From positions 11,469,360-11,533,359 of the forward strand of contig NC_043019.1 of the NCBI RefSeq assembly GCF_006345805.1: a stretch of 64,000 nt of DNA. The letters run 5' to 3'. The notes beneath the pieces are model-generated. The model saw nothing but the letters and a program-made list of their open reading frames with translations, did not search any database and was not told where the DNA came from. Source of the DNA: Octopus sinensis. Taxonomy: Eukaryota. This document shows, piece after piece, positions 1-64,000 of this stretch. Within the stretch, counting starts at the first letter, position 1, and every line of letters starts with the position of its first letter. Position numbers and translations under genes: made by a program.

Positions 1-470
1 CAACTGCGAGTCCACTGCTCTAACCACTAGGCCATGTGCCTCCACTTGTTGTTGTAGTAGTAGTAGTAGTTTCTAATTTAGGCACAAAACTAGTTTTGAT
101 GAGAGGTGATTTGTCAATGCATTAACTTCAGTACATAACTGGTAAACTTTATTTTAATTTGTCTGAATGGATCAAGGACAAAGTTAACCTTGGCAGGATT
201 TGAATTCAGAATATAAAGACCCAGAAGAAATACTGTTTGTAAGTTAATAGCAATGGTGTTCCTCCTTGAATAATAAAGTACAAATTAAACAGGCACAGGA
301 GTGGCTGTGTGGTAAGTGGCTTGCTAACCAACCACATGGTTCCGGGTTCAGTCCCACTGCGTGGCATCTTGGGCAAGTGTCTTCTGCTATAGCCCCGGGC
401 CGACCAATGCCTTGTGAGTGGATTTGGTAGACGGAAACTGAAAGAAGCCTGTCGTATATATGTATATATA
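1..470. repeat. Near-identical duplicate of 2238-2707
   Basis: Offset of 2237 bp; includes non-SINE sequence; I saw only two substitutions. Confidence 0.9.
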
Positions 471-891
471 TATTATATATATATATATATATCACGTGAT
501 CACGTGACTGACCAGACCATCAGATGTTGCTACACATCGCTGGTCACAATGCGTTCGCATTGTTTTAGCCTTCAAACGACGCCACCCCGCTGGCTAAGAG
601 AGCAGGCCAATATATATATATATATATATATATACCTTGCTCACACTATTAACCAATGCAAAAGTTCCACCGTTGCTATTCTACACACCATCACAAAGTT
701 TTGTTATCACCAAATTGATAACAAAGAGCAAGACAATAATTACAGTTTTATAGCAACGACTCGACTCGTGGAATAATCTAGAACATTAGTGGTTCCGCCG
801 TGAACGGTGTACAAAGGCCACGGGTAGCAGGTATGTAGGGTGGAGTGACTTGTTGAAGGTCTTTGCCACAAATACCAAAAACAGCAGGGGA

Positions 892-926
<35 letters not shown>

Positions 927-997
927 ATAATAATAATAATAACAATAATAATAATAATAATGATAATAATAGTAATAATAATAATATAATAATAATA

Positions 998-1033
<36 letters not shown>

Positions 1034-2693
1034 TAATAATAGTAATAATAATAATCCTTTCTACTAAAGGCACAAACCCTGAAATGTTTGGGGAGGGGTT
1101 AAATCATTTACGTTGAACCTGGTACTCAAATGGTACATAATCTGTCAACCCTGAAAGGATGAAAGGCAGAAATTTGAACTCAAAATAAAAGACACATGAA
1201 ATGAAGCATTTTGTCCAGTGTACTAACAATTCTGCCAACTCACTGCCTTGATAATGATGATGACGATAATAATAATAATAATAATAATATAATAATAATA
1301 AATAATAATAATAATAATCTGCAAGAAGTGCAAAAGATTGTCTTAACTGGTACATCACACGTATTGAGAAGAGCATTGTCGATGTGAGAACTGTTGCTGC
1401 TCATGTATTTTAATTTAACTTTAAAAAAAAAAAAAAAAAATGAACGAACTACTGAGTTTGGTTTAATGGCCTACCAATATATACTATGAGTTTCTTTGCC
1501 CTAGGAGTCGGGAAGACACTCGGCAAGAAATGGAAGCAAATTTGAAAGAAGAAAAAAAAAGTAATAATAATAATAATAATAGGCGTACGAGTGGCTGTGT
1601 GGTAAGTAGCTTGTTTACCAGCCACATGGTTCTGGGTTCAGTCCCACTGCATGGCACCTTGGGCACGTGTCTTCTACTATAGCCTCGGGCCGACCAAAGC
1701 CTTGTGAGTGGATTTGGTAGACGGAAACTGAAAGAAGCCCGTCGTATATATGTATATATGTGTGTCTGTGTTCGTCCCCGTAGCATTGCTTGACAACCGA
1801 TGCTGGTGTGTTTATGTCCCTGTCACTTAGCGGTTCGGCAAAAGAGACCAATAGAATAAGTACTGGGCTTACAAAAGAATAAGTCCCGGGGTCGAGTTGC
1901 TCGATTAAAGGCGGTGCTCCAGCATGGCCGCAGTCAAATGACTGAAACAAGTAAAAAAAAATAATAATAATTAATACCACAACCACTTGTTGTAGTAGTT
2001 GTTATTTGTTCCTTCTTGAGCCACACCTGGCTCATTAGGCTCGGTTGCCTTGGTGTATAGGTTCCCCACCTGGACAGGAAGCCAGTCCGTCGCAGGTGAG
2101 CTGCAAGATGCAGGAGGAAAGAGTGAGAGAAAGTTGTGGCAAAAGAATCAGCAGAAGTTCGCCATTACCTTCTGCCAGAGTAGTGTGGGGCATAAACACA
2201 CACATTGCCCAGTCTGAGATTCGAACCAGCGATCCCTCAACTGCGAGTCCGCTGCTCTAACCACTAGGCCATGTGCCTCCACTTGTTGTTGTAGTAGTAG
2301 TAGTAGTTTCTAATTTAGGCACAAAACTAGTTTTGATGAGAGGTGATTTGTCAATGCATTAACTTCAGTACATAACTGGTAAACTTTATTTTAATTTGTC
2401 TGAATGGATCAAGGACAAAGTTAACCTTGGCAGGATTTGAATTCAGAATATAAAGACCCAGAAGAAATACTGTTTGTAAGTTAATAGCAATGGTGTTCCT
2501 CCTTGAATAATAAAGTACAAATTAAACAGGCACAGGAGTGGCTGTGTGGTAAGTGGCTTGCTAACCAACCACATGGTTCCGGGTTCAGTCCCACTGCGTG
2601 GCATCTTGGGCAAGTGTCTTCTGCTATAGCCCCGGGCCGACCAATGCCTTGTGAGTGGATTTGGTAGACGGAAACTGAAAGAAGCCCGTCGTA

Positions 2694-2736
<43 letters not shown>

Positions 2737-4835
2737 ATGTGTCTGTGTTTGCCCCCCTAGCATTGCTTGACAACCGATGCTGGTGTGTTTACGTCCCCGT
2801 CACTTAGCGGTTCGGCAAAATAGACCGATAGAATAAGTACTGGGCTTACAAAGAATAAGTCGCGGGGTCGATTTGCTCGACTAAAGGCGGTGCTCCAGCA
2901 TGGCCACAGTCAAATGACTGAAACAAGTAAAAGAGGTCAATGTTTTGTTATGACTTCCCTAAATTGCTTGTCCTTACATTTATATTATTTTATTGCTCAA
3001 CCTTGAGCAGCTAGACATAGCAACCAAATCTCTCACGAATCAAATACCACTGTCACAGATAAGGAAAGGACATTAGATCATACAGTTGTACATACCCCAG
3101 GTTATTATTGGAATGACTGGTTGTAGGTAGGTCTACTGGATCAAAATCTGACCTGGGGCTAAACAACAGCAACAGCTGTTTGATTTCATGAGCCAATGAT
3201 GGAACTTCCAGTGGTTGTTCGACCTGCAAGAAATAGCAGCCAAATCTCCCTCAAATCATACACACATGTTTAAAAAGAAATAGCTGGGGTGGTTATGGCT
3301 GGAATGTATTTGATTGGAGGTCCACTTGATCAGGCCTAACCTAGGGCTTAACAACTTCTTGAGCCAGTGACACGGACATCCACAGTAAGGCTCACTTAAA
3401 AATAGCAGCCAAAATTCCCTCAAATCATAAACCCATGCCTTAAAAAGAAGGGAAAAAAAGAGAAAAGATGAGGTGGTCATGGCTTGATTGCCATGACCAT
3501 TTTTGATTGTAGGTTAGGTGGATCAGAACTGACCTTGGGCCAAGCGACAAATATTTGATTCATGGGCTAAACAAAAAGCGTTTTTTTTTTGTGGGGTGGG
3601 TTTCCTTCTTTAATGGTTTAGTCTTAAAGAAGAATAAGCAGAGCCCAAGGGTCCTTTTTTAGTGGCCGTGACTGAGATGAGTGGGGGAGAAAAGGGAGAG
3701 GAAGTTGTCCACAGATCAGAGACTTGACCTAAATGCATGCAACAGTGCTGCAGACCTTGCTAAAAGCACATTCCAACCCAGTTGGTGGCATTAAATAGAG
3801 AGACGCAGATCTTATAAACACTCAAGTCGTTATTTAAAGTTTGGCCTTGTCACAGAAGTTAACTTGGATTGGGCTAGGAGTGATGTAGGGGTGGATGATG
3901 AGGTGTTGCATAGTTTCCATACCAGATATCATGGTTTTGGTCATTGACATTTCAACATTTCAATCATTCCTAATGAAGAAGGTGGGCCCAGGAGGTGGGT
4001 AACAAGGATGGGGCTGTTCAAATATTTACAACACTTCCATCGTTGCTATGGTTAATATCCTTGTCTTATTTATCTGTATCGAACTTGACACCACATTTTT
4101 CTTCTAACGCAAAAGGTCATATTCTAGGAGAGCAACAGGCTGAGAGAATAAATATTGATATTATCTTCATAAGGCACAAGGGCCATTTCTCTAGCATGGG
4201 AGGTGGTGCAGCCTTGTTGATTATTTTAACTGCATTACATCTGGTTAGTCTCCATCACTTGACAATGAGGATTCAGTTGTTTGAGCCACTGAATTATCTG
4301 CCCTTGAATTGACACTTAAATTGTTGAATATTCTACAGACATTCTTAACCCTTTAGCATTCAGATGTGGCCGTTGCCAGCGCCGCCCTGACTGGTCCCCT
4401 GCCGGTGGCACGTAAAAGCACCGTCAGTTCGTGTTCGTTGCCAGCCTCGCCTGGCCCCCGTGCCGGTGGCACGTAAAAGCACCATCCGTTCGTGGCCATT
4501 TGCCAGCTCCGTCTGGCACCTGTGCGGGTGGCACGTAAAAAGCACCCACTACACTCGTGGAGTGGTTGGCGTTAGGAAGGGCATCCAGCCGTAGAAACAC
4601 TGCCAGATCAGACTGGGCCTGATGCAGCCTTCTGGCTTCACAGACCCCAGTTGAACCATCCAACCCATGCTAGCATGGAAAGCGGACGCTAAATGATGAT
4701 GATGATGATGATGATTACTCTGTCAAATGCAATGCTTCTTCATTCACTTTGTTTTAAATTAATCAGGCATTATCTGAAAGCTTCAAGATTATGATGATGT
4801 GATTATTTATTTTTAGAATAACACTGTAGGGTCAA

Positions 4836-5226
4836 TCTCTATATATATATATATATACAACTGAATTTGTCTGTGTATGGCAGGTTTGGTAGGCTTCAAC
4901 TAACACTATCTCCTCCGAGACCCTGCGGTGCAAGTTGACCAAAATTGAGAGTATGATAGAAGAAGGCTTGCTCTTCCATCCGTAGAAGAAAAAATTCAAA
5001 TCGTACCATGTTAACACCAAAAATTATTTACATCAAAAAGATGCTTTTTTTTTTTCTATGAAAATCCCTATTTTTTACGATTTTTTACTGCTGTGTCACC
5101 ATTTTTCGGTGTATTTCAACCAGAAAAATGTTCACTTAAAGAGAATAACAATCTACATAATGCAAAATTTTTACTTTTCAAAAATATCAATTCTAAAGGG
5201 TCGAAACAAACTAGTGATACTGCTAG
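4836..5226 (+). mobile_element. Non-autonomous Helitron-like element
   Basis: A|TCTCTATATAT...gatactgCTAG|T; near-identical to 47525-47915. Confidence 0.65.
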
Positions 5227-5275
5227 TTTGAACATAAAACAGGTAAAATATTTGGGTCAGATATGGCTGGTTTAA

Positions 5276-5492
5276 CACTTTAGCATTTAAACTGGCCATA
5301 TTCTACTGGTCAAAATATTCCACTTGTTTAATGTTCGAACTGGTCATATCTGACTTCTCACACCTACCCTACAATGTTATTCTAAAAATAAACAATCACA
5401 TCATGGAAAGCTACAAGACAATGCATGATTAATTCAAAACATTGTGAATAAATAAGCATTTCGTTTGACAGAGTAATCCGTATGCTAAAGGG
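5276..5492. mobile_element. piggyBac-type MITE
   Basis: TTAA|c(a/c)ctttagcat...atgctaaaggg|TTAA. Other copies at about 4349-5275 (interrupted), 8090-8363 and 25740-25968. Confidence 0.75.
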
Positions 5493-6506
5493 TTAATTTA
5501 AACCTTTCCATCAAAATTTCATGTTTACTAAACTCTTCATTATTTAAAAAATTAATTTAAACAAAGACAGCATGTTTCAACAGAAGTATGGTAAAAAAAA
5601 AAAAGGGGGGTTAAAGTGTGCTAAATTAAAAGCTCCCATCAAAATTTCAAGTTAATTTTATTTTACAAACACCAGGTTAACGATGACAAAGTTATTTTTC
5701 TAAATTCTTCGCTATTTTTAAAACTGATTGAAACAAAGGCAATGTACTTCAACAGAAATACAGTTACAAAAGGGTTAATTTTAATCCTAAAACCAGAATA
5801 GGATTATTGTTGTAGAGCAGGGGTTCCCAAACTTTATCGGGCTGCTGCCCCCCTTGGCTCTTGGGCCACATTCCTAGCACCCCTCCACCCAACTCCCCAC
5901 CAAATGTAGACCACTTTCTACAGCAAATTCAAAACAGTATTTCAAATAAAATATAATCTAATTAACCCAGTATTTCATTGTCCCCTTTTGGTCACTCCTT
6001 TAACACGCCCTAGATCTTTCTACAGTCCCCAGAGGGGCAGTAATGACCATTTTGGGAACCACTGCAGTAGGGGAACAACATAGCTACTTACATTATAGAA
6101 GAGTGGATGGGAGCAGCTGAGGTGAAACTGGAAAGAGATCTGTAATAATAGTGATGGGAGATCAAGGTGGACCCTAAAAATATAAGGTGAATAGAACTGA
6201 GTGGGGACATGAGAACAGAGTGTGCAGGTGGGTAAAAGTCGCAAGAATGTATGGTGAAGTGAAAGATTGTTTGAGATGGCAAATATAATTAAATGGAGAA
6301 TAAATGTTGAGGGATGATACGCAGGGGAGAGTAGGTGACAACTGTAAAGACTGGGAAGGTAAAGGGATTGGTGGACAAGGGATAGGCAGTGACCTATGAT
6401 ACACATGGTAATGAAACAGTAGACAGGGAAAGGATGAGAGATAATGAGAGAAATGACACGAAGTTGGGTAGGTTGGTAGGTTGTAAGAGTGTGGCAGGGA
6501 GAGGAG

Positions 6507-6545
<39 letters not shown>

Positions 6546-6790
6546 CATATATATGTGGGGAGAGAGAAACAAACAATGAGATTGTGAAACCAAAATAAAG
6601 TAGTTTTATTTATCAACATTATCATGAAATCAGCAACATTATCTTGTCTGCATTAACAACATTATCACTCAGATATCAGCAATATTGTATGTTAATCACT
6701 AATGATATTTACAATATTTGTTTTTGTAAATATTTACAGGTGGTAATAATAATAATAATAATAATAATGATAATAATAATAATAATAATG

Positions 6791-6843
<53 letters not shown>

Positions 6844-8987
6844 AATTAAAGAAGCACACAGCCTCGGATTAATTTACAGAGACCAGGGAGAGAAAGGAAT
6901 ATGTGATGTTCATTCCTTTCTGAAGGATATTTACAATATGTTATTCTTTTAACAGTTTCAACCATTGAATTTTTGGTCATGTTGGGGTACTGCGCCGCTA
7001 GTATATAGTCAATTAACTCACCCACTATCTGTGACTAGAGATATGCATGCATTTAACTGACCTCAAAGCAGGGTTACAAGGAGTTTATCTCAAGGGTACA
7101 CCACACCAGAGTTTAGTCTGTACACCACCACCTCATACAAACTACTATAACTCTCAACATGATCCCTCCATATGTTGTTTACAATAGTGACATATTCTTA
7201 TGGAAGTTGTAGAGCTGAAAACGAGGTAATTTCTACTCTTCTCCTCGGGAAGCCATCTGCTCACAATACCAGAGGGCGCACACTCTCCTACCCTGATGAA
7301 ATATCCAGGGATACAGGCAACCAGCAACAGGACCTCCGTAATGCTATGATGGACCGTGAAGTCTGGTGTAGCATGGTAAATTCCATTGTCTCGACCACGG
7401 TCGAACAATGATGATGATGGAAGCTGGCAGATTCTTAATCACACCAGATAAAATCCTTTCAGCATTTCTTCAGCTTTATGTTCCGAGTTCAAACTCCACC
7501 AAAGCCAGCTTTGCCTTTCATCCTCATCATCATTTAACGTCCGCTTTCCACGCTAGCATGGGTTGGATGGTTTGACTGAGGACTGGCGAACCAGATGACT
7601 GCACCAGGCTCCAATCCGATCTGGCAGAGTTTCTACAGCTGGATGCCCTTCCTAACGCCAACCACTCAGAGTGTAGTGGGTGCTTTTACATGCCACCGGC
7701 ACGAGGGTCAGTCTGGTGGTACTGGCAGTGGCCACGCTTGAAATGGTGTTTTTCACGTGCTACCTGCACGAAATACTTAGCAGCATTTCATCCGTCTTCA
7801 CATTCTGTTGCCAAGGTCAACTTTGTCCATCCTTTTGGAATCAATAAAAAGAGCAACAGTCAAAGCACTGGGGTCAATGTACTCAACTTACCCCACCCCT
7901 GAACTTGCTGACCCTGGGCCAAAATTTGCAATCATTATTATTACTAAGGCAGTGAGATGGTAGAATTGTTACTGTTCCAGAAAATTTGCTTAGTGATTTG
8001 TCTTCTGGTCTCACATTCTGAGTTCAAATTCCACCAAGGCTGACTTTACTTTTCATTCTTTCGGGGTCAATAAAATGAACACTGGGGTCAGTTTGAACAT
8101 AAAACAGGTAGAATATCTGGGCCTGATATGGCCTGTTTAAGTGCTAAAGGGTTAAACTGGCCATATCTGGCCAAAATATTCTACCTGTTTTATATTCAAA
8201 CTGGCCATATCTGGCCGCTCACACTTACCCTACAATGTCATTCTACAAATAAACACTCATATCATTGAAATCTCAAAGCTACAAGAAAATGCATAATTAA
8301 TCCAAAACAATATGACTAAATGAGCATTACATTTGACAGAGTAACCTAAATGCTGAAAGGTTAATAGACATCAAGCTTTAGCCCTTCATGTTCTGGGTTC
8401 AAATCCTACTTTCTCCCTCTCTCCCTGCTTCTTCTACAAAATTGTGGTCTTGAGACAATTTATAGTAAATTGTAGCACATCAGTTTGGAAAGCAAGAGAG
8501 AGTTGGTTATTATTCTTCAGACTGTCCTTTTCCCAGCCCATTGCACTAAAGATTTCGCTTAATCATCTGCCTACTTTCCACAGAGGTGCTACCCTCGGGA
8601 ATTGTAGAACTGAGGGAGGAAATCTCTCAGTTAAAGTAAGTTCTGTTTAGGTGTCTTATCCCCGCTCCTCCTCCTCCTCTAGTATTTATTGTTACCTCCT
8701 GGAAACTGCTTTTCCTCCTCCTCCCCCTCCCCCCGCTCCACAGACATCCATCCCATAGATGGCCATTGTGAGCACTAGGCCTGTAACAGGGAATACCAGC
8801 CCTTGCTCCTTTGGATGACCTAGCAAAGAAAGAAAGAAAGAAAAAGAAAGAGAAAAAGACAGAGAAAGAAAAAGGAAAGAAAGGAAAGAGAGAAAGGAAA
8901 AAGAAAAGTAGGAAGATGTCCTACTTTGATTGCAATTTGTAATTGAAGCTAACCTACATTTTACTAATATTGAGAAAGGCATGTGCA

Positions 8988-9024
<37 letters not shown>

Positions 9025-9393
9025 GCACACACACAAACACATCTATCTATATATATATATATATTATATACACACACACACACGCATCTAAACAAAACAC
9101 TAAAAAAAAATTTGGTATATTTTTAAACATATACCAAATTTTTCCAGTCCCTTATTTTGATATGTAATTCCACTGCAAACAGAAGTTACCAGAAATTTAA
9201 AATGATATATATATATATATATAAATATAAGAAGGACTTTTTTCAACCACTATGTGGAAACCCTTATGCTAGAAGAAGATCTGCTATGGTCTTAAACACT
9301 AAGAATTGTTCTCCAGAAAAATTTAGCACACCAGAAACGGTGTTAAAATTGATGTTATCAAATTAATATCCAATTTTTTCACCCTCATTTTGA

Positions 9394-9425
<32 letters not shown>

Positions 9426-9426
<1 letters not shown>

Positions 9427-9822
9427 CTTTATATATAAAAGAGAGGTTGTGTGCTGTCTGTCTCCTACGATTTAGATTCCTAACTACTCCCACATTTTGT
9501 GGTGCAGTTAAACCAAAACCGGGTATCTTACAGTCGTGATTCATATCGAGCCCTTCTGGGTATTAGCGCGCGTCTACGATGAGTCTACGATTTAAAAAAT
9601 AATTTACCATCAATTTTTCCCATTTTTAATGCATTTTCGGCATATATAAGGGAAGTAACTCTCTAAAAATTTATTATTAGATCTCAGAACGTAAAAAGCT
9701 ACAGTAACCCCCCTCCCTTTGTGGTTAGCCATATTGAGATGGCTATTATACTTTACATCTCTAAAAATGCTTATATAGTTATTTCCCTTACAAACCCGAG
9801 CAACGCCGGGCGATACCGCTAG
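9426..9822 (+). mobile_element. Non-autonomous Helitron-like element
   Basis: A|TCTTTATATATAAAA start; ...gagcaacgccgggcgataccgCTAG|T end (GC-rich subterminal motif plus CTAG); no TSD. Confidence 0.7.
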
Positions 9823-10113
9823 TATATATAATTCAAAATAAAACATCTATATGCATAAACATGTTTTCTGTGAACATGCAATTGTACTTCACAAGGTCAC
9901 AGTCTGGATTATAACCCCTTATATAGAACACACACACATTGATATGTATACATATATAGATATACATTCACACACTCATACGTTTGTCATCGCATAAAGT
10001 CATTCACCTGTGTCTATAAATCAATGGACCATGTGTGTATAAGAAAAAGCAAAGAATAAAAACAAAAAAAAAATTTTTTAAAAGAGGAAGAAAAGAAACC
10101 TTTTTTTTTGCTG

Positions 10114-10119
10114 TTTATT
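10114..10119 (-). terminator. Candidate polyadenylation signal of WASH1
   Basis: AATAAA on the minus strand about 155 nt after the TGA at 10272, followed by A/T- and GT-rich sequence. Confidence 0.45.
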
Positions 10120-10271
10120 AAAGGGATTGATGTGTGTTATTTTTTTTCTCATTCATGTTAATGTGGCTGATATTGCTGTCATTGATAAACAAAGGATATC
10201 ACATGTTCGTTTGAATTTAATTTAAAAATCTGGAGAGAATTTCGAGGGACTTAAAATTAAATAGGGATTTC

Positions 10272-11040
10272 TCAGTCAAAATCACTGTCAGAGTCGTCCT
10301 CGTCATCTTCGGCTATCTTAGGAATCGGCGGTGGAATCATGGCCGATATCTTGTCCATGACATTCCCTCCGTTGGTCGACGGTGGCTCCTTTTCTTGCTG
10401 GCGGCGGGCTTGCTGGTGTTTCCAGAGATGCCCCGCCGTCGCATGCACAGCTTCTTCATCAGGTCCCCCATCAGGTCTCCGCCCCCGCCACCCCCACCCC
10501 CGCCGCCACCGTCGTCAAGGGTGTCCATCTTGTCTTTGCTCTTCTTCCCACTCTTCGACTCCTTGACGTTCTTCAGCTTGGACTTGCCTCCTGCTGCTCT
10601 GATCGACGCCATCAGGTTCGACCGGCTGTCCGTGCTTGCCGGCTTCGCGTCACCGGCGCTGCTTTTCTCAGAAGGCTCATCGGCTTCGGGGCTGGGTTCC
10701 GGAGGCGGGGGTGGCGGAGGAGGTGGCGGTCCTCCGTTGGATACTGCTGGTGGTGGTGGTGGCGGCGGTGGAGGTGGCGGTGGTGACGTTGCGGAAGGCG
10801 GTGGTGGTGGGGGAGGGGGAGGTGGAACCGAGGGGGACGGTGGCATGGGCGATGCCGTGCTGTTGGCGACTGTGGCACGGCCTCCAGCCGCACTTGGAAG
10901 CTCGGTTGTGGACAGCGAAGGCTTGTCAAAGTCAAGGCTATCAGATTCCCCAATGGTGGGCAGGTCAGGCATGCTACTGGGTACGGAGGGAGCAATAGAT
11001 GGGCCCAAATCGGCCATGTAGGAGACATCATCAGCAACAC
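10272..11040 (-). CDS. WASHC1: WASH1 coding exon 3 (proline-rich region, WH2, central, acidic tail); 1-nt frameshift at about 10390-10393
   Basis: Acceptor tctttgtag|GT gives GVADDVSYMADLGPSIAPS. Then poly-Pro, WH2 (SRSNLMASIRAAGGKSKLKNVKE) and central region (DLMGDLMKKLCMRRRGISG). The acidic tail EPPSTNGGNVMDKISAMIPPPIPKIAEDDEDDSDSDFD* (10388-10272) is in another frame. The exons sum to 1499 nt; adding 1 nt gives 499 aa plus stop. Confidence 0.93.
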
Positions 11041-11604
11041 CTACAAAGAGACGAAAAAGAAAATGCTAGGTGAGACATAGTAATACATTTGACTGTATGA
11101 AAGAATCTTAATACACAACCAAAGAATGAAAGGAAGTACATTTCAAAAATATAGGCGCAGGAGTGGTTTACCAACCACAGAGCAATTATTAAAGACTTGA
11201 CCAATGGAAAACCAGGTCAAAGCGACTAAAACAAATGTCTGAATATGCACATAGACAAAGATGATTCTGTTTCTGCTACACATGACTGGTTAGGGTATCT
11301 CAAGAGGAGAATAAAATAAGACACTGAGTCAGCTTTCACTGTCTGTGACTGTTCAGTTGCCTATTGATAATCAGTATCAAATGGGAAGCCTTCCAAACCT
11401 CAGTGAGATACAAAGAGAAACACCAGTGCCATCATATACAGTGCTGAGAGACAATACCTAATATTTATAGCAGGAGTACAGATGAAAAAATTTTCAAACT
11501 AGGAAGAATTCTGTTAAAGGATTAGCAAGAAAGCCAGTTTCAATAATTTTCAAGAACAGGCAGTCCTGTCTATTGTACAGGCACACAATGCAGAGAGTCT
11601 CTTT

Positions 11605-11730
11605 GACAATGTTTGTTCATACTGCAAAGCTTCTAGATGGGCTGCTGAATTGAAATCTCTACATTGCTTTGAAGGGAAGGTAAAACTTGACAAACTGCTT
11701 TCCCCTCCATAGTCGGACTACCTTGATGTT
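11605..11730 (+). pseudogene. Helitron RepHel N-terminal remnant in WASH intron 2
   Basis: DNVCSYCKASRWAAELKSLHCFEGKVKLDKLLSPP* resembles the Helitron CxxCxA...E....CCxxGKVxL...PP motif. Confidence 0.5.
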
Positions 11731-11955
11731 TGTTTAAAAAAGAGAGATTATGACTATGATAAAATAATCAAAGCAATATTTAAGCAAGTGAGCATTATTA
11801 TACAAAGAAATAATTAGATGTAAAAATCATAAAAATTATTAGAATTGGGAATCAAATGTAAAAGTATTATCAAGTGACTAGCAGAAAACCACCCGGAGGG
11901 CAGTCTTTCTGCCAGGACATAATCATGGATGTTGTAAATGGTTTCTAATACTGAC

Positions 11956-12164
11956 CTGGTAAATCAGGTAAGGAAGTTGGGGCAGTAATTTCTGGAACAT
12001 TGCCAATACTGGGGACGTAGAAATAGTTGTCAGCTTCCAATCGTTTAATCTCCTCATTTTTGGCAATACTGCTTGGAGCTTCAGTCAGACCATCCTCCTC
12101 TCCAATATCTTCGCGTGTCTTTGTCACCACACCCAGAGGATCAAGCATCACATATTTCTTGTAA
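11956..12164 (-). CDS. WASHC1: WASH1 coding exon 2
   Basis: Acceptor ccattttgcag|T. Reads (L)[16 protein letters not shown]...[25 protein letters not shown]. Donor G|GTCAGT. 209 nt, phase 2 to 1, fits both neighbours. Confidence 0.96.
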
Positions 12165-12344
12165 CTGCAAAATGGGAGACAGTGAAGGTGTCAATCGATA
12201 CATTTCTATTATAGTTATCATAGTCATTAAAATTAATTATAATTAACCTAGATGTTACAGTTGATATACAAGAGGGTGATGAGAGGTTCCTGGCTTTAAG
12301 GGTATCATGAAAGGTATAGCTGGAGGCCCAATCTGCCAAGTTCT

Positions 12345-12470
12345 TTTACAGGGCTTAGAAAAACCGAAGGACTGCTTCAATAAGTGTGTGAATCTGAGAA
12401 GGGAATATGTTGAATAAAATCATAACTGATCTGCCTGTATTTTCTTTTACCCAAAGCCAGGATCTCTTCG
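12345..12470 (+). mobile_element. Mariner transposase 3' remnant
   Basis: NKCVNLRREYVE* resembles the mariner C-terminus (KCV...GEYVE*). Confidence 0.6.
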
Positions 12471-13059
12471 GCACCCCCTCATAGCCGCAATTAAGGAAAC
12501 GGTCTGCCTCTTTTGTGACTTACAGAGCGAGCAATATGTAGTGGTGACACTGGGTGAGAAAGGAGAACTTGTGTTGGTAAGGTGGGTAGGTAAGGAAAAG
12601 ACGGATCTTTACCTTTTGACAAAGAGATTTTTAAAAATAATTTTTTGTAACTAAACACTTTCAAACTTCAGACACTGGTAGAATGTGTCACATAAAACAT
12701 CTTTTACTCTTAGCATTTTTGAGAAAAACTGTTATGGGCTGAATAGGTCAACAGGAACCAGCAAGCAGAGCTGCATCAAGCTCCAATATCTTCTTTGACA
12801 TGGTTTCTACAGCTGGATGCCCTTCTTAACATTAAGTACTTTATAGAGTGTACTAAGTGTTGTTTAGTTGGCACCAGCACTAGTGAGGTAACCAAGTAAC
12901 TTGCAAGATGAGATTCCCCCCAACAGAAAGAGGGGGATTAATATTGAGGAAGGTGGCTGGGTGCCAGGTGCTGAGAGGACCAGAAACAGGTATCTTGCTG
13001 TAGAGGAGGTATTTGGTTACCACAGTTGGAAACGAGAGAAAATGGCAAAAATGCATCAA

Positions 13060-13300
13060 AGTCCTAGACACGCTATATCTGAAGGATGCATTGAATAGTG
13101 TAGTCCTAGACATGTCTGAAGGACATATTGAAAAGTGCAGTCCTAGATATATTAAGTCTGAAGGACACATTAGATAGTGTAGTCCTAGATATACTATGCC
13201 TGAAGGACACATTGAAAAGTGTAGTCCTAGATATATTAAGTCTGAAGGACACATTGGATAATGTAGTCTAATATATACTATATCTGAAAGACACATTGGA
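13060..13300. repeat. 42-bp minisatellite, about 6 copies, alternating variants
   Basis: tgaaggacacattg(aaa/gat)agtgtagtcctagatata(ttaagtc/ctatgcc). Confidence 0.8.
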
Positions 13301-14125
13301 TACTACAGAGGTTGGGCAAAAACAGAACAACTAAAAGAACTTTTCAACTATGGTATTAAAAGTTTCAAGGGGAGTTAAGCTGACACAAGTTATAAGTAGA
13401 GTAATCTCCCTTGCCCGAAACGACGCCTTCACTCATAAAGTACTGCTTCTACAGCTGGATGCTATAGAAGAAGACACTCGTACAAGGTACCACATAGTGG
13501 GACTAAACACCAAATCGCATGGTGTTGAATTGTGGTGCCATGCAGTGGGACTGAACCTGAAAGCATGTGGTTTCGAAGAGGATTCCTTAACTGCACAGCT
13601 GTGCTTGAAGAGAACTCAGTACTTTAAAGCACTGCTTTCAGATGTAGCAACTTGTTGGGGTTTCTTCTTCTCCATTTCTGCTGACAGTCGCAGTATAAAC
13701 CCTAATAGGGCTCTGATAAAACATCACAGTGGCCTTGTTCAAAATGTTACAGAAGCTTTGCAAAAAAAATGCCTTACTTAAAAGGCCACAGAGATTTTGC
13801 TAAGAAGGTCAGAGAGGTCTTGCTAAAATGGTCATGGTGACACTTCTAAAAAGTTACTGGAGCTTTATTGAAACATCACTGGAAGCCTTGCAAAAAACGT
13901 TACAGAGAGCTCGTTAAAAAGCTCAGGGAACTCTTGCCAAAATTTCATGGAGGCCTTGCTAAAAAAAGTCACAGAAGCTTTGCTTAATAATCACATAGGC
14001 CCTTCCAAAAAGGGTCAAAGGCTCCAATAAAAATATAGCAGAAACACAGTTCTGTATTTAAGAGATGAGGAATTATGTACATTATTTACATTCCATGGAT
14101 ATTTGTCCTCATCTTGTTTGTTGTT

Positions 14126-14171
14126 AACACAACGTTTCGGCTGATATACTCTCCAGCCTTCATCAGGTGTC
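14126..14171 (-). ncRNA. Minimal type I hammerhead ribozyme motif (sense to WASH pre-mRNA)
   Basis: Reverse complement reads GACAC CTGATGA A GGCTG gagagtatat CAGCC GAAAC GTT GTGTT. Confidence 0.6.
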
Positions 14172-14251
14172 TTGGGGATATTTCGAACCTGGGTTCTCAT
14201 TCCTAAGGTATTTTCCTTAGGAATGAGAACCCAGGTTAGAAATTTCCCCAA

Positions 14252-14297
14252 GACACCTGATGACGGCTGGAGGGTATATCAGCCGAAACGTTGTGTT
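14252..14297 (+). ncRNA. Minimal type I hammerhead ribozyme motif
   Basis: GACAC CTGATGA C GGCTG gagggtatat CAGCC GAAAC GTT GTGTT: core CUGAUGA/GAAA, 5-bp stem II, stem I GACAC/GUGUU, palindromic AACGTT in place of stem III. Confidence 0.6.
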
Positions 14298-15520
14298 AAC
14301 AACAAACAAGATGAGGACAAATATCCGTCAATTGTAAATAATGTGTAGTACAACGGTTTAGCATTTTTCAACAGTGTAGTAAGCTCCACATACAAACAAG
14401 GTGAGGACAAATATCTGTCGAATGTAAATAATGTAAATAGCAGATACATACTAAAAAGATCACATGCAGTCACTCTCTTCCTCTGACAACTATTAAAAAA
14501 AATCCCACGTACAAGGCACCCATACTGGTAGCACATAAATGCACTCAAGCCAGTGCTGTGTAAAAGCACCCAGCACACTCTGTAAAGTGGTTGGCATTAG
14601 GAAAGGAATCCAGTCATAGAAACCATGCCAAAATAGACAACTGGAGCTTGGGCATCTCTGCAGCAGGCCCGCTCCTGTCAAACCTTCCAAACCACGGCAG
14701 CATGGGAAACAGAAATGTTAAATGTAAGGTGGCGAGCTGGCAGAAATGTTAGCATGCCAGGCGAAATGCGAATCAGTATTTCAAATTCCGCCGAGGTCAA
14801 CTTTGCCTTTCATCCTTTTGGGGTCGATAAATTAAGTACCTATTTCTTTACTACCCACAAGGGGCTAAACACAGAGAGCACAAACAAGGACAGACAAACG
14901 GATTAAGTCGATTATATCAGTGCGTAACTGGTACTTAATTTATCGACCCCGAAAGGATGAAAGGCAAAGTCAACCTCGGCGGAATTTGAACTCAGAACGT
15001 AACGGCAGACGAAATACGGCTATGCATTTCGCCCGACGTGTTAACGTGTCTGCCAGCTCACCGCCTGTAAATTAAGTACCAGTTACCCACTGGGGTCGAA
15101 GTAATTACCTTAATCCCTTTGTCTGTCCTTGTTAGTCCCCTCTGTGTTTAGCCCCTTGTGGGCAATAAAGAAATAAGACATGTTAAATGATGATGATAGC
15201 CAGAGCTACATGTTGTGTTCTTGAGCAAGACACTTTATTTCACGTTGTTCCAGTTCACTCAGCTGTAGAAATGAGTTGCGACATCACAGGTGCCAAGCTG
15301 TATCGGCCCTTGCATTTCCCTTGGACAACATTGGTGACGTGGAGAGGGGAGGCCGGTATGCATGGGCGACTGCTGGTCTTCCATAAAACAACCTTGCCCA
15401 GACTTGTGCCTCAGAGGGTAACTCTCTAGGTGCAAACCCATGGTCAGTGTCTGACCGAAGGTGGTCACCACCACTGCATGTCTACAACATAAACAATAAC
15501 AACATAAAACAATAACTTAC

Positions 15521-16041
15521 AGATTTTCAGAAGTATTAAAGAGCAGCAGGGTTGATATAGATGGAATGTTGTGGGGCAGTCGACCAAGTCCTTCACCCTC
15601 ACCCTCACGCTGTTTACTTTTCAAATTAATGTGAACATTGTAGAACTGTAATTTCTCTTTCAGCACTTTCTCGTCGACCACGATGTGTTTGTTTCCCTGC
15701 AGCTTTGAGTGTGTTTTCTTCAGGACTTTTAGATTCTGTCTATCTCGGAACAAGCTGTTGTATTCGTCGAGGTATTCAGTGGAAGGAAACTTGGCAGAAG
15801 CAAACACCCTGGTCGCTTTGTTGCTGCCCTTCAGCTTCTCGACTTTGGCTTGCGCTATGCCGACCCGGTTGTTTACTTTGTCCAGGCGCTGAAGGTTGTC
15901 GTTGACTTTGTTGCTGATGCGGTCGAAAATATCATCAGTCACTTGATACAGGTACTGCAATGTGTCAGCAATTTGAATGATGGTATCTTCCTGCCACAAA
16001 TCAGGAGGGATTGTCGGAATGTTATATATCTGGTTAGACAT
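15521..16041 (-). CDS. WASHC1: WASH complex subunit 1, coding exon 1 (WAHD/WHD2 N-terminal region)
   Basis: MSNQIYNIPTIPPDLWQEDTIIQIADTLQYL...EGLGRLPHNIPSISTLLLFNTSENL parallels human WASH1 (PDLRREEAVQQMADALQYL...[25 protein letters not shown], recalled). Donor CT|GTAAGT at 15521/15520, phase 2. Confidence 0.97.
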
Positions 16042-16137
16042 ATTGGCTAACTATGTCACTTCGTTGAGGTAAATGTCATTTGTCAATTTGTTGAAGTAGG
16101 AACTGGAAAATAGGCAACAGTGGCTCTCTTAGTTCAT
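16042..16137 (-). other. WASH1 5' UTR part of the first coding exon; acceptor at 16138/16137, alternative at 16103/16102
   Basis: tttttttttcatttcag|ATGAAC and gcctattttccag|TTCC are both polypyrimidine-AG acceptors upstream of the ATG at 16041. Confidence 0.6.
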
Positions 16138-17044
16138 CTGAAATGAAAAAAAAATTATTGGATAATTAAAACAATTTCCTCATTAAATATTTCTTTTTAA
16201 ATATATTATTTTATCTTTCTTATTTCTTCACTGCCCACAGAGGGGCTAAACATGGAGGGGACAAACAAAGACAGACAAAGGGATTAAGTCGATTACATCG
16301 ACCCCAGTGCGTAACAGGTACTTACTTAATCGACCCCGAAAGGATGAAAGGCAAAGTCGACCTCGGCGGAATTTGAACTCATAATGTAACAGCAGACGAA
16401 ATGACTATTTCTTTACTACCCACAAGGGACTAAACACAGAGGACAAACGGATTAAGTCGATTATATTGACCCCAGTGCATAACTGGTACTTATTTAACTG
16501 ACCCCGAAAGGATGAAAGGCAAAGTCGACCTTGGTAGAATTTGAACTCAGTACACAGCGGTAGATGAAATACCGCTAAGTATTTCGTCCGGCGTGCTACC
16601 GTTTCTGCCAGCTCGCTGCCTTTATTTTTTAATTTTATCTTTCTTTAGTTCATCCTAAAGCATGCTGGTCTGCCCTCTATGATGGAAACCTTCATTGATA
16701 AAAATGTCGGTTAGGTCACATACACAGGATGGACAGCAGCAGAACCTGCAGACAAATCTATTACTCCAAACGATGGAAAGGGGAAAAAAAACCAGGGAAG
16801 ACCTAAACTTCAAAGACACTGCAAAGAGGAATATAAAATGGAAAGGAATTCATCACAGTGAATGGCAAAGCAAAGCAGAAAACTGACCAGTAGGGAGAAA
16901 GCTTATGAAGACAAACCAAAGCCATGGACAGTCAGTCATGACGAGTGACAGGAGATACCACCATCTTCCTTCTCTCCTCTGTATTTTCCAACTGAGGTCA
17001 CCATGCATCTCCTTTACAGCAAGATACCCACTTCTGTACAGGTA

Positions 17045-17490
17045 CAGTTCTATATTTAAGAGATGAGGAATTATGTACATTATTTATATTATTTATATTT
17101 GACCTCATGTCTGTTGCCAGCCTCGCCTGGCCCCCGTGCCGGTGGCACGTAAAAGCACCATCCGTTCATGGCCGTTTGCCAGCTCCGTCTGGCACCTGTG
17201 TGGGTGGCACGTAAAAAGCACCCACTACACTCACGGAGTGGTTGGCGTTAGGGAGGGCATCCAGCCGTAGAAACACTGCCAGATCAGACTGGGCCTGGTG
17301 CAGCCTTCTGGCCTCACAGACCCCAGTTGAACCGTCCAACCCATGCTAGCATGAAAAGCAGACGCTAAATGATATTTGACCTCATCTTGTTTGTTGTTAA
17401 CACAATGTTTTGGCTGATATATCCTCCAGCCTTCATCAGGTGTCTTGGGGAAATTTCAAACTTGGGTTCTCATTCCTAAGGTATTTTTCG
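17045..17490 (-). mobile_element. Third, decayed copy of the Penelope-like terminus, interrupted by an RTE 3' fragment
   Basis: Matches 14045-14215. Insertion 17109-17371 is flanked by a 14-bp TSD atatttgacctcat (17095-17108, 17372-17385). Confidence 0.7.
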
Positions 17491-18199
17491 ATATTATTAT
17501 TATTAAGGTCACTGCCTGAAATTGAACTTGGAATCTTGGGGTTAGTATCCCGCACTCTTAACCACTACGCCATATACCCACGGGCCTATGGCGTAGTGGT
17601 TAAGATAAGTTGGGCACAGGAGTTGATGTAATGGACTTACCCACTTCACCAACATTTCAGGCCTTGTGCCTTTAATAGAAAGGATTATCATTATTATTAT
17701 TATTATTAAGGCAGCAAGCAGGCAGAATCATTGGCACACTGAACAAAATGCTGAGTGGCATTTCCTCAACTTTATGTTCTTAGTTCAAATTCCATCAAGG
17801 TCGATTTTGTCTTACGTACTTTTATATAAGTCAATGAAATTAGTATCAGTTAAGCACTGAGTAGGTGGGTGTAATTGATTATCCCACTCCCCACAAAATT
17901 CCTGGCCTAGAAAGAATTATCATAAACATTCTCCTTCCAAATTATTTTGCTTGTTTTCGTTGATGTTGGTGTTTAACTTTCATCAATGCTGATGAAGCAA
18001 GCTTATGACCAAAGGCATTCAAGCCATGACCATCCCCACGTTTTCCCTGGACACAATGCACTTGAAATTACACACATTTATATAGATGTATGTATCTCTA
18101 CGTATATAGGTACGCATTATCTACAGCTTAGCCAAGTCAGCTGTGAAGGAAACACATCCCATCTATAGCCATTTCTTCATTTTTGTTCTTTAAACACAA

Positions 18200-18299
18200 T
18201 GTACTAGGGATCAAAATTCGGCAGCTATTTCTACCAAATCGAACGACCACCGTAAAAGACTCTCCATCGGCTCGACATCTATTTGACACACACACACAG

Positions 18300-18362
<63 letters not shown>

Positions 18363-18758
18363 TTTTATCTCGTTTGGCTTAACAGCCCTTCTTGTCTGTG
18401 TTACTGTTATTCTCCGTGTCCTGTCTTTTACTGTTTATATTTTGTACTGTCGTTACTGTCCTGTTTTTGTTACCATTTTTACTCCTCCGCAAAAAAATCT
18501 CAAATTTTATTTAATTTGATTTTCGCGGGAAGGAAAATTTCATTAAAGTCATGTATCGCCTTTTCCTTGTTTTGTATGTCCTGTACTCTATTTTTTCGTT
18601 GTTTAAAAAAATGTCCATTTCCTTGGTTTTGTGTTTATGTTTTCGTTTCTCCTTGTGTTCGACGTTTTTTTTGGTGTCCTGTATGCATGTATATATACAT
18701 GTAGAGGTAGGTACGTACATATACGTATGTATATATGCATATGTTTTATTTATTTTTA

Positions 18759-18807
<49 letters not shown>

Positions 18808-19046
18808 GGGTGATTCAAAAGTCTCCCTGTATCAACAACAGGTATGACTAGATGTGTTATTATGAGTTCACAATGAGTGGGGTAAACGTTTTGCAATGTG
18901 TATTCAAAACAATGGTAACCATATAGAGCCTATTAAATAAATAAATAATAAAGAAACTGTTCTTATAAACAGTTTCTTATAAAAAAAAATAAACTGTTCC
19001 TATGTATGGCCACTTTTGAATCACCCTGTATGTATGTGTATATATG

Positions 19047-19105
<59 letters not shown>

Positions 19106-19700
19106 GTATATATGTATGCTTTTGCACGTGATTGTTGTTTATCCATGAAGAAAAATCTGTGGAACAATTAAACGCCCCGAAACCAATTTGTAGACATCAC
19201 ACATAAACACACACACACACAAACGAAATCGCCCTTAATTGGAAATTAAAATAATATTTCAAAATATCCTACTTTTATGAAAGAAAGCATTAATAAAGGG
19301 AAAACGACAAAATACACTACAGTGTTATAAACAGCAAATGTTTTTTTTGGGGGGTCGTGAGTAATAAACCCGACAAGAAACGAAAGGGGTGTGTGAAATG
19401 TTTTTAGTAAGAAGAGAAACTTGAAGCTTCTGTGGTAAATATATATAAGAAAGTTATATAAAAACAAGTTAACAGTTACCAATGGCTAGAATATGGAGCC
19501 CGTTAAAATGTTCTAAATTGATTTCGACAGCGTTTAAATAAATTAGAGAAATATATAAAGAGGAGAGAGGCTTTTAAAATAATAACACTCACAAAATTTC
19601 GATGCTGGAGTCAAGTTTCTATCGCTGAATTATGGTGGGCGGTGTCAAGTGAAATAGTTACTAGACAAATAATGGACCGCGATAAAACATCAAAAAAAAA
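18200..19700 (-). promoter_or_regulatory. Candidate WASH1 promoter and non-coding first exon (CpG-retaining region, GC box)
   Basis: Mostly unique sequence with visibly more CpG than its flanks. GGGCGG at 19637-19642. Minus-strand donor TTG|GTAACT at 19480/19479. Confidence 0.35.
18806..19028. mobile_element. Tc1/mariner-type MITE
   Basis: Perfect 17-bp TIR cagggtgattcaaaagt / acttttgaatcaccctg, followed by TA. Confidence 0.8.
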
Positions 19701-21763
19701 ACTCTTTTTTCTTGGCTTATACAATTTATGGATTGTAGCATTTAAATGCTTTTTAGATTAATATTTTATGTTTATATGTGAGAATTATTTGGAGTAATTT
19801 AACTGAGCTAAATTATAACATATTTGAAATTAATATTACACAACATTTGTATTATATATATATATATGTCATGTCCTACAATCACACATACATATAGGAA
19901 ATAGCGTGACGTACACACACTGATAGGCAATGGTGTTGGCCACACATACATACACACACACACTGATAGCTACACACACTAATTTATTTCCTTGATTAGG
20001 CATACTGTTGATGAAATAAATGTGATATTGGAGACTTATTATCATTACGAATCTCATATTTCGATGACATTTCTAGCCTTAATTATCTCTTCTTTATTTC
20101 TGCCTATTTATTACTCGTTATTACAGTGGCAAAGTGTTTGTAGAAACACACATACACACGTATACTTATGGCTAAATATGCCTATACACAAATACCTATG
20201 GCTAAATATACACTTACACACATATACCTATGGCTAAATAGGTTTATATCACAGTCCTAAGACCTCAGGTTCAATTCCTCCTTGTAGTACATTAGGCTTA
20301 AACGGTTTCCAAAATAGGACAAATTTGTACTGTAGCTTTGTAAATACGAAAATTCATCATCATCATTGTCGTTTAACGTCCGCTTTCCATGCTAGCATGG
20401 GTTGGACGATTTGACTGAGGACTGGCGAACCAGATGGCTGCACCAAGCTCCAATCTTGATCTGGCAGAGTTTCTACAGCTGGATGCCCTTCCTAACGCCA
20501 ACCACTCTGAGAGTGTAGTGGGTGCTTTTACATTCCACTGGCACGAGGGCCAGTCAGGCGGTACTGGCAACGGCCATGCTCAAATGGTGTTTTTTATGTG
20601 CCACCTGTACAGGAGACCAGTCCAGCAGCACTGGCAACGACCTCGCTCAAATGTTTTGTTTATGTGCCACCTGCACAAGTGCCAGTAAGGTGACGCTGGT
20701 AATGATCATGCTCGAATGGTGCTTTTTATGTGCCACTGGCACAGAAGCCAGTCAGCTGCTCTGGCAACAATCATGGTCGGATGGTGCTAACATGTTTATT
20801 AACATTGTAACACACTTCTACCTATAACTTAATAGTAATTTTGATAAACTGGCTGCCACTGTTTAGCAGTATAGTGGGTGCTTTTATGTGCCACCGGCAC
20901 GAGGTCAGGTGGTGCTGGCAACAGCCACGCTCAAATGGTGTTTTTTACATGCCACCTGCACAGGAGCCAGTCCAGTGGCACTGGCAACGACCTCGCTCGA
21001 ATATTTTTTTGCATGCCTCTGGCACAAGTGCCAGTATGGCAACGCTGGTAACGATCACACTCGAATGGTGCTTTTTACATGCCACCGGCACAGAAACCAG
21101 TTTGTTGCTCTGGCAACGATCACGCTTGGATGGTGGTCTTAATGCTCCACTAAACACGGATGCCAGTCATCGAATTTGATAAAATAAAACAACACTACTC
21201 TTACTTGTTTCAATCATTTGACTGCAGCCATGCTGGAGCACCGCTTTTAATCGAGCAACTCGACCCCGGGCCTTCTTCTTTTGTAAGCCCAGTACTTATT
21301 CTATCGGTCTCTTTTGCTGAACCGCTAAGTAACGGGGACATAAACACACCAGCATCAGTTGTCAAGCAATGCTAGGGGAACAAACACAGACACACAAACA
21401 CATATATAAGACGGGCTTCTTTCAGTTTCCGTCTACCAAATCCACTCACAAGGCTTTGGTCGGCCCAAGGCTATAGTAGAAGACACTTGCCCAAGGTGCC
21501 ACACAGTGGGACTGAACCCGGAACCATGTGGTTAGTAAACAAGCTACTTACCACACAGCCACTCCTGCGCCTAATTATTGATTATAATATATATTCTTGA
21601 GGAAATTGGCTGAGTTTTTCTAACCGCAAATAATAACTTACCAAGAAATTGACCCTGATGTCATTATATAAAGGGTAATCCTCAAAAAATACTTCATTTT
21701 TGTATCTGGTTTGCAAGATTCTTTATGTGAATTTGTGTGTTGAAACAAATTTTGTTGTGTCTA

Positions 21764-22027
21764 GGGAGAGTCATTATGCCAATATAATTAACACACATTT
21801 TAGTTCAAGTCCACTCTTGTTCTTTCTAATTAGTCAATTAGTTAAATATTCAACTAGCTAATTTGATTTGATTTTGTTTGTCAAAGATCTTTTGTTGCTA
21901 CTTGCAACCTTTGACAAACAAAAATAAAACAAATTAGTAAGTTGGATATTTAACCAATTGACTAATAATAAAGAAAAAGAGTAGAATTGAACCAGTGTGT
22001 GTGTTATATTGGTGTGATGACTTTCCT
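21764..22027. repeat. Foldback palindrome A
   Basis: Arms about 21764-21886 and 21909-22027 (e.g. tttgtcaaag/ctttgacaaa), with inner hairpin gttgc-tactt-gcaac. Confidence 0.8.
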
Positions 22028-22112
22028 CGATACCTCAAAAAATATAAAATAAAAATTATGGAGATGTACTTGCATAGCAAGTGACCTGATCTGAGATCGT
22101 GTGCTGGAATGA

Positions 22113-22341
22113 AAACAATTGCAGCGTGAAAGGTGTTTATAAGCCATTTAAGAAAGGCACAAAAACCATTAGATTCACTTCAATATTTAAATTTAATTTT
22201 TCAAAATATTTTTGTGAACAGGTCGCGGTCTCAAAGCAACGAAAATATTTCGACAAATTAAATTTTAATGTTGCAGTGAATCTAACGGTTTTTGTGTGTT
22301 TCTTAAATGGCTTATAAACACCTTCCACGCTGCAATTGTTT
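22113..22341. repeat. Foldback palindrome B
   Basis: aacaattgcagcgtg...cacgctgcaattgtt. The ORF track shows mirror translations on both strands (GVYKPFKK). Confidence 0.85.
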
Positions 22342-23246
22342 GTAAAATAAAATAAAATTAAAAAATGCTCGTGTGTTAGAATTTATTCATTTTATAAAAC
22401 ATATACATATTTGTTTTTGGACATGAAAGAAATTTGGCGTGCACTCTCAGAGAGAGAGAGATGGGAGAGAGATACGGACAGAGAGAGTGGGAGAGGTAAA
22501 GACAGAGAGAGAAAGATAAAGGTGGATGTATAGAAAGCAAAAAGGGCTCCTAGTGAAATTAATATTCCTGGATAAAAGAGGAATAAGACTAAATTCTGCC
22601 AAGAATATATTTACTCTGACGCTCTACCATTTCTGTTAATACAACAACCACCCTAGTTATTTCATAATGACCCATGATCAAGCAAAATTTTTACTGCAAG
22701 AATTTGGCACAATTTCTTTCAGACAAATTTTCTCCCTTCCAAATACCCCTTTTCCCCCCACCTGTTACCACCATTCTTGAAGGCCCTAAAAATAGTCATG
22801 TGCACTACTCTCCTTCGTCCTCTAAGCAATGGGCAAAATAATAACAATAATGATTTCGAATTTTGGCACAAAGCCAGCATGTTCTGGAGATGGCGGCTAG
22901 TGGATTAAATCAACCCCAGTACGCAACTGGTACTTATTTTACTAACCCCGAAAAGATCATAAAGATAGATGAAATGCCACTAATCATTTTTCCCAGTATG
23001 CTAATGATAACGATAATAAGGTGGCAAGCTGGCAGAAACGTTAGCATGCCGGGTGAAATGCGTAGCTGTATTTTGTCTGCAGTTACATTCTGAGTTCAAA
23101 TTCCGCCGAGGTCGACTTTGCCTTTCATCCTTTCAGGGTTGATAAATTAAGTACCAGCTACGCACTGGGGTCGATGTAATCAACTTAATCCGTTTGTCTG
23201 TCCTTGTTTGTCCCCTCTGTGTTTAGCCCCTTGTGATTTTCAACAG

Positions 23247-23593
23247 TAGTTGAAATGATATTTCAACAGTATGTCTGTCTTTGTCAAGTTCAAAATAAGA
23301 AGTGATAAAAATTCAAAATTGCAGAAATTTAAACGCAAAGTATGAACGAGAGCAACCAGCGTCCACACGTTGATGGAATGACATCATCAGTCTTAAAGTT
23401 TCAAATCCTGTCTTTTTCTTTTCGCCTGTAATAAAATTGTAACTTAAAAACTGATGATGTCATTCCATCAACGTGTGGACACTGGTCACTCTCATTCATA
23501 CTTTACGTTTAAATTTCTGCAATTTTGAATTTTTATCACTTCTTATTTTAAACTTGACAAAGACAGACGTACTGTTGAAATATCGTTCAACTA
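23247..23593. repeat. Foldback palindrome C
   Basis: Arms of about 155 bp (tagttgaa...atcagtc / actgat...ttcaacta) around a spacer of about 35 nt. Confidence 0.85.
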
Positions 23594-23633
23594 ATAAAAT
23601 ATCTTACAATCGAATCGTACTCTTTGTCTTGAC

Positions 23634-23671
<38 letters not shown>

Positions 23672-24167
23672 GTTTCAAATTAAGCCACAAGGGCAGCAGT
23701 TTTGGGGAAGGGCGTAAGTCAATTACATTGACCCCCAGTATTCAACTGGTACTTATTTTATCAACCCTGACCCCAGCAGCATTTGAACTCCGAATGTAAG
23801 GACAGACAAAATATTACTAAGCATTTTGCCCAGCATGCAAATGATTCTGCCAGCTCACCACTTTAATAACAATAGTAATGATGGTTTCAAATTTTGGCAC
23901 AAGGCCGGCATTTTTTAGGGGTGGCGGTGTTAGTCAATACCCTCAACCCCAGCATTTTGCTGACACTGTATTTTATTCTCAAACCCAGCGAGGGACAGGA
24001 GAATGAAATACAAGTTAAGCGTGAGGTGGGTGGGATTTGAACTCAGATGGTAAAGAGCCGAAACAAACACCACGAGGTGTTTCGTGTGGTGCTCTGTCGA
24101 TTAAGCCAGCTTGCTACTTGTACAATAATTTAACAGTAATATAAACTAGCAGCTATTACTACTACTT

Positions 24168-24204
<37 letters not shown>

Positions 24205-24256
24205 TACTACTACAACTACTACTACCACCACCACTACTACCACCACCGCCGCCACC

Positions 24257-24288
<32 letters not shown>

Positions 24289-24649
24289 CACCACTACTGC
24301 TGCTGCTGCTACTACTACTACAACTACTACTACTACTACCACCACCACCACCACCACTGCTGCTGCTGCTGCTACTACTACTACTACTACCACCACCACC
24401 ACCACCACCACTACTACTACTGCTACTACTACTGCTGCCACTGCTGCTGCTGCTACTACTACTACTACTACACAGTTGTCTTGCTGATGTTGCCTGTGAG
24501 CAAAGGTTGAAAAATATACAAATGAATAAAAAAGGACTTCAAAATACAAGGGTCTTTTGTTTTTGGTTGGTGGGAGGGAGGTGCCCTACTCTGTGAGCCG
24601 TTACCAAACTCTCATTTCATTTTCATTGTAATTATGTTGTTTTTCTTTA

Positions 24650-24780
24650 TTATAGATTTTCGTTATTCAAAAGTCCTGTGGCAAGATTCCTTGGCCGCAG
24701 TCTTCCGTAGAGAATAAAACTAATTGTGGCCAAGAGGACACCCGTCAGCAGCATGCCAATACCCAGTCCAATCATTTGAC
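24650..24780 (-). CDS. Membrane protein gene last exon (TM helix and cytoplasmic tail)
   Basis: ttgttctgtccacag|GT; (G)QMIGLGIGMLLTGVLLATISFILYGRLRPRNLATGLLNNENL*; TAA at 24652-24650 overlaps AATAAA. Confidence 0.92.
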
Positions 24781-25078
24781 CTGTGGACAGAACAAGAAAC
24801 AGACAATTTACTTTGTGTTCGTGTTGTTATTTATCAATATTAACATAATCAGGGACTAACAAGCTTCCTTGATCTGCTACGCTGGGGGAAACATTTATAA
24901 AATTGATTTGCTTGGGGGTGACCTGAAAATAGCAAATGAAGAGACACCCAGAAAAATTTGCAACATACAGATCTAATCATGTGGTTTATTAAATGGGATT
25001 CTCGGAGTTTCAGCAGAGTAAAATATTTGCCTTTCAGTAAATAAATACACATCCCAGTGCTAAAGCATATATTGTGTG

Positions 25079-25602
25079 CCATAAATCCTTGAGTATAGTC
25101 CGCCCTTGAGTATAATATGCAGGGGATTTTTAGGGGGCTGTACCTCTGAAAAACCTAAACCTTGTGTATAATACGCACCCCTTCTTTAGAGAAGGGGTGT
25201 GTATTGAGTCAAGGAGGTCTATATAACATCGTGGTTTCTAAAAATGTATACGGTAATGTCCTTTATTATTATTGTATATATAACATAATGCAAACGTGTA
25301 GCTTTTTTGTGCATTTTGTTTGTAGAAAATAAAGAAATAACAGTAATTACGTTTAATAAATGTTGCTTACTGCAAGTTATGGATGATTCTTTTATGACTT
25401 CATTGCTTTCAGGCTTAGCTTAAGGTATTTTCGCGTCCAACATCACAAAATGCGTCTGAATAAACATTGCTGGACAGCAAATAGAGACTCGGACATTGCT
25501 TAGAAAATATTTTTCATTTTTAACCTCGTATATAGTATGCACTAGGAATTTTGACCGTTAAATTTTGGGGAAAAAATGCGGATTATACTCAAGGATTTAC
25601 GG
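25079..25602. mobile_element. pogo/Tigger-type MITE
   Basis: TIR cc(g/a)taaatccttgagtata(a/g)tccgc at both ends, TA on the right flank. Confidence 0.7.
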
Positions 25603-26632
25603 TAGTTACTATATTTCATACATTTGACACAGTCCAAGGCATAGAAATAAATAATAAATAACATATGATGGATGATGTGACAGAAGGAATGTAACCCAGA
25701 ACAGACAGTATAAGAAATACTACATTACATATTTGCATAACCCTCTAGCATTTAAACTGGCCAAATCCAACCCAGATATCCTACATGTTTTATGTTCAAA
25801 CAGGACATATCTGATCTCTCACATCTACCCTACAATGTCATTCTGAAAAATCAAACACTCACATCATCGAAATCTGAAAGCTACAAGATAATGTGTAATT
25901 AATTTAAAACAATGTGAATTAAAAAAAAGTATTACATTTGATAAAGTAATTTCAGTGCTGTAAGGTTAATCACTCATTGAGGAGAGTAGTGTAGTGCAAG
26001 CATGCTTACAAGAACTTTCTTGACAACCTAATATATATACATACATACATACATACATACATGGTGGCTGCCCCCTCGTTATCGAGTATGGCCATTGCAC
26101 AAAGCTTAATCAATGTTGTTATCATGCAATGCCTGTGCAAGATTTTTTTTAAAGTGAGGAAAGGGTGTGCACTGAGTCAATCCCACTCACTAAGCAACAG
26201 CAGCCATAATCCAAAAAGAAGAACAAGTCAACATCATCGGTAACCACTGAGCCGCAGGTTTTATGTCGGAGTTATCCCAGTTACCCGAGTTACCTCCTCC
26301 TAGAAGGATGCCCTAACAAAGGCTAGGAGTCCTTCACTCCCAGTGGTTTAACCGTGCGATCGGGTATTCAGTCCGATTATTTCTATATCTCCGCGCATGA
26401 TACAGCCTTAAGACATTTATTGGATGGCCGTTGACTCTCAAGAGTTCCTCCGCCCTTTGACGGGTTTTGTTTTTCATCCCACAGGGTGTCCAATAAACAC
26501 CCTCCTCACCAAGCAAGCTTGGTGGGGTTGCCGGTTTAGTCTCCGATGACCCGACCATGCAACAGGTTGTACTGGGTTACATGTTACCAGTAGCACTCGA
26601 AAGTGACCTAACATACATACATACATACATAC

Positions 26633-26698
<66 letters not shown>

Positions 26699-26841
26699 AT
26701 GAATATATACATACCTTCAGAAGTAAGTACAAATTACGTTCATGATGGAAATTTATAAAGGGTCAACAACTGACCAGGATGCACCAAAATCCAATTAGTG
26801 TTGTGAGCTGAGGTAACTGTTCACTTTGTACGATTTCACAA

Positions 26842-26885
<44 letters not shown>

Positions 26886-26895
26886 CACCACCACC

Positions 26896-26939
<44 letters not shown>

Positions 26940-28689
26940 ACCAGTCATCACTATCACTACTACTGCCAGCACACCACCACCACCACCACCACCTTCATCC
27001 GACCACCTTGTTTCCCATCACATTAACTGTAGTGACATGTTAATTTAACTGAGATAATTAAGTTTTTTTTGTTTCTTTTTTTTTTTCGTTCCATACAGTT
27101 TGTGTGTGACTTTACATTTATTTTGCTCTCTTTTGTAAAAGGTCAACAAATATAATTTTGTGATGTGTTCATGCTGTTGTTGTTTAATCTCAGGTCAATC
27201 CCGACCAAAGCACATCTATGTTCTGTGACCATAATCTTTGACCTTACAGTTATTAGTTTTGTTATGTATATTGAACCAATCCTATGACTAGCACCTGGCA
27301 GATGCCAGGGCCCTGGGATGGAGGTACGTAAAAAGCACTATCCGAATTGTGGCCGATGCCAGCGCCGCCTCGACTGGCTTCCGTGTCGGTGGCACATAAA
27401 AAGCACCATCCGAATCGTAGCCGAAGCCAGTGCCGCCTCGACTGGCTTCCATAAAATGCACCATCCGAATTGTGGCCGATGCCAGCGCCGCCTCGACTGG
27501 CTTCCGTGTCGGTGGCACGTAAAAAGCACCATCCGAATCGTAGCCGAAGCCAGTGCCGCCTCGACTGGCTTCCATAAAATGCACCAATCCGACCGTGGCC
27601 GATGCCAGCCTCGCCTGGCACCAGTGCAGGTGGCACGTAAAAAGCACCCACTACACTCACGGAGTGGTTGGCGTTAGGAAGGGCATCCAGCTGTAGAAAC
27701 TTTGCCAGATAAGACCGGAGCCTGGTGCAGCCTTCTGGCTTCCCAGATCCCCCGGTCAAACCGTCCAACCCATGCTAGCATGGAGAACGGACGTTAAACG
27801 ATGATGATGATGATGATGTATGTATGTGTGGTTGTTGTGTGATCTTTGTAAACAAACGGCTCATTCATACAAGCGTTGTTTGTTTCCAGTTCTTTACGTC
27901 AACAGGTCTGGATTATCCATGTTTGATAGACTGGGAGATTATTACCATATTTAATGGGCATATAAGGGGTACATTTCTACAGCTGAGTAAACTGGAGCAA
28001 CGTGAAATAAAGTGTCTTGCTCAAGAACACAACACGCAGCCAGGTCCGGGATTTGAACTCACAACCCCATGGTCATAAGTTTGATGCTCTAACCACTGAG
28101 CCATGTGACTTCACTTGAGCAAGACATTTTATTTCACGTTGCTCCTGTTCACTGAGCTGTAGAAATGAGTTGCGATGTCACTGGTGCCAAGCTGTATCGG
28201 CCCCTTTGCTTTTCCCTTGGATAACATCAGTGACATGGAGTGGGGAGGCTGGTATGCATGGGCGACTCTCTTTACTCTCTTTTACTTGTTTCAGTCATTT
28301 GACTGCGGCCATGCTGGAGCACCGCCTTTAATCGAGCAACTCGAACCCGGGACTTATTCTTTTGTAAGCCCAGTACTTATTCTATCGGTCTCTTTTGCCA
28401 AACCGCTAAGTAACGGGGACATAAACACACCAGCATCAGTTGTCAAGCAATGCTAGTGGGACAAACACAGACACATATATATATATATATATATACACAC
28501 ACATACGACGGGCTTCTTTCAGTTTCCGTCTACCAAATCCACTCACAAGGCTTTGGTCGGCCTGAGGCTATAGTAGAAGACACTTGCCCAAGGTGCCACG
28601 CAGTGGGACTGAACCCGGAACCATGTGGTTGGTAAACAAGCTACTTACCACACAGCCACTCCTGCTGGTCTTCTATAAACAACCTTGTG

Positions 28690-28830
28690 ATCACTAGAGA
28701 TGGCAATGATATGCTTCCATTCATCTTCCCACACAGCCTCAAACTCAACATGGAGACCAACATCAAATACCTGGAAGAGGAAGTGTTGCCTTGGGTCAAG
28801 AGGGCGGTTGCTGGAAGACCCTACATCTGA
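28690..28830 (+). mobile_element. Tc1/mariner-superfamily DDE transposase remnant
   Basis: GNDMLPFIFPHSLKLNMETNIKYLEEEVLPWVKRAVAGRPYI, typical of the segment before the QQDxAP motif. Confidence 0.6.
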
Positions 28831-29262
28831 GCATGGCTTAGTCACGTGGCTTAGTGTTTAGGGTGTTGGGTTCATGATCGTAAGATTGTGGTTTCGATTC
28901 CTGGACCAGGTGACATGTTGCGTTCTTAAGCAAAACACTTGATTTCTCGTTGCTCCGGTCCACTCACCTGGCAAAAATTAGTTACCCTGCGACAGACCCG
29001 AGTCCCATCCAGGTAAGATTTTATACACCATGGAAATGGAAACTATGAAACTGGTCCTTATGAGTCAGCATGACTCAAAAGAGTAACATTTACCTGTATT
29101 TTAAATTTAAACTGAAAATTGAACACAATAGAACAATGTATTTCACCTGACGCTCCACCGATCCTTCCTCTCGTTCTCACCCTCTCTACCCTCTTCTTTC
29201 TCCATCCACCCTAATGAAAAAAAAAACAAAAAAAAAACAAACAGAATTTCATATAAACTTAC

Positions 29263-29443
29263 CAGTTGTATATCCAGTTCTACCATTTGCTTTTAATGAT
29301 GATGATGATGATGTTGGGGATATTGAGGATGACGAGTATAATGATGGTAATGATGATGATGATGATGATGTTTTTGCTTTTATTGTTGTTGTTGTTGTTG
29401 TTGTGGTCTGTTGCTCTGCGAATGTTGCTTCAAAAGTATGTTG
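29263..29443 (-). CDS. Membrane protein gene exon (Ser/Thr-rich stalk)
   Basis: (t)n gcag|CAA...ACTG|GTAAGT; QHTFEATFAEQQTTTTTTTTIKAKTSSSSSS...GRTGYTT; 181 nt, phase 0 to 1. Confidence 0.88.
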
Positions 29444-29793
29444 CTGCAAAAAAAAAAAAATACAAAAGTTAAATGTCTATTCTTTTATTTGTTTCGGTCA
29501 TTTGACTACAGCCATGCTGGAGCACCACCCTCCAAAAGGATTTTAGTTGAAGAAATCGACCCCTTATTCTATAGGTCTCTGTTGCCAGACTGTTAAGTTA
29601 CGGGGATGTAAACACACCAACATTGGTTGTCAAGCAATGGTGGGGGAGGGGGAAACACAGACACAAAGACAGGTATGTTTTGATTATCTCACCCCCATTA
29701 AAACATTGGGTTATCTCCCCTATCTAAAAAAATTACTCAACTCTCAATAAAAAAGATATATATATATATATAGAGAGAGGGGGAGAAAGAGAA

Positions 29794-29874
<81 letters not shown>

Positions 29875-30257
29875 AAGAGAGAGGGAGAGAGAGAAAGAAA
29901 GAGAAAGAGAGAGAGAAAGAGAGGAGAATGAGAGAGAGAAAGGGAGAGGGAGAGAGAGAGAGAAAGAGAGAGAGAGAAAGAGAGAGGGAGAAAGAGAGGA
30001 GAGAGAGAAGAGGAGGGAGAGAGAAAGAGAAAGAGAGAAAGAGAAAGAATGAGAGAGAGAGAGAAAGAGAGAGGGAGAGAGAGAGAGAGAAAGAGAGAGA
30101 GAGAAAGAGAGAGGGAGAAAGAGAAAGAGAGAGGGAGAGAGAGAAAGAGAAAGAGAGAGAGAGGGAGAGAGAGAGAGAAAGAGAGAGAGAGAAAGAGAAA
30201 GAGAGAGGGAGAGAGAGAGAAAGAGAGAAAGAGAGAGGGAGAGAGAGAGAGAAAGAA

Positions 30258-30307
<50 letters not shown>

Positions 30308-30332
30308 TAATTGGTTATGAATCAATAATTAC

Positions 30333-30509
30333 CTTATTTTCCAAATCTGTTAAAGTGATTTGGAAACCTTTGTACTTGAGTCTGTCAATAATATTCTTGT
30401 AAGCTTCGTCCAGTCCAGTTTCCTCAATTGGTTCTTTAGTTTGGTCTTTCACCGGTGCTTTGTCCAGCAGCATCGCCGTGATGTATATGCCATCTTCGAG
30501 AAAGTCAAT
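30333..30509 (-). CDS. Membrane protein gene exon (membrane-proximal domain)
   Basis: gtatttctctag|ATT...AAG|GTAATT; IDFLEDGIYITAMLLDKAP...KGFQITLTDLENK; 177 nt, phase 0-0. Confidence 0.9.
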
Positions 30510-31312
30510 CTAGAGAAATACAAAGACATTATTAAAGAATAGGGGATCAGCTGTACGTGAAAGGGACTGTTACTGTTTAGCCCCAGATCAGTTCTGATCA
30601 AGCAGACCTATGATCAAGGGTGATCTAACAGTGATTGTCCCATGTGATTCGAGAGAGATTTGGCTGCTATTTCTAGCAGGGCATTGGCTCTTACTTTTGT
30701 TGATTACTTATTTACTCTTCTACTTGTTTCAGTCACCTGACTGAGAGCACGGCTGGGGCTGGCGTGCTCCCTTGTAGGGTTTACCTTGAGCAAATTGACC
30801 CCAGCACTTATTTGAAACTTGGCATTTATTCTATTGCTCTGGTTTGTCAAACTGCGATGTTATAAAAACATAAACAATAGGCGCAGGAGTGGCTGTGTGG
30901 TAAGTAGCTTGCTAACCAACCACATGGTTCCGGGTTCAGTCCCACTGCGTGGCACCTTGGGCGAGTGTCTTCTGCTATAGCCCCGGGCCGACCAATGCCT
31001 TGTGAGTGGATTTGGTAGACGGAAACTGAAAGAAGCCTGTCGTATATATGTATATATATATATATGTATGTGTGTGTTTGTGTGTCTGTGTTTGTCCCCC
31101 TAGCATTGCTTGACAACCGATGCTGGTGTGTTTATGTCTCCGTCACTTAGCGGTTCGGCAAAAGAGACCGATAGAATAAGTACTGGGCTTACAAAAGAAT
31201 AAGTCCCGGGGTTGATTTGCTCGATTAAAGGCGGTGCTCCAGCATGACCGCAGTCAAAATGACTGAAACAAGTAAAAGAGTAAACCAGCATCGGTTGTCA
31301 AGTAATGGGGGA

Positions 31313-31353
<41 letters not shown>

Positions 31354-31916
31354 TTTTTTTTTTAATTTTACCTGAAATACCAGAATCAGTTTCTCAGGTA
31401 GAGAAAGATTTCTTCTTTCACTCCCTAAATTAACTACTATTGAACAGTACTTTCTTACTGAGTACTTTTCCTGTACCCTTATACTGAGTACTTATTATTG
31501 ACAGACAGACAGACAGATAGATAGGTGGATGGATGGATGGATGGATGGATATACATACACTTAGACATGTAAGTGTGTTTATGCATGTCTTTATACTTTA
31601 TTTGTCTCATAAACTTCAGGAAACATTTTTTCACGCTGAGAGTTGTTGAAGCATGGAACAAACTGCCGGCATCGGTTGTTAGTTGTCGGAGCACTGCATC
31701 CTTCAAAACTTCCATGCTTCCTGAGATTCGCCATCACTACACTTGATTTTCTCCCCTCCATACACACACAAGCATGTGTCTGACTCATGCATTGTTCGCT
31801 TTCCAGACATTTCTACATTACTGCATGTACTTTATATGCACTTTCTGACAAGTTGTGGTGCACCTGAGCACTGTATACAATAATTTCATTGTTATTATTA
31901 TTATAACTCTGTATGC

Positions 31917-31953
<37 letters not shown>

Positions 31954-32504
31954 GTGTCAAGCAAGGTGTCATCTTTGCTCCAACTCTCTTTCCTCTCTGT
32001 ATCTTGCTGTTTCTCTCATTCATGCTTTCCCTGTGGATTGCTCTTCTGAGATATATATGAGGTATCGATCTTCTGGTTGTCTCTTCAACTTCAACTTGTG
32101 GTAATTTGCTGCCAATTCAAAAATAGGAAAGCAATGCTTGTTATCGCCACTAATGGAGGAATCAGTTAAAGGAAGGAGTGAATATTTTGAGAAATGTCCT
32201 TATACCATTGAGCAGTTTGCTGCTCTAGCAACGATCACGCTCGGATGGTGCTCTTAGCGCTCCACTGGCACAGATGCCAGTCATCGAATTTGATTTTGAT
32301 TTCGATTTCACTTGCCTCAACAGGTCTTCGCAAGCAGAGTTTTGTGTCCAAAGAAGGAAAAGGTATGCATAAGTGGGCTGGTTACACCACAGGTGTAGGC
32401 CACAAGGTTATGGTCTCATTTGGCTTGCCGAGTCTTCTCAAGCACAGCATATTTCCAAAGGTCCCAGTCACTAGTCATTGCCTTGGTGAGGCCTAATGTT
32501 CAAA

Positions 32505-32730
32505 GGCGGCAAACTGGCAGAAACGTTAGCACACCGGGCGAAATATGTAGCCGTATTTCGTCTGCCGTTACGTTCTGAGTTCAAATTCCGCCGAGGTCGA
32601 CTTTGCCTTTCATCCTTTCGGGGTCGATAAATTAAGTACCAGTTACGCACTGGGGTCGATGTAATCGACTTAATCCGTTTGTCTGTCCTTGTTTGTCCCC
32701 TCTGTGTTTAGCCCCTTGTGGGTAGTAAAG
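32505..32730 (+). mobile_element. tRNA-derived SINE, family B (representative copy)
   Basis: ggcggc(g)agctggcagaaacgttagc...gagttcaaattcc...gtagtaaagaa. Other copies at about 14725-15175, 16220-16620, 23020-23235, 33885-34255, 41020-41165 and 51078-51410. Confidence 0.8.
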
Positions 32731-33104
32731 AAGTATAATGTTCAAAGGACATGCTTCACCACCTCATCCCAGGTCTTCCTGGGTCTACTTCATCCACAGG
32801 TTCCCTCAACCACAAGGGTGTGGCACTTTTATACGTATCAATTGGAAGAAATAGCAAGATTTCTTTCCGTAATGTTTTACATAGGAATTTTGGAAGAAGT
32901 ATTTATAAAACTAGGTTTTAGACATTGAATAGCTATGAGGGTTCACCAGAATAAAATAGTAATCAAAGGGATCTATTGGTAAAAAAAATGGTTGTGAACC
33001 ACTGATCTAGTTGATATTTTTTGATTTTCTAAAATACTTCAATTTTTGGATGAGATTTTGTGTTTACATATCCTTTGAAGCAAACTGTCAAATTTATAAT
33101 GAAC

Positions 33105-33487
33105 ACCAAGTGGAAGCACTCCATCGGTTATGACGACGAGGGTTCCGGTTGATCCGATCAACGGAACAGCCTGCTCGTGAAATTAACGTGTAAGTGGCTG
33201 AGCACTCCACAGACACGTGTACCCTTAACGTAGTTCTCGGGGATATTCAGCGTGGCACAGAGAGTGACAAGGCCGGCCCTTTGAAATACAGGTACAACAG
33301 AAACAGGAAGTAAGAGTGAGAGAAAGTTGTGGTGAAAGAGTACAGCAGGGATCACCACTATCCCTGCCGGAGCCTCGTGGAGCTTTAGGTGTTTTCGCTC
33401 AATAAACAATCACAAACGCCCGGTCTGGGAATCGAAACCGCGATCCTACGACCGCGAGTCCGCTGCCCTAACCACTGGGCCATTGCA
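33105..33487 (-). mobile_element. Young tRNA-derived SINE, third family
   Basis: The minus strand starts gcaatggcccagtggttagggcagcggactcgcggtcgtaggatcgcggtttcgattccc (A and B boxes), with CpGs intact. A related copy lies at about 2000-2278. Confidence 0.75.
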
Positions 33488-34991
33488 CCTACACGAACAC
33501 CAAGTATGTGTTGGGGGATGTATGTATTTACCAAGTTCTGTGTGCATGTGTTTGTACAGAATGGGAGGTGGACAACATCGTAGCGTAGCTGTCATTGTCC
33601 TGTAACAATGTGAGAAAGATAACAAGTTTAAAGGTCAACCGACTTTGATGTTAGGTTAGCAGGAAAAGTCAATCACACACACACACATGTAACTATACAC
33701 ACAGATTGTCATTAAGACATGTATGCATATATATATATATAACATAGATATGCATATACACATACAAAGACACATTGGCAAATATACACAGATAGACACT
33801 AATGCACATTGACACACATTGACACAAAGATTAACACCCATGCATACATATTATTATTAATATATATATGTGTGTGTGTGTGGAAGGCAGAAACGTTAGC
33901 TCTCTGGGTGAAATGCGTAGCCGTATTTCGTCTGCTGTTATGTTCTGAGTTCAAATTCCGCCGAGGTTGACTTTGCCTTTCATCCTTTCAGGGTCGATAA
34001 GTTAAGTACCAGTTACACACTGGGTCGATGTAATCGACTTAATCCGTTTGTCTGTCCTTGTTTGTCCCCTCTATGTTTAGCCCCTTGTGGGTAATAAAGA
34101 AACAAATATATATATGTGTGTGGAAGGCGGCGAGCTGGCAGAAACGTTAGCATGTTAGCAGTATTTCATCAGTCTTTATGTTCTGAGTTCAAATTCCACC
34201 GAGGTCGACTTTGGCTTTCATCCTTTCGGGGTCAATAAATTAAGTACCAGTTGCAAAAGAGACCGATAGAATAAGTACTGGGCTTACAAAAGAATAAGTC
34301 CCAGGGTGGATTTGCTCGACTAAAGGCGGTGCTCCAGCATGGCCGCAGTCAAATGACTGAAACAAGTAAAAGAGTAAAAGAGATATATATACACATACAC
34401 ACAGACACATTATTAATAATTATTTGAGCCTAATTAATTGCTTTGTTTCCACCACATTTAGTCTCCTACCACTATTGTTGTTGGTTGTTGTTGTTATTTC
34501 CTAGCTTAGGTAGTAAATAATCTTGATAGTGTTATTGTTCTTAAAACCTTTCTCTTTCTTCTCCAACCCTTTTCCCTTTCCCTAGTCTGGCAGTAAACAG
34601 ATTAAACTTTTCATTGTTCCGCCACCCCTTTCAGATTATTCTTTTATTCATTCTTTTTTAAGTACTTTTTTTTGTTTGTTTGTTTGTTTGTTTATTTTGT
34701 TTCTGTTTCTGTTTTTATTCTTTACTCTTTCCTTCCTTCCTTTTCCAAAACCAGGAACTGTTCCTTGACAGCTTTACAACAGGAATTCTCCAAGAAACTG
34801 GCAGCATGATCATTTGGTATGGTTTATTGAGCAAGCTGTGTGTGTATGTATGTGTGTGTGTGTGTATGTGTATGTGCATACATACATGTCTCCCTTCCCC
34901 TGTGTGAGTGTGTGTATACATACATATATATATATATATACATACATACATACATACACACGCCACCACTTTGTACATATATATATATGTA

Positions 34992-35069
<78 letters not shown>

Positions 35070-35122
35070 AAGATGGTTTCTATACTTTACATTATCGAGC
35101 GATATATATATATATATATATC

Positions 35123-35156
<34 letters not shown>

Positions 35157-35941
35157 CATGTGTTAACATATATATATATCTATATATATATATATATACA
35201 CATATATATATACATACATATACATACACACACACTTTGTATATACATATATATGTGTGTGTGTGTGTGTGTGTATGTAAGTATGTATGTGTGTGTGTAT
35301 GTGTGTGTGTATGTATGTATTTATGTATGTATGTATGTATGTATGTATGTAGAATACACGTACAGTCTCCATAGTTCCCTTCCAAACACTATGAAAAACA
35401 ATTGATTTAGATAACCCAGAGAGAGAGAGAGTGAAAAGGAAGAGATGGTGAACAAGTCGTGTTTAGAGAGGGAGAAAGGGCAGAAGATTGTGTTTGATGG
35501 TCTTGTTCCTGACAGTTGTGTGTTTTTAAAGAGAGTTTTAATTCTATCAATGTGTTCTTGATTTCCAAATAGCACTGACTAAAAATAATAACAAACTCTG
35601 GTTAAATGTGAAAGAGAAGGTTTAAGTAGATTTTCCTCTTTCTGCCTGCCTGCCTATCTGTCTGTCTGTCAGTTTATATATCCATCTGTTGGTCTATCTA
35701 TCTATCTATCTGTCTGCCTGAACAAAATGAACAAAAATCAACATATGCAATTCAAGAAAGCCCGCTTTTTACATAGATGTGTAAAGGGTGAACAATTCTA
35801 TATGCTACGCTGGATACATTGGTTGTTCGTCTGGTATGTTGATTCTTGTTCATTTTTATGTGTCTTGAATTGTGCTTGCACTGAAGATTAAAAAGTGCAT
35901 TTGTTGTGCACTAATTATGAAATCATATGATATGCAGCTGA

Positions 35942-35980
<39 letters not shown>

Positions 35981-36197
35981 GAAGGAAGGAAATAAGGAAA
36001 AAAGAAAGAAAGGAAGGAAGGAAGAAAGGAAGAAAGAAAGAAAGGAAGAAAGAAAGGAAGAAAGAAAGGGAGGAAAGAAGAAAGAAAGGAAGAAAGGAAG
36101 AAAGAAAGAAAGAAAGAAAGAATGAAAGAAAGAAAACAGATTAAAAACAAAAACAAAAAAATCTGTCTCAGCGGTTTTTTGATATGTGGATTCTTAC

Positions 36198-36307
36198 CTG
36201 AATATCTGAAATTCGAAGAGCTGATACACCAGAATATCCCTGGATGGAGACAATTAAAGCATGTTTGAATTGCTTTTGATTAACGCTGATGAGATCCGAG
36301 AGAGAGC
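36198..36307 (-). CDS. Membrane protein gene exon (membrane-proximal domain)
   Basis: ttctctttatctag|GC...CAG|GTAAGA; (S)SLSDLISVNQKQFKHALIVSIQGYSGVSALRISDIQ; 110 nt, phase 1 to 0. Confidence 0.9.
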
Positions 36308-36362
36308 CTAGATAAAGAGAATAGTTTTAGAGAGAGATTGGTTAATGAGAGAAAGACTGATT

Positions 36363-36398
<36 letters not shown>

Positions 36399-37784
36399 AC
36401 TTAAAAAGCGGCATAGAGAGAGAGAGGTAGGTAAAGATAAAGAATCAAAATAGATCAACATCAATGGAAATCGTAACTGTGATACCAGTGCCGGTGGCAC
36501 ATAAGAGAACCGTCCGAATGTGGTCATTGCTAGCGCCACCCCGACTGCCTCTGTGCCAGTGGAATGTAAAAAGCACCATCCGATCGTGGCCGTTTGCCAG
36601 CCTCGCCTGGCCTCCATGCTGGTGGCACGTAAAAAGCACCATCCGATCGTGGCCGTTTGCCAGCCTCGCCTGGCCTCCATGCTGGTGGCACGTAAAAAGC
36701 ACCATCCGATCGTGGCCGTTTGCCAGACTTGTCTGGCACCTGTGCAGGTGGCACGTAAAAAGCACCATCCAATTGTGGCCGTTTGCCAGCCTCGCCTGGC
36801 ACGTAAAAAGTACCCACTACACTCATGGAGTGGTTGGCGTTAGGAAGGGCATCCAGTTGTAGAAACATTGCCAGATCAGACTGGGCCTGGTGCAGCCTTC
36901 TGACTTCCCAGACCCCCAGTTGAACCGTCCAACCCATGCCAGCATGGAAAGCGGATGCTAAATGATGATGATGATGATGATGAATGAAGAGGAAGAGAAA
37001 GAATCAGCATAGAAAGAGATATAGAGGAAAAAAGAAAATGAGAAAGACTTGTGAGTGATTGATTGATGATTGATTGATGATAGGTAGATAGATAGATGGA
37101 TGGATGTTGCATGTTCACTCATGGAAATAATACAATAAACAAACTTTTAAAATAACAGTGAAACTTTATTCCTCCGTTTAATAGTATACTCTTTTTTACT
37201 CTTTTACTTGTTTCAGTCATTTGACTGCGGCCATGCTGGAGCACCACCTTTAATCGAGCAACTCGACCCCGGGACTTATTCTTTTGCAAGCCCAGTACTT
37301 ATTCTATCGGTCTCTTTTGCCGAACCGCTAAGTAACGGGGACATAAACACATCAGCATCAGTTGTCAAGCAATGCTAGGGGGACAAACACACACACACAT
37401 ACATATATATATACATACATATATACGACAGGCTTCTTTCAGTTTCCGTCTACCAAATCCACTCACAAGGCATGGGTCGGCCTGGGGCTATAGCAGAAGA
37501 CACTAGCCCAAGATGCCACGCAGTGGGACTGAACCCGGAACCATGTGGTTGGTTAGCAAGCTACCTACCACACAGCCACTCCTGCGCCTATAGTGGACCA
37601 TTATCTTAATTTTGCTCTGGTGAATGACAGCAGGAAAATAACATGACTTGCCTTCATAAAATTGCTCACCCTTCTGCTCATAGAAGATTTGATACACCAA
37701 TTTATAGGAGGGTACGCTCCAGAGCACATTCAGATGAGATTTCTGAGAATGTATTATGTGCAACGTAACTAAATTTTCATTACT

Positions 37785-39058
37785 CAACCAGTTGGATCTT
37801 CTATATTTGATCAATTGGATCTTTGATACTCAACCAATTGGATCTTTGATACTGAACCAAGTGGATTTTTGATACTCAAGTCATTGGATCTTTGATACTC
37901 AAGTAATTGGATCTTTGATACTCGACCAATTGGATCTTTGATACTGAACCAATTGGATCTTTGATACTCAACCAATTGAATCTTTGATACTCAACCAATT
38001 GGATCTTTGATACTCAACCAATTGGATCTTTGATACTCAAATAATTGGATCTTTGATACTCAACCAATTGGATCTTTGATACTGAACCAATTGGATCTTT
38101 GATACTCAAATAATTGGATCTTTGATACTCAACCAATTGGATCTTTGATACTCAACCAATTGGATCTTTGATACTGAACCAAGTGGATTTTTGATACTCA
38201 AGTCATTGGATCTTTGATACTCAAGTAATTGGATCTTTGATACTCAACCAATTGGATCTTTGATACTCAACCAATTGGATCTTTGATACTCAACCAATTG
38301 GATCTTTGATACTCAAATAATTGGATCTTTGATACTCAGCCAATTGGATCTTTGATACTCAACCAATTGGATCTTTGATACTCAACCAATTGAATCTTTG
38401 ATACTCAACCAATTGGATCTTTGATACTGAACCAAGTGGATTTTTGATACTCAAGTCATTGGATCTTTGATACTCAAGTAATTGGATCATTGATACTCAA
38501 CCAATTGGATCTTTGATACTGAACCAATTGGATCTTTGATACTCAACCAATTGAATCTTTGATACTCAACCAATTGGATCTTTGATACTCAACCAATTGG
38601 ATCTTTGATACTCAACCAATTGGATCTTTGATACTCAACCAAGTGGATTTTTGATACTCAAGTCATTGGATCTTTGATACTCAAGTCATTGGATCTTTGA
38701 TACTCAAGTAATTGGATCTTTGATACTCAATCAATTAGATCTTTGATACTCAACCAATTGGATCTTTGATACTCGACCAATTGGATCTTTGATACTCGAC
38801 CAATTGGATCTTTGATACTCAACCAAATGGATCTTTGATACTCAACCAAATGGATCTTTGATACTCAACCAAATGGATCTTTGATACTCAACCAAATGGA
38901 TCTTTGATACTCAACCAGTTGGATCTTTGATGCTCAACCAAGTGGATTTTTGATACTCAAGTCACTGGATCTTTGATACTCAAGTAATTGGGCCTTCAAT
39001 ACTCACCCAATTGGATCTTTGATACTCAACCACTTGGATCTTTGATACTCAACCAATA
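37785..39058. repeat. 23-bp minisatellite, about 55 copies
   Basis: Unit caattggatctttgatactcaac, with recurring variant blocks. Confidence 0.95.
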
Positions 39059-39410
39059 GAAGCACAGGATTCAACCAATGTTCCAAACTCACATGATAGA
39101 TAAGATGACCAATCATTACAGATTAGCACACTGAGCCTATAAAAGGCTGATCATCTTCAATATGCCATAACAGGTATTGGTCCTGCTAGAGTCTCATTCC
39201 AACCTGGTTCTTGGTTCCTAGATCTTGAGATCCTTCAGCGATGTTCCTTATTTAATAAGCATTTGGGTCAAATCTTGTTGTTTGAGTATAACTATCTCCC
39301 TCCCTTCCCATCACCAGTCTTCTGGAGGCCCCTGAAAAATAATCAGTCATAGATGCTGCTATTCCATCCCTTCCAAGACTAAATGGTAAAGAGAGATAAT
39401 TCACACTTAC

Positions 39411-39534
39411 TTGGTACCTTAAAGGAAATCTGCTTCTGCTTAGTTCCTGGGAAACATGTGGCTATGTTGAACTCCCAAACATCGGGCTCCTTTTCTTCAT
39501 ATCCGTACACATTGTATGTTATGTGTACACTTTG
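39411..39534 (-). CDS. Membrane protein gene exon (repeat 2, end)
   Basis: ttatttattcag|CAA...CCAA|GTAAGT; QSVHITYNVYGYEEKEPDVWEFNIATCFPGTKQKQISFKVP; 124 nt, phase 0 to 1. Confidence 0.9.
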
Positions 39535-40525
39535 CTGAATAAATAAATAATAAAAATAAATAATAATAAAATGATAATAAAAATAAATAATAAATAATAA
39601 TAAAAATAATAAATAATAATAATAAAATAATAATAATAATAAATAATAAATAATAATAAAAATAATAAATAATAAACAATAATAATAATAAATAATAATA
39701 ATAAATAATAAAATAATAATAAATAATAAACAATAATAAAAATAAATAATAATAAAATAATAATAAAAATAAATAATAAATAATAATAAAAATAATAGAT
39801 AATAATAAAATAATAATAAAAATAAATAATAATAAATAATAATAAAAATAATAATAAATGATAAAAATAAATAATAAAATAATAATAATAATAAATAATA
39901 AACAATAATAAAAATAATAAATAATAAAAATAAATAATTATAAAAATAAATTAAAAAATACTAATGATAATGATTTCAAATTTTGGCACTGGGTCAAAAA
40001 CATTAAGGGTAAGTCAAAAACAACCACTTCTGTACTCAACTAGTGCTTATTTTACCAACTAAGGAGTGTTAATACTTACCACACAGCCAGGAGTGGCTGT
40101 GTGGTAAGTAGCTTGCTTACCAACCACATGGTTCCGGGTTCAGTCCCACTGCATGGCACCTTGGGCAAGTGTCTTCTACTTATAGCCTCAGGCTGACCAA
40201 AGCCTTGTGAGTGGATCTGGTGGGCAGAAACTGAAAGAAGCCTGTCGTATATATGTATATATATATATATATATAGCTGAAATTTATGTATATGCATATG
40301 TATGTGTATCTATGTGTTTGTGCCTGTGTTTGTCCCCCAACAATCACTTGACAACCAATGTTTACGTCCCCGTAACTTAGGGAAAAGATCTTTGTTGTCA
40401 GCAATGATAGTAGCTTCCTGATGACACAGATCCATATTTCAGTGGTTTCAAACAGTCATCAAGATTTTTTTTTTTGGAGCAGGAGGTATTTTGAGTAAAA
40501 AATTGATGTTCTTTTTCTTACTTAC

Positions 40526-40600
40526 CTCTGGTATCATCATCTCATACATTACTAGCCAGGAGGATTTAGCATTCGCCTCACCCACCTCTGTGGTCTCTTC
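40526..40600 (-). CDS. Membrane protein gene exon
   Basis: tatatttttag|GAA...GAG|GTAAGT; EETTEVGEANAKSSWLVMYEMMIPE; 75 nt, phase 0-0. Confidence 0.82.
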
Positions 40601-40685
40601 CTAAAAATATATACACATATTGCCATAAATAAATTAATAATGATGATGATGGCGATGATGATGATGATGATGATGGTGATGGTGG

Positions 40686-40740
<55 letters not shown>

Positions 40741-41301
40741 GATGATGATGATGATGGTGATGATGATGGTGATGATGATGGTGATGATGATGGTGATGAT
40801 GATGATGATGGTGATGATGATGGTGATGATGATGGTGATGATGATGATGAGGGTGGTGATGATGATGGTGATGATGATGATGATGATGATGATGGTGATG
40901 ATGATGGTGATGGTGGTGGTGGTTGTGGTGGTGGTGGTGGTGGTGGTGGTGGCAATAATAATGATAATGGTTTCAAATTTGGCACAGGGGCTGCCATTTT
41001 AGGGGATTGGACGACCCCAGTGTTTCACTGGTACTTGATTTATTGACCCCGAAAAAAAATGAAAGGCAAAGTCGACCTCGGCGGAATTTGAACTCAGAAC
41101 ATAACGGCAGACGAAATACGGCTGCGCATTTCGCCCGGCGTGCTAACGTTTCTGCCAGCTCACCGATGATGATGATGATAATGGTGGTGGTGGTGGTGGT
41201 GGAAATGATGATAATGGTGGTATTGATAATCGTGATACTGGTTATGATGCTTGTGGTGATGATGATAATGATGGCGATGGCAGTGCTAATGATCATGATG
41301 A

Positions 41302-41780
41302 ACATACAGCATCTCGAAAGAGTCCAGAAGCTGGCTACCTGCATGGTTCATGGTCTCAAAAATTTGTCTTATGAAGAAAGGCTGAGGACGCTCGACCGTT
41401 ATTCTCTAGAAAAACGCCGCCGCCGTGGTGATCTCATTCTCGCTCACAACTTCATAAGCGGAAAGTGTAACCTCTCAAAAGAGCTGTTCTTCACTCCTGC
41501 TCCAGAGCGTCGGCTGCGGGGTCATTCCGAAAAGCCTCTACCTGCGATGATTTCATCTCAATCGAAGGAGAGGAGCTTTCTCCGTCCGGGTTGCGGATCT
41601 GTGGAACAAGCTGCTGGACGAGATAATGAAGATGCCGACGACCGCTTTGTTCAAAGCCTCCCTGGACCTCAAGTGGCCTGAACTCTTTACATGAACACCA
41701 TCCTGTACTTAACTCCATGTCCCCCTACATGGCCTTGCTATTTGCTTTTGAGCCAAAAATTAACTAACTAACTAACTAAC
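41302..41780 (+). mobile_element. CR1-clade LINE 3' fragment
   Basis: IQHLERVQKLAT...LSYEERLRTL..YSLEKRRRRGDLI...LRGHS, followed by a (TAAC)n tail. Confidence 0.85.
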
Positions 41781-41830
41781 ATAATAAAAAACACAAAACA
41801 AATAAACAAATCAATAAACTGCTTAATTAC

Positions 41831-41920
41831 CGAAGCAAAATAATATCTCCATATAGATTCTTCACCCGCAACGTCACCAGTAGCCGTCCATACATCACAA
41901 TTAATTCCTCGAGCATCTCT
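41831..41920 (-). CDS. Membrane protein gene exon (repeat 2)
   Basis: aaatatttcag|AGA...TCG|GTAATT; RDARGINCDVWTATGDVAGEESIWRYYFAS; 90 nt, phase 0-0. Confidence 0.9.
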
Positions 41921-42764
41921 CTGAAATATTTCAAATAAAAAAAAAAAAGAACAAAAAAAATCAATATGAAAAAAAAAAACATACAAATCATTATGGTTGC
42001 TCAACTTGTTAGAAACAGCAGCCAAATCACCTTCAAATCACATCATATTCTCTCATAATAAAAAAGGAAAGAAAACATTTGATAATGCCATTCGAAAGAT
42101 AGTCCTCCCCCCATTCCCCCTCCCCTAAAATGTCGGGATGGTCATGATAGGATGGAATGCCTTTCTGATCATGTGTTGGCTCTGTCAAGTTTGAAGATCT
42201 GAGGTTGGGGTTGGGGTTGGGTAAATGACAACAACAATAGTTTCAAATTTTGGCACAAGGCCAGCAACAAAAATAATAATCCTTTCTACAAAAGGAACAA
42301 GGCTTGAAATTTTTGGAGAAGGGACTACTCAATTTCATCAACCCCAAAAAGATGAAAGAGAAAGTTGGCCTCGGTGGAATTTGAACTCAGATCATCAAGG
42401 CAGACAAAATAATGGTAAGTATTCCGCCTGCCGTGCTAACAATTCTGCCAGCTTGCTGCCTTGCAGCAGCAGCAGCAGCAACAGCAACAACAACAACAAT
42501 GCTTTCTACTATAAGTACAAGGCCTGAAATTTTGAGGAAGGGGAATAGGTTATTACATCAACCCCAGTACTCAACTGGTACTTATTTTATCGATCCCTGA
42601 AGGATGGAAGGCAAAGTCGACCTCAGCAGAGTTTGAACTCAGAACACAGAGTCGGAATAAATGCTGCTAAGCATTTTGTCCAGTGTGCCAGCAATTCTGC
42701 CAGCTCGTGGCCCTAAAAATAATGACAACAACAATGATGACGACGACAACAATGACGACAATGG

Positions 42765-42797
<33 letters not shown>

Positions 42798-43235
42798 GGA
42801 GGAGGAGGAGGAGGAGGAGGAGGAGAAGGATGCTTATGATGGTATATAACAGGCTTCTTTCAGTTTCTGTGTACCAAATCAACCCACAAAGCTTTTGCCA
42901 GCCTAATTCTACAGTAGGAGATACTTGTCCAGAGTGTCGCACAATGGGATTGAACCTGTAACCATGTGGTTGGGAAGCAAAGTAAAAAGAAAAAATGTAG
43001 TTTGTATTTTGTTTCTGCTTTTCGGGGTGGGAGCAAAATTTCAATAGAAATGGATTGTTCTGATGATGATGATGATGATGATGGTAGTGGTGGTGGTGGT
43101 GGTGGTTGTGCCTAGAGTAGAAAAGAATACATGGAGCAGCTCGTGTGTTGAGGAAAGTGTTGCATCTTCTAAGCTGCGGAATGGAGCTGTGATGTAACAG
43201 AAACAAACCAGGAGAAGAGAGGATAACAACAACAT

Positions 43236-44120
43236 GTGATTGCTGTGGCAGATGTTATTGAGGTGACAGATATGATTGATGTGATCGCTGTGACAGATGT
43301 TACTGAAGTGACAGATGTGACTGGTGTGACAAATGTTATTGGGGTGACAGATGTGATTGATGTGACAAATGTTATTGAGGTGACAGATATGATTGATGTG
43401 ATCACTGTGACAGATGTCACTGAAGTGACAGATGTGACTGGTGTGACAAATGTTATTGGGGTGACAGATGTGATCGCTGTGACAGATATTACTGAAGTGA
43501 CAGATGTGACAAAAGTTATTGGGGTGACAGATGTGATTGATGTGATCACTGTGACAGAGGTTACTGAAGTGACAGATGTGACAAATGTTATTGGGATGAC
43601 AGATGTGATTGATGTGATCGCTGTGACAGATGTTACTGAAGTGACAAATGTGACTGGTTTGACAAATGTTATTGGTGTGACTGATGTGATTGCTGTGACA
43701 GATATGATTGATGTGATCACTGTGACAGATGTCACTGAAGTGACAGATGTGACTGGTGTGACAAATGTTATTGGGGTGACAGATGTTATTGATGTGATCG
43801 CTGTGACAGATGTTACTGAAGTGACAGATGTGACAAAAGTTATTGGGGTGACAGATGTGATTGATGTGATCACTGTGACAGAGGTTACTGAAGTGACAGA
43901 TGTGACAAATGTTATTGGGATGACAGATGTGATTGATGTGATCGCTGTGACAGATGTTACTGAAGTGACAGATGTGACTGGTGTGACAAATGTTATTGGG
44001 GTGACTGATGTGATTGCTGTGACAGATGTTACTGAAGTGACAGATGTGACAGAGGTTATTGGGGTGACAGATGTGATTGATGTGACAGACATGATTGGTG
44101 TGGCAGATGTGGTTGGATAG
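43236..44120. repeat. 9-bp-based minisatellite (gtgacagat variants) with higher-order repeats
   Basis: Direct inspection; stop-free in at least three reading frames. Confidence 0.92.
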
Positions 44121-44135
44121 TAATTTATTCCTCAC

Positions 44136-44302
44136 CTTTCCTTCATACATAAAATCTGTTGAATTAAAAACATAGAAGTAACGCGAATTAACCATCTTCA
44201 CTGTCTTGATGCCATTAACGGAGCTGATGTGGACATCAGGTTCAGCTTCGGTCATTATATGCATGGCACATTCTCCAGATGAATCTATTTTGTAGCCAAC
44301 AC
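44136..44302 (-). CDS. Membrane protein gene exon (repeat 2)
   Basis: cttcaccactgccag|GT...AAG|GTGAGG; (G)VGYKIDSSGEC...YFYVFNSTDFMYEGK; 167 nt, phase 1 to 0. Confidence 0.9.
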
Positions 44303-44370
44303 CTGGCAGTGGTGAAGAAAGAGAGAAAGAAAGAGACTATGTGTGAGAGATAGTGTAGGTGAGTGTGAGA

Positions 44371-44404
<34 letters not shown>

Positions 44405-44972
44405 AAGAGAGAGAGAGAAAGAAAGAGAAAGAGAGAGAGAGAGAGAAAGGGAGAGACTATGTGTGAGAGATAGTGTAGGTGAGTGTGAAGGAGAGAAATA
44501 GTGGGTAGTGAAAGAGTGATTGTGGTGAGAGGGTGAAAGAAAGAGAGAAAGTGTGTGTGTGTGTAAGTGTGTGTGTGAGAGAGAGAGAGAGAAAGAGAGA
44601 GAGAGAAAGAGAGAGAGAGAGAAAGAAAGAGAGAGAGAAAGAGAGAGAGAGAAAGAAAGAAAGAGAGAGAGAAATAGAGAGAGAGAAAGAAAGAAAGAGA
44701 GAGAGAAAGAGAGAGACTATGTGTGAGAGATAGTGTAGGTGAGTGTGAAGGAGAGAAATAGTGGGTAGTGAAAGAGTGATTGCGGTGAGAGGGTGAAAGA
44801 AAGAGAGAAAGTGTGTGTGTGTGTGTGTGAGAGAGAGACAGAGAGAGAGAGGTGAGTGAATGGAGGGGTTCAGAGTGGTGAAACTGGATGAGAAAAAATA
44901 TGGGCGAGTATCAGAGACAGAAAAAGGTAAGAGAAAGAGGGGATTGAATGAGAGGGTAGGAAGGATAAACAG

Positions 44973-45011
<39 letters not shown>

Positions 45012-45050
45012 ATACATGCATGCATACATACACATGCAAACATTCTAGAC

Positions 45051-45420
45051 CTGTGGTTCTCAACCATTTTTTGCCTCAGGACCCCTTTGATTACTACTTT
45101 ATTCTGGTGGACCCCTAACACCACAAAAACCAATTTTACAGAAACTTCTTTCAAAACCCCTATTTTTTCTTTTCACACGTTAACTTGTATAAGTTGAAGT
45201 ATGTAAAACATTAGAGAAAGAAACCTGGCTGGGGTTATTATTTTCTTTGGGGGGGGGGGGATAAATCCATCCAAAATAACATTTTTTTTCATGGACCCTT
45301 AAAATACTACTGTAGATCCCCAATTTACTATTTTGCTTGCAGAGACTTCCAAAAGTCTTACATGGGCCCCACCCACCCGTCCACCCCCGGGGTCATATTG
45401 ATTCTGGTTGGGAACCACTA
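45051..45420. mobile_element. hAT (Charlie-like) MITE
   Basis: ctgtggttctcaacc...ggttgggaaccacta; flanks ttctagac/ctctggac resemble an NTCTAGAN 8-bp TSD. A related element lies at 5818-6064. Confidence 0.55.
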
Positions 45421-45923
45421 CTCTGGACCTACATTAAGGGACAGCTCATTCACATACAAAAACACACACATATACATGCACACATTTATACATACATCAA
45501 CATACGCAGGAGTGGCTGTGTGGTAAATAGCTTGTTTACCAGCCACATGGTTCTGGGTTCAGTCCCACTGCGTGGCACCTTGGGCAAGTGTCTTCTACTA
45601 TAGTCTCGGGCCGACCAAAGCCTTGTGAGTGGATTTGGTTGACGGAAACTGAAAGAAGCCCGTCGTATATATGTATATATATATATATATGCATGTGCGT
45701 GTGTTTTTCCCCCTAGCATTGCTTGACAACCGATGCTGGTGTGTTTACGTCCCCGTCACTTAGTGGTTCGGCAAAAGAGACCGATAGAATAAGTACTGGG
45801 CTTACAAAAGAATAAGTCCCGGGGTCGAGTTGCTCGATTAAAGGCGGTGCTCCAGCACGGCCGCAGTCAAATGACTGAAACAAGTAAAACAGTAAGAGAG
45901 AGAGTATACTTCCATGCACACAT

Positions 45924-45981
<58 letters not shown>

Positions 45982-46018
45982 AGAGTCAAACAGACGTTTA
46001 TAAAAAGATGGCCCTTAC

Positions 46019-46109
46019 CTGTATGGAAGTCCTGTACCTCAGTTATTGTCTTGCCAGATGGTGTGTGGAATTCAAATTTAACTCTCTTGGTTTTATAGTC
46101 ATACAATTC
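46019..46109 (-). CDS. Membrane protein gene exon (repeat 2)
   Basis: ttttcccttacag|GAA...ACAG|GTAAGG; ELYDYKTKRVKFEFHTPSGKTITEVQDFHT; 91 nt, phase 0 to 1. Confidence 0.9.
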
Positions 46110-46574
46110 CTGTAAGGGAAAATCTTAATAGATATGAATTCAGAAGTGGCTGTGTGGTAAGTAGCTTGCTTACCAACCACATGGTACCGGGTTCAGTCCC
46201 ACTGCGTGGCATCTTGGGCGAGTGTCTTCTGCTATAGCCCCGGCCCGACCAATGCCTTGTGAGTGGATTTGGTAGACGGAAACTGAAAGAAGCCTGTCGT
46301 ATATGTGTATATATATATATATATATATGTGTGTTTGTGTTTGTCCCCCTAGCATTGCTTGACAACCGATGCTGGCGTGTTTACATCCCCGTCACTTAGC
46401 GGTTTGGCAAAAGAGACCAATAGAATAAGTACTGGGCTTACAAAGAATAAGTCCTGGGGGTCGATTTGCTTGACTAAAGGCGGTGCTCCAGCATGGCCGC
46501 AGTCAAATGACTGAAACAAATAAAAGAGTAAAAGAGAGTATACTCTGGCAGTAATAAACATTAACAAGTACTGT

Positions 46575-47390
46575 GTGTACAGACATATGTGTGAGTGTTG
46601 TGCTGGTATGGTCATGTGGTAAGAATGGATGAGGATAGCTGTGTGAAAAAGTGCCACACCCTAGCAGTTGAGGGAACCTGTGGTAGACCCAGGAAGACCT
46701 GGGATGAGGTGGTGAAGCACGACCTTCAAACATTAGGCCTCACCAAGGCAATGACTAGTGACCGAGACCTTTGGAAATATGCTGTGCTTGAGAAGACCCG
46801 GCAAGCCAAGTGAGGCCATAACCTCGTGGCCTATGCCAGGGGTGTAACCAGCCCACTTATGCGTACCTTTCCTTCGTTGGACACTAAACTCTGCTTGCGA
46901 AGACCTGTTGAGGCAAGTAAAATCGAAATCAAAATCAAATTTGATGACTGGCATTCGTGCTAGTGAGCGCTAAGAGCACCATCCGAGCATGACCATTGCC
47001 AGAGCAGCTGACTGTCTTCCATGCCAGTGGCATGTAAAAAGCACCATTCGAGCATGATCGTTACCAGCGTCGCCTTACTGGCACATGAAAAAACATTTGA
47101 GCGAGGTCGTTGCCAGTGCCGCTGGACTGGCTCCTGTGCAGGTGACATGTAAAAAACACCATTTGAGCGTGGCCATTGCCAGTACCACCTGACTGGCCCT
47201 CGTGCCGGTGGCACGTAAAAGCACCCACTACATTCTTGGAGTGGTTGGTGTTAGGAAGGGCATCCATCAGTAGAAACTCTGCCAGATCAAGATTGGAGCC
47301 TGGTGCAGCCATCTGATTCGCCAGTCCTCAGTCATTTGTCCAACCCATGCTAGCATGGAAAGCGGATGTTAAACGATGATGATGAGGATG
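46575..47390 (+). mobile_element. RTE-clade LINE 3' end (ORF2 C-terminus, 3' UTR with internal repeats, (GAT)n tail)
   Basis: WYGHVVRMDEDSCVKKC...GRPRKTWDEVVKHDL...DRDLW runs into the UTR that also occurs alone at about 4366, 7525, 17109, 20355, 27285, 32215, 36460, 53600 and 55705. Confidence 0.85.
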
Positions 47391-47524
47391 AGAGAGAATA
47401 CTAAAGCACCAGGACCTAGCCATTGAGTTACAGAGGTTATGGAAAGTGCAGGTAAAATGTATCCCTGTAGTTATGGGTGTATTAGGAATTATCCCTAAAG
47501 ATTTGAATAGATGGATAGAAGAAA

Positions 47525-47915
47525 TCTCTATGTATAAAGCTGAAGTTGTTTGTGTATGGCAGGTTTGGTAGCCTTCAACTAACACTATCTCCTCTGAGAC
47601 CATGCAGTGCAAGTTGACCAAAATTGAGAGTATGATAGAAGAAGGCTTGCTCTTCCTTCTATAGAAGAAAAAATTCAAATCAGACCATGTTAACACCAAA
47701 AATTATTTACATCAAAAAGGTGCTTTTTTTCTATGAAAATCCCTATTTTTTATGATTTTTTTTACTCCTGTGTCGCCACTTTTCGGTGTATTTCAACCAG
47801 AAAAATGTTCACTTAAAGAGAATAACAAGCTACATAACGCAAAATTTTTATTTTTCAAAAATTCCAATTCTAAAGGGTCGAAACAAACCAGAGCAACGCC
47901 GGGCGATACTGCTAG
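47525..47915 (+). mobile_element. Non-autonomous Helitron-like element
   Basis: Same family as 4836-5226; ends gcaacgccgggcgatactgCTAG|T. Confidence 0.68.
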
Positions 47916-48063
47916 TAAGTATAAAAGCCAGCTTAGTGCAACTCCGGAAAACAGTGTAATTAGGTGCAGCTAGGATACTTAGGAAGGTTCTTGGCACGTA
48001 AGTTTACTTGTTGCTTGATACTAGGAATTTTTTCCAACAGTCTAATCTGTTGTGCATAAATGA

Positions 48064-48100
<37 letters not shown>

Positions 48101-48274
48101 TGTTTTCTAACACAGGCATAATGCTAAAAGGAATAAATATTGATTTTTTGAAATGTTTCAGTTTTTTTATTGTCTTTATAATTATTTTTCCTTTATGTTC
48201 TTTTTCATTTATTGACTGCTTGTCTGCTTGCCTGTCGGTCTGTCTGTCTACAGACAGACAGACATAATTACATG

Positions 48275-48310
<36 letters not shown>

Positions 48311-50037
48311 CAGACATATTATCTTCACTCCCCACCCTTACACAACACCACTCCTCTCTTCAATGTCAAAGAAATGCAAAACATCATTGATTGCCCATCA
48401 AAATTACTACCGCCGCCACCACTGCTGCTACTACTACTACTAATAATAATAATCATCATCATCATCATCATCATCATCATTTAGCGTCTGTTTTCCCTGC
48501 TAATACTAATAATGATGATGATGATGATGATAATAATAATGCTACTACTACAATCACCATCACTGCTGCTACTGCTACAACTGCTGCTGCTACTACAGCT
48601 GCTGCTGCTACTACTACTACTACTGCTGCTGCTACTACTACTACTACTACTACTACTGCTGCTGCTACTACTACTGCTGCTGCTACTACTACTACTACTA
48701 CTACTTAGTTCTTTACTACCCACAAGAGGCTAAACACAGAGGGGACAAACAAGGACAGACAAACGGATTAAGTCGATTACATCGACCCCAGTACGTAACT
48801 GGTACTTTATTGCCACAACTTTTACAATTATCACTATCCTTACCACCCTCATATCACTAAGGAGCAGCTAGGTGATTGCTCAACCTGCTAGAAGCAGCAG
48901 TGAAATCACACCTTACCATATTCAGAAACAGAAGGACATTCTGCATAGTGTGATCATAGAAATTCTGCATGTAAAAGACAAATTTTTTTTTTAAATGACT
49001 CGGGGTTAAAGTGCAGCATAATCACAAATGATTTGAGGGACTTTTGACCCAGAAAGATGAGGGACAAAATGATGAGAAAAGATCTTCAGATGCTGGGCCT
49101 CACAGAGCAGATGACAGAGGACTGATACTTTTGGCAGTTTGCTGTGCTTGGGAAGATACATCAAGCTAAGTAAATACATGGTCATCCTTGCATACAGGCT
49201 GTGGGCTCATGGGTGTGGTGCCACATAAAAAGCACCTGTTTCAGTGCTGCATCAAAGAACCCCGTACACTCTCTATAGTGGTTGGCATTAGGAAGGGCAT
49301 CCAACCATAAAAGCCATGTCAAGGCAGACATGGAGCCCGAGCAGCTCTCCAGCTGGCCAGATCCTGCCAAACTGTCCAACCCATGCCAGCAATTGAAAAC
49401 GGTTGTTAAATGATAATGATGAATATGGTGATGATGATAACTTAAATGAGTGTTGATTATGGCCCGTCAGAAAATGACCATCGGTTTCACACCTCTGAGT
49501 TTCTTAGCAGTACAGGACTCATCAAACTCAAATTACTGAGCAGTAATATTTTGTTTTGGGGTATTTTGTTTACAACACCAGCTGACCAAGACTCTTTCCT
49601 ACCTCCAGTTTGTCAAGTTACCTATACTGCTAAGGACCCTATAGGATGGGAAACCAATGGTCACTCTCTCACTGGCCGCAACCAACAAATTTTTAAGTAT
49701 TACTGCTCTAATGTTTTAGAATGTGCATATTTTCAGATTTAAGAACATCTGACTGATATCATTGCTTCAAATTGCTGGACCAGGCAATGAAAGTCACAGG
49801 AATAACTATTGATCATGTTGCCAGTTTAGCCAATAAAAACACATTATTTTTTACATTAATCTTAATCTTATAGGCGCAGGAGTGGCTGTGTGGTAAGTAG
49901 CTTGCTTACCAACCACATGGTTCTGGGTTCAGTCAAACTGCGTGGCACCTTGGACAAGTGTCTTCTGCTATAGCCTCGGGCCGACCAATGCCTTGTGAGT
50001 GGATTTGGTAGACGGAAACTGAAAGAAGCTTGTCCTA

Positions 50038-50078
<41 letters not shown>

Positions 50079-51589
50079 TATATATATGTATGTATGTGTG
50101 TGTATATGTTTGTGTGTCTGTGATTGTCCCCCTAGCATTGCTTGACAACCGATGCTGGTGTGTTTACGTCCCCGTCACTTAGCGGTTCGGCAAAAGAGAC
50201 CGATAAAATAAGTACTGGGCTTACAAAGAATAAGTCCCGGGGTTGATTTGCTCGACTAAAGGCGGTGCTCCAGCATGGCCGCAGTCAAATGACTGAAACA
50301 AGTAAAAGAGTAAAGAGTAAGAGTATATAACATACACGACAGGCTTCCTACAGTTTTCATTTATCATATCCACTTAGAAGGCTTTTGTTGGCCTGGGGTA
50401 TAGTAGAAGACACTTGCCCAAGGTGCAGGGCTGTGGGACTGAACTCAAGACCACATAGCTGGGAAGCAAGCTCTTTAGCTACACCCCCACCACCATCTGC
50501 TGTCATCACTACTGCCACCACCGTCACCACCACCACCACAACAACAACAAAAACTACAAAAACCTACTACTGCTGCTACTGCTTTTGTTGCTTTGAAGAA
50601 TCCTAGGACATTTCTCCACCACCACCTACCACCCATTCTGCTGCTGCCGCTGCTGCCGCTGCTGCTGATGCCGCCACCACCACAGACTAAATTAATTGTT
50701 CTTTTTTCATTTCCTGAATATTCCATCCAACATGATCAAAGACAAAGACGATAGCAGCTTGCAGTCTTCAAACATGACCGATTCCTAGTTCAGAATGACA
50801 CTCTGAGACTAACAGTAGCCAGTAAGTCTTACCACCCACGCACACATATCGAGGGAGCCTCTACATCAATGCTTTTTTTCTTGTTCTTTTCAACCTTGGA
50901 TCCATGAATCCCTAGGGAGCTCTCTGAGCTGTGATCAAAATTTATGGAACGCTGCAAGTGTAAAAAACAGTAACTTTCAGTTGTATTTGAGATTCTTCAA
51001 ACTAGCAACAACAGCAGTAACTGATGTTGGTGGTGGTGGCCGTGGTGGTGGTGTTGGTAATATTATTGCAATATTAAGGTGGTGAGCTGGCAGAAACGTT
51101 AGCACGCCGGGCGAAATGCTTAGCAGTATTTCGTCTGCCGCTATGTTCTGGGTTCAAATTCCGCCGAGGTCGACTTTGCCTTTCATCCTTTCGGGGTCGA
51201 TAAATTAAGTACCAGTTACGCACTGGGGGTCGATGTAATCGACTTAATCCGTTTGTCTGTCCTTGTTTGTCCTCTCTGTGTTTAGCCCCTTGTGGGTAGT
51301 AAAGAAATAAGTATTTTGTCTGAGTTCAAATTCCACCAAGGTTGACTTTGCCTTTCATACTTTAGAGATCAATAAATTAAGTACCAGTTGTGTACTGGGG
51401 TTAATCTAATCGAAAGAATATTGTTGCAATCTGGCACTGTTAAAACACACTGTTACACTGTTCTTACTTCCCAATGAGTTCATTCTCAATGCCTGGCACC
51501 TTGAGCAAGATTTTTCTACTATAGCCTCAGGCCAACCAAAGCCTTGTGAGTTGATTTGGTAGATGGAAACTGAAAGAAGCCTGTTGTAA

Positions 51590-51637
<48 letters not shown>

Positions 51638-51659
51638 GCATACATATATATCTATATAT

Positions 51660-52760
51660 ATATATCATCACCATCATCATCATCATCGTTTAACGTCTGG
51701 GGGCACTGGCATCAACTATATTCAGATGGTGCATTTTACGTGCCACTGGCACAGATGCCAGTCGGGGGCACTGGCCACAACTACAATTTTGGTTTTATTT
51801 GATTAACAGGACTTCTCAAGCACATATCGCCCAACGCATCAAGAATACTTTTAAAAGGGCTGGACATGCAACACTGGCATTGCCCATAGCTGCGATCTCA
51901 CTTTAGTTGCCAGGTCTTCTCAATCACAGCATATCTCCAACATTCAAAGATCATGCTTCACTACCTCATCCTATGTCTTCCTGGGTCTACTTCTTCCACA
52001 GTTAGGGTGTGGCACTTCTTCACACAGCTGACCTCATCCATACATAACACATGAACATACCAGCACAGTCGTCTCTCTTGCACATCACATTTGATGCTTC
52101 TTATGTCCAACTTTTCTCTCAGGGCGCTTACACTGTCATGTATGCACATTGACATTACACATCCAGCAGATCATACTAGCTTCATTTCTTTCAAGCCTAT
52201 GCATGTCCTCAGCAATCATGGCTCATGTTTCACTGCTGTGTAGCATAGCAGTTCGCACACATGCATTACACAGTCTACCTTTCATCCTGAGCATGAGGCC
52301 CTTAGCTGCCAGCAGAGGTAGGAGCTCCATGAACTTTGCCCAGGCTATTCTTATTCTAGCCACAACACTTTCAGAACAACCACCCCCACTACAGACTTGG
52401 TCACCTAGATAGAAGAAGTCATCAACTACTTCTAGTTTCTCCCAGTGGCATCTGATGTAATCTGTTTTCTGTACACCTTTAGTGTTTATTGCCCCTGTGC
52501 ATCTGCCACACACGAAAACTATCTTCTCGGTTAACCTTTCTTTGATATTGCTGCACCTTTTACGTGTCCACAGCTTACACTGGGTACATCGTATGGAGTT
52601 TCTACCCATGCCTTTTCTACAGATCAAGAAGGGCCATCTACCTGAGGGGGCTTGTAATTTGTCAGCCTTCCTACTTACTAAGAATTTGGCTTTTCTATGA
52701 AGAGACATCACTGACACAAGGAGGAGAAAGTAGGAGGAACAATGGAAAAAGAAGAACAAA
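51660..52760 (-). mobile_element. RTE-clade LINE fragment
   Basis: CRKGMGRNSIRCTQCKLW...LEVVDDFFYLGD...RIRIAWAKF...ML(H)SSET; (GAT)n tail at about 51665. Confidence 0.85.
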
Positions 52761-52808
52761 GTGGTGGAGGAGGGAGATTATTATTATTATTATTATTATT
52801 ATACTTAC

Positions 52809-52925
52809 ATCAAAATATGTTGTTTCGCGTGACTGTCTGATTATCAGTTCAGTCTTGAGTTTAAAGAAATCTGGAAGTATAGGAATGCTTGTGCCATTTC
52901 TCTGGCATGCAACTCCGGGTGGCGG
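52809..52925 (-). CDS. Membrane protein gene exon (linker, repeat 2 start)
   Basis: attcatttttcag|CCG...GAT|GTAAGT; PPPGVACQRNGTSIPILPDFFKLKTELIIRQSRETTYFD; 117 nt, phase 0-0. Confidence 0.9.
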
Positions 52926-54529
52926 CTGAAAAATGAATATTTAGTCTATTGAATGTAAAAAGAAACAACAGCAACAACATCAACAACAACAATAACAATA
53001 ATCCTGTCTACTATAGGTACAAGACCTGAAATTTTAGTGGCGGGGGGGGGTAGATAGTTGGTTACATCCTCACTAATGCTTAGCTGGTACTAATCTCATT
53101 GAAACCGAAAGGATGAAAGGCAAAGTTGACCTCGGCAAAATTTGAACTTTGCGTGTAAAGACAAACGAAATGGCGCTAAGTATTTTGTCCAGCATGCTAA
53201 CCATTCTGCCAGCGCATCGCCTTAAGAATTATTCCTTTCTGCTATAGACAAAATGCCTGAAATTTTTTTTTTTTTTTTTTTGGTTGGGGGCTCTAGCTGA
53301 TTACATCAACCCCAGTGCATAACTGGTACTTATTTCATCAACTGCCAAAGCAAAATGCAACTCACCGTTTTATCTAGGATGCTAATGATTCTGCCAGCTT
53401 GCCGCCTTCTCAGTTATAATGGTTTCAAATTTTGGCACAAGGCAAGCAATTTCAGAAAAAGGAGATACACCAATTACATCGACCCCCAGTGCTCAACTGG
53501 TACTTATCTTATCAGCCCTGAAGGAAAAGTTGACCTCAGTGGAATTTGAACTCAGAACATGAAGATGGGCAAAATGCTGCTAACGATTCTGCCAGCTTGC
53601 CACATGTTTGTTTAAAGTCCGCTTTCCATGCTAGCATGGGTTGGACGATTTGACTGGGGGCTGGCAAACCAGATCGCTGCACCAGGCTCCAATTTTGATC
53701 TGGCAGAGATTCTACAGCTGGATGCCCTTCCTAACGCCAACCACTCCGAGAGTGTCGTGGGTGCTTTTACGTGCCACCTGCACGGGGGACAGTCGAGCGG
53801 TACTGGCAACGACCTGGCTGTTAATAAAAATAATGAAAATCCTTTCTGCCATAGGCACAAGGCCTGAAATTTGGAGGAAGGATGTGGTGGTGGACCCAAT
53901 ACTTGGCTGGTACTCTTTTTATCAACCCCAAAAGGATGAAAGGCAATGTTGACCTTAGCAGTGTTTCACCTTTGAATGTAAAGATGGATGAAATGATGCT
54001 AACCATTTTGTCTGAGAAGCTAACGATTCTGCCAGTTTTCTACCTTAATAATGAAAATAATAATTCTTTCTTTATTGGCCACAAGAACCACAAAAGTATT
54101 TACAACAATAAAAAGACAGAAAACAGTGGTGAGGTACAAAAAAATGTGTAAAATGTACACGTACATACATACATGCATACATACATACATACATACATCA
54201 TACATACATACATCATACATACATGCATACATACATACATATATACATCATACATACATACGTACGTACATACATACAGGCATGCATACTTACATCACAC
54301 ATACATACATGCATACATACATCACACATACATACATACATACATCATACATACATTACATACATACATATTACATACATACATACATACATACATACAT
54401 GCATACATGCATACATACATACATACATACAGTTACATACATACATACATATTACATACATACATTACATACATACATACATACATACATATTACATACA
54501 TACATACATTACATACATACATACATACA

Positions 54530-54560
<31 letters not shown>

Positions 54561-56527
54561 CATCACTATCATCATCAATTAACATCTGCTTTCCATGGTG
54601 GCATCATTTAGATGGTTTGATTGGGACTGGTAAGCTGGAGAGCTGCACCAGGTTCCAGTCTGATTTTGGCACTGTTTCTACGGCTGGATGCCCTTCCTAA
54701 CACCAACCACTCCAAGAGTGCAACGGGTGCTTTTTACGTGCCACCAGTATGGGTGCCACTTACATGATACTGGCAACAACCATGACTATGATTTCAAGGG
54801 TACAAACACTCAGATATACAGCAGACTTCTTTCAGATTCCATCTACCAAATCTACTCACAAGGCTTTGATCAAGATGCTGTACAGTGGGACTGAACCCAA
54901 GACCACATGGTTGGGAAGCAAGTTTAAACCACATAGCCATGCCATATATTATGTACACACACACACACACAAACACACACACTCGTGTGTATATTACATG
55001 ATCATATGACTGACCAGGCTATCAGATGTTGTTACACATCGCTAGTCACAATGTGCTTTGCATAATTTTAGCCTTCAAATGATTCCACCCAACAGGTTAC
55101 GCAAGTGGGCCAACATTTCCCTGATTGAAAAGGGGGCCTGGAGCAACATGAAATGAAGTGTTTTGCTCAAGAATACAATGTGCTGCTCTGACTGGGAATC
55201 AAACCTACGATCTAGCAGTCATGACTGTAACAGCCTGACCACTAGGCCACACACCTTTACATATACATGCATACATATACATACATATACATACCTATAC
55301 ATACATACATATACATATACATACATACATATACATACATATACATATAAATACATACATATACATACATATACATATACATATATACATATACATATAC
55401 ATACATATACATACATACATATACATATACATACATATACATACATACATATACATATACATACATACAAGGGGAAGTAAAAAATTATCCACTTTCACCA
55501 TAGCATATCTTTATTATTGCCACACTGCTTTCTGTGCACGCGTGCTTATAGTTGGTGCAATATAGTCCCGTGATCAAAGTTTGAGCCTGATCGCACCATT
55601 TTTCTTTCTGGTTTTACAGTGTAAGCCTGGCTGCTCCACTAGCAGTGTGCACCACAGAAGAACAAACAAAGAGCAGAGATCTGATTTCTCTGGTTGGAAG
55701 GTGTGTCATCATCATCATCGTTTAGTGTCCACTTTCCATGTTAGCATGGGTTGGACAATTCGACTGGGGTCTGGGAAACCAGAAGGCTGCACCAGGCCCA
55801 GTCTGATCTGGCAATGTTTCTATGGCTGGATGCCCTTCCTAATGCCAACCACTCTGAGAGTGTAGTGGGTGCTTTTTACGTGCTACTGGCACAGGTGCCA
55901 GACGAGGCTGGCAAACGGCCACGATCGGATGGTGCTTGTTACGTGCCACCAGCACGGGGGCCAAGCGAGGCTGGCAAACGGCCATGATCGGATGGTACTT
56001 GTTACGTGCCACCGGCATGGGGGCCAAGCGAGGCTGGCAAACGGCCACGATCAGATAGTGCTTGTTACGTGCCACCGGCATGGGTGCCAGGCGAGGCTGG
56101 CAAACGGCCATGATCGGATTGTGCTTTTTACGTGCCACCAGCACGGGGGTCAGGTGAGGCTGGCAGATGCTGAAATTCATTGGAGGCTTTTAGCACAATA
56201 CGAGGACAGTGCACAACCGCATAGAAGTGTGTACAAGTGGATCGAGTAGTTTAAAAGTGGCCGGACAAGTGTGATGCACAAAGAGGGAGCAGGACACCTT
56301 TCAACCTCCACCACTGATGAGATGGTGATGGTGAACTGGTTCACCATAACCATCTCTAGGATCACTAATCTTTGTTTTTCTTTGGTTAACATTACTAGTG
56401 GAGTGGCCATACTTTCACTGTAAAGCCAGAAAGGAAAATGGTGTGATGAGGCTCAAAACTTCGATCACGTAACCACAAAAGTGCCAACTATATGCATGCA
56501 GAAAGCAGTGTGACAATAATGAAGATA

Positions 56528-57009
56528 GGATCTTTTCGGTTTGAACAGCAATTTTTAACATAATTTCTAGGTAACTAAAAAACTTATATCTAGGCATGCC
56601 TAGAATAAGGATGGGATCTTTTCGGTTTGAACGGCAGTTTTTAATAATGATTTCCACGTAACTAAAAAGTTTTAAACTTCGTATACTGGTAGAATGTGTT
56701 TATTGAGAAAATTCTATAGTTTCTAAGATATTTGTTTTTTTTTCTTTAATTTCTGCAATTTCAACCAATCACTGACGTCTATTGAGGTAAAAAGCATTCT
56801 GTGCTGTATGAATATGTCCCTCGTTTAAGAAACAGATCGGGTTTATTTACATTTGTGAATAAAAAAAGATACCCTTCCCCCCACCCCTAACCCTAACCCT
56901 AACCCTAAAATAGATTGAAATGCAATAGATCGATACTAGGGTCATAATTATGGGTGACAATTTCATATGACACCGCTAGAAAAAACTGCGGTTCAAACCG
57001 AAAAGATCC
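56528..57009. mobile_element. Non-autonomous TIR element with duplicated left end and internal (CCCTAA)4
   Basis: ggatcttttcggtttgaac(a/g)gca at 56528 and 56614; inverse ...gcggttcaaaccgaaaagatcc ending 57009. A related fragment lies at about 12600-12720. Confidence 0.6.
56885..56908 (-). repeat. Interstitial telomere-type repeat (TTAGGG)4
   Basis: ccctaa x4 inside the TIR element. Confidence 0.8.
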
Positions 57010-57095
57010 ATAAAGATATGTGATGTAGAAAGTGTGGATAATTTTTTACTTCCCTTCATATATATGGAAGAAAAACTAATGATGTATGCTGGTAC

Positions 57096-57235
57096 CTGAA
57101 ATTTATCCTTCCTGTTGTAAATGACAGAATTGAAGTCAGAATAGTCAATAACCGTTTGGGGGACAGTCTTACTCTCCAGGGATAACCTAACCAGCACCTG
57201 AGGCAGTTTACTCACTGTACTCCATGAAGTGCTGT
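57096..57235 (-). CDS. Membrane protein gene exon (repeat 1, end)
   Basis: tttattttgcag|AC...CAG|GTACCA; (D)STSWSTVSKLPQVLVRL...DYSDF...DKFQ; 140 nt, phase 1 to 0. Confidence 0.87.
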
Positions 57236-57339
57236 CTGCAAAATAAAAAGAAAGACCAGAGATTACATTCAAACAAATCATTAGACATGAAAGCCATCCA
57301 TATACATTATCATTTTTCATCTCTGTACATGGCTTGTAT

Positions 57340-57600
57340 AGCTCTCACCAACTACTCGGCTATCCCTAGCTTCTGCACTGACCGCCAGATAAGGGAGCAG
57401 GGTACTCTGTCAAAGGCTTTCTTCATGTCGACAAAAGCCAGGTATAAAAGCTTATTTTTGGCTAGATATTTCTCCTGCAGTTGTCTAACTAGGAATATAG
57501 CATCAGTCATGCTCCTGCCTGGTACAAATCCAAACTGCATCTCATCTACATTAACTCTCTTCCCAATTAATTGAGTTATGATCCTTTCTGTGACTTCTTC
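57340..57600 (-). mobile_element. RTE reverse transcriptase fragment
   Basis: QFGFVPGRSMTDAIFLVRQLQEKY...LYLAFVDMKKAFDRVP (RT motifs). Confidence 0.88.
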
Positions 57601-58007
57601 TGTACATATGGAGGGCAGAAGGGGGACCTCATTTCTTTGGGTACAACACCTGCACCCATAATGACCCTAAAGATGGCACTGATCATGGATGTGCATGATC
57701 AGAGTTAAGCTGGGAGTAAACTTAGACTTAGGTCTCTAATAAAACCTGGGACTCATAAGACCAGAGTACGAGGAACTGAAACACTAGTTTGTTGGAGGAT
57801 TAAGATCTCCACTATTGTTGGAACTCATTTACAGCCAAATGAATTGGAGCAGCATGAAATGAAGGGTCCTGCTCAAGAACATAATGCACTATCCATTCTG
57901 GGAATTGAAATCACAATCATGCTTTCATGAGTGCAATACCCTAACCACAAGGCCATGGGCTAAACTACAAAAACAACAAAAAAAAAAGAAAATTTTTTTG
58001 AATAAAT

Positions 58008-58430
58008 AGGCGCAGGAGTGGCTGTGTGGTAAGTAGCTTGTTTACCAACCACATGGTTCCGGGTTCAGTCCCACTGCGTGGCACCTTGGGTTAGTGTCTT
58101 CTACTATAGCCTCGGGCCGACCAAAGCCTTGTGAGTGGATTTGGTAGATGGAAACTGAAAGAAGCCCGTCGTATATATGTATATATGTATATATATGCGT
58201 GTGTGCGTGTTTGTGTGTCTGTGTTTGTACCCCTAGCATTGCTTGACAACCGATGCTGGTGTGTTTATGTCCCCGTTACTTAGCGGTTCGGCAAAAAGAG
58301 ACCGATAGAATAAGTACTGGGCTTACAAAAAAGAATAAGTCCCGGGGTCGAGCTGCTCGATTAAAGGCGGTGCTCCAGCATGGCCGCAGTCAAATGACTG
58401 AAACAAGTAAAAGAGTAAAAGAGTAAAGAG
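58008..58430 (+). mobile_element. tRNA-derived SINE, family A (representative copy)
   Basis: A box TGGCTGTGTGG, B box GGTTCAGTCCC, central (TA)n, 3' (TAAAAGAG)n tail. Other copies: + at about 290, 1581, 2528, 30879, 40087, 45503, 46145, 49872; - at about 21195-21590, 28265-28663, 37190-37590. Confidence 0.85.
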
Positions 58431-58445
58431 TAAAATAGTAAATAC

Positions 58446-58688
58446 CAGTAAAAGACACATTAACGGACACCACTTCATCAGTGTCTATCAGTTTCTTAGT
58501 TGACCAGGTTTTGCATTTAATTCCCCGGATAGTTGAGCGACCCAAGAAGGTATAATCATAGTCACCATTCATCATAAGAGAGGCAGATGGCGATGCTATG
58601 TCAATTAGGCCTCCCTTCTTCAATGTGAAATCACTGTCGAACCGTTTTGGAGAAACCGTCAGATTGAAGTCCACAGGACACACACTTG
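58446..58688 (-). CDS. Membrane protein gene exon (repeat 1)
   Basis: ctctgctttcag|CA...ACTG|GTATTT; (T)SVCPVDF...[17 protein letters not shown]...VNVSFT; 243 nt, phase 1-1. Confidence 0.88.
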
Positions 58689-58859
58689 CTGAAAGCAGAG
58701 AAAAATGAAGAAGAATGATCACAATGATTATGATGGTGAGGAGGAGGAGAAAACAATGAGAGGGGGAGAGAGAAGAGAGAGAGGAGAGTGATAGAGAGAG
58801 AGAGAGAGAGAGAGACAGATGGATGGACAGACAGGCAGGCAGGCAGATAGATAGATAGA

Positions 58860-58931
58860 CAAACAGACAGATAGATTGATAGATTAATAGATAGATTGAT
58901 AGATAGATAGATAGATAAATGGATAGATAGG

Positions 58932-58991
<60 letters not shown>

Positions 58992-58993
58992 AG

Positions 58994-59030
<37 letters not shown>

Positions 59031-59033
59031 ATG

Positions 59034-59130
<97 letters not shown>

Positions 59131-59132
59131 AG

Positions 59133-59166
<34 letters not shown>

Positions 59167-59168
59167 AG

Positions 59169-59217
<49 letters not shown>

Positions 59218-59220
59218 ATG

Positions 59221-59309
<89 letters not shown>

Positions 59310-59311
59310 AG

Positions 59312-59352
<41 letters not shown>

Positions 59353-59355
59353 ATG

Positions 59356-59393
<38 letters not shown>

Positions 59394-59400
59394 AGATAGA
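58860..59400. repeat. Long (ATAG)n microsatellite (representative of many)
   Basis: Other long tracts: (TAA)n 925-1055 and 39540-39960; (TAC/CAC/TGC)n 24155-24470; GA-rich 29770-30300; (GAAA)n 35940-36135; (GAT/GGT)n 40640-40950; (TACA)n 54160-54565; many (TA)n. Confidence 0.97.
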
Positions 59401-59697
59401 TAGGCATGGACATGGCTGTGTGTTGTGTTCTTGAGCAAGACACTTTATTTCACGTTGCTCCAGTTCACTCAGCTGTAGAAATGGGTTGCGACATTACAGG
59501 TGCCAAGCTGTAGTGATGGAGATCAAGAATAGATGACAACTGTAGAGTTTGGGTAGGGTTGTAGGGTGGACATAATGAACAGTAGTAGATAAAGGGTGAG
59601 GTGGGGACAAGGGGTGACAGACAGACAGAGACAGAAAAACGCTGGAAAACAGAAAGAATATAAGAGGGAAAAAATCTTTGAAAATAAGCAAGCTTAC

Positions 59698-59913
59698 TTC
59701 TTGTTTTTAACTTCATTTCCACCTTAACGAACATATTGTGAATAAAATCAAAGAGAGATTCAAACACCCACTCTTTATTCGAACGCCATATTGACATCAT
59801 ATGCACATCATGGTCGTAATATTTCATATAGTTTCCCAACTTGGTTTTGCCATATTCAGTTTCTTCAACTCGCAAAGAATATGTTGTTGGCACTGTAAAG
59901 CTAAATGGTATTC
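59698..59913 (-). CDS. Membrane protein gene exon (repeat 1, start)
   Basis: ttttatttcccag|GA...AGAA|GTAAGC; (G)IPFSFTVPTTYSLRVEE...YYDHD...VEMKLKTR; 216 nt, phase 1-1. Confidence 0.9.
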
Positions 59914-59985
59914 CTGGGAAATAAAAGAGAAAGTGATAAATCAAATCAGGACCATGTGGTGTATGTGTGTGGCTGGGTGTACAAG

Positions 59986-60477
59986 TACATGACATGCATA
60001 AGATCTGGTCATTAAATCTAAGTAGAGACTTCAAACTTGAAATCTTCAAAGCCACAGTCGAACCAATTCTACTATATGGCTCAGAAACCTGGACGTTATC
60101 AAAGAAGCTTGAGAGGCAGTTGGATGGAACCTACACTCGCCTCCTTATGAGAGCTCAAAATCTCTCGTGGAAGTGTCATCCAACCAAAATGCAAATATAT
60201 GGGAAACTACCACCTGTGTCATCTCTTGTGAAAGGTAGGAGAATCCAGTTTGCTGGACATTGTTGTAGAGCTGAAAAAGAGGTAATTTCTACTCTCCTCC
60301 TCTGGAAGCCATCTACTCGCAATATCAGAGGGCGCACACTCTCCTACCCTGATGTAATCTCCAGGGATACAGGCATCCAGCAACAGGACCTCCGTAATGC
60401 CATGATGGACTGTGAAGTCTAGCGTAGCATGGTAAATTCCATTGTCTCGACCATGGTCGAACAATAATGATGATGAT
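59986..60477 (+). mobile_element. LINE 3' fragment with 11-bp TSD
   Basis: FKATVEPILLYGSETWTL...RRIQFAGHC. TSD gggtgtacaag at 59975-59985 and 60478-60488. A second copy lies at about 7150-7420. Confidence 0.85.
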
Positions 60478-60810
60478 GGGTGTACAAGAAATAAAGGTTT
60501 TCTTACAATAGGGTACCCTATGATAAGGGTACTTATACATTTCTGTAAGGGTACCTTACAGGTTCTCTTTTGTAAGAGCATCATGTGGTGTATGTGGCTG
60601 GGTGTACAAGAAATAAAGGTTTTTCTTACAATAGGGTACCCTATGATAAGGGTACTTATACATTTCTATAAGGGTACCTTACAGGTTCTCTTTTGTAAGA
60701 GCATCATGTGGTGTATTTGTGAGGCAGGGTGTACAAGAAATAAAGGTTTTCTTACAATAGGGTACCCTATGATAAGGGTACTTATACATTTCTATAAGTG
60801 TACCTTACAG
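60478..60810. repeat. Tandem repeat of about 122-127 bp, three copies
   Basis: Units start at 60478, 60600 and 60727; a partial unit lies at 59953-59985. Confidence 0.85.
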
Positions 60811-61453
60811 CACCAGTACTGATTCTGCTGTGATAGATAGGTCTTCTTGAGTACAACAAGGGACCAAATATCTCAGCCCTTAGCCATTTCCTTCGTAAGG
60901 GTCAGTGTCTAGAGATCAGTCTTCATTACTTCATCCCTTGGCTTCCTGGGTCTCCCACTTTCATAAGTTCCATCCACTTTAAGTAATTGGCTCTTCTATA
61001 TGCAACTGTCTGTATCCATACATAATGTTTACATTTAATTCCAGAGGGTGGCAGAAAGACAGAAATAGCAACTGGTGGTGGTGGTGGTGGTGGTGACAGT
61101 GATGATGATAGTTGTGGTGGTGGTGGGGGCGGTCATGGCGGCGGCAGCAGCAGTGGAGATGGTAATGATGATAGTAGTCCTAATGGTGTTAGTGGCAGTA
61201 GTGGTTGTAGAAGTAGTGGCAGGAGTAGTGACAGTGGTAGTGGTGGTGGTGGTGGTGGTGTTGGCAATTGTGATGGTGGTAGTGGCAGTGTTAGTGACAG
61301 CGATGGTGATGATGACGATGATGATGATGATGATGATAATTATGATGGTAATGGTTGTTGTGATGGTGATCGCTGTGGTGGTGGTGGTGGTGGTAGTGCT
61401 TCAGTACGATGGTCATTGCATGATGTAAACTGAGGCGAATGGATTTCACTTAC

Positions 61454-61532
61454 CTTTCTCTGCTTCAGTGACATCACAGAGAAGAACAACAAGCAGCAGA
61501 GACACAGGAAAGAAACGACTTCTTTTCAAGAC
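61454..61532 (-). CDS. Membrane protein gene: signal-peptide exon
   Basis: gcattcccag|GTC...AAAG|GTAAGT; VLKRSRFFPVSLLLVVLLCDVTEAEK, phase 0 to 1. No in-frame ATG inside the exon. Confidence 0.8.
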
Positions 61533-61593
61533 CTGGGAATGCAACAACACATTGAATTGTATTAGCATTGTTGTTATTGTTGCTGCTGTTCCT

Positions 61594-62697
61594 TATTTCT
61601 TTATTGCCCACAAAGGGCTAAACACAGAGGGGACAAACAAGGACAGACAAACGGATTAAGGCGATTACATCGACCCCAGTGCGTAACTGGTACTTAATTT
61701 ATTGACCCCGTAAGGATGAAAGGCAAAATCGACCTCGGTGGAATTTGAACTCAGGATGTAACGGCAGATGAAATACCTATTTCTTTACTACCCACAAGGG
61801 GCTAAATACAGAGAGGACAAACAAGGACAGACAAATGGATTAAGTCGATTACATCGACCCCAGTGCGTAACTGGTACTTAATTTATTGACCCCGTAAGGA
61901 TGAAAGGCAAAGTCGACCTCGACGGAATTTGAACTCAGAACATAACAGCAGACGAAATACTTATTTCTTTACTACCCACAAAGGGCTAAACATAGAGGGG
62001 ACAAACAAGGACAGACAAATGGATTAAGTTGATTACATTGACCCCAGTGCATAACTGGTACTTAATTTATCAACCCCGAAAGGATGAAAGGCAAAGTCGA
62101 CCTCGGTGCAATTTGAACTCAGAACGTAACAGCAGACGAAATACCTATTTCTTTACTACCCACAAGGGGCTAAACATACAGGGGACAAACAGGGACAGAC
62201 AAACGGATTAAGTTGATTACATCGACCTCCAGTGCGTAACTGGTACTTAATTTATCAACCCCCGAAAGGATGAAAGGCAAAGTCGACCTCGGCGGAATTT
62301 GAACTCGGAACGTAACGACAGACGAAATACCTATTTCTTTATTACCCCCCACAAGGGGCTAAACACAGAGGCGACAAACAAGGACAGACAAAGGGATTAA
62401 GTCGATTACATCGACCCCCAGTGCGTAACTGGTACTTAATTTATCAACCCCCGAAAGGATGAAAGGCAAAGTCGACCTCGGCGGAATTTGAACTCGGAAC
62501 GTAACGACAGACGAAATACCTATTTCTTTATTCCCCCCACAAGGGGCTAAACACAGAGGCGAAAAACAAGGACAGACAAATGGATTAAGTCGATTACATC
62601 GACCCCCAGTGCGTAACTGGTACTTAATTTATCGACCCCCGAAAGGATGAAAGGCAAAGTCGACCTCGGCGGAATTTGAACTCAGAACGTAATGGCA
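61594..62697 (-). repeat. Tandem array of six 5'-truncated family-B SINE units (about 185 bp)
   Basis: The unit start tatttcttta.. recurs at about 61594, 61777, 61960, 62144, 62331 and 62520. Confidence 0.85.
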
Positions 62698-62936
62698 TGT
62701 TTTGGATGTATGTGTCTCTAAAACAAAACTGGATCTCATCCTGTCAAGGGACTCAGATGAGCCTATCCCAAGACAGGAAACACAGATGAGGGCAGCAGCA
62801 TCAAACTCTCCCTCATTCACCAAATGTCATATATCAGGGGCAGTTTCAAATAATGAAGATGTAACAAAACCAATGGTGGTGCTCCAGCATGACCGCAGTT
62901 TTTGAGCTGAAACTAGTTAAAGAGTTAAACACACAT

Positions 62937-62971
<35 letters not shown>

Positions 62972-63197
62972 AATATATATGAACATACATCCCACTGGGG
63001 ATGACAACTAATACTTAAGGCGGTACTCCAGCATGGCCACAGTCAAATGATTGAAACAAGTAAAAGAATAAAAAAATAAAAGAATATATATACATACGTA
63101 CATAAATATATACATCTAAATATATAGATAAATATATACATATCTATATAGATATATAAATATATATATATATATACATAATCATACACATATATAA

Positions 63198-63233
<36 letters not shown>

Positions 63234-64000
63234 TGTGTACAGTGCTCAGGTGCATTACAACTCTCATCTAAAGTGTATATATAATCAGGTGTAGTTTCGG
63301 CGGATATAAATGTGTGTGCATGTATGTGTGTGTGTGTGTACCATATTTGATGGCATAAAAGATACACAGACCCACCCCAAATATCAGCAGTGAAGATCCA
63401 AGGAAAAATGTATTGAAGGCATTAAAGCTTATGGGAGGCCACATTTTATATATAGGGCCAGGGGTGATATTTTAAAAATTTTTGGGGGAAAAAAAAGGCG
63501 TATCATTAAATATAATAATAATTTCTTTTAGAGAGTATCCTGAGATATCGAATGAATTTCAAGGATTCTTCATGAAGAAAATGGTTGGGAAACCATCCAT
63601 TAGATCACATAGACCTTCTCTGGCAACCCTTGAAAAACAATGAACCAAAACCAGATCGTCACAGATGGAATGCCTTTGATTTTTAAGGGTCTCCATCATC
63701 ATGGTTGTTAATGAGACAAAATAATTGCAACAAAAGATAACCAACGAAGATTAATAAAAAAAAAATATGAGAAGATGAGAACAAAATGGTTAAATGTGAA
63801 AGACTTTAAAAAACATTCAAATCCACTAACCTGCATAATTGTTATTTACTGTGGGTTTTGTTTTTATTTTCTTTGCAAAGAATGACGATTTAGGTGTGTA
63901 AGGAGGGCCGAAAGACAAACACCAATGAGGAGGAACAAAGGTTGTGTTGTACAGGTGTGATGGACTTATCAACACTGCTACACACATTGTGATAATGTAC

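What the first reader, a model, noticed from the sequence alone, without database searches (positions are those of the whole stretch)
24650..61532. Hidden 14-exon gene for a type I membrane protein with two ependymin/LolA-like repeats
Seen: small exons scattered over 37 kb of repeats join in phase into 646 aa. The two internal repeats align by eye: repeat 1 YYD...C...[17 protein letters not shown]...VSFT...DYSDF...FQPPPGVAC; repeat 2 LYDY...EVQDFHTGVGYKIDSSGEC...FMYEGKRDARGINCDVW...YYF...YNVYGY...FNIATC. There are four N-glycosylation sequons (NLT, NVS, NGT, NST), a 23-aa TM followed by basic residues, and a short tail. Known: the G..T.RGI.C..W plus F..P..C pattern recalls ependymin-related (EPDR)/LolA-fold lipid-binding proteins. 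Inference: a membrane-anchored, tandem-domain lipid-binding or lysosomal/surface receptor of unknown function. The ORF track shows only fragments of it.
Basis: partly seen in the sequence, partly recalled or inferred. Interest (0 to 1): 0.75.

Follow-up and report, generated by a model that had tools for sequence, protein, structure and literature searches.

The report
Octopus membrane protein, two ependymin-like domains
The scattered exons are a real octopus gene that public databases already list, coding for a membrane-anchored protein with two ependymin/LolA-like pockets; its family is old and widespread in invertebrates, and nobody has studied what it does.

Summary
The window is Octopus sinensis chromosome CM016881.1. 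All 13 introns are GT-AG. The "missing" ATG exon is a 6-nt ATGCAG exon inside the window at 63836-63831.

The interpretation also holds.
- The two halves are homologous (profile-profile E=1e-24).
- An AlphaFold2 model (pLDDT 78.6) matches EPDR1, the sponge EPD-BCP1, LolA, VioE and RseB in Foldseek (E about 1e-6, target TM 0.55-0.63).
- By sequence it is not a member of Pfam Ependymin. It belongs to the Pfam pair LolA_2nd_metazoa (PF25898) + DUF7959 (PF25899).

The family has about 300 clusters at 50% identity. Thirty sampled clusters gave molluscs, an annelid, a nemertean, a brachiopod, a shrimp, a millipede and a sponge. All named members are "uncharacterized". I found no literature on the family.

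Most likely it is a membrane-tethered, probably cell-surface, binder of hydrophobic ligands. That function is inferred, not shown. The gene and its domains are already in databases, so interest is modest.

The parts
63831..63836 (-). First coding exon: ATG CAG (Met-Gln), followed by the donor GTTAGT
   Evidence: Pattern found. The annotated CDS start L001:10001 maps to window 63836.
61454..61532 (-). Exon encoding the signal peptide (VLKRSRFFPVSLLLVVLLCDVTEAEKG). An alternative in-frame ATG lies at 61568.
   Evidence: acceptor ...ttgcattcccag|GTC. Hydropathy 1.69 at residues 9-27.
59698..59913 (-). Exon, aa 29-100: N-terminal strands of LolA/EPDR-like domain 1
58446..58688 (-). Exon, aa 101-181: domain 1 core, with invariant C104, the RGIKCKTW motif and sequons NLT and NVS
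   Evidence: Non-octopus family members hit this exon in tblastn.
57096..57235 (-). Exon, aa 182-228: C-terminal strands of domain 1
52809..52925 (-). Exon, aa 229-267: holds the end of domain 1 (PPPGVAC, invariant C235), sequon NGT and the start of domain 2 (IPILPDFF...YFD). The domain junction lies inside one exon.
46019..46109 (-). Exon, aa 268-297: domain 2 (ELYDYKTKRVKF...DFHTG)
44136..44302 (-). Exon, aa 298-353: domain 2, with invariant C309 and sequon NST
41831..41920 (-). Exon, aa 354-383: domain 2 motif RDARGINCDVW
40526..40600 (-). Exon, aa 384-408: domain 2
39411..39534 (-). Exon, aa 409-449: end of domain 2 (FNIATC, invariant C435) and first strand of domain 3
   Evidence: It takes 33 tblastn hits from non-octopus homologues.
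36198..36307 (-). Exon, aa 450-486: DUF7959 alpha/beta domain (helices and the SALRISDIQ strand)
30333..30509 (-). Exon, aa 487-545: second half of the DUF7959 domain
29263..29443 (-). Exon, aa 546-605: Ser/Thr-rich (52%) mucin-like stalk
   Evidence: pLDDT is below 50 here.
24650..24780 (-). Last coding exon, aa 606-648: TM helix (MIGLGIGMLLTGVLLATISFILY), 18-aa cytoplasmic tail and the TAA stop
   Evidence: Helix 605-632 in the model. The TM motif is conserved across the family.

Best explanation
This is an intact protein-coding gene of Octopus sinensis that is already annotated as NCBI LOC115223621. It has 15 coding exons over 39.2 kb on the minus strand, and its introns are full of simple repeats and transposon fragments.

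It encodes a 648-aa type I membrane glycoprotein with these parts:
- a signal peptide;
- two tandem beta-clam domains of the LolA/ependymin-related fold (about aa 30-237 and 240-450), each holding one invariant cysteine pair (C104/C235 and C309/C435);
- a small alpha/beta domain (DUF7959, about aa 441-541);
- a Ser/Thr-rich stalk, probably O-glycosylated;
- one TM helix with a conserved small-residue (GxxxG-like) motif;
- a short, unconserved cytoplasmic tail.

It belongs to an old invertebrate family (Pfam LolA_2nd_metazoa + DUF7959). That family is a distant sister of the secreted ependymin-related proteins.

Shown here: the gene model, the duplication, the family and its architecture, and the predicted fold.

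Inferred: by analogy with EPDR1, LolA, LprG and the sponge carotenoprotein, each clam domain offers a hydrophobic pocket. The protein would hold two such pockets on a stalk above the membrane, most likely at the cell surface, to bind or hand over a lipid or other hydrophobic ligand. The two domains in one chain may stand in for the EPDR1 homodimer. The conserved TM motif suggests further self-association or a membrane partner.
For: Gene model.
- The spliced exons match P0001 exactly, with 13 GT-AG introns.
- The annotated CDS range maps onto the window.
- In the O. bimaculoides orthologue, exons 1-11 are colinear with the same splice boundaries and an open frame. Nucleotide identity is 92.9% and dN/dS is 0.48.
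- Non-octopus homologues hit seven of the exons in tblastn.

Family.
- Precomputed Pfam hits PF25898 and PF25899 lie on this very protein.
- There are 300 clusters at E<=1e-3 and 172 at E<=1e-10.
- The architecture d1-d2-d3 plus a C-terminal TM is found in 95 of 175 sequences.
- Homologues sit as complete 640-710-aa ORFs on 2.0-2.7-kb contigs, which means spliced mRNAs.

Duplication: hhalign of d1 against d2 gives probability 99.6% and E=1e-24. The junction lies inside exon 5.

Fold.
- AlphaFold2 mean pLDDT is 78.6 and pTM 0.67, with the domains at 82-93.
- Foldseek hits EPDR1 (6jl9, 6e7o, 6e8n, 6jla, 6jld), EPD-BCP1 (8i34), LolA (4mxt, 9azz), VioE and RseB at E 1e-6 to 1e-4, with target TM 0.5-0.63.
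- Weak Ependymin hits recur in 8 of 34 members.

Other features.
- C104, C235, C309 and C435 are invariant in 132-138 of 138 sequences.
- The TM motif is present in 131 of 137 sequences.

Ligand-binding analogy: the LolA superfamily shares a hydrophobic pocket, and EPDR1 is a dimer with two grooves on one face (PMC6363788).
Against: - No ligand, localisation or expression data exist for any member.
- I could not read the model's coordinates, so pocket hydrophobicity, disulfide geometry and the d1-d2 interface are unchecked.
- Sequence links to EPDR are below threshold: there is no Pfam Ependymin hit for the octopus protein, others reach at most 17 bits against a cutoff of 32.3, and hhalign against human EPDR1 gives E=0.04 and 0.17.
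- A dN/dS of 0.48 is rather relaxed for a housekeeping function.
- Octopus domain 1 has lost the 'WxSC' cysteine that 129 of 138 members keep.
- LolA-fold proteins are not all lipid binders: VioE is an enzyme and RseB binds a protein.
Confidence: 0.6

Rival explanations
1. [quoted passage not shown]
For: - EPDR1 structures are the best single-domain Foldseek hits.
- Sub-threshold PF00811 hits recur in 8 of 34 members.
- hhalign puts YD..N.R and F/Y.ID...C in register with human EPDR1.
- The invariant pair C104/C235 looks like the EPDR beta6-to-C-terminal-loop disulfide (PMC6363788).
- The octopus tail has a YGRL motif.
Against: - No Pfam Ependymin hit reaches the gathering score.
- A profile search of PDB sequences does not find EPDR1.
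- EPDRs are secreted single-domain proteins of about 213 aa and are reported absent from ecdysozoans (PMC6280359). This family has a TM anchor and occurs in shrimp and a millipede.
- YxxPhi is present in only 8 of 137 tails.
- The domain junction lies within one exon, so this is not a recent fusion of neighbouring genes.
Confidence: 0.15
2. The fold is right but the job is not lipid handling. The ectodomain is a cell-surface receptor or adhesion molecule, or a pigment (carotenoid) or protein binder, that uses the clam domains as recognition modules.
For: - LolA-fold proteins include a carotenoprotein (8i34, PMC10470211), an enzyme (VioE) and a protein-binding sensor (RseB).
- A mucin stalk plus a conserved TM motif is typical of surface receptors.
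- Evolution is fairly fast (dN/dS 0.48) and paralogues are many, as in recognition families.
Against: - The cytoplasmic tails are short (median 20 aa) and unconserved, so direct signalling is unlikely.
- Nothing here tells ligand classes apart.
Confidence: 0.2
3. The model is a prediction artefact or a decaying pseudogene: unrelated open frames chained through repeats.
For: - The exons are small and make up about 5% of a repeat-rich 39-kb span.
- The automated models of the two sister species are visibly wrong. The O. vulgaris model reads through an intronic repeat and skips exons, and the O. bimaculoides model stops after exon 11.
Against: - All 13 introns are canonical and the frame is open throughout.
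- Orthologous exons and boundaries are conserved with dN/dS below 1.
- Distant homologues from other phyla match the same exons and share the full architecture on mRNA-sized contigs.
Confidence: 0.03

Closest known systems
Pfam LolA_2nd_metazoa (PF25898) + DUF7959 (PF25899) proteins, named 'LolA-like domain-containing protein' in UniRef (for example Biomphalaria pfeifferi A0AAD8F9M9, Amphimedon A0A1X7UZY4, Magallana gigas K1R990)
   Same: This is the family the gene belongs to. It shares the same two clam domains, DUF7959 domain, stalk, TM motif and four invariant cysteines.
   Different: Octopus domain 1 lacks the 'WxSC' cysteine kept by 129 of 138 members and instead has C159. It shares only 19-26% identity with the non-cephalopod members of the family alignment.
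EPDR1 / ependymin-related proteins (Pfam Ependymin PF00811; PDB 6E7O, 6E8N, 6JLD, 6JLA, 6JL9)
   Same: - Predicted beta-clam fold.
- Signal peptide and N-glycosylation.
- A cysteine pair that ties the C-terminal loop to the sheet.
- The motifs YD..N.R, F/Y.ID...C and F.(T/P)P...C.
- Two pockets per functional unit: a homodimer in EPDR1, two domains in one chain here.
   Different: - No sequence-level membership.
- Tandem domains in one chain, plus an extra DUF7959 domain, a mucin stalk and a TM anchor, against a soluble protein of about 200 aa.
- Present in ecdysozoans, where EPDRs are reported absent (PMC6280359).
Bacterial LolA/LolB/LprG/RseB and VioE (LolA fold superfamily, CATH 2.50.20)
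   Same: Same fold class by Foldseek (4mxt, 9azz, 9c89, 8cm1, 2zf3/4, 2v42). The superfamily shares a hydrophobic pocket (PMC6363788).
   Different: No detectable sequence similarity. The bacterial proteins have no disulfides, no glycosylation and no TM anchor, and act in the periplasm or cytosol.
Sponge blue carotenoprotein EPD-BCP1 (PDB 8I34)
   Same: An invertebrate EPDR-fold protein with a proven hydrophobic (carotenoid) ligand. It ranks fourth in Foldseek (PMC10470211).
   Different: Soluble, single-domain and a true Ependymin-family member. There is no evidence that the octopus protein binds pigment.

Membership tests
LolA_2nd_metazoa / DUF7959 family (PF25898 + PF25899) | Pfam HMM hits on the protein | tested here: met
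   Precomputed hits to both families on P0001, which is identical to the window's product. The local Pfam-A scan returned neither family for this protein, so this rests on the precomputed table.
LolA_2nd_metazoa / DUF7959 family (PF25898 + PF25899) | Significant full-length sequence similarity to other members | tested here: met
   phmmer: 172 clusters at E<=1e-10, many aligned over residues of about 30-630.
LolA_2nd_metazoa / DUF7959 family (PF25898 + PF25899) | Architecture: signal peptide, d1, d2, d3, stalk, TM, short tail | tested here: met
   d1-d2-d3 plus a C-terminal TM in 95 of 175 sequences, and in the octopus protein.
LolA_2nd_metazoa / DUF7959 family (PF25898 + PF25899) | Four invariant cysteines (one pair per clam domain) | tested here: met
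   C104, C235, C309 and C435 are present. They are invariant in 132-138 of 138 sequences. Pairing was not checked in 3D.
Ependymin / EPDR (PF00811) | Pfam Ependymin HMM above the gathering score (32.3 bits) | tested here: not met
   No hit for the octopus protein. The best relative reaches E=9.5e-4, one shown hit scores 17 bits, and the matches cover only profile positions 8-39.
Ependymin / EPDR (PF00811) | LolA-type beta-clam fold | tested here: met
   AlphaFold2 model plus Foldseek: EPDR1 chains at E 1.5e-6 to 9e-5, probability 1.00, target TM 0.52-0.63. This is a predicted structure, not a solved one.
Ependymin / EPDR (PF00811) | Secreted single-domain protein of about 200 aa with the conserved EPDR cysteine profile (positions 23, 94, 186 +/- 148; PMC6280359) | tested here: not met
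   The protein is 648 aa, has tandem domains and is TM-anchored. Only the 94/186-like pair is clearly present in each octopus domain.
Ependymin / EPDR (PF00811) | Homodimer with two lipid grooves on one face; lysosomal or secreted location | not testable with these tools
Bacterial LolA/LolB | Sequence membership and a periplasmic lipoprotein-carrier role | tested here: not met
   Fold-level similarity only. There are no sequence hits in PDB or Pfam, and the gene is eukaryotic and spliced.
SEA domain (tested for domain 3) | SEA-type alpha/beta sandwich next to the membrane | tested here: inconclusive
   Domain 3 alone folds with pLDDT 91 as beta-alpha-alpha-beta-beta-alpha. Foldseek finds nothing below E=0.045, and only generic ferredoxin-like folds, with no SEA entry among the top 50. 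Profile searches of PDB sequences and Pfam are empty.
LAMP-like lysosomal membrane glycoproteins | Conserved tyrosine (YxxPhi) or dileucine sorting motif in a short tail | tested here: not met
   Octopus has YGRL at the TM boundary, but YxxPhi occurs in only 8 of 137 family tails and an acidic dileucine in 2 of 137.

The most novel reading that the evidence does not exclude
This family is a separate, ancient animal branch of the LolA/EPDR superfamily, found from sponge to protostomes and not seen in deuterostomes among the 30 clusters sampled. In it, two clam domains in one chain form a built-in EPDR1-like pseudo-dimer held on a glycosylated stalk. It would act as a membrane-tethered lipid or glycolipid extractor, sensor or transfer device at the cell surface, a role not described for any LolA-fold protein in animals.
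Probability: 0.3. Interest if true: 0.5.

Novelty: already known. Interest (0 to 1): 0.27.

Why it matters
For the genome scan, this is a positive control. A by-eye exon assembly through 37 kb of repeats reproduced the curated pipeline's model to the base, and it is better than the deposited models of two sister species.

Biologically, the gene is one member of a large, entirely unstudied invertebrate family. The family ties the ependymin/LolA lipid-binding fold to the membrane as a tandem pair.

The ependymin literature treats multi-domain models as annotation errors and reports no EPDRs in ecdysozoans. This sister family shows that genuine tandem, membrane-anchored versions exist and that they reach crustaceans and myriapods. 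That gives people who work on EPDR1, whose own function is still unsettled, a natural comparison set.

The gene and its domains are already in public databases and nothing here reveals a function, so the value is modest.

Tried and rejected
Searches that found nothing useful.
1. A local Pfam-A scan of the protein and of a draft model gave no real hit. The two relevant families showed up only in the precomputed tables.
2. Two of the three word-index homologue searches were unproductive. The full-length alignment was swamped by low-complexity words and returned only the three octopus proteins. The domain-2 profile returned two snail proteins. The taxonomic spread therefore rests on 30 clusters looked up by hand, and absence from deuterostomes is not established.
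3. Sequence searches of PDB with the protein, the domain-2 profile and the domain-3 profile found nothing meaningful. The autolysin repeat hits at E=0.016 are chance.
4. Four literature searches for the family, its Pfam accessions or gene identifiers returned nothing relevant.

Ideas tested and dropped.
5. hhalign of the domain profiles against a single human EPDR1 sequence (checked against 6e7o_A) was not significant, at E=0.039 and 0.17. It supports the motif register only.
6. SEA-like identity for domain 3 is not supported by Foldseek.
7. Lysosomal sorting through the YGRL tail motif is not conserved in the family.
8. A third, interdomain disulfide between C159 and C361 is unlikely. These positions are mostly V/A/T or only partly Cys, and they do not co-vary.
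9. There are no paralogous copies elsewhere in the window.
10. Intron flanks are also 77-95% identical between the two octopus species. Exon-versus-intron conservation is therefore uninformative at this distance, and I used dN/dS instead.


Full report
**What the window is.** The sequence is animal DNA with about 40% GC and many micro- and minisatellites. All exons of the finding are 100% identical to the NCBI protein [quoted passage not shown] (P0001, 648 aa). An exact look-up of that protein returns assembly GCA_006345805.1, chromosome CM016881.1. A direct string match places the window at 11,469,360-11,533,359 of that record.

**Checking the observation.** I searched all AG/GT-bounded exon combinations around the tblastn hits for one that translates to P0001. 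Exactly one solution exists.

| Exon | Window coordinates (minus strand) |
|---|---|
| 1 | 61535/61532-61454 |
| 2 | 59913-59698 |
| 3 | 58688-58446 |
| 4 | 57235-57096 |
| 5 | 52925-52809 |
| 6 | 46109-46019 |
| 7 | 44302-44136 |
| 8 | 41920-41831 |
| 9 | 40600-40526 |
| 10 | 39534-39411 |
| 11 | 36307-36198 |
| 12 | 30509-30333 |
| 13 | 29443-29263 |
| 14 | 24780-24650 |

- Every intron begins with GT and ends with a pyrimidine tract plus AG.
- From 61532 the exons sum to 1941 nt, which is 646 codons plus TAA.
- The only correction concerns the start. NCBI's protein begins MQ|VLK, and the two missing codons are a tiny exon, ATGCAG|GTTAGT, at window 63836-63831. The ATG exon is therefore inside the window.
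- An in-frame ATG at 61568, used by the O. vulgaris model, is a possible alternative start.

**Is it a real gene?**
- In O. bimaculoides, exons 1-11 lie in the same order with the same AG/GT boundaries and an open frame. They are 92.9% identical in nucleotides, with dS=0.127, dN=0.061 and dN/dS=0.48. That is purifying selection, though not a strong one.
- Homologues from other phyla hit seven of the exons in tblastn.
- Homologues in oyster, shrimp and other animals occur as complete 640-710-aa ORFs on 2.0-2.7-kb contigs, the size of spliced mRNAs.
- The artefact or pseudogene reading can be set aside.
The O. vulgaris model skips exons 3-4 and reads through an in-frame intronic minisatellite. 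The O. bimaculoides model ends after exon 11.

**The internal repeat.** BLASTP between the halves sees only the RGIxCxxW region (E=6e-4). I built an alignment of 34 family members (A1) and compared the profile of residues 30-238 with that of 239-450. This gave probability 99.6% and E=1e-24 over 184 columns.
- YYD with LYD
- C104 with C309
- RGIKCKTW with RGINCDVW
- FQPPPGVAC with FNIATC

The junction between the two domains lies inside exon 5 (aa 229-267). The tandem arrangement therefore cannot come from merging two neighbouring genes, which the ependymin literature warns about for multi-domain models (PMC6280359).

**The family.**
- A full HMMER scan of 1.84 billion representatives finds 300 clusters at E<=1e-3, 172 at E<=1e-10 and 39 at E<=1e-30.
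- I looked up thirty clusters by hand. They come from gastropods, bivalves, a chiton, the annelid Owenia, the nemertean Lineus, the brachiopod Lingula, penaeid shrimps, a millipede and the sponge Amphimedon.
- Every name is "uncharacterized", "hypothetical" or, in UniRef, "LolA-like domain-containing protein".
- The precomputed Pfam hits on this protein are PF25898 (LolA_2nd_metazoa) and PF25899 (DUF7959).
- The architecture d1-d2-d3 plus a C-terminal TM holds in 95 of 175 sequences. Longer proteins carry extra copies.
- C104, C235, C309 and C435 are invariant in 132-138 of 138 sequences.
- A fifth cysteine ("WxSC" in domain 1) is kept by 129 of 138 members but is missing in octopus. Octopus instead has C159, a position that is usually Val.
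- I found no paper on the family.

**The fold.**
- AlphaFold2 on A1 gives mean pLDDT 78.6 and pTM 0.67. The two beta-rich domains score 82-93. The signal peptide, stalk and tail score low.
- Apart from a poorly superposed multi-domain PNGase, the best Foldseek hits against the PDB are frog, human and mouse EPDR1, sponge EPD-BCP1, LolA, VioE, RseB/MucB and LolB. These have E from 1.5e-6 to 3e-4, probability 1.00 and target TM-scores of about 0.5-0.63.
- By sequence the link to ependymins stays below threshold:
  - There is no Pfam Ependymin hit for the octopus protein.
  - Eight of 34 members hit Ependymin weakly (best E=9.5e-4; 17 bits against a cutoff of 32.3; profile positions 8-39 only).
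  - EPDR1 does not appear in a profile search of PDB sequences.
  - hhalign against human EPDR1 gives E=0.039 and 0.17.
- Those weak alignments do put YD..N.R and F/Y.ID...C in register with EPDR1. This makes C104/C309 the likely counterpart of EPDR1 C113, and C235/C435 the counterpart of C210. That pair is described as the most conserved EPDR disulfide (PMC6363788). The equivalence is an inference.
It is a member of the sister family LolA_2nd_metazoa, not of Pfam Ependymin.

1. A third domain, DUF7959 (about aa 441-541). On its own it folds with pLDDT 91 as beta-alpha-alpha-beta-beta-alpha. Foldseek finds only generic ferredoxin-like sandwiches, with a best E of 0.045 and no SEA entry in the top 50. 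My SEA-like guess is therefore unsupported.
2. A 60-residue stalk with 52% Ser/Thr, encoded by exon 13.
3. A TM helix whose N-terminal half, G.MAGLG.GM...G, is conserved across phyla. A GxxxG-like pattern occurs in 131 of 137 sequences.
4. Cytoplasmic tails that are short (median 20 aa) and unconserved. YxxPhi appears in only 8 of 137 tails, so the octopus YGRL is not a family feature and lysosomal targeting has no support.

**How it most likely works.**

Shown here:
- a secretory-pathway type I protein that displays two homologous beta-clam domains plus a small alpha/beta domain on a probably O-glycosylated stalk.

Inferred:
- The unifying property of the LolA superfamily is a hydrophobic pocket in the curved sheet, and EPDR1 presents two such grooves on one face of a homodimer (PMC6363788). 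From this I infer that each domain binds a hydrophobic ligand.
- The tandem pair may replace the EPDR1 dimer.
- The conserved TM motif may mediate self-association or contact with a membrane partner.
- The stalk and the lack of sorting motifs point to the cell surface.

Confidence is about 0.97 for the gene, about 0.9 for the fold and family, and about 0.4-0.5 for hydrophobic-ligand binding. The 0.6 I give for the whole statement blends these. Other ligand classes (carotenoid as in 8I34, or protein as in RseB) are not excluded.

**Novelty and score.** The exact protein, its gene model and its domain assignments are already public, so I file it as already known. What is not known is any function for the whole family. 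The family's existence also qualifies two statements in the EPDR literature: that EPDR-like proteins are absent from ecdysozoans, and that multi-domain models are artefacts. That gives modest specialist interest (0.27).

**Surroundings.**
- The downstream neighbour on the same strand is WASH complex subunit 1 (WAHD domain, E=2.4e-52).
- Upstream and outside the window lies a head-to-head 573-aa paralogue with the same Pfam pair.
- The introns carry minisatellites, a SINE-like element in at least nine copies and LINE fragments.

Noticed in passing
window 15517-16041 (-) and 10337-11017 (-): The downstream neighbour on the same strand is WASH complex subunit 1. The first ORF matches the Pfam WAHD domain (E=2.4e-52). 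The second ORF has a poly-proline tract and a VCA-like C-terminus (LMASIRAAGG...KLKNVKE, acidic/Gly end). NCBI lists a 477-aa product starting at window 16041.
   Followed up: partly
window 43234-44111 (intron after exon 7): A 9-bp-based minisatellite with 72/117-bp higher-order units stays open in the exon's frame for about 400 codons (HICH.../NICH... repeats). The O. vulgaris gene model P0003, misnamed 'EF-hand domain-containing D1', reads through its counterpart and also skips exons 3-4. That is an annotation error in the sister species.
   Followed up: partly
L001:1-1833 (-), about 8 kb beyond window position 64000: A head-to-head paralogue (573-aa product, with the same PF25898 + PF25899 hits) lies just upstream of the gene, outside the window. 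This suggests local duplication of the family in octopus.
   Followed up: no
L001:8887-8892 (about 1.1 kb beyond window position 64000) versus window 63831-63836: The 6-nt ATGCAG first coding exon and its surrounding sequence (ACAATTATGCAGGTTAGTGG) occur twice, 1,114 bp apart. NCBI annotates both as alternative first exons that give the same protein.
   Followed up: partly
window 61594-62697: A 184-bp tandem repeat (5.9 copies, 92% matches) fills much of the intron between the ATG mini-exon and the signal-peptide exon.
   Followed up: no
window 37781-39057: A 23-bp minisatellite (55 copies, 90% matches) lies in the intron between exons 10 and 11. Read on the minus strand it gives open frames with repeats such as 'VEYQRSNWLSIKDPIG'.
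   Followed up: no
window 1947, 2923, 28289, 34362, 37211, 45880, 46516, 50298, 58403 (both strands): At least nine copies of a SINE-like interspersed element, recognisable by the pseudo-peptide F[QD]SFDCG[HR]AGAPP, usually next to a (TA/CA)n tail. One copy abuts the 3' end of exon 3 and another the 3' end of exon 6.
   Followed up: partly
window 52223-52759 (-), 59967-60422 (+), 41007-41681 (+): Long ORFs in introns look like retrotransposon fragments: a Cys-rich zinc-finger-like stretch, and 'LLYGSETWTL'-type reverse-transcriptase C-terminal regions. I did not test them against any library.
   Followed up: no
L003 (O. bimaculoides CM046623.1:11,970,675-12,016,480): The O. bimaculoides orthologue model (P0002, 496 aa) ends by reading into the intron after exon 11. 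The fetched locus ends before exons 12-14 (second half of DUF7959, stalk, TM) would be expected, so I could not tell whether they exist there.
   Followed up: no
protein residues 21, 159 and the 'WxSC' column (window exons 61454-61532 and 58446-58688): In about 90% of the 34 aligned family members a Cys aligns with octopus C21, which in octopus sits in the signal-peptide hydrophobic core. The likely partner Cys ('WxSC') is missing in octopus. The cephalopod lineage may have lost one of the two domain-1 disulfides.
   Followed up: partly
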